From Marsupella aquatica (taxonomy: Eukaryota > Plantae > Marchantiophyta): DNA of 64,000 nucleotides. The DNA lies in assembly GCA_973895155.1 (NCBI GenBank), contig OZ316898.1, forward strand, positions 13,546,330 through 13,610,329. Direction: 5' to 3'. How positions within the stretch are numbered: position 1 is the stretch's first letter; each line of letters begins with the position of its first letter. The notes beneath the pieces were generated by a model. It saw only the letters and a program-made list of their open reading frames with translations. It was not told the DNA's origin and made no database searches. The position numbers and the translations under genes were made by a program. Shown here one piece after another: positions 1 to 64,000 of the stretch.

Positions 1-893
1 ATGACTAGAAATTTCAGTTAGCCTCCCTGGCCAAGACTCTGTGGGAAATTCATCATGAATACTTCAGTCAGGTTTTCTTTTGGTTTGAGATGGGTCACAA
101 CAACCTTGCCTGTGGGTCAACTGAACATCATCAAATTTGACCTTTATTCCAAAGGGCATCAATGATTTTTGAAGGGTGCTGAGCATTTGCACTGCTCATT
201 GTTAGTGCAAACACTGGTGCACTAACCGCCCACTAACACCCAAGTTAGTGGAAGTAGTGCTTTTAGGGAACCGCAGACTTTTGACCAGCAACTGGTTCTA
301 CAACCCTCTAATGAGTCAGGTGAAATCTCCATGGAACAGCTGGTTGGAGGGGCCCTAATTGATCTCCACATTTACAAGAAACTCTCAGATGCACTTTCAT
401 TTGCCGCTAGGATGGACTGCAGTAAACCCTCTTGCCCACTCCTATAAAACATATTACACAGATGTGTGAAATGTGGCAAGAAAATGATAAAGTCAGCTTT
501 GGAGATTTGGAGATTCCTAATTCTCAGTGAAATTTAACTATGTAAAGCTCATTGGAAAGATTTGTCCATGCTGGTCTAACAAACCCCCCAAAAGCTATTA
601 TATGGGGTATAGAAGGGAAGGGAAGGGAAGGGAAGTGAAGTGAATGTCAAAGTTAGGTTTTAAAACACTTTCGAAAGCTCAAGTGTGTACAGGGAGTGCT
701 GGAGTCATCTTTAGAAAATAGTAACTCTGTTAATTATTCATGATTACTGGACATATAACACTGAAGTCTACTCCTAAAGGCCTAGGTCTAGAGTGAAGCT
801 TATAGACCGTAACTCCCAATGCAGACAACATTGATAATGAAGTTCAATAAGGTCAAAATTCTAAATGAGTATGGACCAAAGTGACATTAACTC

Positions 894-1299
894 TGTCACA
901 CCATTCTAGGTAGTGTTAGAGTGTATCGTACTATCTAGATCCATATGTTTGATATATGTGCTATATGAGTCGATAAAGTTCCGTTAGGTTTGTATGAGAG
1001 AATAGTTCTCTCTTGTGTGGTGGCTATGGTGACAAAGAGCTCTCTCTATGTAGCATGGATTCCTTGAGTGCAAGGTGCATTGGCTCGACATATGTGTGTG
1101 ATCGGATCGGACGAGATTGAGTGCATTTTGGCGTCGATCGTGGTTCGATTCTATTGAGATTATTGTGGGTTTTGGACATGTGTGGACATGAGTTACACTT
1201 GTATTTCATTCTCTTGTGTTTGTGATGTGGCAGTGTGACTATTTCTGGATGTCTTTGACAAGCAATGTATGTTGTGTAGCGATGTGTATGCGCATGACA
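894..1299 (+). mobile_element. Solo A+B terminal repeat of the DNMT-carrying Gypsy family (diverged copy)
   Basis: Begins TGTCACACCATTCTAGG and ends CGCATGACA; homologous to 38832-39298 with substitutions and a ~50-bp deletion; flanked by 4-bp direct repeat ACTC (890-893, 1300-1303). Confidence 0.9.
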
Positions 1300-4200
1300 A
1301 CTCCAAAATATACAAAACTGAAATGAGAATGGACAAAAAACAAGGACAAAGACTAATCAAAATAGCATATAAATTTTATTGTGCAAGATTTTTCTTCATA
1401 TCTATTTATGTTCAAGCGTGCGTTCAAGGAATGGGTCTTGGGGCTAGTTAGTTAGTAATGTTCTTGACAAAGTAAGAAAGTGGGCAAAAAATGACTATTT
1501 TGTCCTCCTACAGATTTCTGTGATGCCTTATTGCAGGCCTTGTTGCAAGGTTCAACATTTCAGCCTTACCATGTCACACAAGGCAAGAGCATAGGAAAAC
1601 CTACCAAGGTTTGACCGCTTTCTGTACAGAGTGCTGATTGCTGACTCACAAATGATTCACATAACAGGATTGCAAAGCCCCATATATCATGTTGAGCCCT
1701 AGACTAGAGTGACCATCTATTTCCTTGAGTCACAATTTCAAGGGGGCAACAGTCCAGGTGATTTCTAGTATGATGGACAGTCAATGCAATATTTGACAAG
1801 ATGCTCAGATTGACTGCCAAACCCAGTTTGAAGCGCTGTTTTTTACTCGACTTTTTCTTGGTATGAGTATTGACAATTTTGTTGTCAAAAAGACCATGGT
1901 CTGTTGGAGTCCTGAATTCAAACATGGAAGTCCATCTTGGCATTAACTTTTGTGAATTGTATAATTCATTGAATGCCAATTGGATCCATTCTACAACAAA
2001 TAAGTATTGGATTCCCTTTTGTTAATAATATAGTATAATGATGGCTGGCTGTTTCCACTTTGGAAGATATTTGGTATCCAAAATTGAAGAATCCAGAAAG
2101 AGTAGTAACTCACTGAAAGCTCACACACTTGGTCATAGCAAGAAGAAAGAGGGGCTGAACTCATCAAGTTGTTGATGCCAAGGGGTGCGCATTGTTGGCT
2201 GTTTGCCAATTCAGTGTAGCCTGCATGTGTTCTTTGCATGAGCATACAGTAGCTACTGTATGTATGTAAGTATCTTCCAAAGTAAAAACAACCAATTTGG
2301 AACTCTAAGCTCAAATGGGATCCTCCTCCAAAACGTTTCCCCTTGGATAAGATTCCTAGCTTGCATGAGATCTATGACAAAATGTAGTTAACTACATTGT
2401 TCTCACAATTAGTGTTACCCATACTCCCCTCCACACTAATTCTGGGGTGCAATAAATTTTTGGCCACACTTATGCATTAGTGTTACCTTAGAAAAGACTT
2501 GACAAGCATTTAAATTTTCTCCTCCTCATCTGAAGAAGGTGGGTGCCCCATGTACATGGACAATTCAGTTGCACTAACTGGTAATTGCAATTTGTGAGCA
2601 AGATTAATATGAATGAACTTTTGCATTTATCAGGCAATCACGCTTTTTTTCTGTCTTATTTGGAAACTTTGTCTTAATTGCTGAATATCATTGCACTACT
2701 TAGGTGATGAGGGAAGCTGGAACTTTATGAAGAGGTCTAATCAGACATGAGTGATGCAACTTTCGTGTCCAAACAATCAAAGAGCAGCACCAAATTCAAT
2801 ATTTCTGCAAAAATGTCTACACCCAAAATTGGACAAATTAATTAATTTTTTACACCACCACTAGAACACCACTTAACTCTATGAATAGGTCAAACGCTAG
2901 ATTTCACTTATCAAAGCTCCATTTACGTAGGTCTACAGTACCTGTATCTCACCCAAGCTTATGACTCTATCCCTGCCACTAATGCAGTCCAAGCATTGGC
3001 CCTTGGCACTAATGGACAGAAATATTTGTCCATAGCTTGTTTAGAGGCAGAGAACACGAGTGCAGCTCATTTTAGCGTGCAATGTGGACAACAACATTTC
3101 ATGACTGTAAGAGCTATCGAGACTCCAGAGGAACTGAAAAGATCCTAATTGGGATGAAAGCTGACAACGGCAGGGTTCATGGGACAGCTCATCAATGTGG
3201 ATTAATTAGTCATGAACACTTAGGTTTCTCCCCAGTCAGAATGATGTCCTCAAAGTTGCACGTAAGCTGTTCCTCGGAGTGGTTCCAGACTCCTATCCTC
3301 AAAGCACATCTTGGGTGGTAGAGAGTGCATTCAACTAATCCTTTAGAAGATGAGCAAAATTTAAATATGAAAGAGTTGAAAGGCTTATTGCATGTAGGCA
3401 GCCCTTTCTTCTGCAACCCTCAATTGAACTGATTGTATCAATGAATTACTGAGAATTTCATACCTGAACCCCCTCCTGCGGCAGGCCTGATGGCATTTGT
3501 TGTGGACAATAATGGGCTAAAGGCCGGAAACATTCCCATAGTCTCAACGTCTGAAATGTGGATACAAGAAGTGTCTCTGTAAAATTCTTGTTGAAAATTA
3601 AGAAGAAGGGAGACTAGAAGGGCTTGCTCACTTGATATGTAGCAGGGCCAGAAGATAATGTGGGCCATTGCAATCCGCTATTTCTTTGCCCTATAGGGAA
3701 TGCAAAGGACCTAAATTCATGGGGCTGCCTACATGCAAGACAGCCCTTAGTGGATGCGAGGTGGATGCTTAGAGCTTGTGGGCCAGATGAACACTCTCAG
3801 AGGATGACTCCAAGCTACAGTTGGACAAAACCCCTAGGGCACCAGTGACCACTGGTCCTCCTTGCTGCTCCACCGGTCCTCAGTTCTGCTGCCCCTTGTG
3901 TATGCTGCTATTCGAATGGAATTCATTTGGTTTATTTCAAAGGAAAAGAATCCTAGAGCTATTCTTCAACAGACATTCATGAGTACTGAATATGTGGGCA
4001 GCTCCTTGTGCCCTGCTGGTAATCACACATCAAAATGTGGCTGCATTCATTGATTGAAAGAAAAAAACTAGGATTATCACGGTATGTAAGGGTGCCATAT
4101 ATAGTATATGTCATATTTTGATGTGCAGTTACCGAGACCCCTCCTTGTGATGAGATTCTGACACAACAAGAGGCACTGTAATGATTAATCTAAAATAGGG

Positions 4201-5405
4201 GACAATCTAATTAAACACAGAATCTAAATTACACAAGCAAGGATTACTACTACAGGAAGGAAAAATCCTCAAACATGGCTCTGGTCACAAATCATTCAAA
4301 TATTAAACCTCTACGTAAACTACCTTACATAGAGATGCCTCATGCATCTTAATGTAAAAAAAACGCACCAGAAATAAAGATTGGGAACTTAAAAAATTTC
4401 ATTAGATCAAAGTTACATGAAAGTTTCTGCAGACCAAAATAGGTCCCTCACAAGTTTCAATTGCTTTTCTACAAAATTTGACCTTGGTTACTTACTAACC
4501 AAAGTCAAATTGTGAGTTAGATGTACTGCTCAGAACTATGGTGACCAAGGGGGCATTGGGTTTGAACACATGTGCAAAGAGGTTGCACACTTCCAAAACT
4601 TTTTAGAAAGTTTTGGTTCAAAGTTTGCATGAAACTAAGTCTCAAATAAAACATCAGTACACAATAAGTACGAAGAGGTTTACTGGAGCTAATATTTCTG
4701 ACCCTTTTGGTGCACCATAGTGGAGACAAAAAGGTTCAGAATGATCGCTGCAGTTGACCAGCACACAAATGTGTTTCTCCAAACAAAGCCATTTCCTTAT
4801 TGAATAGAAGGGGACACAACTCACAAAGAATGCCAATCTACCTTTTGCTCAGCAAGCAACTAAGCTGACAAGGTAGAAAAACATCAGCTACTACAGTCAC
4901 TTGGAAAAGCACTGCAGTAGGTGGAGGTGAGCTATGAACTGCGAAATGCAATTGCGTACCTACCTCGCTTTATCAATGCTGCTGCCTGAATCAAGGCACC
5001 ATGTCAAAAAACCTTCGCTATGGCTCACTCTCGAGCAACAGAAGGCATTGTATTGTTGTATATATTGTATTGTCCTTTGCTGATCTGTAGCTCTTCAGAC
5101 ACAGATCAGCAAACTCTAGCTGGATAGGAACCGAACCCCGATCCACATTTTGGTGCAGAGGTACCTTTGGTTGAGAGAGATCTTCAGTCGAGGAATGATT
5201 TGAGTTCAGGGTGGTCGGATGGTTGATGGATCTTCAAAATATAAACCAAGAGAGAGCAAGGCTGACACAAAGGCCGGCTCTTCGGAGTAAAATATACACA
5301 CATTCACAACCCAGACTGATTGGATTTCTTCGTAATAACGCGAGTGAGGCTGCACAGGAATCATGTCCACAGATCGGCAGGTAGGTAGGATGAGGCTACC
5401 GTTTG

Positions 5406-11986
<6,581 letters not shown>

Positions 11987-13553
11987 CACGCTCTGAACCC
12001 CCCACAAGTTATGAATGGGATGACAAGCCTTGCCGCATCTGCTGTTCGCTAGTTTAGGTGCACCGGTGCTTGGAAGTACGAGTCATCGACAGCCGAGCTT
12101 ACGGGTTCTGTCTGCGTCGAGAAGGATCCACCGGCCATGAGATGGTCCTGCATGTAGCTTCACGAGCGGCATCTCCTAGTCAGTTTTGCCAACCCACGTC
12201 GACCCTGCGTACGAGATACAAATGAAAGCATCGAAGACTGGTGGACATGAATGAGGGTTGGTGCTTCAGAAGAACGCGTATTTCTGGAGATAAAACTCAG
12301 AAACGGCAAGAGAGCAATGCGTTCTTAGATGACGCAGCTGACCAACTCCAATGTAGGGTGGGGGATCTTGAGGCGGACATTGATGAAATCAAACCAGCAA
12401 AACTAACATGAGCGCACGGTAAAATTGAACCTTCCAAGAGGTTAATTAACAGAGATGCAGCGTCCTTGAGGAGAGCGAGTGCCTGTCTACAGACGCAGCA
12501 GAAGGTAAACGGAAGACGATGATGGCAGGTGAAGTTCTGTTGCGGAGGAACTGAGAGATTTGGAGAGTAATAACAAAGGAATTCGGGTGGAGGGATGAGG
12601 CAAACTTAGCGACTTTTTGAGGAAAATCAGCTCACTGCAGCTACGATGCGATTCCAGAGAGGGAGGGAAAACAAATTTAAGGTCGGTTCTGTAGCTGCCT
12701 CGGAGCTACGAAATTCGTCACTACAGAGGTCGCTACAACAAGCCTCTTTACGAGTACACCACAACAACCACAATCTCATCCAATCCTAAACCCATCGCAT
12801 GACACCTTCCTTCCCACTTGCTCCTACCAGATCATCTCAAGTCATGCTCAATCCTCTCACATTGCCGTAAAATCACTTCCTGGTGCTCTCTCGGAATTCT
12901 CAAACCAAGAATGCTCTTTCGGATCGATGCAGTTGGTACTCCTGCTAGAAACCCAGTAGAATACCTCGATGGGATTGCCTCCCACCGAATCACACCAAAC
13001 CAAACCACGAGGAAGTAGAGTGTTAATGCCCACCCACAAATGCTCCGCTCCTCCGTAGCGGCCTGTCTGCGCGAAAGGAATTTGCTTGACGTCCTTGCAA
13101 CGAACGAATTCTCCTTCTCCAGGCTCTCGTTATCCTCAATTCCACCTGCTACTCTCCTCCCGGTCGTCTCCTGTCCTCCCTCTCATCCCATCTCATCTAA
13201 TCCAATTCCTATTGTGACAGGGTCGATAGATAGATTCAGACACTTCACAGAACTCTTCAAAGACATTCTCCGCGACAAGTCTTTCGGCGTGCTGCACATT
13301 AGGAGGATTTCTCGTTCGATTTTCCCCAATTTCGCGAACAAGCATACAAAAAGAATTGAATCACAGCACTGTGTAGCACGAAAACAGTTCGCCCATTCCG
13401 GAATTCCCGTAGAGGAGAGACACGACCACTTTGAAACGCAGAGAGAAGAACTTGTTGACACTCATACAGCATATGGTTCGGCGCGGCCCGATGCACAGCA
13501 TACGGTTCGGCGCAGCTCTGGTGTCACATGACTGACGGACTGTGCAGGACGAG

Positions 13554-13819
13554 GAATACAGTTACACGGTCATACACGCTGTAAGTGCTCGGCCAGCGTA
13601 ATGAATACAGTTACACAGTCATACACGCTGTGAGTGTTCGTCCAGCGTAATTCGTAAGGTTTTTGCCAGGGTGGCGAATGTCACCTATATATATCACATT
13701 TTCAAAGAACAAACACGGTAAACCTGCACAGGGTCCCAAAGCCCTTGCAAAGCCGAAGGAACCCAATAAAACCGGCACAGGGTCCCAAAGCCCTCGCAAA
13801 GCCGAAGGAACCCAATAAA
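13554..13819. repeat. Two short tandem duplications (~48 bp and ~45 bp) upstream of NEK
   Basis: GAATACAGTTACAC.GTCATACACGCTGT...CCAGCGTAAT twice (13554-13651); CACAGGGTCCCAAAGCCCT.GCAAAGCCGAAGGAACCCAATAAA twice (13727-13819). Confidence 0.8.
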
Positions 13820-16330
13820 GGGGGGAGAAGGGGGAACGACCAAAGAGGCCCAATACCTTGTGCAAAGTAATTGTAAGGTGTTTTTGGTTCTGCCAGGTTG
13901 GCTAATGTCACCTTGTGTGAAGGAATAGATTATTGATAGACCTTAGATCAGTGTACCCAAAATCTCAAGTGTCCCATCAAATAATACTTTTCATTTTGGG
14001 GGGTCTATCAAGCAAATATCTCAGTTAGATCTAACTTTTGACGATTAGGTCTTGCTAGATGTAAGATGACAATCAGATTCTGGCTACTGGGTCTGTTACT
14101 ATGTGGGAAATTGGTTGATGAAAGATAAAAAAAATGTTGCAAATTTTTACATTTCAGTGGGTGGAACCCACAGAATTTTCCACACTAAAAAATTGTGTCT
14201 CCATAGCATGAGTCCAGTGTAATTCTTAAGGAATATTCTCTGTTTAAAATTTGCAAAATTTGTTGCTGTATTGTTTTGTACGGTCATCTAATTCCTGGAA
14301 ATTTGGAGAGTTGGCAGAGTTTAGCTAATAGGCCATGTGACTTGGTGAGGGACTGGCTAATGAAATATGTCCAGGGTAAATGTTCATGTTTGTTTTAGTT
14401 CAGAGGGTCACCCTATTCATTAAAAGTGTATTTTATTTTGTTCACTTTTAGGCCTCGAAATGTACACTTTTTGGTCTCTAAATGTACACTTTTTAACCCC
14501 AAAAGGTATATTATAGTACAATACTCTACACCTAAATGGTCAATTGTAAACTTGATAGAGGAAAAATGACCTTTACTAGAAGGAGTCTCATCCTAGTTCA
14601 TTTACAAAAGATGAACATGGTGGTATGTTTGATGACCATCACCTTTATTTCTTGCCCAAATGTACACTTTCTATTGCCCAAATGTTCATAAATTGAATAA
14701 TAATTCACTTTTAATGAATATATTGGTGGTGACTAATATTATCTTGTGCATGTGCAACAAGGAGGGGATGTAAGGAATACATTATACTCAAATTTCCTAG
14801 AATGCTATATATTTTTACCATAAGGTTTCGCTAGCTTGAGGAGAGTTGTGAGACTAGACTTGTGAAAGTGGCAAATGAAACCCAAAACTTGTGAAGTTCC
14901 ACAAAAAGTGGCTAATGTTTCCGGATGAGGTAGAATTTGGCAAAATTTAATCACTTAAAAAATGCTGCCGACCCATGTCCTGGACAGAAGAGACCTAGTG
15001 GGGAATACAAGAACTTGGTGTGGCACACTGTTGAACAGGCTTGTGCTTTGTCACCCATTTTTTCTGGAAGTGCTACTCACAGTTCTTCTGGATCACTTAG
15101 TCTTGAACATTTTATTTGCCAAAACAAACCTAGTGTACAACCAGACGAGTGACCGTCACAAGTTAAGGGGAATCTTACTCCCTCCTACCTCTTCATGTGC
15201 CGATTCAAAAATTTGGAACCCCCTCACCACTCTTTTTTCCTTTGTAGTTTCACCCCAGGGTCCTCACTTCTTTTCTTCTAACCCATCACGCGCAAATAAG
15301 TATAGGGTTTTTTTATTGGGTTTAGTGAAATACTTTTAAATTTTTGTTGAAGAACATTAGGGTTATTTTAATCCAATTTTGAGAATTATAAGAATCATAC
15401 GGTTTTTAAATCAAATATGGGAATGTTTTTGGAATCATTAAGTTAGGGGTAAAACAATTCCTAAAACTTAACTTTTAGGGTGTTTATTTCCCCAAAACTT
15501 CGAGCATGATATGGGGCACCCCTTGGATTGAGGCCTCCGAGAGTTTCACACAAGGTTCCTGACCGTACTCACCTTGCTAGCTTGGCTAGGAGGTTCTGAG
15601 TCTCATATTCCCCAGCCAGTGTTGCTAAGTCTGAGAGTTTCAAATTTTTATGGTAAAAAAGAGTGATGGTTACACTTGCCAACCCAGGGCCTGTTTGGGG
15701 GCCATCAGTTACCCTACCCTTTCACCCTCCCTCATGGTGTATCTGCTGTATTTGTACAGTACTATTTTGTCCCTGCATATTTTAAATCTGGCCCTTCCTC
15801 CTAGGCTACAAGGAGAAGTCTTCCACCCTCCCTTAATATGGGTCTATCTGCTGTATCTTGCTCGTCACTGCAGTATGTAATACCTGTATATTCCAAATGT
15901 GATTGCCAACTTTGGGAAACAAGAACACAAGAACAGCAGAATCCACTGCATGTTGACAAAGGAACCGAAGGTCAAAATTTTCTAATCATAAACTTTGGGA
16001 AACTAGAAGAGTGTGAGCGGGTGACAGTGTAAAGGGTGCCACAGTCCATGGGGATTGTATGGTTCACAAGCTTGGTCCATGTTGGCTTCAGATTCCTGGT
16101 TGCCAGAACCAAGTACACCTTAAAATGGTAGAAGATATACTGTACTTTAGATGTGTTAGACACCTCTCTCCATGACATACTTCCAATTGTCATATTTAGG
16201 TGACTTTAACTCTACTCACTTGTCTCTATTAAAAACACCGTGTTTATCTGCAAAAAATTGATCTATCTTTAGTTTTGACTAACCGTTTTGTCCTAAAATG
16301 GCCCCAAACTGTATAATGGTGCATAGTAGT

Positions 16331-16690
16331 GTCCACTGTATAGTAAAAACCATCTTGTCACAAATAGTATTGTTGAGTCTATTGTGACCACATAGCTTTT
16401 TCATCACTAGCATCGTTTAATAAGATACCCTTCAACAAATAGAAAACATTGCGTCTGGATCGACTTCTTAGTGCCCCAGGCAAACTGTAGTTTATATAGC
16501 ATTGTTCACTGTATAGCCAAAAACCATATTGTCATCAATAGTATTGTTCAGTGAGTGTGACCACATTGCTTTTTGGCCACTGACCTCGTTATTATTGATA
16601 AGATACCGTTCGAGGAAAAAAGAAAACATTTAGTCCAGATCGACGATGCCTTAGAACACGCGTGTACCTGTCCCCAAACTACTGTAATGC
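16331..16690. repeat. Degenerate ~175-bp tandem duplication, probable TE remnant
   Basis: CACTGTATAG..AAAAACCAT.TTGTCA..AATAGTATTGTT...TAAGATACC...AGAAAACATT occurs twice. Confidence 0.6.
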
Positions 16691-17390
16691 GCGGGCCGAG
16701 GAGGTATAAGCGGAGGCAAGACCTCAAAGGACACTTCCTCAAGGCAGGACCGTGAGCACCCTGGCCTGGCGCGCTCTATGTACCTGTACTACTGCTGTAC
16801 CAGGTGGCACCTTCCTTCCATGCCCGATGCCACCATCCATGGATCGTGCCAGGGACTGGATCAGTGGACCTTAAACTGTTTGAAGAATTGCAGTACAGTA
16901 CCTGGACCACCGAGGCTCAAAGGAGAGTACTACGGTAGTCCACTGCTCTATCGTAGTCCACCTCTCTACATTAGGGCATCTCAAACGTGCTGTTTTCCCC
17001 TTTTTGATGGTTTTTTTTTTTTTCACAATTTGCCTTTGTGAAAAATTTGTGCCTGTAACCATGCCCGAAGCCCAATTTGTTTTGGGCGAACATAACATAA
17101 TGCAGAGGGTTTTCTGGTCAAGTGAGCACCAGCAATTTTTGAATGGGAGCCAATAATTCTTGAAAGGTGCTGATGCATATTGCACGAAGGGATTTTTGTT
17201 GCAGATGCTGGTATGCTGCCCAAGTTGCCAATGGTCAGGTTTACAAAACTGCGGGGTTTGGGTCAGTGACCCAATACACAATATTCTGGTTGCAGGAAAC
17301 CTCTGCGAAGGAGCTGATTTGCCCTAGTATGGTACTGTAGTTAGGTACAATGATAGACTTGATGGGCCTAGTGTTTATTAAAGGGTCATA

Positions 17391-17719
17391 TGTCACACCA
17401 TTCTAGGTAGTGTTAGAGTGTATCGTACTATCTAGATCCGTATGTTTGGTATGTGTGCTATATGAGCCGATAAGGTTCCGTCAGGTTTGTGTGAGAGGGT
17501 ACTTCTCACTTGTGAGGCATTGAAAGGTCATCTTTCAATGTTGAGCCTTGGAGAGAGAGGAGCTTGAGTGTGGCTATGGTGACTGTGAGCTCCGCTTGTG
17601 TAACGTGGATTCCTTGAGTAGTGCAAGGTGCGTTGGCTTGACATATGTGTGTGATCGGATCGGTGCGGGATCGATGGGGTATTGTTGACCGGGATCGTTG
17701 TGCCGATTGTATGGAGATT
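17391..17719 (+). repeat. Split repeat A1 (329 bp)
   Basis: Identical by eye to A2 at 38832-39160. Confidence 0.95.
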
Positions 17720-17731
17720 ACATTGAAAGAT
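17720..17731 (+). promoter_or_regulatory. Putative self-priming primer-binding site
   Basis: ACATTGAAAGAT directly after A1 is the exact reverse complement of ATCTTTCAATGT at 17530-17541; no TGG-type tRNA PBS present. Confidence 0.6.
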
Positions 17732-19055
17732 CATGAGCTTCAAACTCTGTTGTGCGGACAGAAGCTCAGTCTGAGTTTGTCGTTGACGGTGACGGTTCGT
17801 GGTAGCTCGAATCAATTGGATTTGTGTTTGACGCGGATTCATGTTTCTTGAATCGTTGGTTCTATTGTTTGAGTACTTTGTTGCTATTCGATCTGGTTCT
17901 GGCCAAGCTTGAACGTTGTTGGATCTGGATCTGGATTGAGTCGGAGTCCAGATCTGGATCTGGAAAGAGATGGCCGAAGGTTGCAGCTTGTATCGCACTG
18001 CTGTTTTGTGGACAGATCTGTTGGAATTTTGAGTGCTCGCAGCGTTTTATTGTCAAGGGGCGCTCGCGAAATGTCCCAGAACCGTGCGCGACAGGTTTGC
18101 AGAGGTCGAGAGCCATCGACGTTGCCGTTTTTGTGAAGGAAATTGCTGCTTTTGAGTGGCAAATGTTGCCATTTCTGAGCCCGACGACTTCTGTTTTGTA
18201 TACACACACAACTGTGCGCGCATAAGGCGACGCATGAGGTCACCCATCCCGAAAGTGCTCCCAACTGCGAGCACAAAGTCACCCATCGCGAGCGCAAGCA
18301 GGCACGAGGTCGAGGTCACCCATCCCGGGGCTATTCCGGGTCGTGAGCGCGAGGGGAGGCACGAGGTCAAGCGCGAGGAGGTCACCCATCCCAGGGCTAC
18401 TCCCAGCCGCAAGCGCTTAACTGGCAAGTTCTCATCCCACCTTATGTACACACAAGTTTTCATAACTTGTTGTTTAGATTCAAGCGCCAGGGGGCTTTAT
18501 ACACTTTCCTGTTTGCTTAGAGCCTTGTTTCGGGCCAAATTAGAGGCTCTTTAGAGGTTTTTGATAGTTCTGAGTTCATCTAAATATACACATTGAACCA
18601 ATTGTGCATGGTTTCTCATCTATAACATTGGGACATCATGAAGCCTATTATGAAGGCCTTTCATTGAACATTATGAATATTTGTTTGATCAATGTGTGAT
18701 CATTCTTGGTGTGGAGAGTTAGTGTTTGACTATTCTTGTTGATTGGATCCTCTCCACACTTGTTTCCTATTTATGCGCCATGTTGGTTCGGTGTGGGCGC
18801 TTGATTCCATAGGAGTGATCCGGGTTTGCAACTGGACATTCTAGTGTGCTGTGTATTTCTCTCCTGGTGATGTTGGAGTGATGCCCAACACACCATGGTG
18901 AATGCTTGTGGTGCTGACAGGGATAGATTGCCCTTAGGGTTAGCACATAGATTAGGTTAGGGTTGGTCACCACAGATTCTTCTGGTGCTGCTGGATGACC
19001 CGATGGACGACGGACCGGTTTCACTCGGAGTGGGGCACAGTTTCGGCCAGCGGCA

Positions 19056-21633
19056 TTGGTAGCAGTCAGCAGTGCAGCTTCAGACAGTGATTCTGATGAG
19101 GACTCAGTGACCAGTTCTCCTCATCATCAGGTGGTTGCCCCTTTGTTGTGGGATATGGACGAGATGTATGGGGCTACAAAGGGCCCACGACGATACTCTG
19201 GTGCAGTTGGCACAATTGATCTGGATGACTTTATCCAGGAGTTTGATACGTGGTGCAATATGCAGACATTGTGTAACGCCGCATTGTTTACCCCTTTCAT
19301 GGCATGGAAGGGATTATTTCAGCATTTGAAGGGGCCACCCATGGATGACTACCATGAGTTTCGGAAGGCTCATTTGGTTGAGATTGAGGCATGGAGGCAG
19401 CATTGTCGCCTAATTACGTGTCCATCACCTATGGCACTAGTGCGGCTGCCCAACCCATTGCCACAGCTGTTGCCTCTTCTAGCAGCACTAGCCAGAGTGG
19501 CACACCATCCACCAGCAGCACTCCAGCAGCATCCACCGCTACTCCTGCCGGTGTGATTGTGACTGGAATTGGAGTTGCGCCAACATTTAACCCTGTGGTG
19601 GAATTCTTTGAGGTACTGAAGCAGAACTATCAGGGTGTGAGAACTGATAAGTTGAAGGGTCTCCAGGAGTTCCAACGCAAGACTGGAGAGCCTACGTGAG
19701 GCATACACACGTATGCGTAGATTGATCACTGTCACCAAGGGAGTGACAGAGGCTCAGGCAGTCCAGTTTTGGTATGCAATTATGGACGAAGAATTGCAAC
19801 GCAGAGTGAGAGATGTCACTCTGCTTAGGGATGCAGATCCCACATTAGTAGTTGTTTTCACCCTTTCTGAGCGCATTGAGCTCAATATGGTGAATGAGAA
19901 GGTGGTGACTTCTGGATTTGCCAAGGAAGCACCAAAGGCTGCATCTACATCCACACCACAACCTACTGCACGGAAGAGCCAGAGGGAGAAGCCTACTACA
20001 CGAGAGTCTACCAGCCAGAGACCTATGCCCTCTTATGCTGGACAACAGTCAGGATGTTGGACCTGTAGTGGGGATCATGCACAGAGATATTGCCCAGATC
20101 ATAGAGGATCAGGGGGAGCATCAGCGCCTGATCAGAGACAGTGTGATCACTGTGGAGCTCCTGGACACACCAAGGATAGGTGTTTCTCACTCCACCCTGA
20201 GTTACGGAGAGGAGGATCCCGTACACATGATCAGGGAAGAGGAGGAGGAGGTAGAGGTGGTGGACGTGGTCGTGGCATGCCACATATAGAGAGACAGGGA
20301 GGTGATGTTGCCCCTGCTGTAACCATAGATCCAAAGGATGCTAAGATTGCTCAATTGGAGCAACAACTAGCTGCCATGGCTAGTTCCCAGGTGAGACCTA
20401 CTTCTGGTGATGGGGCATCAACATCGTATGGACCTTCCACATCCCATGGTCTTTCCACATCTTATGGAGCTGATGGAGACCTTGCCACCATGGGATTCAT
20501 GTGTGGCACTGCACATATTGATGCATCAGCAGCTTTGACACGTGGGGCAGCCAAAGCTCTTGAGCCCCGAGGAGCAGTAGTGGAGTTAGATCCACAAAGG
20601 GGGGATGCATGTCGACAGACAAAGCTTCCTCAGTCTTTTACATTGTCAGAGACAGTTCAGACTGCCTCTATGAACCGGGTTCGGATAAACCCTGATGTGG
20701 GTAATTTGGCAAAAATCAGGTAGTGATGCAGCAGGGATGACAGGTACCTTGCTGGGGGCGGCTACTGCCATGGTACGCACCCCATTATTTTCAGTGACAG
20801 ACATGCTAAACTTGGGAGTTGGTCATACAGAAGTGTTCAGATTGGCAGCTACACTCTGTGAGGACACTCCAGTTGTTGCTTCCCATGCAGAAGCAGCTTG
20901 CAGTGTTGAAGCAGTGAAGACCATGCCACCTACTGCTACTAGTCAGACATGGCATGCAGCAGCAGCGAGATTGGTGGATTTACCAGCACGCCCTGCATTT
21001 GAGAGGACTAGGTTTAAACCTAGTGTTGTGTCATTGGATAATCGGAGTGGTATCTTCCGATTAGTTGGGCCTTTTGGAGCAGTATACCAGCCGGAGAGAG
21101 TGTTACTGGATACTGGTGCTCAGCCCTTGATGTTGGGGAAGTCTGCCATACATGGATTGGGATTGCATCCAGAGGTTTTGGAGAATTGTCCCTTTCCCAT
21201 TCAGACTTCATTGGGGGGACCTACACCTACACAGTGTATCACCAGGAGATCACTTGATTTGAGGATTCAGGAAGGTCATACCACAGATAGCTCACAGATA
21301 CAGGCGCGAGCTATTCTGACTAAGGCAGAGTCATATGATGTGTTGGTGGGATGTACAGTGCTCTACCCCATGGGATTTATTCTTGATTTTTGGGAGGAAT
21401 CAGTGTCATATAGACCTGATTGGCAGTCAGGAGATGCTCGATTGAGCAAATTGCTAGTGAGATTTAGTGGACCTGTGGGAGGCCCTAAATCCACACCATT
21501 GTCTTTGGCAGCATTCAGTGGTGTAATTGCTGGACCTGATGATTTGATTGAGGGTAATGCGCATGCAGCCGATGTTCCACCATTGGAGGAGTCTCATGAG
21601 GAGCACTGTACATCCCACCAACACATCACATGA
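19056..21633 (+). pseudogene. Element 1 gag and aspartic protease (frameshifted, stops)
   Basis: Zinc knuckles CWTCSGDHAQRYC and CDHCGAPGHTKDRC; protease VLLDTGAQP. True start probably slightly upstream. Confidence 0.85.
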
Positions 21634-21849
21634 CTCTGCCTTAGTCAGAATCCTGTTGGTAGTGTTGTGCCACCAGTGTGGGGCACTGCACAAGCCTTGC
21701 CACAGGTAGCAGCATGATTGGTACATGATGCATGGCGTCATGCTTTTACACCACAGTCAGGAGCAGAGCAATCTCTTGCAGATGGACTTGTGACTCTTTC
21801 ATCATTGGATACCACTCCTATTGCTTGGCAATATCCACTGGAGGGTGTT

Positions 21850-22790
21850 TGTTGGATCTTTTTGGTGGGATTAGCACTGGATTGGCTGTTGTTCTTCAGG
21901 CAGGAATTCCTGTGCGTCGTTATTTGTATGTGGAGTCAGATGAGACAGCACGAAGGGTCTCATTGCGACATGTGGCTATGTTGGTGGATAGATATCCACA
22001 ATTGCTGCCAGTGGATGCTGTTCGTGGTTATCAGCATGCACTACCTACTGATATTTCATTGCTGGGGGCAGATCATCTGCATCATGTTGGCCCCATTGAT
22101 TTGGTGATTGCTGGTTGGCCATGTCAGGGCCAATCTAGAGCTGGCGTTGGGCATGGACTTCATGATCCACGCTTTGCATTGTTTTGGGAGATGTTACGGG
22201 TGCTGCGTCATCTCCAACTACATCAGACACAGTCTCCAGCATACATTTTGGAGAATGTGCCATTGTTAGGTGATGATCGTAGTCAGATTGTTGCCAGTGT
22301 TCACCAGGTAAGGTCTTGGATTGGACCTGCTGTGTTATTGGATGCTGCACGTGTGGGTTCTTGTGCACATCGTCCACGCTTGTGGTGGACTAATTTGATC
22401 CCATGTGAGGTGCTGAAGTGAACATTTGACAGCATTCCACGCTCACCAGCCTTAGTGGTGGATGATATTTTGGATCCAGGGCGTCGTGCACAGGGTGTGA
22501 CCCAACCTGATAGACCTCCATTGGCAATGGTCAATGCAGTTGGGTGCCCACGTTGTGCATTACCCACTCTTGTAAGCCACTCTGCTTCATATGCATTCAG
22601 AGCAGGTGGCCCTGGACTTGTGTGGGACACAGCTCTCCAGCAGTTAGTGGAACCTACTGCTGATGAGAGAGAGTATGCTATGAGATTTTTGACTGGCACC
22701 ACTGTAGTTGCCTTTGTGTCAGAGGGTTTGCGGCGCCAGGTTCTTGGTCAAGCAATGGACCTAAATTGTTTGACTTGGATTATCAGCTTG
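21850..22790 (+). pseudogene. Element 1 C5-cytosine DNA methyltransferase domain (DNMT3-like)
   Basis: Motifs in canonical order: I LLDLFGGI, II YLYVESD, IV IDLVIAGWPCQGQS, VI YILENV, VIII HRPRLWWTN, IX EREYAMRFLTGTT, X RRQVLGQAM; one in-frame TGA at 22419-22421. Confidence 0.92.
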
Positions 22791-23129
22791 GGAGTAGCTG
22801 AACAGTTGCGGATGCGCTCTGTTGGAAATACTGATTGTCCCTTGGTGAGCTTGCGGTCCACTAAGACAGTACTGACCACAGCTAGGGGCGAGCAGACAGT
22901 CCATGGACCTATGGCAGGATTGGCCAATGGTGGACAGATTGTTGAGCACGAAGGGACTGCTCAATCTACTGCTAAATAGCAATCATCGGCTATATCTTCT
23001 ACCCTACAAAGAGATATTAGGGATTTGGTGGAGAGTTGGGAACCACAGCTTGGCCCTAAGTTGACAGGGGAGGAGAGATGTCGCATGCATCGATTCCTGA
23101 AGAGTTACTAGAATTGTTTTGCATTTAGC

Positions 23130-24539
23130 ATGAAAGATTTGGGGACATTAAAGGGTCCTGGTATTCAGATTGAATTGGCTAGTGATGCGCCAATCTTTCG
23201 TAGGTCGTACCGTTACAGTGACATGGAGAGAGCTCCGATTCAAAGTAGAACTCAAGATTTGTTGGAGGCTAGATTAGTGGAGATTTCATATGGGGAGTAT
23301 GCATCTGCCACAGTGATGCCAGCCAAGAAGGATGTGCATGGCAATTACACAGATAGGCGCATGTGTGGTGATTACAGACCCATTAATCGCCAGACAAAAT
23401 CTGATAGATATGCCATGCCCACACCTGAGGAGATCTTTGATGCTGTGGGGCATGCAAAGGTTTTCAGTTCATTGGATCTGAGGGCAGGGTACCATCAGCT
23501 TTCAATTAGGCATGCTGACAGGTCCAAGACAACATTCTGAGGGATTGATTCTTATGGCAAAGATCGTTTGTATCAGTGGTTATTCTTACCATTTGGGTTG
23601 AAGAATGCACCAGCTGAGTTCCAGAGAGTCATGGATCGAATCCTTGCAGGTTTGGATTTTGTCAGATGTTATATTGATGATATTTTGGTCTATTCTTCTA
23701 CTGTGGAAGAACATCAGCAGCACTTGCAGACTGTGTTGGAGAGATTGAGAGCACATGGGTTGAAGCTCCATCCTAGCAAGTGTAAGTTCTTCCAAGACCA
23801 GATTGAGTATTTGGGCCACACTATATACCCAGGGGGATTGGGTGTACAGCAGACTAAAGTGGAGGCCATTACACAGATTCCTTGTCCTACTGATGTGAGT
23901 AGAGTTCGTGCATTCTTGGGATTGGCGAGCTACTACAGGAGGTATGTTAAAGGATTTAGCCAACTTGCTAAACCTTTGACCATACTCACTAAGTTGGATC
24001 AGGAATGGATTTGGGGTGATGACCAGGAGCATGCCTTTCAGGAGTTGAAGCAAAGGTTGGCATCATCCCCTATTTTGAGAAGACCCATTTCAGGCAGACC
24101 ATTTCAGCTACACACTGATTGGAGTGGAGTAGGACTTGGAGCAGTGCTGACTCAGAAGGATGATGAGGGGAATGAGTTTGTTGTGGCTTATGCCAGTAGA
24201 TCAAACAATTCAACAGAGGCTAAGTATAGCTCTTATGAGGGAGAGTGTTTGGCAGCAGTGTGGGCTGTTGCACACTTTTGTTGCTACTTGTTTGGTAACC
24301 CCTTCACCTTGATCACTGATCATCAGCCTCTTAAGTGGTTAATGGAGTCTGACAAGCTTATAGGGAAGCTTGCACGATGGGCATTGTTGTTACAGGAGTA
24401 TGATTTCCAGGTGGTGCATAGGCCTGGAAAAGTGAACTTGGATGCAGATGGATTAAGCCGCAATCCATGTACCAGTCAGCAAGATGAGACTGGAGCCAGA
24501 TGGCATGATGAGTCAGATAAGGAGATGGTGCCAGGATGA
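23130..24539 (+). pseudogene. Element 1 reverse transcriptase and RNase H
   Basis: RMCGDYRPIN, LDLRAGYHQ, LPFGLKNAP, YIDD; RNase H TDWS...YEGECLAAVWA...TDHQPL...DGLSR; TGA at 23538-23540. Confidence 0.95.
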
Positions 24540-25870
24540 CATGCATCTGCCTTTCTTTGTTGGGTGCCAGTATACAATGGATCTGTGGACTTTACCTCAT
24601 TGGATGGAGTGGATGATGAGTCTTCAGATGTGGATGTTGGTGAGGTAACTTTTGGACAACAAGATATTCACAATGATGTGAGAGTGTTGGAATATCTGCG
24701 CTGTGGTTCTATTGTTGGCAGTGTTGATGCCAAAGAACATGACAGGGTTCTACAAAGAGCCAAGAGGTTTCGATGGGAGGGAAACCATCTTTTGAGAGTA
24801 CTGCATGATGGTAGGGTGTTGGTGGTACCAAAACCATCACAACGAGTACATTTGATGCGACATGCACACGAGGAGTTGGGTCACTTTGGTGTGAAGCGCA
24901 CTTATAGCTTGCTGCAGACACAGTATTGGTGGCGTGGTATGCACACTCATGTCCAACAGTTGATAGCTAAGTGTGTGGTATGCGATAGAGTGAGAGCATT
25001 ATTTAATGCTCCCATTCCCCAGTTGCACCCGTTACCGATCATGGGTTTGGGATATCGTTGGAGTTTGGATTTTGCTGGTCCATTACCTCTTACCCAACGC
25101 CATAATCGGTATGTTTTGGTCATGGTGGAGCACTTCTTCAAGTGGATTGAGCTAGTGGCGTTGCCAGATAAAGCCAGTGGAGGAGTTGTTGCTACATTTT
25201 TGGATCGCGTTGTCGTGATTTTCTCTTAAGTTATAAAAAAATTGTTTGTTTTAATATGCTATAGATTATATAAGTAATTTAGTAGTTAGATTATTAAATT
25301 TAAACTTTATTAAACTTCTTTAGCTATATTAACGGACTATAGTAGTTCCACCAATGCATATGAGTAGTTCCACCAACTACAATAATATTCACCAACGCAT
25401 AGTAGTTCTACCAACGCACAGTAGGTTCACCAGCGCATAGTAGTTCTACCAACGCACAGTAGGTTCACCAACGCATAGTAGGTCCACCAACGCATAGTAG
25501 TTCCACCAACGCATGATAGTTCCACCTACTAAAAGTAGTTTCACCAACTATGAACAGTACTAGCACACTCTTAGGTATTAGATGTTTGACACTTGGCCTT
25601 CATCCAAGTGCTTGGGCTTGATCCATGCCCTCTTGGTGTGCACTATAAATAAAGTGGTGAGGGGCACTCTCCCCTCATTCCGCAGTGTTTATCATTCAAG
25701 GGTGTGAAGCTCTTTTGTGCCTTGAACATAGTAGTGGGGCGTCCTTTGGCCCGGATAGCAAAGGAATGAGTGGTAGATTTATAGATGGGACCTTAGGGAA
25801 TAAGGTTTCTTTGGGAATATAGGGGTGGGGCGTCATTTGGCCCGGATAGCAAAGGAATAGGAGAGCCATC

Positions 25871-26086
25871 ATGAATCCAGGAGAGAGAGTTATCCCTGAT
25901 CTTCCCCTTCGTAATCCGTTTTTGATTATAGTTTATCTTTTAGACAAACCATCTATGAGGCAATATCTAACCTATCATTTTGGAGCTCAGTTTGCAACTG
26001 CTGTTATGGTTTCTAACGAGCCAATAATATACCCAGTGGTGTCGTACCGAAAGGAGTGGGAGTGCATCATCTTTGTCTTTTATTGA
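25871..26086 (+). CDS. LTR-encoded microprotein type A (71 aa, unknown function)
   Basis: Ungapped similarity to ORF 37805-38014 (13/48 identities: K..RQ...HFG..F...V..S..P...P...Y...W). Confidence 0.7.
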   Translation: MNPGERVIPDLPLRNPFLIIVYLLDKPSMRQYLTYHFGAQFATAVMVSNEPIIYPVVSYRKEWECIIFVFY

Positions 26087-26090
26087 AATC

Positions 26091-26296
26091 ATGGATCTGA
26101 ATAGGAGTCCGGATGATATTCCTGTTTCATTTTCTCTTGGAGATATTAGGATCATATATCGTAAGAAAACTAATTTCCGTGATGTGTTGGTCCGCAAGTA
26201 TGGTGAAGTAGGGTTTAATAGTATTTTAGTTTCACCTGAACCTTTCTTATACCCACTACCCTTGTTACTAGAATTATCATTTTGATTTTAGTGTAG
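26091..26296 (+). CDS. LTR-encoded microprotein type B (MDLNRSP..., ~65 aa; probable 1-bp deletion near C-terminus)
   Basis: Similar to ORF 36533-36736 (shared MDLNRxP; 14/36 identities in core). Current frame stops at 26285; restoring the A seen in the 3' LTR copy gives PFLIPTTLVTRIIILILV*, matching the homolog's hydrophobic tail. Confidence 0.7.
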
Positions 26297-26372
26297 AACT
26301 TATGAGCATGCAAGGTTAACTTCAAAAGAGCCAACATGCTCTTGCCAGAAAACAAGGTCACCCGGACATAAG

Positions 26373-26390
26373 TGGCGACCATACTGGGGA
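26373..26390 (+). promoter_or_regulatory. Element 2 primer-binding site, tRNA-Arg-like
   Basis: TGGCGACCATACTGGGGA 4 nt after the 5' LTR; resembles the complement of plant tRNA-Arg 3' ends. Confidence 0.7.
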
Positions 26391-26513
26391 ACCGCTGGAT
26401 TTGGAAGTTAGTTTGTGCATATTTGAGTTCTAATGGATGAAGAGAAATATGGGTTGGAACTTTGAGTTCTTAACTTGTTTATATTATTAAGTCAAGAGGG
26501 AAGAATTGCAATC

Positions 26514-29078
26514 ATGGGAACTGAGATGAATCCAACTGACATGGAGAGGTTTTCATCCTTGATTGCTGCTTACTTACATGGAATGAAGGAGAAGGAGATG
26601 GAGGAGAACAAGAAGAAGGAGTTGCTTGGTAGGACCACGAAGTACCTATACTCGGTTCTTACCAAGCAAGGAGAATTTGATGGGCGAAATGTAACCAAGT
26701 ATCTCAAGGGGTACTGGACGGAGGCTACAATTCATAAGATTGATGCAGAAGTTGCAATCAAGGAGTTTGTATCTTTAGTAGAACCTGAACTCAAGGGAAT
26801 TGTTACTACCTTGATAGATGGAGCTACTGGGGAGAAAGCATGGAAGGTCTTTGAGTTGAAGATGAAAGAAGAATTTCAGCTTGAAGATCCAGATCGAGTT
26901 ACTCAAGCATCTTTCCTTGATTGGGTGGCCGATAGAAGCAAGAAGTTGGGACCTCAAGAACTAATAAGGGAGTTTACGAAGAAGTTCAATCAGCCTCCTG
27001 AGATTGGTTCTGAAGTTATCAAGGTACAGAAGGCTACTTTACTTATCCGAGCTGCTGATGAGAAGCTTCAAGACGAGTTGGAGCTTGCTCTGGAATTGAT
27101 GAACCGAAGTCGTGGAGCCAGTCCACCAACTTGGGAGGAGATTGAGATTGCTGTGCTTAGGGTCAGCCAAAAGCATAGAAGAAAGAAGCTGAGTCATGAA
27201 GGTGCTCTACATGCGGTTGCACCTGTGACTTCTATGAGGAGAATGGAGAAAATAGAGTCAACAACTAGTAGGGGTGAGAAAAGCATGGACAAAATGGATG
27301 AGTTATCTGAACTCATGAAAAATCTTACCATTCTTGCCACCCAAGCCTTCGAGCAGATGGGAGGAGGTGCATCAAGACTAGCGTCAAGAGGTGGTCCAGG
27401 AGCCGGGAGTTCCATTGGCGGAGCAAGGAGTTGGAATTGTATTTGGTGTGATAGTAAGGAGCACTCAAGGCGTGAATGTGGGGAGCTTTCTGTTGCTCTG
27501 AGAGAGAGAATAGTCAAGTTCATTGATCATGATGGCATAAGAAAGCTTGCTTATCATGATTCAGGAGAGCTTATTCCAGTAAACACAAACAAGGGCGGTA
27601 TGAAGGTGTTGGTGGAGAGAAGAATGACTGAACATCATACTTCAGCCATTGCAGGAGCTTTTGGAGATCAGGATGAGCATGAAGCAGATGTTTACACCCT
27701 CTTTGGGAGTTCTTCGTCAATAGAGACAGACAAGAAGAGACTAGCAGAGTTTGTAAGGAGGAAGTCAGATTGGAGTGATCCAATGTTGATCTCTTCTTTC
27801 ACTGCAGAAGTGGGATCTCTATGGGATTCTATGGTAGAGGAGAAACGAAAGTCATCGGAACCTTTGGAAGAACGTGCCAAAGGAAAACAAAAGGTTGAGC
27901 CTGGACCCTCTATTTTGCAGCCATCATCAAGAGTCCCAACAAGGAGGAGTGTTCGATTTGAAGATAGAGGAAGTACAACAAAGGAGCCTACTTCGACTCC
28001 TTCATCCTCAAAGGAGATGGAAGTGGTAAAAAAAGAGAAGGTGGAAAAGAAAGGACCTGGTTGGGTCCTTGGAAGAGATGTTGAGCAGCACATTGCGTAT
28101 GATCAAGTTGCTGAGAAGTTTTGGAAAGCGGAGGTGAGCGGAGTCACCAATGAGGATTTTTTTGCTTGCATGAACTCCAAGGCTCAAGATGCATTACTTG
28201 CAAAAGTGAAACGAAAATGATTTTACAAGGAAGGACCTCATGCCTTGGGAATGGAGGTTTTTTCTGATGTTGATGAAGATGGAGAAGGTTCAATTGTTTC
28301 TCAAGCCAGTGTGGAGTGTGAAATGTATCAAGTGAATGCGGAGAAGATCCCTAGACCACAGATGCTAGGGTCTTCAACAAAGGAAGTTCCTGAACCAAAG
28401 ATGTCAGGAGTTGAGGTATTGGAGAGGTGGAAACCATTGGCGAAAGCAACAACAGGATTTGCAGTGACCCAGGATATGACAAAAATTAGTCGTGAAGAGG
28501 TGCTCAAGGCCTCACAAAGTGTGTGGGTCATGTGTGCTTCAGCTATGAAGAATCTTGATTCAGGAGACGACAAGGAGTCCATCTTGGAGCCGTTTTGGGC
28601 AAGAACTTGGTCAGTTGTGGAGGTAGAGCTTGTAGGAATGGAGGGCAAAGCTCGAGCATTGTTTGACACAGGATCTGAGGTGAATCTAATGTCAAGAAGC
28701 ATCTATGATCTTGGGCAATGGATGATTGATTATGATACTCAATGGTCTGTCAACTCAATCAATCGTTCAAAGAATATGCTTTGGGGAGGATGCCCTGGAG
28801 TATCAGTGAAGGTTGGCCATGTGATAGAACCAACTAACATCTTTGTGCATGATAGCTTGCCCTATGATCTCATTCTAGGGCAGCCTTACATTATTGAAGC
28901 TCGAATGGAGTACAAGGTCCTACCAGATGGCACTCATATGACAAAGGTAAGGAGTCGGGATGAATTGCGGGTTATCCAATTTCCTGTAGTGAAACCTGGA
29001 CATTGGAGGAATCGGAAGGAGTTGAAAGGACCTGAACCCAAGGAAGGAAATGAGGATTTCTGGAAGGCGTCTCGTTAA
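26514..29078 (+). pseudogene. Element 2 gag-protease (in-frame stop at 28218-28220)
   Basis: CCHC knuckle CIWCDSKEHSRREC; protease ALFDTGSEVN...DLILGQP. Confidence 0.88.
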
Positions 29079-32000
29079 GCAATGCGGGAGGGCGGGGCGC
29101 CATCGCCAATGACCCGTTGGTGACTTGGAATGTGAATAGTTTGTTGGCAAGCTCATTTGAAGGTGAAAGCTTGCATTGTCGAATTTCTTATGTGAAAGTG
29201 TGTGAAGCTACTAAAAAATTCAAAAAGAAAATTGCAAGGATTGAGGATACTATGCAAATACATGGATTGCTAGAGGAAAGTGAAGAGATTGAAGGCCTTC
29301 TAGATGAAGAAGGAGTAGAAGTGTTTTTGAAAGAAATAATTGAAGGTCTTTCAGAGGGAAAGCTCATATGGAAATCAATCATGAGCTGTATGGCGAGTTG
29401 TCTCAATTTGTTGAGGTCAACACCAAGTACAAAACAGTGGAAAAGAAAGTGAGACCAGCAGCAATTCCTTTACCTTTGGATGCTAGGGAGATTTTGGAGA
29501 AGGCAGGTAAAGAGACCAGTCTTAGAGATCAGACTAAGATTGGCCACAAATTCACGAAGAAGACCCTTAATCAACTAAGGATTGGTGATGATGGGTTGCT
29601 GACAAAAGAAGAGAGAGAAGAGTTTCAGCAAATGATTGGTGAGCATGGTAAGGCTTTTGCCTTTTGTCTTGAAGAGATGGGATGTGTGGATCCTAGTGTT
29701 GTTACTCCTATGGTAATTTTCACTGTCCCGCATGTTCCTTGGGACTTGAAACCCATTCTAGTGCCCAAGGCTTTGTTACCTAAACTTATTGATCTATTAA
29801 AGGAGAAGCTTTCCACTAGGATTTTGGAAAGAACAGATGCACCTTATTCTAATCGTTGGTTTACTATTCGTAAGAAAAATGGTAAACTTAGATTTATTCA
29901 GGACATGCAACCACCTAACAAGGTTACTATTCGCAATACTGGAATAGGACCTATAGTAGATGAATTTGCAGAAGAATTTGCTGGTAGAGCCATCTATTCA
30001 TGCGGTGACCTCTATTCAAGCTATGATCAGTTTCAGTTGGCTCAGAGTAGTAGAGATATCACCACTATGAGGACACCTTTGGGGCTACTTCGCATGTGTA
30101 TCTTGCCTCAAGGGGCAACCAACTCGGTGGCTCACATGCAGAATGCCATGAATAAGGTATTACACCGTTTCATTCCAGAGAAGACACAACCATTCCTTGA
30201 TGATATGCCAATCAAGGGATGTTTGGAGACAAAGAAAGATGAGACTATACGTGAAGATGACTTGCGACAATTTGTATGGGAGCACATTCAAGATGTGAAA
30301 GCAATCTTGAAGAGGTTGATTGAGGTTGGGCTCACTCTTTCTGGTGAGAAATCTTCATTTGGGCTTCGTGAAGTCCTAATTGTAGGACAAATTTGTGGAG
30401 TTGATGGGAGGAAGCCAAATGGAGGAAAAGTAGATGCAATCAATCAGATGAAAGATTGTAGGACAACTTCGGAGGTGCGAAGGTTCCTTGGTGCTTGCTT
30501 GTTCTATAGGATCTGGATTCCTCACTTTGCACATATTGCTGATCCTTTGGACGGATTATTGAGGAAGAATGTGCACTTTGTTTGGACAGAGGCACATAAG
30601 GAGGCTATGCAAAGGTTAAAGGAGGCCTTACTTAGCCCCCTTGTTTTACGTCCCTTATGCTATGATGGAAGACCCATCATTGTCACTGTAGATTCAAGTC
30701 CTGATGCTGCTGGATGGGCGGTAGGGCAGGATGATGAGGAGGGGAGAAGATTTGCAGCAAGGTTTGGAGCTAAGATCTTTTCAGCAAGGCAAAGGCATTA
30801 CCCTCAAATCAAGCGAGAGTTGTGGGGAGCAAGGATAGCCTTGTGTCAAGAAAAAGTCTACTTGATTGGAGCACAAGTCATTCTTGAGACTGATTGTTTA
30901 CCACTTTTAGGGATGATTGCTAACTGTGATACTCCAGACATTGCTATGCTACGTTGGATAGCTTTTATTAGGATGATCAACCCCGAGCTTCGACACATTG
31001 CTGGAAAAGATAATCCAGTAGCAGATATGCTTTCAAGAGCCCGCTATGATCAGAATGAAGTGGAGGCAGTTCAAGTGATGAATGGAGAGTTTGAGGTCTT
31101 AACATTTCGAGATGAGCTCTATTTTGGAGAGTTGCTCTTGATTGGAAGGTACCTTAGTACTCTTCAAAGGCCTGTTGAAATGATAGAAGAGAAGTTTCAA
31201 CAATTACGAAAGAAGGCTTACAAGTTCATGCTCAAGGATGGTGTTTTATGGAGAAGGTCTTTGAAGAAAGGACATGTTCCTTGTAGAGTTCTTGATACAG
31301 ATGAAGAGAAGAAGAGAGTCTTATGGGATTCTCATGATGCTGTTGAAGCAGGACATCGAGGAGTTAGAGCTACCTATGAGCGGGTTCAAAGGTGGTACTG
31401 GTGGTCAGGCATGTATGTGGATATAAAATCCTATGTTGGATCTTGTGAGAGTTGTCAGTATTACTCTAAAGTTTGGTTTAGAGATGAACTTAATCCCACT
31501 AGTCCTCTTTCTTTACATTTTCAGTGGGCAGTAGATGTGGTGCACATGCCATGGGGAATTAGGGGGGGCAAAGTACCTTGTCCTTGCAAGAGAAGATTTA
31601 TCTTCTTATGTCGAAAGAAGGGCTTTAACCTCTAACACTACAGAAGCAGTATGCAGGTTCATACTTGAAGACGTTATAGCACGTCATGGTTGTTTTGTGC
31701 AAATGAGAGCAGATAGAGGAGAGCTGAATTCTGAAGAGGCTACAGAATTTTTCGACTGGTTCAACATCAAGCTCAAACTCACTACTGCCTACAACCCGGA
31801 AGGAAATGGAAAGATTGAGCGAGGGCACCCACCGATAGTGAATGCCTTGGTGAAATCTTGCCAAGGAAAACCATCACTTTGGCCCAATCTTCTACCATTT
31901 GCTCTTTTGGCAAATCGAATGACATGCACTACCACAACAGGAATTACGCCTACCGAATTAGTCTCTGGACATTTGCCTTTGATGCCGATTGAGGAAAATG

Positions 32001-32456
32001 TTCAGAGTTGGAGGATGATTGAATGGCAAGATAGAATCTCCCGAGAAAAGTTGCTGGAGCGAAGGATTGAGCACTTTAGCCAGACCAAGGAGAAGATTGA
32101 TGAGGCATTACTAAAGCTAAAGGAGGCTCGTGAGAAGAATAAGGAACGATTTGACAAGACCCATCGTTTGAGACCAATTCCCATCCAGAATGGAGATTGG
32201 GTCTTGATCTATGAGGGAGGGTTGGAACAACAACATTCTACTCTGAAGAAGTTTGCACATCGTTGGAGAGGATCATTTGTGATGGAGGAGGTTCGTCCTA
32301 ATGCAACATATGTGGTAAGAGAACTTGATGGAGCAATTCATCGCAATCCCTATGCAGGGAAGTGAGTGAAATTATTTAAACGACGAACTCGATTTGTGAC
32401 AAAGGAAGAGTTTGAACCCGACGACTATGGGGCTTTAGATGAAGAAGACATGTAGC
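29054..32456 (+). pseudogene. Element 2 pol (RT-RNase H-integrase), frameshifted
   Basis: GKLRFIQD, GDLYSSYDQ, LPQGATNS, FLDD; RNase H TVDSS...KRELWG...ETDC...ADMLSR; HHCC; WAVD...RADRGE...GKIERGH. Confidence 0.92.
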
Positions 32457-32508
32457 GATTCTAGGTGTGGTGCATACCGGAGGATGCACAGATTTGGTAG
32501 GGGTGATG

Positions 32509-33312
32509 TGTCGTGATTTTCTCTTAAGTTATGAAAAAATTGTTTGTTTTAATATGCTATAGATTATATAAGTAATTTAGTAGTTAGATTATTAAATTTA
32601 AACTTTATTAAACTTCTTTAGCTATATTAACGGACTATAGTAGTTCCACCAATGCATATGAGTAGTTCCACCAACTACAATAATATTCACCAACGCATAG
32701 TAGTTCTACCAACGCACAGTAGGTCCACCAGCGCATAGTAGTTCTACCAACGCATAGTAGGTCCACCAACGCATAGTAGTTCCACCAACGCATGGTAGTT
32801 CCACCTACTAAAAGTAGTTTCACCAACTATGAACAGTACTAGCACACTCTTAGGTATTAGATGTTTGACACTTGGCCTTCATCCAAGTGCTTGGGCTTGA
32901 TGCATGCCCTCTTGGTGTGCACTATAAATAAAGTGGTGAGGGGCACTCTCCCCTCATTCCGTAGTGTTTATTATTCAAGGTTGTGAAGCTCTTTTGTGCC
33001 TTGAACATAGTAGTGGGGCGTCCTTTGGCCCGGATAGCAAAGGAATGAGTGGTAGACTTATAGATAGGACCTTAGGGAATAAGGTTTCTTTGGGAATATA
33101 GGGGTGGGGCGTCCTTTGGCCCGGATAGGGTAGTGGGTATTAAGAAAGGGTAGTGGGTATTAAGAAAGGTATCTGAACCTTTCTTAATACCCACTACCCA
33201 CTACCCTTTTACTAGAATTATCATTTTGATTTTAGTGTAGAACTTATGAGCATGCAAGGTTAACTTCAAAAGAGCCAACATGCTCTTGCCAGAAAACACG
33301 GTCACCCGGACA
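32509..33312 (+). repeat. Element 2 3' LTR (804 bp); microprotein region deleted and replaced by a hairpin
   Basis: Colinear with the 5' LTR except about 25850-26235 is missing; inverted repeat at 33148-33199. Confidence 0.9.
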
Positions 33313-33585
33313 GCGTACTCAGTCATTTTGGAGCACCAGCTGAGGTGTTGGCTGATCAGGGAACTGAGTTCCGTGGAGAGTTTGAGAGTTTGTGTGAACA
33401 AGCTTTGATTGATCATCGTACTACCTCTCGTGATCATCCTGAGGCAGATGGATTAGCTGAGAGAGTTGTGCAAACTGTGAAGAGAGGATTGCGTAAGTAT
33501 GGCTTGCAGGTTGGTCATCTGGGAGATTGGGATCTCCAGCTACCTTGGTTAGCTATGGGCTACCGTTTCAGTCGGCAAGCATCAC

Positions 33586-36140
33586 TGTCACTTGCCTATC
33601 CAACGATTAATACTTGCAAACCGTACTTTTCTTCGCTTAAACCGTTGGTATCGTATTACGGGGTCGTGGAGGGACGCTATTTGGAAGATTTTCACACCTA
33701 AGGATGAGTATGTTTGATTTCGCTCCCGGAAGTGTACTTTTTGATCAAGTCTACTGACTGGTCTCTCCGTTTTTGATCAAGTCCAAGGGACTGGTCCTAC
33801 TATCTACAACTCATGCCCACCGGGTGAGTGCTGTCACCACCCCCCTCTCCTGGGCAAGCATACAAACGTTTACAATAAGGTTTGAACACTAGTGACCAGG
33901 GCAAATGTTTCCACAACGAAACCGACCACATGCACTGGGGAGGAAAACAAACCACACAAGCAACCACAAGTGACACACAAAATATTGAAACCTCAAGCCA
34001 AATCCATATCTCTTGGTGTTTCCCGTAACACATGCAAGGACAACCCGGCCTCCTGCCGTCTGCCCAACTCCTGCCTCCCGGGGACAAGTGCTACGTTCTC
34101 CACCTCACTACTCTGGCTTGAACTTCTCCTAATCGGTGCGCTACTCACAAAAGCTACTCCAAAGCATCCAAGCACTACGCTGAGTTCCCCCCTTACAACT
34201 TCGGGGCTCTCCCCCGAAATACCGAAAAACCACACCAAAGCACCCATCGTGGGATCACAACGATGGCGGCTACCCTAGCGGCGCCGCTAAAACCCTGCAC
34301 TAAGAAACCCCTAAACTAAAAGCATGCGGCACACACATGCTTCTAAAACCCTAAACTAACTATGGGACCGACGGTGCCTTCGACGGTGCCCCAACATCGC
34401 TCCGTGAACCGCGAAAAATGCAAGGGACCCCACAATGGCCGAAACTAGGTGCCCTTCCACTTTCACTTCTGAGTTCACCCCTGGATAGCCCTCCTCCTCC
34501 TGATCATGAATCACTCAACCGCTCTTGAAACGGACATCGGACGACCAAGTTATGGCCGTTTTAGTATCCCGTAAACCTAACTTCGTCGGGCCCTAACTTG
34601 CTCATCCTGGCTTCGTTTGAGGAGCGCCGCCTCTTGTTGGAATAAGCTCCGCGAGCTCTTTCCATCAAGCCCGTGAGTGACCCCTCAAAAAAAAGTTGGA
34701 AAGTCAAGGGGCCGTACAACCACGTCCGTACGACCACCCTAGTCCTCCTCATCCTCACTCATGGTGCCATGGCTTGAGCCCCGTGAGTTGGTCTCCTCAT
34801 CAGTTCTCCTCCTCCTCACTCACGGTGCCCTGGCTTGAGCCCCGTGAGTTGGTCTCTCCTCATCACTCTCCATTGGAGTGGTATGCTAAACAAGGACTCA
34901 CTTGAGTCCACCACCGGTCCGTTGTAAAAGGAGGGGGCCCCTATAATTGTCGAAACTAGAATTTTCTCAGAATTCACTTCTGAAAACATATCTGAGGAGC
35001 CCTCTTCTTCCTGATCACGGCTCCGTAAACGGTGCACAAAACGGAGGTCAAACGGCCAAGATATGGTCGTTTAAGTTTTCACGGGGCACCGTCTCCCTCC
35101 GTTTCGTCCGTACAACACCACGGGACCCCGGTTTTGCAAAAACATGGATCACGGTTTCCCCGTATGTGCTGCTACCTCCTCCTTCTCTTGCAAAGCCGGG
35201 ACCTCCTTCCGTACGGACATCCGTACGGCCTCAAAACTCCCGTATTCTAAAAAAAAATGCGATCGGTTGTATCTCCCCCGTCTTAGCTCCGTTTTGGCCG
35301 TGTGACACATCGTTGGATTCAGCTCGGCAAGCTCTTTCCAACAAGCTCGTAGACTCTTGATTTTGAGATGGTCGAAAATCTGATGTTCGTACAACCAGGG
35401 TCCGTACACACATTGAAAGCAAGCACAAGAGGGAAAGGGTTTAGGGTTTAGGTATGGATGGAAACCCCACAAGTGAGAATAGAGAAAAAGGGAAGGTGTG
35501 AGGGCCCCTTCTACGGTGGGGAAGGGAAAGAGAGCAAAAAAACATGTGAGGACCGCACAAAGGGTGAAGGGGAACACAAGTGTGGGAACCCCTTCCTTCT
35601 AAGGGCCCTCCCACCATCACTACTCCAAGATTGTCTAGTTTGCCGTTTTACGGGCATTGAGGTCCCTTGAGATGTCACTGTTTGATATAGACCTAAAATC
35701 AACTAGAAAACCTCAGTTTCGCATGGGGCTCATTAAGGGCTTCAAAATGAATCCAAACATGATCATGTTTGGAATAGTACTAGCGCAGCAACGTCTGTTT
35801 TAAGTTTCAATGTTTTCTATATTTTGGTCATTCTTCCCGTTTTGCGCCTTACGTGGAGCCTCCGACCAGCCCCCACCCCTCCAAGATGCCCACACCTTGC
35901 CTCCAAGTCCCTGGGCTGCCTTGTGGCCTCCTTGTACCCCCTCAATGGTTCCCTTGTCATCCATCACCGCCCGACACCCCTCTCAACTCCGGCCTCCGGT
36001 TGTCGCATCCATTTCTTAGAACTAACAAAAATAAAAAATTTGAAAATCCAAACACTTTTACTACACCTACTTGTCTTTCTACTTATATACGTAATTATAA
36101 GTCATCACTAAGTTACTACCGGGTTTGGGGCCCTGTCACA
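33586..36140 (-). mobile_element. Nested solo LTR (element 3, 2555 bp), probable Gypsy type
   Basis: TG...CA ends; 5-bp TSD ATCAC (33581-33585, 36141-36145); no coding domains. Orientation inferred, not certain. Confidence 0.82.
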
Positions 36141-36532
36141 ATCACTTGCATCCTTCTCACCTTACTTTTTGCTCTATGGTAGAGAGTCAGATTTGCCAAC
36201 AGCTATTCGTCGTGATGCTGCACTAGTTGTGAACTTGGATGATCCTGATGTTTGGGTCAAGGTGTGTTCAGAGAGAGCACGGGTATTTCAGAGAGTGATG
36301 CCCATAGCTTTAGACAACCTTGCCATTGCCCAACATCGTGATACTTTGAGGTATGCCACTATTCGTGGAGGAGGTTACCGTGCAAGCATTCGACGATTTC
36401 ATCCTGGTGATTATGTTTATTTGCAGCAGACAGCACCCACAACACTTGATGTGACCGCTGTCATGAAGTTCATGGGCGATGTCGGGAAAGCCCGGGCTTC
36501 TGTCTGTCGGAAGAACAATGCGCTACGACGTG

Positions 36533-36736
36533 CTAATAAAACACTACGATCATTATCCGACATCGTTCAATTGTCATGGGAACAACGAATGGAATCGGGG
36601 ATGAAATAATCATGGTATATGCCGACTCCCCAAAGTTTCTGATGATGAAGGCTCGAAACTCAGTTTTTTGGCGACATATCACCTGAACATTACAATCTAT
36701 ACTAAAATTAGGCCTAGGAACTCTATTGAGGTCCAT
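36533..36736 (-). CDS. LTR-encoded microprotein type B (67 aa, MDLNRVP...)
   Basis: Homologous to the ORF starting at 26091; intact ATG-to-stop frame. Confidence 0.7.
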   Translation of the reverse strand: MDLNRVPRPNFSIDCNVQVICRQKTEFRAFIIRNFGESAYTMIISSPIPFVVPMTIERCRIMIVVFY

Positions 36737-37804
36737 CTTGTAATTCAGAATCACGGTACAAGCTTCTTGAACATAGGAAATTCACCTACGGTTGTCAATT
36801 TCCTTTGTATCATATCAAACAAGCCAAGTATTTTCTATCCTATCATCCCTCAAAGGTTCGAGTCAAAACTCTATCTCCATCAACAGGTACAAAGAAAAAT
36901 GGTGGACCTATCTAGATTGCAGGCTACGAAGACCCTGTCACCGTCACCATACTATATATCTCACTTAAAGATAGATATACCCTCAAAATTTTTTCCTAGG
37001 CATGACATAGCTTCTTATCTATTTCCAGGAAAAAAATTTAAATATGCATCTTATTCTAGGAAAATATTATAAGCAATATTCAAACTCAGAAAAATATGGT
37101 TCTATTTGAGCATAATCTAAACCTTCAAGTCATCATAACTTTCTAGCATTATACCAAAATCAAGTGATTCCAAAAGCAAACTTGGTGTGCTCATCAAGGT
37201 GATCAAAGTTAGAATACTATTTCCCTAAGAAAAATATATCATAATGATTTCCTATATAGTACAACCTTTACTATTTAATAACTTTCTAACAATGTCACAT
37301 CTCTAGCTTCCAAGCACATTCTATGAATTCTTATACTCCCCACACTATTCTTGCACATAAGTTTGGAATAACAAAGAAACTCACCATGCCACCCCCAAGG
37401 GGCAGGCCTCTTATTTATAGTGCTTTGGAGGGGTAATGACTCACCCCTTTGGTACACATGGTCCAATAATATTTGAACATGTAAACAACAAGGTGTTTGG
37501 ATGCTATTGGGCATGTTTCCATGCGTATCCTCCTTTCGACACCTAATTGGCCATGTGTTTGATTCTAAATGGACATGCAACCATGCAAGGCCTTTTTACA
37601 CATGTATGCCACGTATCCCTATATATTTTGCTATGTCATAAATTTAGTGGAAAAGTAAAGCCCCCTAGTAGGCCTATACTCTAGTTTATGATAATTATTC
37701 ATATAGCCCACAATACTTTATTTAGAAGTGCTTTGTCGTCACTCTAACCCATCATAGGATGCCTAAATTTTGTAACTAGGCATGATGAATCACCAAACTA
37801 GCTA

Positions 37805-38014
37805 TTATGTTAAAATATAAAAACATATAACCCACTTATGTGTATATGTAAGCGTGGGTAAGAACAAAGGTTGAGCGGATTCTTCAACCTCCCGAAGGAA
37901 TCGCACACCAAAGTGATGCACGATGAATTGCCGAAAATGAACTTTCTCCATAACCTGGAACTGAAATTCAACGTGATTTGGAAATCCAACTGGCGCCCCG
38001 TGCACTCCATCCAT
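37805..38014 (-). CDS. LTR-encoded microprotein type A (69 aa)
   Basis: Homologous to ORF 25871-26086; intact ATG-to-stop frame. Confidence 0.7.
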   Translation of the reverse strand: MDGVHGAPVGFPNHVEFQFQVMEKVHFRQFIVHHFGVRFLREVEESAQPLFLPTLTYTHKWVICFYILT

Positions 38015-38682
38015 TGTTGCTTTCTTGCCTTAGAGTTGTTGCCTCCTCCTCTCGTTCCTCGTTTCTTTATGAATCGGCAACCCGCTACAAGCATAGGTAC
38101 CCGACTTATGGTCTTATTTGTCATCTTAAGTCGAGATGTTGCAAACCCAAAATATACCCGTGTAACTTAGGTGTACTATTTGCACCAAAGTTACCACGAC
38201 ACCGCAGGCCGGACAATCTTACGTGTGCGTGAAGTGTTGCCTTCTGGTGTCCTGATGTTGGAGGGACGCGATGGTATGGTTTGGAAGGATCATGTGCGCA
38301 ACTGTGCACCATGTCACCTTCCCAACATTGATGGTACAGTAGATCCAAGCTTGGCACATGTTCGTGCTGGCTTGAAATGTATGTTGTGTGGATCTGCTCA
38401 GGGAGCAGCTACTATGTTGATTTGTGATAAGTGTTCTAGAGGATGGCACATGTCATGTTTGACATCACCATTGCAGGTGATTCCTAGTGGATCATGGTTG
38501 TGTCCTCAGTATCGGTGAAGCCGACTAGTTATCATTTGTGTTCTCTTGGCAGATATGGATTGCAGGTAGGTGATCGATGGGGCTCACTTGCACCCGACCT
38601 CCTGATCTTCACACCTAAAAAGGTGTATATCAACCTTGTAGAACTCATGGCTAGCTAGAGTTAGGGGACCTTACTCCCAGCT

Positions 38683-38691
38683 AGGGGGGCG
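38683..38691 (+). promoter_or_regulatory. Element 1 polypurine tract
   Basis: AGGGGGGCG directly before repeat B1, downstream of the polyprotein stop. Confidence 0.7.
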
Positions 38692-39298
38692 ATTGTGGGT
38701 TTTGGACATGTGTGGACATGAGTTCCACTTGTATTCCATTCTCTTGTGTTTGTGATGTGGCAATGTGACTATGTGTGGATGTATGTGACAAGCGATGTAT
38801 GTTGTGTAGCGATGTGTATGCGCACGATAGCTGTCACACCATTCTAGGTAGTGTTAGAGTGTATCGTACTATCTAGATCCGTATGTTTGGTATGTGTGCT
38901 ATATGAGCCGATAAGGTTCCGTCAGGTTTGTGTGAGAGGGTACTTCTCACTTGTGAGGCATTGAAAGGTCATCTTTCAATGTTGAGCCTTGGAGAGAGAG
39001 GAGCTTGAGTGTGGCTATGGTGACTGTGAGCTCCGCTTGTGTAACGTGGATTCCTTGAGTAGTGCAAGGTGCGTTGGCTTGACATATGTGTGTGATCGGA
39101 TCGGTGCGGGATCGATGGGGTATTGTTGACCGGGATCGTTGTGCCGATTGTATGGAGATTATTGTGGGTTTTGGACATGTGTGGACATGAGTTCCACTTG
39201 TATTCCATTCTCTTGTGTTTGTGATGTGGCAGTGTGACTATGTGTGGATGTATGTGACAAGCGATGTATGTTGTGTAGCGATGTGTATGCGCACGACA
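38692..39298 (+). repeat. Split repeats B1 (38692-38829) - GC - A2 (38832-39160) - B2 (39161-39298)
   Basis: B1 and B2 are 138 bp with 2 differences; A2 equals A1. Confidence 0.95.
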
Positions 39299-41530
39299 CA
39301 TAGTTTACAAAACAGGGCCACAAAAATACACTGAAAGGAAAGCAAAAGAGGTCTTCAGGGGACAAAACCAAACACTAACGAAGAGGCAAATGCAAACCCC
39401 AAAAATCTAGAAAGAGTAAAAGGAAAAGAAAGGGGGGAAAGAGCTAAATAATGCTCCAGATCAAATGCAAAAGTGTCTGGAGCCAGTGGTCCACATCTAG
39501 TGTGGTAACTAAATCTACAAGTGAGACATGGATGTACTCTAAAGGGGCAAACTAGCCTCTGCGGAGTTTCCTTTCTATAAAGTTTCCTTTCTATGCAAAT
39601 TTTTTGCACATTGCTCAGAGGCCAATGATCCAAAGAAGGTTTTAAAAAGGTTTTAGACAGTGATTTATTTGCCGATTAAAATGAACAGTACATAGATCTG
39701 ACTGACTATAATGTGAGATCCCTTCATGAAGCTGATTGCACATATGTATGACATATGATAATGTCAATCTGTACCGTCCATTACCAGGGAGAACTGGTCC
39801 CCCCCCCCGTTCCTCCGCAGTCACTCCCAGCTCCAGCCAGTCGTGGCTGCATCAGAACCTGGTCAGTCCGTTACACCCTGGTAACGGACGACCAGATCGT
39901 CATTACCATATACAATGTGACCACACGAGCCAGTTTTTCTCTAAAGGGAAGCTTCTCATTTGCTGTAAGTGCCATTTGCCCAAAAGACAAAAGACTGGCT
40001 AGGAAGATGCAGCCCTTGCAGTCTTTAGTTGCAGCTAGGCAGGGTGTACATTGCAGCTGCTCATTCCTAAGTGCACACTCTGGGCAAGAAGCCATGGATT
40101 TGCACTTACATCTGGTATGCACTACTCAATAAGTGCTCATTTCAGACTTCGCAGCTATCCGGTAAACTGATGATTCCGCTTGTTGCTAGAGGGCCTCCAC
40201 CTTCAGTCATTCCTTTCCCTCTGTCCCGTGGAGCATTTAAGAAGTTGCCATCATGTTTAAGTAAGATTTTTTCGCATGCCTTCCCTAAACCATCAACTTA
40301 CTCTACATCCCAACTATCTCACAACTGCAACACTTACTCTAAATCAAAATGGTATACACTTATTGATAACAGTTCCACATAGGATTTTGTGCTCTTACCC
40401 AAAAGTGTAAACTGGTCTCGAAAATTCTATATAAAATGTGCAAATGAACAAAAAGGAATGACCGAGAGACAGGGTCTGGGGCCCTTGCACTTTGCCCAGT
40501 ATTGCACTTAGGAAGAGCACACTGTAGCTTCAGTGAGTGTATGTTTTTCTTGCAGTGAACGATCTCGATTTACAGTACTTCATTTGGACATCACAGGAAT
40601 CAGAATGCCCATCGGTCAATTCAGGGAAAGATGTGCTCTTTCATTGAATAGAATGCAGTCTTTGTTGCAGTCTTTGTAAAAGAAATGTAGGCCGGGGAAT
40701 TGATCGAGCATAGAACATACTTTCATTTGTGACACATCGCCATTAAAAGAGGCCTCACGAGTACAGTAGATCGATCAACCACTCGATCGTCTTCACAACG
40801 AAATCAACGAGCTCAAGATGTCTAATTGGTTACACGAAAGTGGCATTGAAGTTGTGGCTATTGGTTTTCAGTTTGTCTCCGATCCAAAGGTCCAATTTTG
40901 CCATGAAATCTGAGTGCAATGGAGCGCTTCGTGCGAATATGAACACTGGATAGCCACACATAATTGAACGCAATTTATCACTGTTCCTGTAGGACTGGTG
41001 GCCGGATATATAGGGTACCAGTACGTAAGCTAAGGCCATCATTCTGAGCGAAACGACACCAGAAGTTCAATTTTATTGGCAGGCATGACCCTGGAATATC
41101 GAGCCCTAAATTCTGCACCTCTTCGTACGTACGTGCGTGTTTTACTCAATTCCTTCGATCCACGCGTGGATCGACTCGATCAGCACCTTCTGGTGGTGTC
41201 TGTTATTAGCGGGCATGGGCAGGCTCAATTTCTACGCGACAGATAACGATCAATAACAGTATGGCTTCTGCGTACAATAACAGGAGTTGTCCTATTAGCA
41301 GCACCTCTGACCGAGTTTGAGCATAAAACGACATTCGGCTTTCAATTATTACGAGATTTGTCTGACGGAAGTCTGAAGTTAAACGACCGAACCGCCTGCA
41401 GCTTTGGCAGATTGGGTGCATCAGATAGTAAATCTGGCATCAGATTCTGTCATTCCATGACAAGATAAGGACTCTGCTGATCCGATTATGATGTAACACT
41501 GCTCAAGATCTACGTACCGTTAGTCTTCAA

Positions 41531-41746
41531 ATGGGCCAAAGGTCATCGTCTGCAGCGAAGGCCTCAGCCCAACCCGGACCTCCAAAGAAGAGGAAGAGTG
41601 TAATAGAGAAAGTGACAAGCACAGTCAAGAAATTCACGACCAGGAAAAAGAAGAATGAAAGGGATGCCCCCATCAAAAACCTTGAGGATGCTGGAAAGTA
41701 TGATCTACATGCCACACATATGCAACTTTTCCATCAAGTTCGGTAA
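41531..41746 (+). CDS. Small basic protein, putatively N-myristoylated (71 aa; may be spliced or longer)
   Basis: MGQRSS start; P.KKRKSV...VKK block shared with 42440-42856. Confidence 0.45.
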   Translation: MGQRSSSAAKASAQPGPPKKRKSVIEKVTSTVKKFTTRKKKNERDAPIKNLEDAGKYDLHATHMQLFHQVR

Positions 41747-42439
41747 TTCTGTTGGGCGTTGATTCCCAAATAGGACCAGACTCTTTCCCTGTCCGGTATT
41801 GAGGTTTTTCATTCAATTTCTTCACTTCCTGAGTTTGAAAGTTTGAGATTCGGGTTCACCAATTTCTTGAACTTACAGTCAAAAACTCAAATTCATAGGT
41901 GTCTGTATTACTGAAAAAATCAAAGTCACCAACAATAACCAACACCTAGTTTCTAAGAAATCACCAAACAAGAGAATCATACCGGTTTGGGTTGTTCGGA
42001 ATACATTTGAATGCAGATACATTTTGAAGCCTGGTGGGCAATTCTGCGAACTTGAGATGAATTCGAAGGGGGAGCCCCAAACTAGAGACATCGACGATTG
42101 AGGCGCGCTATCATTGAGATATCATCAAACATGTATACGAACTTAGCGCTCTTTTCTGTTGTCTTTTAAAATGAAACCTTAAAGCAGTTTTCGGGACATT
42201 TGCTGGACGGGTTTGCGGAGAAACATAGCATGCAGAAGATTTTGAAAATGGCATGTCCGGCAATAGAAATGACCACCACGAGGCATAGTGAAAATCAAAA
42301 CGCAAGAATGGCTAATACAGACACAGCTCGTACTAAATCGTTATGAGTGACAACTGCGGCTCATGATCGACCAATAGAGCAGCTCTGAGAATTAGGCTCT
42401 GTCATTAATCTTTTCTTAACAGTTGCTTTGATTTCCTAG

Positions 42440-42856
42440 ATGGGAAACGTGTGCTCCAACACTTCCGCTACCGCGGTGGGAACTGCTGTTTCTGACGAGC
42501 TGTCGAGGCCAAAGAAGAAGAGGAGCGTAGTCGGAAATATGATCCACAACGTCAAAAAGAAGATGAGACCCAAGCCAAAATGGAATGAGTCGAAACCTGA
42601 GCAGGATAAAGTGAGAAAGAACCATAGTGAACTAGATGACCACGTCGAGAAGAGAAAGCCCCAGCCCCCAAAACCGAAGAAGGTGCCCAAACCTAAAGCG
42701 TACAATCAAAGTGATGGAGTACCAGAAGAGTTTGGGTATGGTGGCTCCGCTCCCGAAACTGGAGTCTTCGGACACGGCGGGGACGGCGGCCACTATGGTG
42801 GGGACGGTGGCCACTTTGGTGGGGACGGCGGCGATGGCGGGGACGGCGGTTTCTAA
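42440..42856 (+). CDS. Small Lys/Pro-rich protein with Gly-rich GGDGG tail, putatively myristoylated/palmitoylated (138 aa)
   Basis: MGNVCS start; RPKKKRSV...VKKK; C-terminal (GGDGGH[YF]) repeats. Confidence 0.6.
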   Translation: MGNVCSNTSATAVGTAVSDELSRPKKKRSVVGNMIHNVKKKMRPKPKWNESKPEQDKVRKNHSELDDHVEKRKPQPPKPKKVPKPKAYNQSDGVPEEFGYGGSAPETGVFGHGGDGGHYGGDGGHFGGDGGDGGDGGF

Positions 42857-45800
42857 TCACATGATTTGAAGTCTGACTGAATTTTGGAGCCCATGATCGC
42901 TACAGCCGGCATTTGGCCCTTCCGGACTCACAGCATTCCATACGCCCAAACGACTTCATATTTATTTCCATTTGTACACAGGTACAATCATGCTGGTTTG
43001 GGTAGCACACGAGAACAATTCAATCATGGCTTTGATCTTTTAAGGGTCATATGCTAGGTCCACACCGCCGAGTCTAACCAAAGGTATGGCCCTAGCTGCT
43101 GCAACGTTTTGTACATGTTCTGAACAATCAACTGCTGATATCACCGGATCGAGGATGACATCGATCGGAGATAGAATTTGTTCTTTGCTGTGCTGAGCAG
43201 ACGGATGCTTCAAAATGGTTTAAAGAGGTAGCAAAGTTGTAATTCAAGTCACAAACTTAAACTTGAGCAGAGCCGACTGAATAAGGGTGACTACGACATC
43301 CCGAGCTCGGTTTGTCAGCCGCCCATCGTTGCATAGGTAGCAGCATCAATCCGTAATTAGATTCTATTTTGCACTTAGCAAATCCCAGCTAGTTACAGTC
43401 TGAATGTTGTGACCAAATGTGATCAGTGCCTTCTCAGTGAAGAAATCATCAAAGTAGTAGCGTCCTCTCTATACTTAAATAATATGATCACCTTTTTTAT
43501 GGCTTTGTGGTCAGCATCGGTACGGTGGATCCGAGTCTAGATCCACCCACCTATGAGGAAAATAATTTCCTGAACTTCATCTGTTGACTTAATGCAATAT
43601 ATATGTGCCTGTATGTTGACTGCATTACATTGAGTTCATGCACTTATTGTCTTGACTTCGAAGCTGGGTAATGGAAGGATTCCGAGACTCTTTGTGAGAT
43701 AGAGATGGCCGAGAATCGTCTCGTTCAGGCTCACACTCGAGTGTTTTGAAATTATTCTCTGCACTCTAATACTGGATTTCATACAGAACGCGTTACAAGA
43801 TGCGAGATTATTGCACACACAGAGACAGAGTGATTGAGAAACAGCCAAAATCATCCTCAAATGGACCAAGGGTCATCGTCTATAAATGATCATGCACATT
43901 CACGTTCACTACTAAGGTACTCAATTGATGTCACATGTGACACCCTAGTAGCCTACCACCTGGTACAACGAAGAATTAGCAGAACGGTCAAGAGAAATCC
44001 TCCCTTAAAACCTTATTTGCCAAAATGTCAGGGCAAGACCAGACAATGCTGGCCAGTAAACCGGCTCTTCAATCGGCCTCGCTTTCAAATTCTCAATATA
44101 ACAGAGAACAGCATCACACGACCTTCTTGCCACGAACAAATTGTACAGTAAGGATGAGCAACAAGCGCCCTTTGCATAGATGACATCCAGAGAAAATATG
44201 ATGATGTAGTGCATCATCGCCGTTCATAAAACTTTGCAGATCGATAGAGAATGTTCTGCGCGCAGTCAGGAAATTCAAGCAAGTCAATCAGCAAGGGAAG
44301 CAAGTCAATCTGGAAAACTTGCGAGGGCAGAAGAAAAAGACGAGTCAGCCAGAATAAATTTCCGTTTAGGTGTTCGATTTTAATTCTGTGCGTCAAAGAA
44401 ACAACTCGAACGGTAAATACTCATACGATTTGACAGTAGCGGTACAATCATAAATAATCTAATCTCCTCCGTACGTAGCACGCTAATGTTCAGCTCATGA
44501 CAGAATCTTGTAGTACCGACAATCTGGGTGACAGTCACCTCGACATTCCTCCACTCAGCTGTCATCAGATATCTAGCTTGCTGTGATGGACGTGATTGAC
44601 CTACTCGGGGTCCGCCATTAAGGTACTCGACCCACTCTATCTGAAAGTAGTAATATAATGTGTGCACTAGTGATCTAAATAAAATAATGAAGTTTATCAT
44701 AGACTCTGGAGGGATATCGTACACGGTATATGTTATATTTTGATGTCCTCTGAAAGTGGTCTTATTCTCATCCACGAGTGGACGTACCCATCATTATCAA
44801 AAGCGAAAGCACCCGTCTTATTCATGAGTTGATGCACAGTCGATCGCCCGGTTAATCTTCGTGCCTGCTGAAAGAAAAGCAAGAAAATAATGGACCAACA
44901 CCCCAAGCAAGGAAATGAAATTAATCGTATTAATCATTTTACTATGCCAGTGGCCAGCAACCTCGAGATTCGTATAATTATCATGGTACGTTTTCACGGT
45001 TGAGACGTTGCTATTGAGCTTTGTCAAGTACGAGAACATTAATTTGGGATCACGAGGGAGAAACCTGAATAAACGTGAATTTCGAGGAGAGTGATCGGGC
45101 TGAGCTTGGAAGCACAGATATGACAAAAAGCTCAGAGATGACATAGTTAGATCGTTTAATCTACGTTTACGAATTGGCGATTTCTCTGGTTTGGATGTGA
45201 GTTCTTAGTGGCCGACATAGTGTTCTTTGATATAAGAGCCCACATTCGAGTCTAGCAATTTACTGATTTTCTCTCACACAAACGCATTGCAGCATATAAG
45301 CATGGGATATGATTTTGGTGGTTAGGCCGTTGTCTTCGCTACATCGATGGAGATAGCAAGGACCCGAATGTGACTGTGAAGACTAGTTCCAAGGGCACGT
45401 TCATCCAATATCCAATACTACCTTACGATGGCACAAATTTCCTACGTTTCTCGTCCAAGATCAGTAGTCCTCGGACACGGGAGGCCGATCCCTATATTTG
45501 GGAGGTGATGGAAATTGCGAAAGTTTTTGGAGATAGAATTAAATGTTGGCACCAGTTATTCGAGGTCGATGCGTACTACAGATGGACTGAGGTGACAGAA
45601 AGTGGAAAGAGTTTCTTGGATTGATGTGTATGAGACCTTCTCGTGGGTCATCGTTCTTCGTGGGTCATCGTGCATGGCGCTTCTCTCCGTTGTTCGTCTT
45701 ATTGATCTAGTCAATTGCTGCACTCAGCCATAGCTCCAGCTCGATATCGTTTGCTAGCTGCAGTTACGTGAAGCATGATCTTTTGTTAAGCCACGTTTTG

Positions 45801-46289
45801 ATCGGGGCAGTTGCTGATAGCTTTGGTGGGGCTATAAACGACTGGCTATAAACTATAGTGAGGTATCACAAGTCTACTTATGCGAACGCAGCCCAGGAAG
45901 ATGAGTCGTATGAAAAGCTTATAACTAGCCAAAGCGGCAAGAGGACATCTTACCATTTCATACAATTAATCAACGTTTTGCCTAGAGACCCTGTTAAATC
46001 ATCTCAAAATAGGCGGCAGCTGCTGTGGATGTAATAAATTACAAGGTAAAGTGGTACACAACATGACCACCACAGGGCTTCAGATTGTTTCTGTTCATCG
46101 GCTGAACCCATCTTCAGAGTCTGCAGGAACAAAGATTTCTAAAACGTTTACAAATACTCCAAATATGAGTTTCCTAGAAGTTACAAAGTGAGCTCTACTA
46201 TCTGACAGCCCTCATGGAAAGGTCCTACTTTCACGTTATTTGACAGAAATTACAATGTCGACAAATTAGGGGAGACGAGGCTCGTTGCT

Positions 46290-48458
46290 TCAACTGCTCC
46301 TTGCATTCTCAATAGCTTTGACAAGATCTGGGTATTTAGCTCCACTGACTTCCCCGGCCAGCTCATTCTTCTTGAAGATCTTGAAAGTAGGCACAACTCG
46401 GATCCCCAGCTCCTTAGCCAGTACCTTCAAAACACCAATCTCACATTTCAGTGTCGTCTCATGCTTGTTCCTCTATCAATCCATCAATAATATAGATTAA
46501 CATACTTCTACAACCATTCGCCAAATAAAGCTCGCATATCATTCAAACACTTCCATTAATGCAGGTAACAACACTGATATCCGTCGGCTTCAGTGTCCCT
46601 CCATAGCTTATAAACAACCTTGCTCAAAATAAGGCTACCGGGCCAAATCTAGTGGGATGTGCATCCAGCTAGTACAGCACAGAAAATCTTATCAAGAAAA
46701 TTATCCAGCAAACCATTCTTTCCCTGAGGCACAAACCTTGTTGTGTTGGTTGCAGTCGAGTTTCAAGAAAATCACGTCATCCATCTGCTCCGCCAGCTTG
46801 ATGATTTTTGGTAGCATAAGCTTGCAAGGTCCGCACCTAACAGTGAAAAGTGTATGAGGTCTCATTAGACACGAAGTACACATTTGGCAAACTCTGACGT
46901 GTCTGACAGAAAACAATAACATTAGGGACACTTAAATTCCAGTAACTTTCTAAGCAGACTACTGCTTCGATCTAGATTACCTCAGACCTTGTCTATGATA
47001 AAATGACCAGTTTGAATCCCTCTGTATTGAAAGTGAAGTATTTCCTAACCCAACTGAAGTTAAGAAATATCCCTTTCCAATTACTCTCAGAAAAGCCCGT
47101 ACAGCGCGTCACACTGAGTCCAGTGAGAAGAGAATAAACTAAGATAGACGTTGAATTTACTGAATGAAGAAGGCTCTACTGTTTCCACTTCTTGGACAAG
47201 TCATGCTGAAGTCCCAATCAGTCCAAGCGGAGAATTGCCCAAGATGAATTGTGATAGCAGTTCACCACAGAAGCTCCAAGCAAGGGTGAGCAGGTGAGCC
47301 CTTGTGCAAACAGATATGGGAGAGAGGTTTGAGAGGTTTCCGTGCAACCTAGATTCACCCAAAGACATATCATGGGACCAAGTAAACGCCGACCCTAGCA
47401 ATGTAAGTGAGCCTCTAAGTCGACTGGTCAAACGTATCATAACCTAATAGAAAATATACTCCTCACTACTTTGGTTTTCTTGACTAGCCCATCTTGCTCT
47501 TCAAAAGGAATAAAGACAGAGGGACATGTGGGATTGCGCTTGCGACAGCGTCCTTAATGGCTTTACAGTACAGGGAGGATCACAGAATTCGTCGTTCACC
47601 TTGATCTACGTCGGTGTTAGCAAGATGACCGCAGTCCAACAGGACAATATTACAGACGATAAATTTCGTCTATTTCATGGTGACGCCGACCAATGCAAAG
47701 ATCCCAATCGAGGTAGAGCCCGACTAGAGCTGGGTTGGACAGAGGCAGACTCAGATTCTACTGAAGCACAATGTCATACAGGATCAATTGCTCTTACAAG
47801 TTTACTGCGACTGGACGAGAACTCCGTCCCCTCCATTATGTGCTTGTTGTCACGTACTTGGCAAGAGAAACCACATCAATCTAAATGAGAGAATGAATTC
47901 TCAAAGGAAAGTCGAGAATAGATATACTTAACCACTGAACAAGAAGGAATTTCAAAGCAAACATCAGTCTATTGTACCGAAAAGGCATTCCATAGCCAAA
48001 GGTCTTCAATTGTCATCTGTTCAATATGCCCTTCTGAGCACTAGTCTATCATTCCGAATACCAGGCAATTGGGCAACCACTGACGGCTTCCGAGCGACAT
48101 ACCATTGAGTGTACATGTCCAAAACCACCACCTTCTCTCCAGCAGACTTCACAATTGGCCAGAACGAGTCCTTATCCACCTCCGTGACACCCCCAGAGTT
48201 CAACTCAGTCGAAAGCGCTGGGGTGGTGGTAGCCGTCCCCACTTCCAATTGCTCTGCTCTCGCCACTCCTCCTCTCTTACTGGAAACCCGAAGCGGCGCC
48301 ACTGGCCTCACAGCTCCAAGCCTCACTCCCTGCAATGACGATCCCGAATTCATCAACAAACTCCTCCCTCTGATTCCTCTCTGAGCCCCGCATTCCACCG
48401 TCGATAGACTCCCCCATTGTGATCCCACACCCCCAGCAACTGACAGGATCATGGCCAT
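46290..48458 (-). CDS. TRXF: Chloroplast thioredoxin f (3 exons: ~48103-48458, ~46737-46836, 46290-46424)
   Basis: Transit peptide, VVLDMYTQW|CGPCK active site, f-type extra Cys in FLKLDCNQ, ELGIRVVPTFKI. Confidence 0.92.
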
Positions 48459-51305
48459 CACTCGCACTTCACTTTACTAGCTGTTCCGACTTCCTTCCAC
48501 CCTTAGTGCAGAGTCAAGCTAGCGCTCTGCTCTAAAGTTTGGGCAAATCCTCTTCGTCTACTATAAACTTCGCCAGCCTTATCGTGTCTAAGAAACCCAG
48601 AATGACGCACAATTGTTCAGTTTTTGAAAATTCGACATGCCGGCTCAGCAGGGATCATGAATCTCGTTGCGAATTGTGCCGTCTTGGGATTTTTGTCCAA
48701 GCCTCTGTGTGCCACACAAGCTTTTGGCTCTCGACGGGATTGTGGACGAGAAGCCTCCTTCAGGGCTAACCGCAGTCAACTCCACTCAACCCCGGTTAGC
48801 ACTCCAAATGGAAGCAAGCATTTCGGTGAGTGTCTCTTTATGCTTTTCCTTGCTTTGGTTGTTTTCCCTTGCAATAAAACTTTCTTGAATAAATACAGTA
48901 AGTGGCCAAGGAGGAGCGTTTTTTTAGGGGCTAAAGAATTCACCAAACTCCATGTCAGCTCAAAGATTTGCCATTTTTGGCTAAATTTGACAGGATTTCT
49001 TTTTTCAATTAGTCACTTTTCCACTTAGCCAGACCCCCCATTCGCTGGAATCTGAAGTTTATCTTTAACTTTTTTGTTTTGGATTAGCCAGACCTCATTA
49101 ACTAGAATCTCATAGTTATCCTTAATCTAAGGAGATCCAAATTACGTGAAAAAGAAAAAGAAAAGTAATATTCTTAACGGCTTCTCTCGTTCACCAGGGG
49201 AGATCTTTCATCTAGGAAAATTAGATAAGGAATCTTATTAACATTTTCTCCTTGTCACAAAGTGCCATGTGTCACCTAGCAAAAAAGAAAAAACCTTAAA
49301 AGTTAGCCCTGCCCTGGAGCTCTTCAAGGAAAAGCAGGTGCCTAATGGCATGGTGACTCACACAGAGATCATAGTATTTTGCTTTTCCTTTCACGCAAGT
49401 GAATTTTATTGCTCTCTCGACTAGGGAAAACCGAGCGAATGTGAGAAGTGGATCCTGACCGTCCATAGAGAATTGCCACAACACCGATTGAAATAGTCAA
49501 AGCATATCACCCAATAATTCCCAGTCCGGCATGAACGAAGGAATCAATTTCATTGTAATTCTGCAATGTCAACATGACGTACTTCACTCCAAATCTGAAT
49601 CATGCTTTTCACAGAACAGTTTTCTTGCACCGAAAGACAGCCCTTAGTTGAACGGAGTAATGCAGCTTGAGTGACATCCACTGCTAACAGGTTCTCACGA
49701 TGTATCGGGCTTTGAACAGGTGTAAACCGATCTCATGAGTCACACAGTCCATGAAAATTGCCATGGACAGCATTACAGTCCGTCGGAACTTTCTTGTTCA
49801 GACATTCAGAGAATAAATAGGGGGGGTTCATGTTTTGAGTCACCGGGGTTTTAGTTTCAGACTTACCTGAGTATGTATTGCACTTTACTGATGACTAAAC
49901 GTGCTTTTTCAAGACCCAGCAAAAACATCAATTGTGGTGGGCTGTGCTTCTCTGCACTAAGGTTAACATTGCTCTTCATGATATCCGAAGGAATGCTCTG
50001 AACCAATCTGGATCGTTTTTGTGGAGAACAGCGGCTCAGGCCTTAAGACCCTTCGAATGATCGTTATTGGAGGCATTATAGTTGCTCAATGTGCGAATTC
50101 AAGGTAAAGTGTGTCGTGGCGCTGACGACAGTGGAACGTCTTCGGACTGAACGTATCATTCGACGAGACTGCAATGCATTCGAACTCAAGAAAGGAGACT
50201 GTAGCAGCCATTCTAAAGTAGGTGCTCAGCTTCTTGGATTTTCTTTGGTCGTTGCTTCACTGGCTTGCGGCGGCTTCATACTCGTTTTTGAGTGAAGGCT
50301 AACAGTGCCTATTTGGTGATTTGAGGATTGATAAATTTGGATCCACGCCAGTCAGCGCTGAACTCATTTCACTGAAGCTTGACCACATTGCTATAAGTCC
50401 ATAACACCTCCACATCCACTATAAAGACTGGGGTATGACATAACACTCTCCCAAGCTCCCCCACCACCCCACCGTCACATCTCCGTAGTTGCCAGTGCGC
50501 GCACGTCTGTCAATTGCAAAGACAGGTCCCAACTCGTGTGCACCTCATCCCAGTTCGAAGTTCACATTCACATGCCTGCCACCAATTCTCAATCACGAGA
50601 TGTGCAATCACAAAGAAATGTCAATTTTTCTGATTCTCGTCAATTTTTCTGATTCTGCCCTTCACATTGCTGGCCTCAGTCCTCATCATGACTTGGCAGA
50701 AAAGAAAAATTCCATTGCCAAAGATCACCTGTCATAGTGCAACTCCAGCACGAGATTGTAATCTTGTTTCGCCACAACATTACATCAATTCCTGAAGTTT
50801 TACGATTTTATGGTTTTGCACAAGGCATGAAGCCACCACTGATAAAACTTGCTCCTACCACAAGATAGCGTCAAATATCTCGTATCAGAAACTAAGTTTT
50901 ATTATGTAACTGGGCCTTTAATACATTGAAGATGACAGCATCAAAATTGCGAAGAGGGCTATTGCTCTGCAGTATTTGGGCCAACCTTTCCGCGGTGAAT
51001 GAACTACAACTACATAGGCCCGGCTCTGCATGATTCGTAAGAACTTTTCCACTGGTAAAACGAGTAAGCCTGACCAGAACATTCCTCAGCGGTATTTGGA
51101 ACAAAAAGTTTCCCACTAGACTCAACTCATTATTATGTACAGGTCACGTTGGAATTAAGAGACGGGACGGGACGGGACGGGACTAGCAGCAGCAGCAGCA
51201 GCAAAACACTCCGCCCACCAAAAATCCATCTCGGGGTTCACTTCCCCTATAACGTGCAGTCGATCCTAGCATCATTTTGGGTCATCACTGGGGGGAAATC
51301 CTTAC

Positions 51306-53081
51306 TCAAAGAATGTCCCTTCTCCGGAGCAGTCTATACATGGCAAAAGTGTTCTTCCGTTGCCAACGCCAGGGAATAAATATTGCACGATGCAGAGCAG
51401 GTGAGAGCTCATTATCCAAGAAGGGCTGTTGCCATACCAGCTGCCACCTAGCCTCGTTATCCCCCCGGTAGGTTCTCCCTGGCCTGTCAAGCTTCAGTTC
51501 AATCAAAAACATACACATTTGATCATTCTCCAAAAATTGCTTAGGAGTGCCCTGGTTGTTCTTGTTGAAGTAGTGTGGCGCTGAAGCTGTCCCACCCAAG
51601 GTACCATTGAAGGGGAGAGGAAGAAGACCCTTCTCACCGTCATCTAGCCAACCAATCTGGTAGGGAGGGGTTGGCAAGAAGAAGGATGATGGGAACCGGT
51701 GCCACTCAGCCCCCACACAGACAACAGCAGCTCCAGTCGGATCTGTAGGTGTGATATTATTTCCTAATTGACCAAGTTTCTGGTAAACCTGCAGTGGTGC
51801 TGAGTACCCATATAGCAGTGAGGCGTTCCTACTGTAAGAGAGCCCTAGTATGAGTGACAACATAAGGGTTCGTAAAGCCTTAACCAATAGGACAACTTTG
51901 GGCTCCTCGTTAGGAGCATGGTATCGAGGCCTAGGAAACAAGTCTGGGATTGCTTCGATCGTTGCAGCAGCTGCAAGACAAATCAATGGATAGATTGGAT
52001 ACAAAAACCTTTCCTCTTTATGTTCCTGGAGTGACATGAATCCCAACCACAAATACATGGGAGAGACCATGACCATCAGCAGTGCATACTTTCTTCTGTA
52101 GATCAATGCAACCACTGGGAATATGAGTGCCAGTGGAAGGGCAAAATTGAAATTATTAAACCCATTCCGTAGATAGAAAAGTGGTCCTTCCACACCAAAT
52201 AACTGACTATTCCCACCGCCAAAGACATTATACAAGACCAGATTGAGTACAGAGGATGTCCATTTGCCATAGAAGATTCGGTCGATTCCAGCTGAAATTG
52301 CCAAAGCAAAGATGGAAGTACTGAATCCTGCTAGAAAAACTGGCACGAACCCTCCTACGACAAAAGCATACGCAACAAGAGGTAGAGTTGCCAGCACTGA
52401 GAAAGGCCACCCAAACACCACTCCCACAACAGCAACAGCCACTGCTGTCCCGGGTTTCCTGTACAGCAGTGCTGCTACGGCAAGAGTAATGGCATACATA
52501 GAGAATGTGCTGGGGAGAAGGCCAGTGCTCGCATTGAACAACGCGCTGGTGAAACAGAGAAGTACGAGAGTGTAAGCTCCCAATCTTCTTCCAAACACCT
52601 TAGCTGTGCCAGTCACCAACGTTGCCTCGGTGGTAGCGGAAACCAGCCCTAACAAGAGTTTCAGAAAATAGAACACCTTAACCTTCCCAGGGCCAGTGCC
52701 ATACCACCAAGCCACTGGCTTGAGAATTGCTGCGTGAAACAAAATGTACAACCAAGAGCGTAGAGCGAACTCCGAACTGTACTCCCATGTTTGAAACCCC
52801 GTCCCATACAAGAGGTAGTGCAATGGTTCCAAGTAATTGAAAGCCTCGTCGCAGTCATGAATGAGGTTCGACTGGGCGCTGAAGTATCTGGCCAAAGCTA
52901 GGGCGAAAAATGCAATTCCCCAGCTCAACTCTCCCTCGTTTCCAGCTCCTAATTTTGCTTCCCTTTTCGCCTTATCCTTCAACGAGTCTGCTCTCAATTC
53001 CTCAAACTGCTCCTGGGTCAAGTTCTCTTCCTGCCCAAACCTCTTCCTCCGCTGCCGTAACTCTGCCCCATCTGTCTCCAT
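51306..53081 (-). CDS. ALG9: Dol-P-Man alpha-1,2-mannosyltransferase (GT22, ALG9/EBS3-like), single exon
   Basis: IHDCDEAFNYLEPLHYLLYG.GFQTWEYS, HKEERFLYPIYP, VCVGAEWHRFPSSFF; multiple TM segments; ATG at 53081 (METDGAEL). Confidence 0.93.
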   Translation of the reverse strand: METDGAELRQRRKRFGQEENLTQEQFEELRADSLKDKAKREAKLGAGNEGELSWGIAFFALALARYFSAQSNLIHDCDEAFNYLEPLHYLLYGTGFQTWEYSSEFALRSWLYILFHAAILKPVAWWYGTGPGKVKVFYFLKLLLGLVSATTEATLVTGTAKVFGRRLGAYTLVLLCFTSALFNASTGLLPSTFSMYAITLAVAALLYRKPGTAVAVAVVGVVFGWPFSVLATLPLVAYAFVVGGFVPVFLAGFSTSIFALAISAGIDRIFYGKWTSSVLNLVLYNVFGGGNSQLFGVEGPLFYLRNGFNNFNFALPLALIFPVVALIYRRKYALLMVMVSPMYLWLGFMSLQEHKEERFLYPIYPLICLAAAATIEAIPDLFPRPRYHAPNEEPKVVLLVKALRTLMLSLILGLSYSRNASLLYGYSAPLQVYQKLGQLGNNITPTDPTGAAVVCVGAEWHRFPSSFFLPTPPYQIGWLDDGEKGLLPLPFNGTLGGTASAPHYFNKNNQGTPKQFLENDQMCMFLIELKLDRPGRTYRGDNEARWQLVWQQPFLDNELSPALHRAIFIPWRWQRKNTFAMYRLLRRRDIL

Positions 53082-53083
53082 TC

Positions 53084-53156
53084 CTCTGCTCTCCTCTCCT
53101 CTCCTCTCCTCTCCTCTCCTCTCCTCCCCTCTGCTCTCTTCACCTCTCGTCTCTCC
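53084..53156. repeat. (CTCCT)n microsatellite in ALG9 5' leader
   Basis: Read directly; explains the spurious GEERR N-terminal extension of the ORF call. Confidence 0.8.
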
Positions 53157-54520
53157 AAGAAGCCCACAATTCCGTTCTTGAACCACTTTCTCCAGTTTCA
53201 GAACACGACGTTTCTGAATTAGGACTCTCCCACTCCAATCGCAAGTGTCAAGGAGGCCGGGGCTTCACTACAAATATGTTATGACATTTCAAGAGCAAAG
53301 TCCGGATCTATAGAACATCGAGAAAGAGGGAACGAAAAGGATCAATTATCACTTACTCGAGAGCAGTACAGTCTGTATGGAGAGTCACATAAGGCCGCCT
53401 CTCACCGGGACTATTTTTAAGGTTGTTTTACACTTGGGACAAAAACAGAGAGATATACTTAATGGACCTCGTTTCTCCCCCCATGTACCAAAACGTTTCA
53501 TTTTTCTCCTAAGCCACCTCCTGGCCCGGTACCATTTTGTGTCATAAATTATTTCACCTTGATTTTCAGTCCCTACAACACGGGAATTCCATGATTGTAG
53601 AACCCAGGATTGTTTACCATTGTTGGGTGTACATCCAACTACATAGCCTAAAACAGCTGAATATGAGTGGAGTGTCAAAACAGCATTTGGCCATGCAGCC
53701 CCCCAGTAAGAAATGGCACATCACAATTAGAATTTTAATAGAATATCTGCAAGTAGTCAGAGGTGTGATAGAAATTTTAGCCCAACCTCATCTGCAGGAT
53801 GTAAAATCAAAATAGACACACAAATATCATGGAGTGAACTGAACTGCTAAGTATGACATGGTTTTGTTCATTTGGGCAGGCTTTGGCACTGAACATTTTG
53901 AGTAAGGTTGGAGAGCGATAAGGTTTTCTAAGTGTGAACACTTTATATCTTTGTAGATGTATACCTCGCACACTTAATTTTGTGCTGTACATAGCATGAT
54001 TTTGTCCATTTTGGCAACTTTGGCGCCAAGCATCTCTATATGGCAGGGGAGGAATAATGTTTTCTAAGTGTGATGAAGGGGTCTCTGTATGCATTGTGCA
54101 CTAAGTGTACCATGCGTACATACTTTTGTGCTGTATACCTGGTTGTATAGGAGCATGGTTTTGTCCATTTCAGCAGGTTTGGCACCGAGCACCTTTGCAA
54201 GGTTGGGGTGAGATCATTTTTTCTAAATATGGGCTTTGAATACATTGTGCATGATGTGTATCATACATGCTTTCATCAAGTTTGGCTATCTTTGGTGCCA
54301 AGCATGTTTGTAAGGACAGGGAGGGTAATGCTGAGAAAATCAAAGTTTCCGCTAGGACGCCTCAAAGCCAAACTGTGGCCAAAAGTTACGGATTTATGGT
54401 CCATCCTGTAACTCTGTTATGAGAACTAGTTAAGGAATTTTAAAATGGGAGGAGGTAGCATTGACCCTCCCCACAAGGCATGAGTTACAACCTCACCTTA
54501 GTCTCATAGCATGTGCCAGT

Positions 54521-54853
54521 TGTTGAGCATAGACGACATTCGCAACTGCAAGCCCAAGAACCATTCAACGCACAAGAGTCGACATAGAGAGATACGTGGT
54601 TCACCTCCACATGAGGCTACGTCCACGAGAACACACAAGAGCTTTACTGCACTTTAGGCCGAACGACCATACCAAGCATCCACAGCACAAGCTCTCCCTA
54701 TCTCTCAACTAGCTCCGTAACAATGAGCCTAAGTTCCACCCAGGGTTTGGCTATATGCACAACAGCACTATCGCTAACATTAGCTAAGTCCTAACCCGAG
54801 TTAGACTAACTGTGTTTAGCTCATGAGTCACAAGACTAGAGCAATATCTAACA
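54521..54853 (-). mobile_element. Solo LTR, Copia-like (333 bp)
   Basis: TGTT...AACA ends; 5-bp TSD CCAGT (54516-54520, 54854-54858); GTGGACGTAGCC...GGTGAACCACGTA on minus, typical of plant Copia LTRs. Confidence 0.8.
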
Positions 54854-56144
54854 CCAGTTCCCCTTCATTCTTGGTCAGCCTCCACCTCAAATGCAGTAGC
54901 CATCGCCACGTCAGGTGCAAAACTCACATGCATTGGATCGTAGCTTTCTGGATTACCAGATGTTGGCCTAAAGTTACGGGAAAGTTGTTGAGCCTACAAA
55001 CTTTACTTATGGTAGCCAAAAATGGGCTCATGTAACTTTCATGGGAGTTCTATAACTCTTTTATTTAATTATGGGAAGACATAATCGTGGTATGACCAAG
55101 TATTGAGGGTGACGCTCTAGTAGAGTAGAGCCCTTGACTATTCATTAATCCATGAGTCATTAGCTAACTTCTCTTGATATCATCACCCAATATCCCTTTC
55201 CCAAGGTTCTTGCAAAATATAATCTCAAATCAAAATAAAGCAAACAAACTCATTTCACACTTACCAGGAAAGAAATTGAAGACAAGTTAGGGAGTAGCCC
55301 ACTCAGCAAGAGTACAATAATAGGGCATTGCAAAGCTTCATAGTCACCGATAATGGCTTCAGGGACTAAACAAATGGCCACAATTTTTTCACATGGTTAT
55401 GTATGAATGTTATTCACTAACCTCTACAACTACTTATAGTCGAGGCCTCTGACCAATCTTGATGACAAAAAGTTTATGGATTTAGGGTTTAAACCCTAAG
55501 TTTGGTCCTTAATGCCCTTTGCAATTTTTGTTGTTGGTATTTTTAAGGGCATTTATGGGAGCAAAATGCCCCGGTCAAGATCTGGAGCATCTCTTTTGGA
55601 AGATTCCCCTCTACTCCTACAAAAGTTGGGGAAAATAAAAATCTCTGAGGTCTTGAAGTGTAGTAAGGTACTATTTCAGGAGCATTATGGGCAATAATAG
55701 CCCTCAAAACTCAAACTGAAGCTCTCTTTTTGGGGGGCATTACATCTCATACTGCTCTCTAATATAATGAGTACTTTAGAGTATACATAAAATTTTATGT
55801 CCATCAAGTTTTGAGGTTTGAGACCCCCTCTTGTGATCCTTGTCTTGTGTTGCTGAAGTTTACTGTTCCATTTCATTTCTCTGCTACCTCCTCCACTGTA
55901 CAGTAGTAAAGCACAAATTAATCTCATTTTGTAGCCTAAGTAGTTGTTGTGATGTAAAGAAGGGCAAGAACTTGCTCAAGTACATTGCTCTTCCATCTCC
56001 ACACCACCTGGTCTTCACTTGGAGCAATACAAGCAGGATCCTAGGATCTCTTGGTTCTAGGCTCATCCCCTGACTAGCCCACTTTGGGGCCCTGGCTGGT
56101 TTAACCCTCTTTCCCTTCTGGTCAGGGTCCCTGTCGGATCCCTA

Positions 56145-56480
56145 GGTATTGTCCCCTTGTCCCTACATAAAATCGCATGCTCCAGAGGTCTGAGATCTGT
56201 GGGTATTGTCCCCTTGTGGCTTCCCTACATAAAATCGCATGCTCCAGAGATCTGAGATCTGTGGGTATTGTCCCCTTGTGGCTTCCCTACATAAAATTGC
56301 ATGCAATATAGATCTTTGGGTATTGTCCCCTTGTGACTTCCCTACATAAAATAGCATGCTCCAGAGATCTCTCCGTATTGTCCCCTTGTGGCTTCTTTGC
56401 ATAAAATAGCATGCTCCAGAGCTACCGGTCCCTGGGTATTGACCCCTTGTGGGGTACCCTACATAAAATAACATGCCCAA
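56145..56480. repeat. Minisatellite, ~58-bp unit x6
   Basis: GTATTGTCCCCTTGTGGCTTCCCTACATAAAAT.GCATGCTCCAGAG repeated with variation. Confidence 0.88.
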
Positions 56481-57380
56481 GAGTTCCTCTTTTGGATGGG
56501 CGTGGCCAAAAAGGAAAAAGTTGGTGTGATCTAAAGAATTGGATTGGCCTGCTTTCAAGGCCAAAAAGAAAAAAAGTTGGTGTGATCTAAAGAATTGGAT
56601 GGGCCTGCTTTCAAGGACATCGCTCCTCCATTTCCAGTTTTCCACACACATGGTCTTCACTTGTAGCGATACAAGCAGCAACCGAGGGCGGCAGAGAGCA
56701 AGCAGACAGCGAAAAGGAGCAACGAAGGCAGTCGATTAACGATGCGAATGCTGTCCTCCAAAAAAAATGGTTGCTCAGAACAAGAAGGAGGCACGGCCTC
56801 TCCCTGCCAACGGATGTTCTTTTTCTCATGTAGAACCTTCACTCTATGCTCCGGAATAGTAGTGGGGTGGATGGACTCCTGGTGAGGGGATCATCATCAT
56901 TCTGCAACGAACGACGAGGTTTGTTGGTGAAGTGATCATCATTCTGAAACGAACGACGAGGTTTGTTCACATCCTCCCATCACAATGACATGATGCAGAG
57001 GACAGATGCTCTTCAATGAGTAGGACGAGGACTTCAAACTTTTGGGGGCGATTGATAAGTGCCGTTCATGGTCTGGCGTCAGTGTGATCTCCCGTTCAGT
57101 CAGGTCAGGTAAGAGCAGTGTTTCGCAAGGCTGAAATCAAGGAGGAGCTGAAGCATTCGGAGTTGTGCAACGTAATTCGGAGATGAACAGCGATTATTCC
57201 TTCAAGGACTTCTTCACAGTGTCACGCCGATGATGACTGTGATGTTCAGGCACCGCGAGGCTGCTAGCTTTATTGGTCGACTATGATGTTCTGTTTCATG
57301 CTGCGGGCTGACTGAGATTGGTGTCGAAACGGTAAAGCAAGAAGAGCCGCTGCTGCCATAGTTGTAGTGCGTTAGTAGTA

Positions 57381-59165
57381 ATGGGGCGCAATTCGGAGAT
57401 CCAGTGTGTGAGTATGCGCTTTATGGTGCTCATCCCTGTTCTCATTGTCATCTTCCCGTCGTCCTGGATCCCGTCGCTGTCGTCGTTCTCTTATCACGGT
57501 CTCTCGGATTCTGTAAGAGGTCTACTGGGCTGGAGTATTCGTCCGACAGCTGAGTTGATTGTAACGAATGGAGTCATTTGGACTGGTGATCAGCATTTGC
57601 CGTGGGCCACGTCGATGGCAATTTCGCAAGGGCGTCTCTTAAGGGTTGGGTCGGTGCTGGAGGTGCAGAGCACAGCCGGTTCGCAGACTCAATACATGGA
57701 TTTGGAGGGCAAATTTGTGTCACCAGGATTTATTGACTCACATGTGCATTTCATTCCTGGTGGCATTAAGCTGACTTACTTGGACATGCACAATGTCCGG
57801 AGCCCGCTTGAATTTATTGAAAAGGTTGAATCAGCAGTAAAAGCTTTAGAGGAAGGGGTCTGGCTCTATGGAGATAGCTGGGACCATTATAATTGGGGTG
57901 GAGAGCTTCCCACAGCTTCATGGATTGACTATCTCACACCTAAAAATCCGGTTTGGATGACACGTGTCGATGGACACATGGGGCTTGCCAATTCGTATGC
58001 CTTGGCATTAGCTGGCATAGACGAAAGCACTGCTGAACCTGAGGGCGGAAATATTGTCCGAGGTGATGGTGGAGCTCCTACTGGACTGCTGGCAGAACAG
58101 GCTATGCGACTGGTGGTTCGAATCATCCCTGAACCTACGATTGAAGCTCGAAGGGAGGGGCTGGTCAAAGCTTGCAAGCTTGCACTGAGTCAAGGCATTA
58201 CTTCAGTTACTGATTTTGGGTCTTATGTACCTGGAGCGTCAAAAGAGGGCCCCTGGACTGATCTGCATGAAGTCTTCCTCCAGAGTACTTCAGCCCTTTG
58301 TGCCAGAGTTTGTGCGTTTATGCCCCTTGAAACCTGGCCTCAAGTGGTAGAATTGATGGAAGAAAAGGGCCGAGTGCTCAATGACTGGGTCAGAATTGGT
58401 GGGGTGAAGGCCTTTGCGGATGGAACCCTAGGCTCTAGCACTGCATTCTTTCATGAGCCCTATGCAGACGACATTAACAACCATGGGGGATTTGTGACAG
58501 ATATGGATTGGATGAAAACGGCAATCATTGATGCTGACAAAGCAGGTCTTCAGGTTGCAATTCATACCATTGGTGATGCGGCGGTTGACCATTTGCTTTC
58601 AATTGTTGAAGCTGTGAACTCCAGTAATGGACATCGAGATCGGCGATTCAGGTTAGAGCATGTCCAACACCTGTCACCAGGAGGTCCTGCTCGTGTTGCA
58701 GCTAGTGGCATTATAGCCTCAGTCCAACCTGTGCATCTCTTAGGTGATGCGAAATACGCTAACAAAAAACTAGGAGAAGAAAGAGCAACGCAAGGATCCT
58801 ATGCTTTCTCTTCAATGTTGGGAAATGGGACACGGCTGGTGTTCGGATCGGATTGGAATGTTGTGCCTCTGGATGCTCTGGCGGGAATGAAAGCAGCTGT
58901 GGACAGGACACCAGACGGTTGGAGTCGTCCGTGGATTGCCTCAGAATTAATTCCAATGGAGGTTGCGCTTAAGGGTTACACATCGGATGCAGCATATGCC
59001 AGTTTCATCGATGAAGATGTGGGTTCTTTGACTCCTGGAAAGTTTGCTGATTTTGTCATACTCTCTGGCAATGTGCTTACATCATCTACTCATGCTATGC
59101 CTAAGGTTCTAGCCACCTATGTTGGGGGTGTGCTTGCCTACTCGACGGCATCACCCCCTTCATAA
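57381..59165 (+). CDS. LAF3: Amidohydrolase family 3 (YtcJ/LAF3-like), single exon, N-terminal hydrophobic anchor
   Basis: PGFIDSHVH, RVDGHMGLANS, KAFADGTLGS, IHTIGD, RLEHVQH, FGSDW, GSLTPGKFADFVIL. Confidence 0.88.
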   Translation: MGRNSEIQCVSMRFMVLIPVLIVIFPSSWIPSLSSFSYHGLSDSVRGLLGWSIRPTAELIVTNGVIWTGDQHLPWATSMAISQGRLLRVGSVLEVQSTAGSQTQYMDLEGKFVSPGFIDSHVHFIPGGIKLTYLDMHNVRSPLEFIEKVESAVKALEEGVWLYGDSWDHYNWGGELPTASWIDYLTPKNPVWMTRVDGHMGLANSYALALAGIDESTAEPEGGNIVRGDGGAPTGLLAEQAMRLVVRIIPEPTIEARREGLVKACKLALSQGITSVTDFGSYVPGASKEGPWTDLHEVFLQSTSALCARVCAFMPLETWPQVVELMEEKGRVLNDWVRIGGVKAFADGTLGSSTAFFHEPYADDINNHGGFVTDMDWMKTAIIDADKAGLQVAIHTIGDAAVDHLLSIVEAVNSSNGHRDRRFRLEHVQHLSPGGPARVAASGIIASVQPVHLLGDAKYANKKLGEERATQGSYAFSSMLGNGTRLVFGSDWNVVPLDALAGMKAAVDRTPDGWSRPWIASELIPMEVALKGYTSDAAYASFIDEDVGSLTPGKFADFVILSGNVLTSSTHAMPKVLATYVGGVLAYSTASPPS

Positions 59166-59751
59166 CCACCAAACATAGTTTCATCCTCCACTGGGCCCGT
59201 ATTCCAGAAGAGTTTTCTGTACCTCGTTGACAGCAAACTGTAGCCTTTCTGAGAGTGTTTGGTACTGAAAGCTTTCAAATGGGTTTTCCTTCCTTTCGGA
59301 GACATACCACTCTTTATTCCAGGGTGGTGAGTTGGATCGCAGCTGATGTCAATGATTGATATCATCTCCTACAGAGTGCGGAAGTGGGAAAGAAAGGATA
59401 ACTCTGTGCATACTATCAGCCTGCACAGGTATGGAGTTTGTCGGCTACGATTCCAGTCCAATGGCCGATTGTCAACAGTACTCGTTAGCATTGTGGGCAC
59501 TAAGAACGACAAGTTCACATTGTCCCTGCCGTCAATTATTTGTAGGAGTGTGACCTAAGCTGGTCTGTTGGAATTTTCATCGCTGAGGCTCACATTTACG
59601 GCAGCAAAGATCCGAAAGCGCTGTCTTATGTAACACTGAGTCATTACTTCCCGAACCTTGTGCGCAGAGCCGACGGTTTTGCACTTCACTGCCTCCAAAT
59701 TGCCTCGCAGTTTGGAGGTAAAACGAAAGTGACAACAGCAACAACATTGTA

Positions 59752-60005
59752 GCTCGATTTGCGTCAACAGGATTTCTAATTCACGCCATGCATAGGCACT
59801 TTTCGTCAGGATTATGGTAAAACACAGCTTCTCTCGAAGGACAAAGGAAGAGCCATGAAAAAAAGGCTGGTCAAGACACTCGATTTGTTCGTCAACAGGA
59901 TTTCTAATTCATGCCATGTATAGGCACTTTTCGTCGGGATTACGGTAAAACACAGCTTCTCTCGAAGGACAAAGGAAGAGCCATGAAAAAAGGCTGGTCA
60001 AGACA
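59752..60005. repeat. ~127-bp tandem duplication
   Basis: CTCGATTTG..GTCAACAGGATTTCTAATTCA...GGCTGGTCAAGACA twice. Confidence 0.85.
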
Positions 60006-60632
60006 GGAGACGAGAAAGCTGAAAGAAAAAGCAAAATGATAGGGACCGACCTTGACCATTTATGTATTCTTCGGAGAGGAATGTAGATTTTACAAGTGAG
60101 AAACTGTACAGGAGACCCTCAACATTAGGGGACGCATGGTCTGACTAGTCCATAAGTTTGACTAGTTACAGGCTACGTGAGAAAATCTAGAACCTCAAGG
60201 TGATCCGGGGTATTCAAACAGAGTTCGCCCGTTGTCTGCGTCTGTCTACTGTGTGCGTACGTGAATCCTTTTCTTGCGGATCGTTCGCACTGTATGTATG
60301 TGTATATCTATGTGTGTCTATGCCCTTGACGCTATGAATTCCCGCTCCTATTTAGAGCCTGTAAAATGGAAACCTCTGTAATTCCGTCTAATAATTTAGG
60401 TCCTGAGAATATGAAACTACTGTAACTCAAGGTGACTCATGCATGATGAACTGGACAATTTTAAATTAAATCTAGTTTCTAAATTTGTCTACCTGGGCTG
60501 GTCACATCTGTCTGCATAGCAATCTTATGGACTTCTTTTTCAAAAATTCAAACTTGGGGTCGATGGGGAATTATTCTACTTGGCTCCCCAGCTGAGCAGT
60601 CCCATGGACTTCTAACGAGAATTTGAAACCTT

Positions 60633-60752
60633 AAAATCTATGGAAATAATTTTACCGAACCTAAGGTACCTAGATATCATGCATGATGCCAAAAATCTAT
60701 GGAAATAATTTTACCGAACCTAAGGTACCTAGATATCATGCATGATGCCAAA
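60633..60752. repeat. 60-bp perfect tandem duplication
   Basis: AAAATCTATGGAAATAATTTTACCGAACCTAAGGTACCTAGATATCATGCATGATGCC twice. Confidence 0.9.
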
Positions 60753-61048
60753 TTTTTTACATCCCGACCTTCTTGAAGGAGGTGGTTCCATAGCAAGAAG
60801 ACAAGTAGGTAGATTGATTCCGAGATTATTGAGAGGGAACTCTAGTACTCCTGCTCTGGTGTGCGCTTCTCTAAATCTGACAAGGAGAGTAGTGGGCTTA
60901 ATCCTAGAATTTTCTGGCACCAGAATAATGAAATTCGCCAAGGTGGGGTTGATCATCATCAGCACCTAGCAGACGGTCAGACCAGCCTGCCCGCTACCCG
61001 ATGAGAAGGAGAAATCTGTTGCGGGGCCCCTGCTCTGGTCTGCTAAGC

Positions 61049-62889
61049 TCATCTCATGGCTGTAGCAGGTGCTCGTAGCTCCGCTTGCCCATGAGCAAAA
61101 TGGCATCTGTCAGCAAATGTGCAAGTTCCTTGGACAAAATTCTCACACATCTTGGTCTTGAAGTTGTGGGAGCCCAGAGCTGCAGCCTTTGGAGCCACCA
61201 TCTCTCTGTTCTGCAGAAACTGTCTGACCATCTCGCTAGCACTCTCTATTTGCTCCAACGAACCCTCCATTTCCACATTCCTCATGTTAGGATCGGTCTC
61301 GTGCTCTCGAATGGATAGCTTGGCTCCCGTAAGCCGACTAATTTGTTTCACATTAGAGCCTGCTTTGCCAATGATGGCCCCAGCGAACACAGCTTCGATG
61401 CTGATCTTGGTGGTTGATGTGGCTCCAAATCCAGATGTAGTTACGCCAGGTGGCGTGGGCTCTCCATAGTAAAGAGCAGACGCCACAGTAGGCGAAATGT
61501 AGGATGGTGGAGCAATTCCGACATGGCCATTGGTGTATGTCCCCGAGTGAGCTCCTGCTATCTGCCCTGAATAGTCCACAACGGGGTTTGAACGGCCATT
61601 CGCACCACTACTACCCCCACCACGTGTGTTGGAAGGCCGCAGATCACTCTCCCCGTGCGCAAAATGGCATTTCTCCCCAAAGCGACATCCCTCGGGAGTG
61701 TTGTAACGATTACAGAGGCGCGTTTTGTATCCTCCCACGGTGACACTGGGATCTGTACTCGCGACGGCTCCTGGTACACTTTGAGGTTGGCCCAGGATGT
61801 TAGGAACACCTCCTATTCCACTGCCATTGCCCAGAATGTTCCGCACTCCACCTGCAGTCAGATTGGAGGCGCTCACGTTGGACAAGGGCGCCAAACCCAA
61901 AGATACGATCCCACCAGGCACATAATGCAAGAAATGGCAGCCTTCACCATACGGACATCCAGAAGTGCTGTCAGAAAGCCCCGGCCCGAACCCAAAAACA
62001 AAGGTAAGCCATCACAGCCTCAAATCTATACACGGTTACGCAGCAGCAATTGAGGAATGAATGCAGGTTGAGAATCTCATCTGAATCATCATCTTCCGTT
62101 CTACCGAACAGTACTAAACGACGTACGAAACCGTTTAAAATTAATTCACCCACCCAGTACCATCTTTGTCCGCTGCAGATCATACTCGCATGATGGATTG
62201 AGATGGTCATTCACACAGCATTGCAAAAACAAAACCAAAATCGAACCGAACTGAACTGGACCAAATAAAATCTGAATGCAAGAATGCAACACAAACCTGA
62301 AAAACTTGGTGCATGGCTTAGTTTTGCTACCCAGTGCCGAACCAAGCATTCCGAAGTCATCTGCAACCACTGCACCGCACCCACCCAGACACACGTTCCG
62401 CTACATTACTCTCAGAGTGAGACAAAGAAGAAGAAAAATAAAAGAATACGAAAGAACGGAGAAGAACTTGCCGCAATGGCCCCACACCCCTCCTCCCTCC
62501 ACACACGCAGGCACGCACGTGCAACGACAAATAATCATTCACCCGAAAATTAGTTTCGTCCATCGCGCGAGCAGATTGGACCGGTACCCACCAGTTATGG
62601 GTTGAGCAACTGCAGCATTTGCATATTGGTGAATTTGTTGATGATCTACAGCCACAACTCCATTTTGGTACCCGTTTGCTCCGGCTACTACTGTTTGCTG
62701 TTGCTGCGTCTGTTGTTGTTGTTGTTGTTGCTGTTGTTGTTGTTGCAGAGCATTCTGATTCCCGTTCGCTTGCTGCTGCTGCAGTTGTTGATGTTGCTGA
62801 TATTGCTGGTGCTGCTGATATTGCTGATGATGCTGCTGTAGAGCTTCGTATGGCCGAGCCTTCTTCTGCGGAGGCTCGTACGTTGCCAT
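61049..62889 (-). CDS. CCCH zinc-finger / KH-domain RNA-binding protein (KHZ1/KHZ2-like) with poly-Gln N-terminus; exons ~62592-62889, 62298-62361, 61049-61969
   Basis: KTKPCTKFFS|TSGCPYGEGCHFLH, KTRLCNRY...CRFGEKCHFAH, KH GAIIGKAGSNVKQI, KTKMCENF...CTFADRCHFAH. Confidence 0.9.
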
Positions 62890-64000
62890 TTATCTATCCT
62901 CGCCTCTCTCTCTCCCTCCCTCCCTCCCCTGCTCCGTCCTTCCTCTGTCTCTCCTTCCTCTGTCCTTCCACCCTTACCCTCCCTCCCTCCCTCCCTTCGG
63001 ACAGGAAAAGAATCCAAGCTCTCCCCTCTACCAATTCGTCCTCTACCAGCCAACAGCCACCCGGCCAAGCCAGCACGCGAGCCAGCCAGCCAGCCAGCCC
63101 GCCCCGCCCCGCCCGCCCGCCAAGAAAATCTTCCTGAATTATCGCAAACTCACTTGTCCTCGAGTACACGAGCAACCCGGCCACCAGCCAGCGAATTGCA
63201 CAGCTGCTGTCCTTCCTCGCCACTCCTCCAAACAAACGGTTTTCAAGAATCCCCGAGCTCTCTCACTCGCGTGATTTGCATGCTCATCCTCGTCCCTCAC
63301 TGGCTCCCCGTCGCCTCTGTACTCCCAGCACTCTCTTCCCCTCAATCCATCATTTCTTCTTCATCACTCCTCGACCTCTTCTTCCACACCAAAGCACCGC
63401 AACTCAACTCAACTCAACCCAACTCAACGCTACGCAACGCACGGCAAAGCTTACGACTACCGTGGAAGAAGAAGAAGAAGAAGATCATGAGCGCAATTCA
63501 AAGATCAATTTCTTTGGTGCGCACCTCAGACGACGACGACGACGACGAGCAATGTGCGGAATCCTCCACGGTCTCTCTCCCCCCAATTTCCGCGCCATAG
63601 AAGAGCATGCGTCTCGACCCCGTCCGCCTTTCTCTGTGGGATAGCGCCCTCGACTCCCATTCCGTGCCTCCCATTCCCGCCACTGTAACGAGCGCCCCGC
63701 GAATCTTCGCGAATCTTCCGTTCTTGTGCACTCTACGCTGCGGGCCGGCGGTTCTCGTAACCAAAGGGGGCAGTTAGAAACTAACCATTCGAGAGCGGTG
63801 AATCTTTGCGCTGGCGGGTAGAACACTACTCGTCTCGTAAATTTTTTTATTTGCCTCCGCCTCACGATTTGTGAGTTTCTGTTCTCTCCGCTCGAAACCT
63901 GTCTGCTCCCCCCTCTTGTTGCCTAATCTCCGATACGTGCATGCGTTAGTGCTGATTACGGTTAGCCGCTGTGATTCCGCTTTCCACCGTGATCTCGGAT

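Follow-up and report, generated by a model that had tools for sequence, protein, structure and literature searches.

How can a retrotransposon that encodes a DDE integrase come to be flanked by split direct repeats and be joined to its host at what appears to be a site inside its own long terminal repeat (LTR)? The question is raised by an element in the window that we analyzed, that is, a whole stretch of 64,000 nt from the liverwort Marsupella aquatica (Marchantiophyta; GCA_973895155.1, contig OZ316898.1, positions 13,546,330-13,610,329, forward strand). Its repeats, all on the plus strand, follow the order A-internal-B-GC-A-B. The first of them (A1, 17391-17719) begins with the left integration end TGTC and would comprise the distal U3, R, and U5 of the reverse-transcription LTR; a primer-binding site (PBS) follows directly. 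At the other end of the element, a plus-strand polypurine tract (PPT; AGCTAGGGGGGCG, 38679-38691) adjoins B1 (38692-38829), which spans the proximal U3 up to the right integration end and is separated by exactly GC from A2 (38832-39160); B2 (39161-39298) comes last and terminates in the right integration end GACA. A1 and A2 are 100% identical, B1 and B2 are 99% identical, and the A+B unit has TGTC as its first bases and GACA as its last. A target-site duplication (TSD), CATA, lies on either side (17387-17390 and 39299-39302). The retained internal attachment palindrome GACA-GC-TGTC (38826-38835) has decayed in this copy to GATA-GC-TGTC, the final bases of B1 being GATA where those of B2 are GACA. 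At the A2/B2 junction (39160-39161), the end of U5 is joined to the start of U3, and its sequence is that of the A1 end plus the B1 start with no base gained or lost. This anatomy and the duplications are shown directly, and a first-pass annotation, made from sequence alone, had placed the repeats, the GC, and the CATA duplications at exactly these coordinates.

The element proper accounts for only ~9.5 kb of its 21.9-kb span, the remainder being three later nested insertions. Its coding region, on the plus strand throughout, begins with broken gag-like open reading frames (ORFs) without a Pfam match (19056-20723), whose position corresponds to the N-terminal part of ORF1 in an intact relative, L019. 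There follow an aspartic protease region (20695-21633) with a weak Asp_protease_2 match that is clearer in L019, a DNMT3-like cytosine-5 methyltransferase domain split between two ORFs (21732-22979; PF00145, E 1.6e-10), the reverse transcriptase (RT) and RNase H (23130-24539; RVT_1, RT_RNaseH), and the integrase zinc domain with the start of the DDE core (24564-25210; Integrase_H2C2, rve). The core is interrupted there by the first nested insertion and continues at 33317-33585; the C-terminal region (36146-36458) aligns to positions 12118-12428 of L001, a copy from Calypogeia fissa, and near here the relatives L019, L086, and L087 carry a PHD finger. Nested insertion 1 (25211-33312, plus strand) is an unrelated conventional Gypsy element, with only 24% amino acid identity to the host family, LTRs at 25211-26368 and 32509-33312, a tRNA-type PBS, and the TSD GCGT. 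Nested insertion 2 (33586-36140) is a TG...CA unit with the 5-bp TSD ATCAC, and nested insertion 3 (36459-38201) a TGTCATG...CACGACA unit with the 4-bp TSD CCGC. The window copy thus has identical A1 and A2 despite its broken ORFs and three nested insertions; it was therefore probably mobilized in trans or homogenized.

The domain order of the element is gag-protease-DNMT3-like-RT-RNase H-DDE integrase-PHD. Within it the Pol order, protease-RT-RNase H-integrase, is of the Ty3/gypsy (Metaviridae) type, and both the HHCC zinc domain and the DDE core are matched by Pfam in the window ORFs and in L019. PF00145 is found in the window, L001, and L019, and the best solved-structure (PDB) matches of the methyltransferase domain of L087, an intact relative, are DNMT3A/3B. 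The integrase of L019 aligns with the prototype foamy virus (PFV) and Ty3 integrases (E about 1e-21) and has acidic residues at what we take to be the three catalytic positions; PFV integrase is also the best solved-structure match of the family's integrase. No C-terminal chromodomain was found on the integrase, the PHD finger being there instead. In one intact relative, a sub-threshold RdRP_1 match lies over the RT region.

The repeat order is typical of the Ngaro, PAT, and DIRS elements (PMC5890265), and this invites the explanation that integration was by a tyrosine recombinase, either supplied in trans or overlooked. This can be all but ruled out. No tyrosine recombinase (PF00589) was found in the window ORFs or in the intact relatives L019, L086, and L087; two ORFs fill the intact elements and, apart from the RdRP_1 match, give only protease, DNA methylase, RT/RNase H, integrase, and PHD matches, leaving none to a recombinase. 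In addition, the family's insertions have TG...CA termini (TGTC...GACA) and 4-bp TSDs, both hallmarks of DDE integrase activity.

A second explanation is that a conventional element with the LTR A-B was rearranged after its insertion, or that the order is an assembly error. In its favor, the ends of the A-B unit are of the classical TG...CA kind and a TSD flanks it, and one separate contiguous unit of the same family, TGTC...GACA, lies in the window at 894-1299 (plus strand), between copies of ACTC at 890-893 and 1300-1303. Against it, the A-internal-B-2 bp-A-B order, with exact adjacency of PBS and PPT, recurs in 15 further independent insertions (16 including the window copy) from several species. 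The full order is present in C. fissa (L001, TSD ATGT), in Marchantia polymorpha (L083, TSD GGTT; L088, TSD CCCT; and L089, which is interrupted by an assembly gap), and in bryophyte-type metagenome contigs (L002, L007, L028, L038, L046, L052, L063, L064, L065, and L076); in L083 and L088 the repeats are 96-100% identical. Since the C. fissa and M. polymorpha copies are contained in chromosome-scale long-read assemblies, mis-assembly is argued against. A perfect 4-bp TSD accompanies every full copy with both ends readable (7/7). Among the family insertions with a readable 3' end, to which these counts are restricted, 16 have the full form and about 17 are of a shorter A-internal-B form, most of the latter also carrying a TSD; no relative has conventional LTRs. 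In none of the 23 copies whose 5' end could be read does B follow A1. Hence, this explanation too is all but excluded. Three checks had been set beforehand, for copies with conventional LTRs, for mis-assembly, and for a tyrosine recombinase in relatives, and all came out in favor of the model proposed in the first-pass annotation, whose claim that only a DDE integrase is present has also held.

Which unit, then, does the reverse transcriptase treat as the LTR? The PPT adjoins B in every copy examined. The PBS of the window copy (17720-17731, plus strand) is a perfect 12-nt complement of a plus-strand motif within A1 (17530-17541), a match equaled in 0/2000 shuffles; the PBS has the same position in 23 copies. 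In most copies the complementarity to the A motif extends over 10-17 nt (0/2000 shuffles in the best cases), and the motif always stands just ahead of a conserved TGAGCC. The paired sequences differ among the window copy, L001, the metagenome family, Marchantia, L019, and L087, the changes being lineage specific and compensatory. The PBS is thus likely to be a Tf1-type self-priming site and not a tRNA site, with the reservation that the transcript 5' end, predicted to lie at the motif, is inferred without RNA data. Because the PPT always adjoins B and the self-priming site after A covaries with the motif in A, the reverse-transcription LTR can be taken, with good comparative support, as B-GC-A, whereas the integrated ends are A...B. 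The element has the TG...CA termini and short target duplication of Ty3/gypsy LTR retrotransposons but not their pair of identical terminal LTRs that each extend from PPT side to PBS side, for B-GC-A is the unit that these two signals delimit.

The integrase ends TGTC...GACA are located at a conserved internal CA-GC-TG palindrome. It is retained across lineages with only about 35-45% amino acid identity and is intact, as GACAGCTGTC, in L024, L046, L064, L076, L083, L087, L088, L089, and L090. The spacer never departs from 2 bp; it occurs as GC, AC, GT, or AT, variants that can all be derived by transitions from the GC of CAGCTG. The A|B junctions are usually exact; that of L038 has one extra PPT base and that of L007/L072 has 17 extra nucleotides plus CG from the PPT, additions like those at retroviral 2-LTR circle junctions. 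It is probable that A2|B2 represents the joined ends of the cDNA, although the closing of the cDNA is itself an inference.

The most likely answer to our initial question is that this is a Ty3/gypsy-type Gypsy-DNMT3 element whose LTR is circularly permuted with respect to its integration ends, and whose cDNA is closed and then cut at the palindrome. In this scheme, transcription would begin midway along A1, at the self-primer motif, cross the body, B1, and GC, and stop within A2. Folded back onto the site just after A, the RNA's own 5' end would prime the minus strand, as in Tf1, and the G-rich tract ahead of B1 would prime the plus strand. The finished linear cDNA would be (B-GC-A)-body-(B-GC-A), and its tips, ATTGTG... 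and ...GAGATT, would not be integrase ends. Their head-to-tail joining, whether in a 2-LTR circle or at the corresponding junction of a concatemer, would create A|B. At one CA-GC-TG palindrome the integrase would then cut each strand at its customary position, 3' of CA; the nicks, 2 bp apart, would open the molecule into a linear form whose CA-3'OH ends are recessed behind 2-nt 5' overhangs, just the substrate that normal processing of a retroviral end provides. If the strands were then transferred with a 4-bp stagger, A-body-B-GC-A-B would be left between 4-bp duplications. Where the transcript starts and ends, that the cDNA is closed, and that the palindrome is cut are all inferred from the structure of integrated copies, without a circle, an extrachromosomal junction read, a mapped transcript end, or an enzyme assay to draw on. 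As to the earlier claims, that the functional LTR is B-GC-A has held and is now stronger; that A2|B2 is a blunt joining of the predicted cDNA ends holds for the window copy, other copies occasionally having extra bases; the candidate PBS adjoining A1 was correctly positioned; and circularization followed by integrase cutting at a junction with a 2-bp spacer is well supported by comparison, both steps remaining inferences without experiment. What had been missed were the three nested insertions, the methyltransferase domain, and the self-priming nature of the PBS.

A referee might object that the closed form need not be a circle. A linear head-to-tail concatemer, formed by an end-to-end template jump of the RT or by the joining of two cDNAs, would give an identical integrated product and an identical A|B junction if cut at two successive palindromes, and contigs made up only of head-to-tail units do exist (L085, 11,535-bp unit, 99.99%; L090, 8,262-bp unit, 99.5-99.8%). 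However, L085 and L090, whose units each hold one LTR and lack an A|B junction, may represent assembled circles, and where A|B junctions carry filler or additional bases from the PPT, these look more like end joining than templated jumping. We regard a concatemer in place of a ligated circle as unlikely. The circle- or tandem-looking contigs L085, L087, and L090 could also be mere assembly products.

It might also be argued that A-internal-B is the primary product, arising by cutting of two internal sites of the linear cDNA or by the opening of a 1-LTR circle, and that the full form is a rarer side product. Such copies are no less common than full ones (about 17 versus 16 loci), have TSDs, and are no older on the RT tree, where the two forms are interspersed (9 label changes versus 10.1 expected) with similar branch lengths; one near-identical pair is located at different loci. 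On the other hand, without a second R and distal U3 their transcript cannot regenerate a complete element, the Marchantia copies sampled are all of the full form (3/3), and the A|B junction still demands joined cDNA ends. This alternative therefore seems improbable. Under the cut-circle reading that we prefer, both the A-body-B copies and the A-B units that also occur in the family would result when both palindromes are cut; the former would otherwise come from one-LTR circles or from later recombination between B1 and B2 (which might account for all of them), and the latter from recombination between A1 and A2. Of these forms, the full one alone would retain the terminal redundancy needed for another round.

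Comparison with known systems begins with the streptophyte Gypsy-DNMT3 elements. The first-pass annotation knew of no description of such a layout for a DDE LTR retrotransposon, and this failed in part: de Mendoza et al. (2018; PMC5890265, legend to Fig. 4c) noted a DIRS-like A-coding-B-A-B order for KnitGypsy-Dnmt3 of the charophyte Klebsormidium nitens, which likewise has a Gypsy-type Pol with an internal DNMT3-like domain, and Gypsy-DNMT3 elements are named again in bioRxiv 10.64898/2026.05.21.726589. The repeat order was thus already known in an alga; we found no account of how it arises, and the accessible text and supplements of PMC5890265 give none of the ends, duplications, priming sites, palindrome, A-internal-B forms, or mechanism. 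We group the window element with these because it encodes gag, protease, the DNMT3-like domain, RT, RNase H, a DDE integrase, and a PHD finger. The grouping rests on domain content and repeat order, with no direct sequence comparison with the Klebsormidium elements, and no K. nitens protein was among the 42 matches of a DNMT-region search. Gypsy-DNMT3 had been described only in K. nitens, whereas the present family is found in liverworts and has a C-terminal PHD finger.

The Ngaro, PAT, and DIRS elements share the split direct repeats, implying a closed or permuted intermediate, but they carry a tyrosine recombinase gene and as a rule leave no target duplication, whereas insertions of the liverwort family, which encodes a DDE integrase, have TG...CA ends and 4-bp duplications. 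The Tf1/sushi group and the plant Tcn1 clade (PMC6317226, PMC2864245) likewise have a PBS directly after U5 that is complementary to an LTR motif and not to a tRNA; however, their LTRs are conventional and they usually carry a chromodomain in place of the permuted LTR and PHD finger seen here, and we claim no phylogenetic affinity. The integrases of PFV (PMC1180852) and HIV-1 (PMC1905944, PMC4372172) are reported to cleave the CA...TG palindrome of 2-LTR junctions into integration-competent ends, as proposed here. In retroviruses this palindrome is formed where the cDNA tips meet, CA and TG being 4 bp apart in canonical circles, and its cleavage is a side path; in the liverwort family it is internal to the LTR and distinct from the site where the tips would be joined, its gap is 2 bp (a spacing at which no retroelement integrase has been shown to cleave), and the route would appear to be obligatory. 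Abutted ends with a 2-3 bp spacer are also the substrate of a DDE enzyme in the circle junctions of IS3, IS911, and IS30. These are DNA transposons, in which the junction is formed when the transposase acts on the donor and flanking DNA supplies the spacer, whereas the spacer of the liverwort family is element encoded and its inferred circle would come from reverse transcription.

Finally, the Caulimoviridae, the plant pararetroviruses, are Ty3/gypsy relatives with circular DNA and terminally redundant RNA; they differ in lacking an integrase, in not having to integrate, and in using a tRNA as primer. A bolder reading, which we consider doubtful, is that the closed form, a circle or head-to-tail array, is the working template, transcribed around B-GC-A into terminally redundant RNA. 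The lineage would then be partly episomal like a pararetrovirus, with facultative integration via the palindrome, and L085 and L090 would be such molecules. If this were true, the family would be a living intermediate between the Ty3/gypsy elements and the Caulimoviridae.

The element at 17391-39298 of the window is framed by an arrangement of repeats that was established by repeat finding and by direct reading. A1 (17391-17719) and A2 (38832-39160) are identical, B1 (38692-38829) and B2 (39161-39298) share 99% identity, a GC spacer lies between B1 and A2, and CATA is present on both flanks as a 4-bp target-site duplication (TSD); in each of these particulars the first-pass annotation was upheld. 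The A+B unit starts with TGTC and finishes with GACA. Because a second, contiguous A-B unit (894-1299) also possesses such ends together with its own TSD, ACTC, the integrase-type ends are confirmed at two independent sites of the window. Between A1 and B1, Pfam domains on the plus strand identify a protease, a cytosine-5 DNA methyltransferase, a reverse transcriptase (RT), an RNase H and the zinc and core domains of an integrase.

The reading frames of this copy are broken at several points, and without three later insertions, which were recognised from the window sequence and by comparison with the relative L001 of the leafy liverwort Calypogeia fissa, it would measure ~9.5 kb. The first insertion (25211-33312) is a conventional Gypsy element with LTRs at both ends, a tRNA-type primer-binding site (PBS) and the TSD GCGT. 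Its candidacy as a conventional sister family was rejected, given only 24% amino acid identity to the host element and the tRNA-type PBS; it serves solely as an example, within the window, of normal architecture. The second (33586-36140) is a TG...CA unit with the TSD ATCAC. The third (36459-38201), a 1.74-kb unit with the ends TGTCATG...CACGACA and the 4-bp TSD CCGC, resembles the host family at its ends and, these apart, has no similarity to anything else in the data; it may represent a unit of A-B type from a related family. A1 and A2 are 100% identical despite the broken frames and the nested insertions, for which trans mobilisation of an already defective RNA, very recent nested activity and repeat homogenisation are all possible explanations. 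The protease-methyltransferase region holds a 51-nt inverted repeat (21313-21363 and 21601-21651) whose arms, 237 nt apart, are 98% complementary and which probably arose by local inverted duplication, and tandem repeats at 56131-56487 and 59762-59991 (55-62 bp in six copies, and a 102-bp pair) are unrelated to the element.

The closest protein to the RT-RNase H reading frame of the window is that of C. fissa (80% at the amino acid level); many metagenome contigs also match, and Closterium is more distant. We compared the C. fissa locus, 80 metagenome loci and loci of Marchantia polymorpha and other assemblies, determining repeat order by self-comparison of the loci and by mapping of A and B; counts of repeat forms rest on these retrieved loci and not on a whole-genome census of the liverwort genomes. 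The full order A-int-B-2bp-A-B is seen in C. fissa, in L002, L007 (= L072), L028 (= L029), L038, L046, L052, L063, L064, L065 and L076, and in all three M. polymorpha copies (L083, L088, L089); L049 has an aberrant version. M. polymorpha copies lie on chr4 (~10.23 Mb) and chr6 (~12.33 Mb) of GCA_009936355.2. Wherever both ends are readable there are perfect 4-bp TSDs (CATA, ATGT, AATT, TCTC, AAGG, GGTT, CCCT). No copy with a readable 5' end has B directly after A1, and around no family RT among the loci examined is there a conventional LTR pair. Since the order occurs in chromosome-scale assemblies, mis-assembly is an untenable explanation. The A-int-B-A-B arrangement is thus real and a trait of the family. 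The first-pass annotation had named conventional LTRs in other copies, or mis-assembly, as what would refute it, and neither was encountered. In the older M. polymorpha assembly (GCA_003032435.1) A2 and B2 of L089 (~16050-22037) are separated by nothing but a stretch of N, an illustration of how this order defeats short-read assembly. A distant methyltransferase-carrying relative (L084, 8590-18801) displays an unresolved multi-LTR arrangement, A/B-A-int-B-A/B-A... (the slash marking a head-to-tail join), and the Closterium locus L091 lacks terminal repeats within 10 kb, which is uninformative as to whether the order extends to the Zygnematophyceae.

Two priming signals bear on which part of this structure is copied as an LTR. 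In every copy the G-rich tract AGCTAGGGGGGCG, or a near variant of it, stops exactly at the start of B, as a polypurine tract (PPT) would. A motif midway through A, directly ahead of a conserved TGAGCC, is matched by a complementary stretch of 10-17 nt immediately past the end of A, and, while the sequence of these pairs varies by lineage, their complementarity is maintained: ACATTGAAAGAT after A and ATCTTTCAATGT within it in the window, ACTTCAAAGAATGAG and CTCATTCTTTGAAGT in C. fissa, ACTCAAAGAACT and AGTTCTTTGAGT in a metagenome family, ACTCGAAGAACTG and CAGTTCTTCGAGT in Marchantia, and a 16-nt pair with its complement in L019. In the best cases the observed pairing length was reached by 0 of 2000 shuffles. 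This arrangement matches Tf1-type self-priming, which the plant Tcn1 clade is also predicted to use (PMC6317226). As the PPT abuts B and the self-complementary PBS follows A, U5 ends with A and U3 begins with B; from sequence alone we infer, with considerable confidence, that the LTR of reverse transcription is B-GC-A, as the first-pass annotation had held. A tRNA-type PBS after A1 was also sought by eye, and a TGG-starting stretch ~80 nt downstream was rejected, being outside the repeat boundary and unlike a tRNA 3' end.

Within this LTR the spacer from B to A is 2 bp in all copies. GC occupies it in the window, L046, L064, L065, L076, L083, L088, L089, L024, L087 and L090, whereas older copies have AC, GT or AT, which differ by transitions within CAGCTG; such variants may reflect the decay of methyl-cytosine at CHG sites, an inference from the sequence only. 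An origin of the spacer from the target site was rejected, since it is unrelated to the TSDs and every variant of it departs from GC by transitions only. The retention of CA-GC-TG across lineages with just ~35-45% amino acid identity, GC-rich alga-like contigs included, suggests selection on the palindrome. The predicted target of the integrase is the 2-bp-spacer palindrome GACAGCTGTC: if both strands were cut 3' of CA, each resulting end would have a recessed CA-3'OH and a 5' overhang of 2 nt, and, to judge from established integrase chemistry, such ends would be the normal substrate for strand transfer.

The A2-B2 junction consists of the end of U5 and the start of U3, mostly exact to the base; L038 has 1 additional, PPT-derived base and L007/L072 have 17 additional nt plus CG from the PPT. 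Differences of this kind are typical where cDNA tips have undergone end joining. Because B2 is absent from the cDNA predicted to derive from the transcript, the junction would be formed anew at each insertion, and the integrated copies, from which all this is inferred, favour the joining of cDNA tips. A closed cDNA opened by the integrase at the internal palindrome, the mechanism originally proposed, remains the best available explanation and a likely one, the circle and the cut both being inferred. The main rival, a linear head-to-tail concatemer instead of a circle, is topologically equivalent, and we consider it unlikely.

At ~17 independent loci nothing follows the first B (A-int-B); these have the perfect 4-bp TSDs TGTT, TACA, ATTA, TACA, TTCA and ATGC, with three more that are imperfect. 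In the RT tree they are scattered among full copies (9 label changes observed versus 10.1 in shuffles), their end branches are of similar length, and one full and one A-int-B copy are nearly identical at different loci; they are therefore more plausibly by-products than a distinct lineage. A circle with one LTR, the cutting of both palindromes of a 2-LTR circle (which would also free an A-B unit such as 894-1299) or B1/B2 recombination could each yield this form, and the present data do not distinguish these three routes.

Other forms occur at individual loci. In L049 (3361-3878) the U5 end of B-GC-A directly adjoins an inverted duplicate of positions 1-180 of A, which has the PBS sequence at its start and an inverted TGTC end at its finish and then gives way to flank; it looks as if plus-strand strong-stop DNA had snapped back on its own self-primer motif and the inverted A end had served as the right integration end. 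L085 (1-20469; 11,535-bp units at 99.99%) and L090 (1-18357; 8,262-bp units at 99.5-99.8%), from different metagenomes and distant lineages, contain only head-to-tail units with one B-GC-A each and no host flank; they could represent tandem arrays, circles that assembly rendered as concatemers, or artefacts. In L087 (8505-9528) the parts succeed one another as pol-PPT-(B-GC-A)(B-GC-A)-PBS-leader, as they would in a 2-LTR circle; this contig was left uncounted as evidence, since a short-read assembler could traverse such a loop.

The intact relatives L019, L086 and L087 have two reading frames with an in-frame stop between them, the first encoding gag-protease-DNMT and the second RT-RNase H-integrase (zinc and DDE core)-PHD finger. 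None of the three has a tyrosine recombinase, the discovery of which would also have refuted the original reading. The integrase aligns best with those of PFV and Ty3, and in relatives the PHD finger lies at its C-terminus, where a chromodomain would be. The DNMT3-like cytosine-5 methyltransferase, for which DNMT3A/3B are nearest among solved structures, lies between protease and RT (window 21732-22979; L019 976-5082; L001 7904-9628). Both domains had escaped earlier mention; through them the unusual route of integration is linked to functions directed at chromatin.

The repeat order itself is not without precedent. The Fig. 4c legend of de Mendoza et al. 2018 (PMC5890265) ascribes a DIRS repeat structure and Gypsy domains to KnitGypsy-Dnmt3 of Klebsormidium nitens, and the liverwort element very probably belongs to this kind. 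The accessible text and supplements of that paper make no mention of ends, duplications, priming or mechanism, the name "KnitGypsy" was not found outside it in the literature searched, and a 2026 preprint mentions "streptophytes (Gypsy-DNMT3)". Literature searches that paired Gypsy or integrase with split direct repeats returned only tyrosine-recombinase papers, and added nothing on mechanism to the 2018 legend. The initial belief that nothing of the sort had been described therefore holds for the mechanism and not for the repeat order; the priming sites, internal palindrome, duplications, junction variation, by-product forms and circle-integration model appear to be undescribed.

In the standard view, DDE-integrase retroelements integrate linear cDNA tips, and circles with one or two LTRs are dead ends. 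Here an old, widespread streptophyte lineage has an integrated structure that is not derivable from linear cDNA tips, which suggests that the productive substrate is closed cDNA and that attachment takes place at an internal palindrome encoded by the element. LTR finders will mis-annotate such elements, for example as a solo LTR plus a fragment. M. polymorpha is a transformable model plant and has copies with 99-100% identical repeats, so the model is directly testable there. Cleavage of the palindromic 2-LTR junction by integrase has been reported for PFV and HIV-1 (PMC1180852, PMC1905944, PMC4372172). This family would offer a natural counterpart to such cutting of circle junctions by the foamy virus and HIV enzymes, which is disputed, and, with its DDE integrase, a parallel to the tyrosine-recombinase elements, whose repeat order it shares.

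Follow-up and report, generated by a model that had tools for sequence, protein, structure and literature searches.

KnitGypsy-Dnmt3 of the alga Klebsormidium nitens, reported by de Mendoza et al. in 2018 (PMC5890265), is the closest described counterpart of the element analysed here. It combines Gypsy domains with an unrearranged, intronless Dnmt3-related domain that is under purifying selection and shares one open reading frame (ORF) with reverse transcriptase (RT) and RNase H, and its repeats are arranged in a DIRS-like order, A-coding-B-A-B. The same work described SymbioDIRS-Dnmt3, likewise a retrotransposon-borne Dnmt3 with split direct repeats, which has a tyrosine recombinase instead of a DDE integrase and is regarded by the authors as an independent capture. 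Its enzyme methylates CG in yeast, whereas the Klebsormidium enzyme gave no methylation there, a result the authors call inconclusive. The role of retrotransposon DNA methyltransferases (DNMTs) was left open in 2018, the hosts being hard to work with. In the full-text literature, with subscription papers and repeat databases outside its scope, this type of element was otherwise found only in a 2026 preprint, which names "streptophytes (Gypsy-DNMT3)", and in PMC12344493, which repeats "streptophytes and dinoflagellates", a wording that may include bryophytes by way of supplements. The available text of PMC6453930, PMC5410703, PMC12513842, PMC8557442 and PMC7192593 holds no land-plant report. 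Within the literature searched, retro-DNMT3 in print thus comes only from algal elements, as far as the text available goes, and the bryophyte family described below extends that range.

The window, that is, the whole 64,000-nucleotide stretch of Marsupella aquatica DNA that was analysed, contains at 17391-39298 a broken Gypsy element carrying a DNMT, with the domain order gag-PR-DNMT-stop-RT-RH-IN-PHD and all parts on the plus strand. Gag (19155..20723, +) is frameshifted and has two CCHC knuckles, with its start and motifs as in Marchantia Mp4g09160, and the aspartic protease region (20689..21633, +) shows LLDTG and a match to PF13650 (Asp_protease_2; E 0.0036) below the cut-off. Reverse transcriptase and RNase H (22980..24539, +; Pfam) are interrupted by in-frame stops at 23109, 23538 and 24537. 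The integrase is in pieces: the zinc finger and core start (24540..25210, +; Pfam), a second core piece 3' of a nested Gypsy (33313..33585, +; Pfam), a third piece that aligns to the relatives' contiguous integrase and has no Pfam match (36135..36460, +), and the C-terminus (38201..38515, +) with a PHD finger at 38378-38509 (PF00628, E 3e-10). Of the features that define Ty3/Gypsy elements, the gag-PR-RT-RH-IN order, the DDE integrase, TG...CA ends, a target duplication of the 4-6 bp class (here 4 bp), a primer-binding site and a polypurine tract are present; two full identical terminal LTRs, with the polypurine tract beside an element-ending 3' LTR, are not, a permuted repeat instead supplying A at one end and B at the other. 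No chromodomain was matched by Pfam at the integrase C-terminus, where the PHD finger stands instead, and no tyrosine recombinase family, the mark of DIRS, PAT and Ngaro elements, was matched by Pfam, an rve integrase being present instead.

Several other insertions and repeats were noted in the window. The nested Gypsy (25211-33312), which sits inside the outer integrase, is complete, has no DNMT, and has its own LTRs and 4-bp duplication; its RT is too divergent for alignment with that of the outer element. Two more insertions (~33586-36134 and ~36461-38200) interrupt the integrase, and no terminal repeats or protein families were found in them. The protease-DNMT linker holds a 51-bp inverted duplication (21313-21363 and 21601-21651). 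Farther along lie an ALG9-like mannosyltransferase (51309-53264, -) and an amidohydrolase (57336-59162, +), each one long ORF and apparently intronless, and a tandem array of ~62-bp units (56131-56487). The genes of the window are of plant type, and the Atlas cluster nearest to the ALG9-like protein has most of its occurrences in Streptophyta.

The methyltransferase domain (21846..22802, +) is broken in this copy by a frameshift at ~21845, immediately 5' of motif I, and by an in-frame TGA at 22419. The original prediction, made from the letters of the window, had held that a full set of C5-methyltransferase motifs survives here with catalytic residues intact, and all of these were located: motifs I, IV, VI, VIII and X follow one another in canonical order in a single plus frame from 21846 (DLFGG at 21855, PCQ at 22119, ENV at 22251, RPRLWWTN at 22371 and RRQVLGQAM at 22731). 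The PF00145 search proposed with it as a check gave a Pfam match above the cut-off (41.4 bits versus 22; E 1.6e-10). Its suggestion of a DNMT3 resemblance also held. A profile built from 12 relatives and searched against the PDB ranked DNMT3A first at 80 bits, ahead of DRM-type enzymes (42), M.HaeIII (39), DNMT2 (23) and DNMT1 (17), and all 31 Foldseek matches listed for an AlphaFold model of the domain (mean pLDDT 91.5) were DNMT3A, DNMT3B or DNMT3C, the top ones with TM 0.67-0.73. Judged by profile search and modeled fold, the domain is of DNMT3 type, with DRM, DNMT1, DNMT2 and bacterial enzymes all more distant, and because its motif order is canonical it is not a DRM. An Atlas feature search with the domain led to generic phage PF00145 clusters, and no alignment of the target-recognition loop of the window family to DNMT3A was obtained.

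Between the DNMT and RT lies the sequence TAG CAA TCA (22977..22985, +), a predicted readthrough signal by the motif definition in PMC3542737. A metagenome scan returned 71 loci, of which 18 short weak matches were left out and 53 (L001-L053) were analysed. Thirty-five of the 53, from about six lineages with duplicates included, have a recognisable RT start, and every one carries an in-frame stop 15-22 codons 5' of it (TAG in 27, TAA in 8), followed directly by CAR in 33; the remaining 18 have truncations, frameshifts or another architecture (among them L040, L045, L047 and L053, and the stop-free L049 and L050). The TAG at 22977 resembles decay and is nonetheless inherited, all 35 loci that could be scored having an in-frame stop between DNMT and RT. 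The layout is seen uninterrupted in L020, where 1369 codons of Gag-PR-DNMT are followed by TAG and 1047 codons of RT-RH-IN-PHD. RT sequences group the stop-bearing elements in a single clade (99), with the single-ORF relative P0178 as sister, and the rest of the enclosing DNMT-before-RT clade (98) consists of single-ORF elements; this RT tree is a FastTree, midpoint-rooted and without a DNMT-less outgroup, which does not settle the order of domain moves. Because the DNMT ends the Gag-PR ORF upstream of the conserved stop, the enzyme is probably produced at Gag level, before a predicted leaky stop. The earlier placement of the DNMT inside the polyprotein between protease and RT therefore stands as regards the Gypsy host and the flanking PR, RT, RH and IN, and is amended in that the domain ends the Gag-PR ORF before the stop and is not simply within Pol.

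From these features a life cycle is proposed, to which as a whole we give a rough probability of 0.55: a Gag-level DNMT3 ahead of a predicted leaky stop would be packed in the particle and methylate cDNA of its own element prior to insertion of a predicted circular form. Ribosomes would very likely halt for the most part at UAG-CAR-YYA, giving abundant Gag-PR-DNMT and a rare RT-IN fusion. Reverse transcription self-primed after A, with the plus strand primed at the tract before B, is expected with the same good confidence to yield linear B-A...B-A DNA. The linear ends would then probably join, with integrase cutting a single internal CA^GC-TG palindrome so that the circle opens to give A...B-A-B. 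Finally, and only somewhat more probably than otherwise, released or Gag-bound DNMT would methylate the extrachromosomal DNA, so that new copies are pre-marked and either tolerated as self or self-silenced. This own-DNA methylation follows what the authors of PMC5890265 proposed for algal elements.

Counting against the methylation step are the inactivity of the Klebsormidium domain in yeast, the unalignable recognition loop and the lack of any element-specific CpG loss relative to the DNMT-less neighbour. The CpG observed/expected ratio is 0.30 in the DNMT element versus 0.36 in the nested Gypsy, which is no stronger depletion, and depletion is weak or absent in L020 (0.55), L027 (0.70) and L050 (0.96). 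The absence of such loss would suit an enzyme that, with the same anatomy, acts after integration on chromatin (its own promoter, the site of insertion or rival elements), either directed by the PHD finger or free in the nucleus. A PHD finger is found on the integrase across the whole lineage, and bulk production would suit a diffusible enzyme; however, the finger belongs to the readthrough product and not to the DNMT ORF, and a position in the polyprotein favours packaging into the particle, as is established in retroelement biology. Action on chromatin is an unlikely alternative. As for the proposed dosage, it is not needed by the lineage as a whole, because the DNMT of chlorophyte relatives lies between RNase H and integrase and because DNMT and RT share one ORF in P0178, P0038, P0042 and L050.

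The circular step of the proposed cycle rests on the permuted repeats. Repeat A opens the element with TG (17391..17720, +) and has 0/330 differences to the second A (38832..39161, +; repeat comparison), and the first B (38693..38829, +) has 2/137 differences to the second (39162..39298, +), which ends in CA and was delimited by repeat comparison and contig divergence; the arrangement A-coding-B-A-B, as in DIRS-like split direct repeats, is found in both the window and L026. Target duplications of 4 bp (CATA, 17387-17390 and 39299-39302) flank the element. A predicted primer-binding site (17720..17731, +) adjoins A, and a predicted self-primer within A (17530..17541, +) is its 12-nt complement, equalled in 1 of 5000 shuffles; L026 has at the same place a pair of 17 nt that differs in sequence and is likewise complementary (0 of 5000). 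Such a complementary stretch after the repeat is the signature of Tf1-type self-priming (PMC6317226). At the other end a polypurine tract (38677..38692, +) precedes the first B, as the same tract does in relatives. With the primer-binding site after A and the purine tract before B, ordinary reverse transcription would therefore give B-A...B-A. That the inserted form instead starts at A and ends at B is confirmed by 4-bp duplications at the A start and B end of six insertions, namely the window element, a solo A+B remnant of the same family (894..1299, +; own duplication ACTC), L026, L017, L044 and L022, and by contigs that diverge directly after 39298 (20-44 per run) and before 38832 (11 in one run). 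The simplest reading of the A...B-A-B insertions is probably a two-repeat circle opened at one junction. The internal B|A junction (38826..38835, +), the predicted integrase cutting site, is a GACA-GC-TGTC palindrome in relatives, the window copy being one base off; it reads CA-GC-TGTCA in L010, L026, L027 and the distant L049 and CA-GT-TG in L020, and it is palindromic in most host copies. By established integrase chemistry, a staggered cut after each CA would leave integrase-ready ends. For retroviruses, integration from circles is a model that was rejected.

The same insertions could arise without a closed circle if a templated strand jump appended B to a linear end. The A|B joint is the same in the window's full and solo insertions, which is more exact than end-joining might give and counts against the circle step, and DIRS-1 cDNA is described as mostly linear (PMC7192593). 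On the other hand, the joint in L026 differs by one base, and A-coding-B forms are found (L015, L016, L017, L044 and L022/23), three of them (L017, L044, L022) with intact target duplications, as a one-repeat circle would produce; these forms may also reflect B-B recombination or assembly collapse. A strand jump appears unlikely beside the two-repeat circle. A few contigs of two runs start at 39156, six bases 5' of B, with unrelated flanks, and the ends of the L049 contig (1-133 and 11941-12073) overlap with one CA-GC-TG junction, which corresponds to a collapsed multi-copy assembly or a circle. The outer repeats differ at 2/467 positions versus 11/780 for the nested LTRs, an age difference that is not significant (p 0.15). 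The outer A repeats are identical despite many coding breaks and three nested insertions, such that the element was either copied while already defective or homogenised later.

Selection on the domain was evaluated by Nei-Gojobori dN/dS. The pair L020/L021 gave 0.125 for the DNMT at dS 0.26, compared with 0.08 for RT and 0.60 for the linker, and 11 other between-lineage pairs gave 0.10-0.23 at a dS of 1.3-2.1, near saturation, with two further pairs saturated. Comparison of dN/dS across copies had been named as a check in the original prediction, and these values correspond to purifying selection and are not near 1. Higher ratios, in five pairs of decayed Sphagnum-like copies (0.35-0.75) and in L004/L041 (0.44 at dS 0.05), are as expected from post-insertion decay. 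In aligned rows the catalytic residues are kept (Cys in 51/53, Glu in 51/54, the two Arg in 47/54 and 49/54). Conservation of PC, ENV, RxR and the SAM-binding motif argues against the proposal that the domain is retained as a nucleic-acid-binding or RNA-modifying particle component and not as a DNA methylase, as does the CG methylation by the Symbiodinium enzyme (PMC5890265). That proposal does draw on the inactivity of the Klebsormidium domain in yeast in the same study, and on the consideration that catalysis needs less than a Gag-level dosage, and is judged improbable.

The nucleotides around the stop bear on whether it is read through at all. UAG-CAR-YYA is the consensus given for type I readthrough in tobamoviruses (PMC3542737), and TAG-CAR-YYA is found in five lineages (the window, L020/21, L027/46/51, L041/42 and L004), in which the codon after CAR is TCA, TTA, CTA or CCA by lineage, so that YYA is constant at the nucleotide level although the encoded residue varies. 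The large Sphagnum-like group has CAA CCC after the stop, without the final A of YYA; this and the TAA in eight loci count against a leaky stop. The stem 3' of the stop folds well in three of five sequences (z -2.4 to -3.0; window -0.35, L004 -0.59), and no consensus structure was found in 10 aligned sequences, leaving the stem as a lead only. None of the nine junctions tested has a slippery heptamer or a shared ATG. Could the TAG instead serve as a splice acceptor, or terminate an ORF that is translated on its own? It fits YAG, and Ogre elements do splice between PR and RT. However, YYA at +4 to +6 is kept across four different codons, DNMT and RT are always in frame and there is no shared ATG, which makes splicing or separate translation very improbable and readthrough the preferred interpretation.

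Relatives of the element are numerous, and among 55 longer ones the 21 with organism names are all bryophytes (18 Marchantia polymorpha, 1 Calypogeia fissa, 2 Sphagnum). Among the best 120 of 260 near-length matches 11 are named, 10 of them bryophyte, which brings in M. paleacea and Riccia sorocarpa, and one with a bacterial MAG label; the latter, P0057, nests beside L020 in the DNMT tree and was taken as misbinning. Names of Klebsormidium, Physcomitrium, hornworts or vascular plants do not occur among the named matches of the 55 longer relatives, of those best 120 of 260 or of 39 long matches, and as the searches were word-limited this does not equal absence. Two of 39 long matches are named, both chlorophytes (P0188 and P0199; Scenedesmus sp. 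PABB004 and Chlamydomonas eustigma). In both, a related DNMT sits between RNase H and integrase and a PHD finger is also present, and in P0199 EC replaces PC; no chlorophyte hosts of such elements were found in the literature searched. Viral contigs gave 16 weak prokaryote-type loci only. In four public runs with near-identical DNA all 30 bins are covered, the DNMT as evenly as RT, contig depth not being copy number. The window element groups with bryophyte copies in both the RT tree and the DNMT tree, the latter a quick version with a long-branch prokaryotic outgroup, one row dropped and no host DNMT3. The DNMT is thus a family trait of bryophyte Gypsy elements with more distant chlorophyte relatives, and the expectation that the system reaches land plants was supported. 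That this copy alone picked up a piece of a host gene by chance, named at the outset as the refuting case and suggested by the broken state of the copy, is refuted by hundreds of relatives with the same architecture under purifying selection.

A wider proposal is more tentative, and as a whole we consider it less likely than not, and less likely than the life cycle above. It posits an old Gypsy lineage of green plants, spanning chlorophytes to Marchantia, in which a DDE integrase would insert an obligatory circle via the internal palindrome and a capsid-level DNMT3 would pre-methylate that circle, each new copy thereby being epigenetically marked, and in which the land-plant enzyme moved before a viral-type leaky stop for higher dose. 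If true, such a cycle of obligatory circle and pre-methylation is one not described for LTR retrotransposons. Several of the copies in Marchantia polymorpha have been annotated as if they were ordinary genes (Mp4g09160 and Mp8g17980 among them), and the presence of the family in this species makes the role of such enzymes approachable in a genetic model for which methylation mutants exist. Enzyme dosage is predicted by where the stop lies, and integration from circles becomes testable through the permuted ends. In practical terms, DNMT3 counts can come out too high when ORFs of this family are annotated in bryophytes, and the ends of A-coding-B-A-B elements will be misplaced by standard LTR finders.

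In summary, comparison with known systems places the window family nearest to KnitGypsy-Dnmt3, with which it shares the Gypsy domains, the intronless Dnmt3-related domain, purifying selection and the permuted repeats, a kinship that rests on anatomy as compared by description. The two differ in host, an alga versus a land plant lineage, and in that DNMT and RT, in one ORF in the alga as in the sister elements P0178 and L050, are here in the same frame with a conserved stop between them; the available text on KnitGypsy-Dnmt3 (PMC5890265) makes no mention of a PHD finger, self-priming, a junction palindrome or target duplications. With Tf1/sushi, Tcn1 and Tj1/Tosmo (PMC6317226; bioRxiv 2022.12.06.519325) the family shares self-priming and an in-frame stop setting Pol dosage, but those elements have a chromodomain, normal LTRs and no methyltransferase, and their stop is a TGA between Gag and PR, the position also given for Tj1 and Tosmo in the bioRxiv report, whereas the window family has its stop behind PR-DNMT and a PHD finger as C-terminal reader. 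The host plant DNMT3 and DRM (PMC6453930) have the DNMT3 catalytic family in common with the window enzyme, which is intronless, fused to Gag-PR and of a motif order unlike that of DRM. The tobamovirus signal, known from plant RNA viruses, is matched exactly in the five lineages named above and is off at the last base in the Sphagnum-like group. A Gypsy-borne Dnmt3 with permuted repeats was thus already known, and what this family adds, against the literature searched, is the conserved placement of the apparent leaky stop, the predicted integration from a circle and the extension to a model land plant.

Follow-up and report, generated by a model that had tools for sequence, protein, structure and literature searches.

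The four short open reading frames (ORFs), two of A type and two of B type, that lie within the long terminal repeats (LTRs) of two retrotransposon families in the window (the whole 64-kb stretch of DNA analysed) are almost certainly real protein-coding genes maintained by selection. As grouped by profile comparison, their products belong to a large, diverse, and unnamed family of ~70-residue proteins, and purifying selection on them is about as strong as that on gag. On balance, we lean towards A and B being paralogous accessory genes of liverwort Ty3/gypsy retrotransposons that encode trans-acting, folded proteins of ~70 residues, B being perhaps of the EAR type. The sequence-only reading of this DNA had proposed accessory protein-coding genes, a proposal borne out by a large, selected family standing upstream of gag in retrotransposons. 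The features concerned are as follows.

25211–26368, plus strand: 5' LTR of element 2, 1158 bp, TG...CA, in direct repeat with 32509–33312
25554–25697, plus strand: conserved promoter core containing a TATA box (GCACTATAAATAA, 25640–25652), 85.5% identical to the related contigs L021/L022
25871–26086, plus strand: ORF-A1, A-type leader protein, 71 residues, intact, in the 5' LTR of element 2
26091–26285, plus strand: ORF-B1, B-type leader protein, 64 residues, with N-terminal DLNxxP and a C-terminal tail out of frame
26373–26389, plus strand: primer-binding site, TGGCGACCATACTGGGG, 4 nt past the LTR end
26514–32365, plus strand: gag, protease, RT-RNase H, and integrase of element 2, broken into several ORFs
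32509–33312, plus strand: 3' LTR of element 2, 804 bp, without ORF-A and most of ORF-B
33129–33170, plus strand: two inverted copies of the following sequence, replacing ~360 bp with A and most of B
36459–38201, minus strand: element 4, a solo LTR of a second family, 1743 bp, with termini TGTCGTG...CATGACA
36533–36736, minus strand: ORF-B2, B-type, 67 residues, intact, with N-terminal DLNxxP, in element 4
37411–37423, minus strand: TATA-like 13-mer, the same as that of element 2, between A2 and B2
37805–38014, minus strand: ORF-A2, A-type, 69 residues, intact, at LTR positions 188–397 of element 4

Element 2, of the Ty3/gypsy type, sits within the integrase of a different element and is bounded by the target-site duplication GCGT (25207–25210 and 33313–33316). 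Its broken gag-pol marks it as a decayed copy; homologs of its gag are 80% (a metagenome scaffold) and 76% (Calypogeia fissa) identical. The pair is present only in the 5' LTR of this element, ~360 bp of the 3' LTR (equivalent to roughly 25870–26230) having been replaced by an inverted duplication, which gives an inverted blastn match at 33170–33146. Element 4 has the target-site duplication GCGG on the minus strand, and its flanks carry on the integrase ORF of the host element; the stop codon of B2 lies 74 nt short of the LTR end.

All four ORFs previously claimed were recovered with small corrections, the stop codon of B1 ending at 26285 and not 11 nt farther on at 26296. In most other copies, contig comparison reveals one additional base after 26248, and the last 13 codons of B1 are therefore out of frame here. 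The arrangement as a pair was upheld for element 2, in which A1 and B1 are adjacent, but not for element 4, in which A2 and B2 are 1.07 kb apart. When the ORF peptides were compared by tblastn with the six-frame translation of the 64-kb window, A1 and A2 (E 4e-7) and B1 and B2 (E 1e-10) were each other's top non-self matches, in agreement with the A/A and B/B likeness noted earlier, and all four peptides fit the spaced motif given then. Blastn between the LTRs of the two elements found no DNA similarity other than the 13-nt TATA-box word; this match, taken alone, is only weakly significant (E 0.07).

A profile built from the four peptides and searched against 1.84 billion representative proteins matched 91 clusters at E < 1e-3, 20 of them at E ≤ 1e-10. 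Most of the matching proteins are 63–75 residues long and align end to end; the three exceeding 300 residues are repeat artefacts or marginal. The window proteins fall well within the family (HMM E-values of 2.6e-23 for A1, 2.3e-27 for A2, 7.3e-24 for B2, and 1.3e-17 for B1, in which only profile positions 6–63 were matched), and A2 differs from the family member P0023 at 12 of 69 residues (83% identical, counted by hand). The family splits into subtype A, subtype B, and a third type, and comparison of the A-type and B-type profiles by hhalign (97.4%, E 1e-11) confirmed the suspected paralogy. DLNxxP is found at the N-terminus of 24 of 31 B-type proteins and of none of 27 A-type proteins; the B-type start reads M-D-L-N-[RQL]-x-P, a few members having DLNLPP, and synonymous variation is present within the DLNxxP codons. 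Most B-type proteins are basic (median pI of 9.2, net charge of +2), and A-type proteins are approximately neutral. A and B are also linked by their conserved tandem order and by natural fusions, one A–B (P0024) and one B–B (P0026).

Codon comparisons substantiated the protein-level selection suggested by the sequence-only reading (dN/dS about 0.1, p < 1e-8). A1 and its homolog in L022 are 72% identical (dN/dS 0.13, p 7e-10), and B1 and its homolog are 69% identical over the first 52 codons (pN 0.19 versus pS 0.74, p 4e-9), with substitutions at the first, second, and third codon positions numbering 15/7/28 in A and 11/11/27 in B; dN/dS for A and B ranges over 0.07–0.24. Between families, the amino-acid identity is 50–60% for A and B and 44% for gag. 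Alignment between relatives is confined to the promoter core, the A–B block, and the LTR terminus together with the primer-binding site. The A–B block contains few gaps, among them the one-base frameshift of the window copy itself, and the flanks are unalignable or gap-rich.

Thirteen related contigs, fetched from different samples, contain the A–B pair, and 11 of them include the start of gag; the order is A, B, LTR end, primer-binding site, and gag-pol (C. fissa L005 and L006, the eight contigs L013–L020, and L021); L022 and L023 contain the A–B pair only. The gap between the A stop codon and the B start codon is 1–4 nt in these contigs and spans 1–8 nt in the broader range considered. The pair precedes the LTR end and primer-binding site in the window, L002, L005, L006, L013, and L021, the last of which has it in both LTRs, and L001 has B only, also before the LTR end and primer-binding site. 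The primer-binding site and the LTR end before it are well conserved in the window, L002, L005, and L006, and take a more diverged form in L001 and L013; this conservation places the pair inside the LTR in the lineage of the window, 50–390 nt from the LTR end. Each LTR, and hence each solo LTR, can therefore carry A and B. The chromodomain-bearing lineage differs in that L024 has a single B-type ORF past the initiator-tRNA primer site, outside the LTR; the earlier claim of genes encoded inside the LTR thus holds for the first lineage only, and the trait shared by both is a position in the 5' leader before gag. In L007/L008, a single B-type ORF stands immediately upstream of gag. In every fetched locus with gag on that strand, A/B precede gag and point the same way, and the A/B region is covered by contigs from all four sequencing runs. 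The distribution shows a gene exchanged modularly between two deeply separated Ty3/gypsy lineages.

The U3 sequence flanking the promoter core at 25554–25697 is unalignable with L021/L022. In runs of other organisms, contig depth is maximal at the promoter core, and many contigs diverge at 25681. We infer that transcription of element 2 starts near 25680, which would make A and B part of the transcribed leader (R/U5); the leader reading follows from a start deduced only from the TATA box and the conservation boundary. The solo-LTR family has A ahead of the sole recognisable TATA-like word and 0.7–1.07 kb from B, an arrangement that misfits one simple leader cistron pair.

A1 is confidently predicted by AlphaFold to form a β-α-α-β-β domain (pLDDT, 88.6; all five models above 85). 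No recurrent Pfam match was found among the 72 members scanned. PDB sequences gave no significant match (best E 1.2), and neither did Foldseek, whose lowest E was 0.36 with PDB and 0.14 with BFVD, or VIA-align structure comparison (best Z, 3.4), the weak resemblances in the last being to dimer-forming half-domains. Viral proteins likewise gave neither a sequence nor a structure match, and none of the profile, PDB, Foldseek, and VIA-align searches yielded a relative pointing to a biochemical activity. The absence of any known domain, as previously stated, thus extends to the Pfam, PDB, and viral-structure searches, and no earlier account of A/B was found in the searched literature, in line with their description as novel.

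The A/B products are probably trans-acting folded proteins. In the mechanism that we propose, transcription would begin at the conserved TATA core that precedes A, so that the first long cistrons in the genomic RNA would be A and B, and their translation may be coupled by termination and reinitiation, as suggested by the 1–8-nt gap. The products would act in trans as a small β-α-α-β-β module, probably in pairs formed by A and B or by two B proteins. The N-terminal DLNxxP of B, as an EAR-type motif, might bring a TOPLESS-type co-repressor to the target of the module, and such recruitment would tune how strongly the element, or host defence genes, are transcribed. This EAR/TOPLESS step is a tentative suggestion read from the motif, and DLNxxP is a short one. 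We consider it similarly doubtful that all the bolder elements combine, namely a hitherto unrecognised LTR/leader accessory class with a new small fold in which B would hijack host TOPLESS through DLNxxP. Against the mechanism, no RNA run holding the window sequence was found. Moreover, translation of gag should be impeded by 70-codon ORFs ahead of it unless ribosomes bypass them.

It is conceivable, though not likely, that A and B are instead trans-acting handlers of nucleic acids, serving the export, packaging, or dimerisation of genomic RNA or binding small RNAs to blunt silencing. The basic character of B-type proteins and the weak structural echoes of dimer-forming half-domains (Z ≤ 3.4) are compatible with such a role, and small upstream or accessory RNA-handling factors are known in retroelements and retroviruses, an example being CERV of Cer1 (PMC10309623). 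However, no RNA-binding fold or motif was recognised by Pfam, Foldseek, or VIA-align, the A-type is approximately neutral, and the conserved DLNxxP would be left unexplained.

A second, rather unlikely alternative is that A and B act in cis as conserved-peptide upstream ORFs (uORFs), whose translation or nascent-peptide stalling sets the number of ribosomes reaching gag, the released peptides being functionless. The position downstream of the conserved TATA core accords with this explanation, as do the location upstream of gag on the same strand in every fetched gag-holding locus, the conservation of the peptide sequence, known also from plant conserved-peptide uORFs, and the tight A–B spacing, which suggests that ribosome flow matters. 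Nevertheless, conservation spans the entire 55-residue core and not just a C-terminal stalling segment, AlphaFold predicts a confident globular domain, and two or three diverged paralog types coexist, B retaining its N-terminal motif. Furthermore, a solo LTR without downstream gag retains both ORFs intact, and A of the solo-LTR family precedes the TATA-like word and is distant from B. Capture of a host gene fragment by one element, with which it then spread, is very improbable; plant LTR retrotransposons are documented to capture genes (PMC7264820), but all credible matches are stand-alone small ORFs, every fetched context adjoins Ty3/gypsy genes, no longer cellular protein containing the domain is among the profile matches, and the family spans two deeply separated lineages. 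That A and B are chance ORFs in homologous, neutrally drifting LTR DNA, with peptide likeness a by-product, is scarcely credible despite the frequency of short ORFs in AT-rich LTRs, the frameshift near the end of B1, and the loss of the pair from the 3' LTR of element 2, being contradicted by in-frame peptide matches (E 1e-7 to 1e-10) between LTRs without DNA similarity, the 91 clusters matching the profile, the predominance of third-position substitutions (dN/dS about 0.1), and the gap pattern.

Extra genes of LTR retrotransposons are rare, poorly understood, and hitherto described in the internal region, whereas the A/B family combines capsid-gene-level constraint with a leader position that, in one lineage, falls within the LTR itself. 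Because of this position, LTRs and solo LTRs, of which a liverwort genome has tens of thousands, could carry intact genes, which gene annotation overlooks. The finding offers a candidate new fold, a profile ready for annotating such ORFs in bryophyte genomes, and a testable entry to the dealings between bryophyte retroelements and their hosts, through translation control, silencing, or co-repressor recruitment. If the TOPLESS reading were true, every LTR, solo LTRs included, would be a potential source of a host-directed regulator, and an LTR retrotransposon would for the first time be seen to provide an adaptor of its own to a plant co-repressor.

Among known systems, plant LTR retrotransposons have additional ORFs (aORFs), for example Ogre ORF1, the env-like ORFs of Athila/Bagy2, and the antisense ORFs of Grande/RIRE2/Retand, which a review locates in the internal region, for the most part after pol and ahead of the 3' LTR (PMC7264820). 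Like these, A and B are extra to gag-pol, occur in most copies of a family rather than in one transduced copy, are conserved about as the element's own proteins, and have no similarity to host genes. They differ from aORFs in being a paralogous pair of ~70 codons upstream of gag and, in the lineage of the window, in lying inside the LTR before the primer-binding site; only in the chromodomain-bearing lineage (L024) is the ORF in the internal region between the LTRs. The Pfam searches found no sequence relation to any named aORF.

Accessory coding sequence in LTR DNA, duplicated at both provirus ends, has counterparts in MMTV sag, located in U3, and HIV/SIV nef, which overlaps the 3' U3, both expressed from spliced or 3'-proximal messages. 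A and B of element 2 lie instead downstream of the TATA box, in the putative R/U5, and the viral protein and structure searches found no sequence or fold similarity. EAR-motif (DLNxxP or LxLxL) repressors of land plants recruit TOPLESS/TPR co-repressors, and DLNLPP is the motif of class II ERF repressors. B-type proteins match the DLNxxP consensus (24 of 31), but at the extreme N-terminus of a 65-residue protein without a DNA-binding domain, and their A-type paralogs are without the motif. Conserved-peptide uORFs in plant mRNAs, like the short ORFs in the leader of caulimovirus pregenomic RNA, share with A and B a long leader before the main cistron and a spacing suggestive of reinitiation, whereas A and B are longer, conserved over their full length, predicted to fold, and persistent in a solo LTR without a downstream cistron. 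Finally, CERV of the C. elegans LTR retrotransposon Cer1, to which the family and structure searches gave no link, is reported to be an accessory protein needed for nuclear export of the genomic RNA (PMC10309623), and resembles A and B as an extra retrotransposon-encoded protein, one serving the element's own RNA.

Four small ORFs, which the sequence-only reading had described as A–B pairs within the LTRs of two diverged retrotransposon families, are present in the window as described there, except that the stop codon of B1 ends at 26285 and not at 26296. The ORFs and the LTRs that hold them are as follows.

25211–26368, 5' LTR of element 2, with TG...CA termini
25871–26086, forward strand, ORF A1 (71 aa)
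26091–26285 (end of stop codon), forward strand, ORF B1
32509–33312, 3' LTR of element 2, with TG...CA termini
36459–38201, reverse strand, element 4, a solo LTR of 1743 bp with the duplication GCGG
38014–37805, reverse strand, ORF A2
36736–36533, reverse strand, ORF B2

Element 2 is a genuine Ty3/gypsy insertion with the 4-bp target-site duplication GCGT; both it and element 4 lie within the integrase gene of one other element. This host gene (pieces at 24564–25229, 33345–33701, 36169–36458, and 38206–38518), whose C-terminus has a PHD-like finger, has three interruptions within 13 kb, namely element 2, an insert rich in GC (52%) at ~33.7–36.2 kb, and the solo LTR. A and most of B are missing from the 3' LTR of element 2, apparently through a deletion by fold-back or template switching; in place of ~360 bp, two tandem inverted copies of the ~20 nt that follow are found at 33129–33170 and form a hairpin-like palindrome. 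Most other copies of the element 2 family have one extra base after 26248, so that in the window copy the final 13 codons of B1 are out of frame. This family is highly repetitive in two of the four sequencing runs, and contigs from all four cover its A/B region. A2 and B2 are separated by 1.07 kb, with a TATA-like word in between; since the nearest relative of this solo LTR, a 1738-nt contig (P0023), is also spaced (A at 111–320 and a 72-aa ORF at 1021–1239), this layout is a trait of the solo-LTR family.

At the protein level, a six-frame comparison of the window gave tight peptide matches for A1/A2 (E 4e-7) and B1/B2 (E 1e-10), as had been noticed by eye, and the DNA of the two LTRs shares just a 13-nt TATA-box word in blastn, in agreement with the earlier view that it is unalignable. 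Because a word-indexed search with B1 alone gave no candidate, a full-scan search was needed, in which a profile of the four window peptides was compared with 1.84 billion representative proteins. It returned 91 matches with E < 1e-3 (20 with E <= 1e-10), nearly all of 63–75 residues and aligned to the profile end to end. Most come from sequencing runs and metagenomes; the named host is the liverwort Calypogeia fissa. All are annotated as "hypothetical protein" at most, and the six ORF variants of the window have no exact match in the protein collection. The common core consists of a β-strand, K-x2-[FM]-[RQ], two helices ending in a conserved S-x2-P, and a C-terminal hydrophobic β-hairpin. A-type proteins start like M-D-R-G followed by a proline-rich lead-in, B-type proteins with M-D-L-N-[RQ]-x-P, and a third type with M-N-N. 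The proposal that A and B are paralogs was borne out by the profile–profile comparison of the two types (probability 97.4%, E 1e-11). In addition, two long ORFs (P0035 and P0097) are built of at least seven tandem copies of a ~52-residue unit that includes strand 1 and the K-x2-F-R segment of a B-type protein; in some genome, a piece of the gene has apparently been multiplied in tandem.

The predicted selection at the protein level was confirmed in pairwise counts at high divergence. Between the window and L022, a contig containing the A–B pair only, A is 72% identical in amino acids with dN 0.15 and dS 1.19 (ratio 0.13, p 7e-10), and the 52 intact codons of B give pN 0.19 against a saturated pS of 0.74 (p 4e-9); differences at the three codon positions are 15/7/28 for A and 11/11/27 for B. 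In the unsaturated pair of C. fissa contigs L006 and L001, dN/dS for B is ~0.2, the value for gag of the window and L001 being ~0.18 (both from pS/pN Jukes–Cantor-corrected by hand). Between families, A and B are 50–60% identical where gag is 44% identical. When the window LTR was compared with L021/L022 DNA, three places only were alignable.

25554–25697, promoter core, 85.5% identical
25864–26302, A–B block, 74% identical with few gaps
LTR end and primer site, 70% identical with many gaps

U3 and 25698–25863 gave no alignment. Equal identity inside and outside the ORFs, which would have spoken against the sequence-only reading, was not observed, the exceptions being the promoter core and the region of the primer site, which usually have functions in an LTR, and this outcome favors coding. 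A and B are element genes that code for proteins and are under selection, and they lie upstream of gag in the same orientation. Besides the ORFs, a 24-nt motif, TCCTTTGGCCCGGATAGCAAAGGA, occurs in two copies between the TATA box and ORF-A (window 25742–25765 and 25833–25856, also 33021–33044; and in the contigs L013–L020, e.g. L013 298–321 and 418–441), letter-perfect across elements with gag just 44% identical. It might form a 7-bp stem, but the leader segment holding it (25720–25870) folds as RNA no better than shuffles (z +1.2); the motif is probably a cis element.

Genomic contexts were fetched both for the small proteins and for gag homologs, the latter leading to C. fissa and to assemblies of metagenomes and sequencing runs; a narrow-alignment search of metagenome contigs for related loci gave one locus. 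In the lineage of the window, the order is A, B, LTR end, a 4-nt spacer, primer-binding site, gag, and pol, with 1–4 nt between A and B and 50–390 nt from B to the LTR end (...GGACA or ...AGACA). This order is found in L005 and L006 of C. fissa, in eight contigs (L013–L020) that come from different samples, and in scaffold L021, with L022 and L023 containing the A–B pair only and L001 B only. The primer-binding site TGGCGACCATACTGGGG, common to the window (26373–26389), L001, L002, L005, L006, and L013, is unusual and differs from the initiator-tRNA site of a chromodomain-bearing lineage (L024 9788–9799). L001 is a mosaic (3522–3737 versus 4001–5902): its gag shares 76–88% identity with the window/L002 type, but its B ORF is far closer to the L006 type (69% identical) than to the window/L002 type (35–43%), and A is absent, a pattern that implies an exchange of LTR or leader between lineages.

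The claim that the ORFs lie inside LTRs holds for the window lineage, where they are truly LTR-borne because both LTRs of L021 hold the pair, and fails for a second Ty3/gypsy lineage with a Ty3-type capsid and a chromodomain, which has a single B-type ORF directly upstream of gag (L007/L008). In L024, which has the canonical initiator-tRNA primer site besides a single B-type ORF, LTR similarity stops at ...TGTTACA, followed by the primer site TGGTATCAGAGC and, ~200 nt further, by the ORF start, and the 3' LTR has no copy of the ORF; in the L007 contig, which holds one collapsed LTR, the LTR end is not placeable. Location inside the LTR is thus specific to one lineage, and since the ORF of the chromodomain lineage follows the primer site, the common property is that the ORFs precede gag within the 5' leader. 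In L009, two ORFs of the third type, 73 and 71 aa long with 8 nt between them, are located at 402–847 beside a gag–pol (1671–6095) on the opposite strand; the arrangement may be antisense, or one element may adjoin the other or be nested in it.

The AlphaFold2 model of A1, based on a 72-sequence alignment, has a mean pLDDT of 88.6 (85–89 in all five models) and consists of a strand (17–24), two helices (26–37 and 39–47), and two strands (52–59 and 63–70); B1, with its damaged tail, reached 79.5. As the sequence-only reading had it, no known domain was recognized: Pfam (four window peptides and 72 members) and PDB by sequence gave nothing, the best Foldseek hits against PDB (E 0.36) and BFVD (E 0.14) were within noise, the best Z of a VIA-align full scan (3.4) was well below the noise level quoted by the tool, and the ESM Atlas gave no usable match. 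Glyoxalase half-modules and Hsp40 and S-layer dimer modules recurred weakly (Z 2–3.4) and are not evidence, and a comparison of the small domain with gag revealed no kinship. Matches for small domains are difficult to find, and for this reason the fold is taken as unmatched, not as proven new.

In element 2, A and B are preceded by a conserved TATA core at 25640, and many contigs of other subfamilies part from element 2 right after 25681, near which transcription probably starts; the genomic RNA would then open with A and B as its first long cistrons. A weak point of this leader model is that, in the solo-LTR family, A is located upstream of the sole TATA-like word. The LTR was found in none of the RNA-labelled runs. 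The A–B spacing, conserved at 1–8 nt, suggests that translation of B follows that of A in a coupled manner. Whole-length conservation, the confident globular model, maintained paralog pairs, natural fusions (A–B in P0024; B–B in P0026 of L010, 500 nt after pol), and ORFs intact in a solo LTR together point to released, trans-acting proteins that pair via the small domain. Complex prediction for the intact pair of L013 scored 0.01, with the supplied alignments unused and the partner fold uncertain, a score that speaks neither for binding nor against it. DLNxxP, the EAR consensus of land-plant repressors, is found at the N-terminus of 24 of 31 B-type members, is absent from all A-type members, and varies synonymously in its codons. 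For this reason, an adaptor to a TOPLESS-type co-repressor is ranked as the most specific mechanism at hand for B, unlikely though we judge it in itself. An RNA-handling or silencing-suppressor role, with which the basic nature of B-type proteins (median pI 9.2) is consistent, is doubtful to a similar degree. That A and B are cis-acting conserved-peptide uORFs metering gag translation is improbable as well.

Additional ORFs of plant LTR retrotransposons are of unknown origin and function (PMC7264820). Neither small ORF pairs in the LTRs or leaders of bryophyte elements nor EAR proteins encoded by transposons turned up in our searches of the literature. MMTV sag and nef, which are retroviral genes in LTR DNA, are located in U3 and are unrelated to A and B. 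A and B form a family of accessory genes of LTR retrotransposons in which location and pairing are both new and the fold is unmatched.
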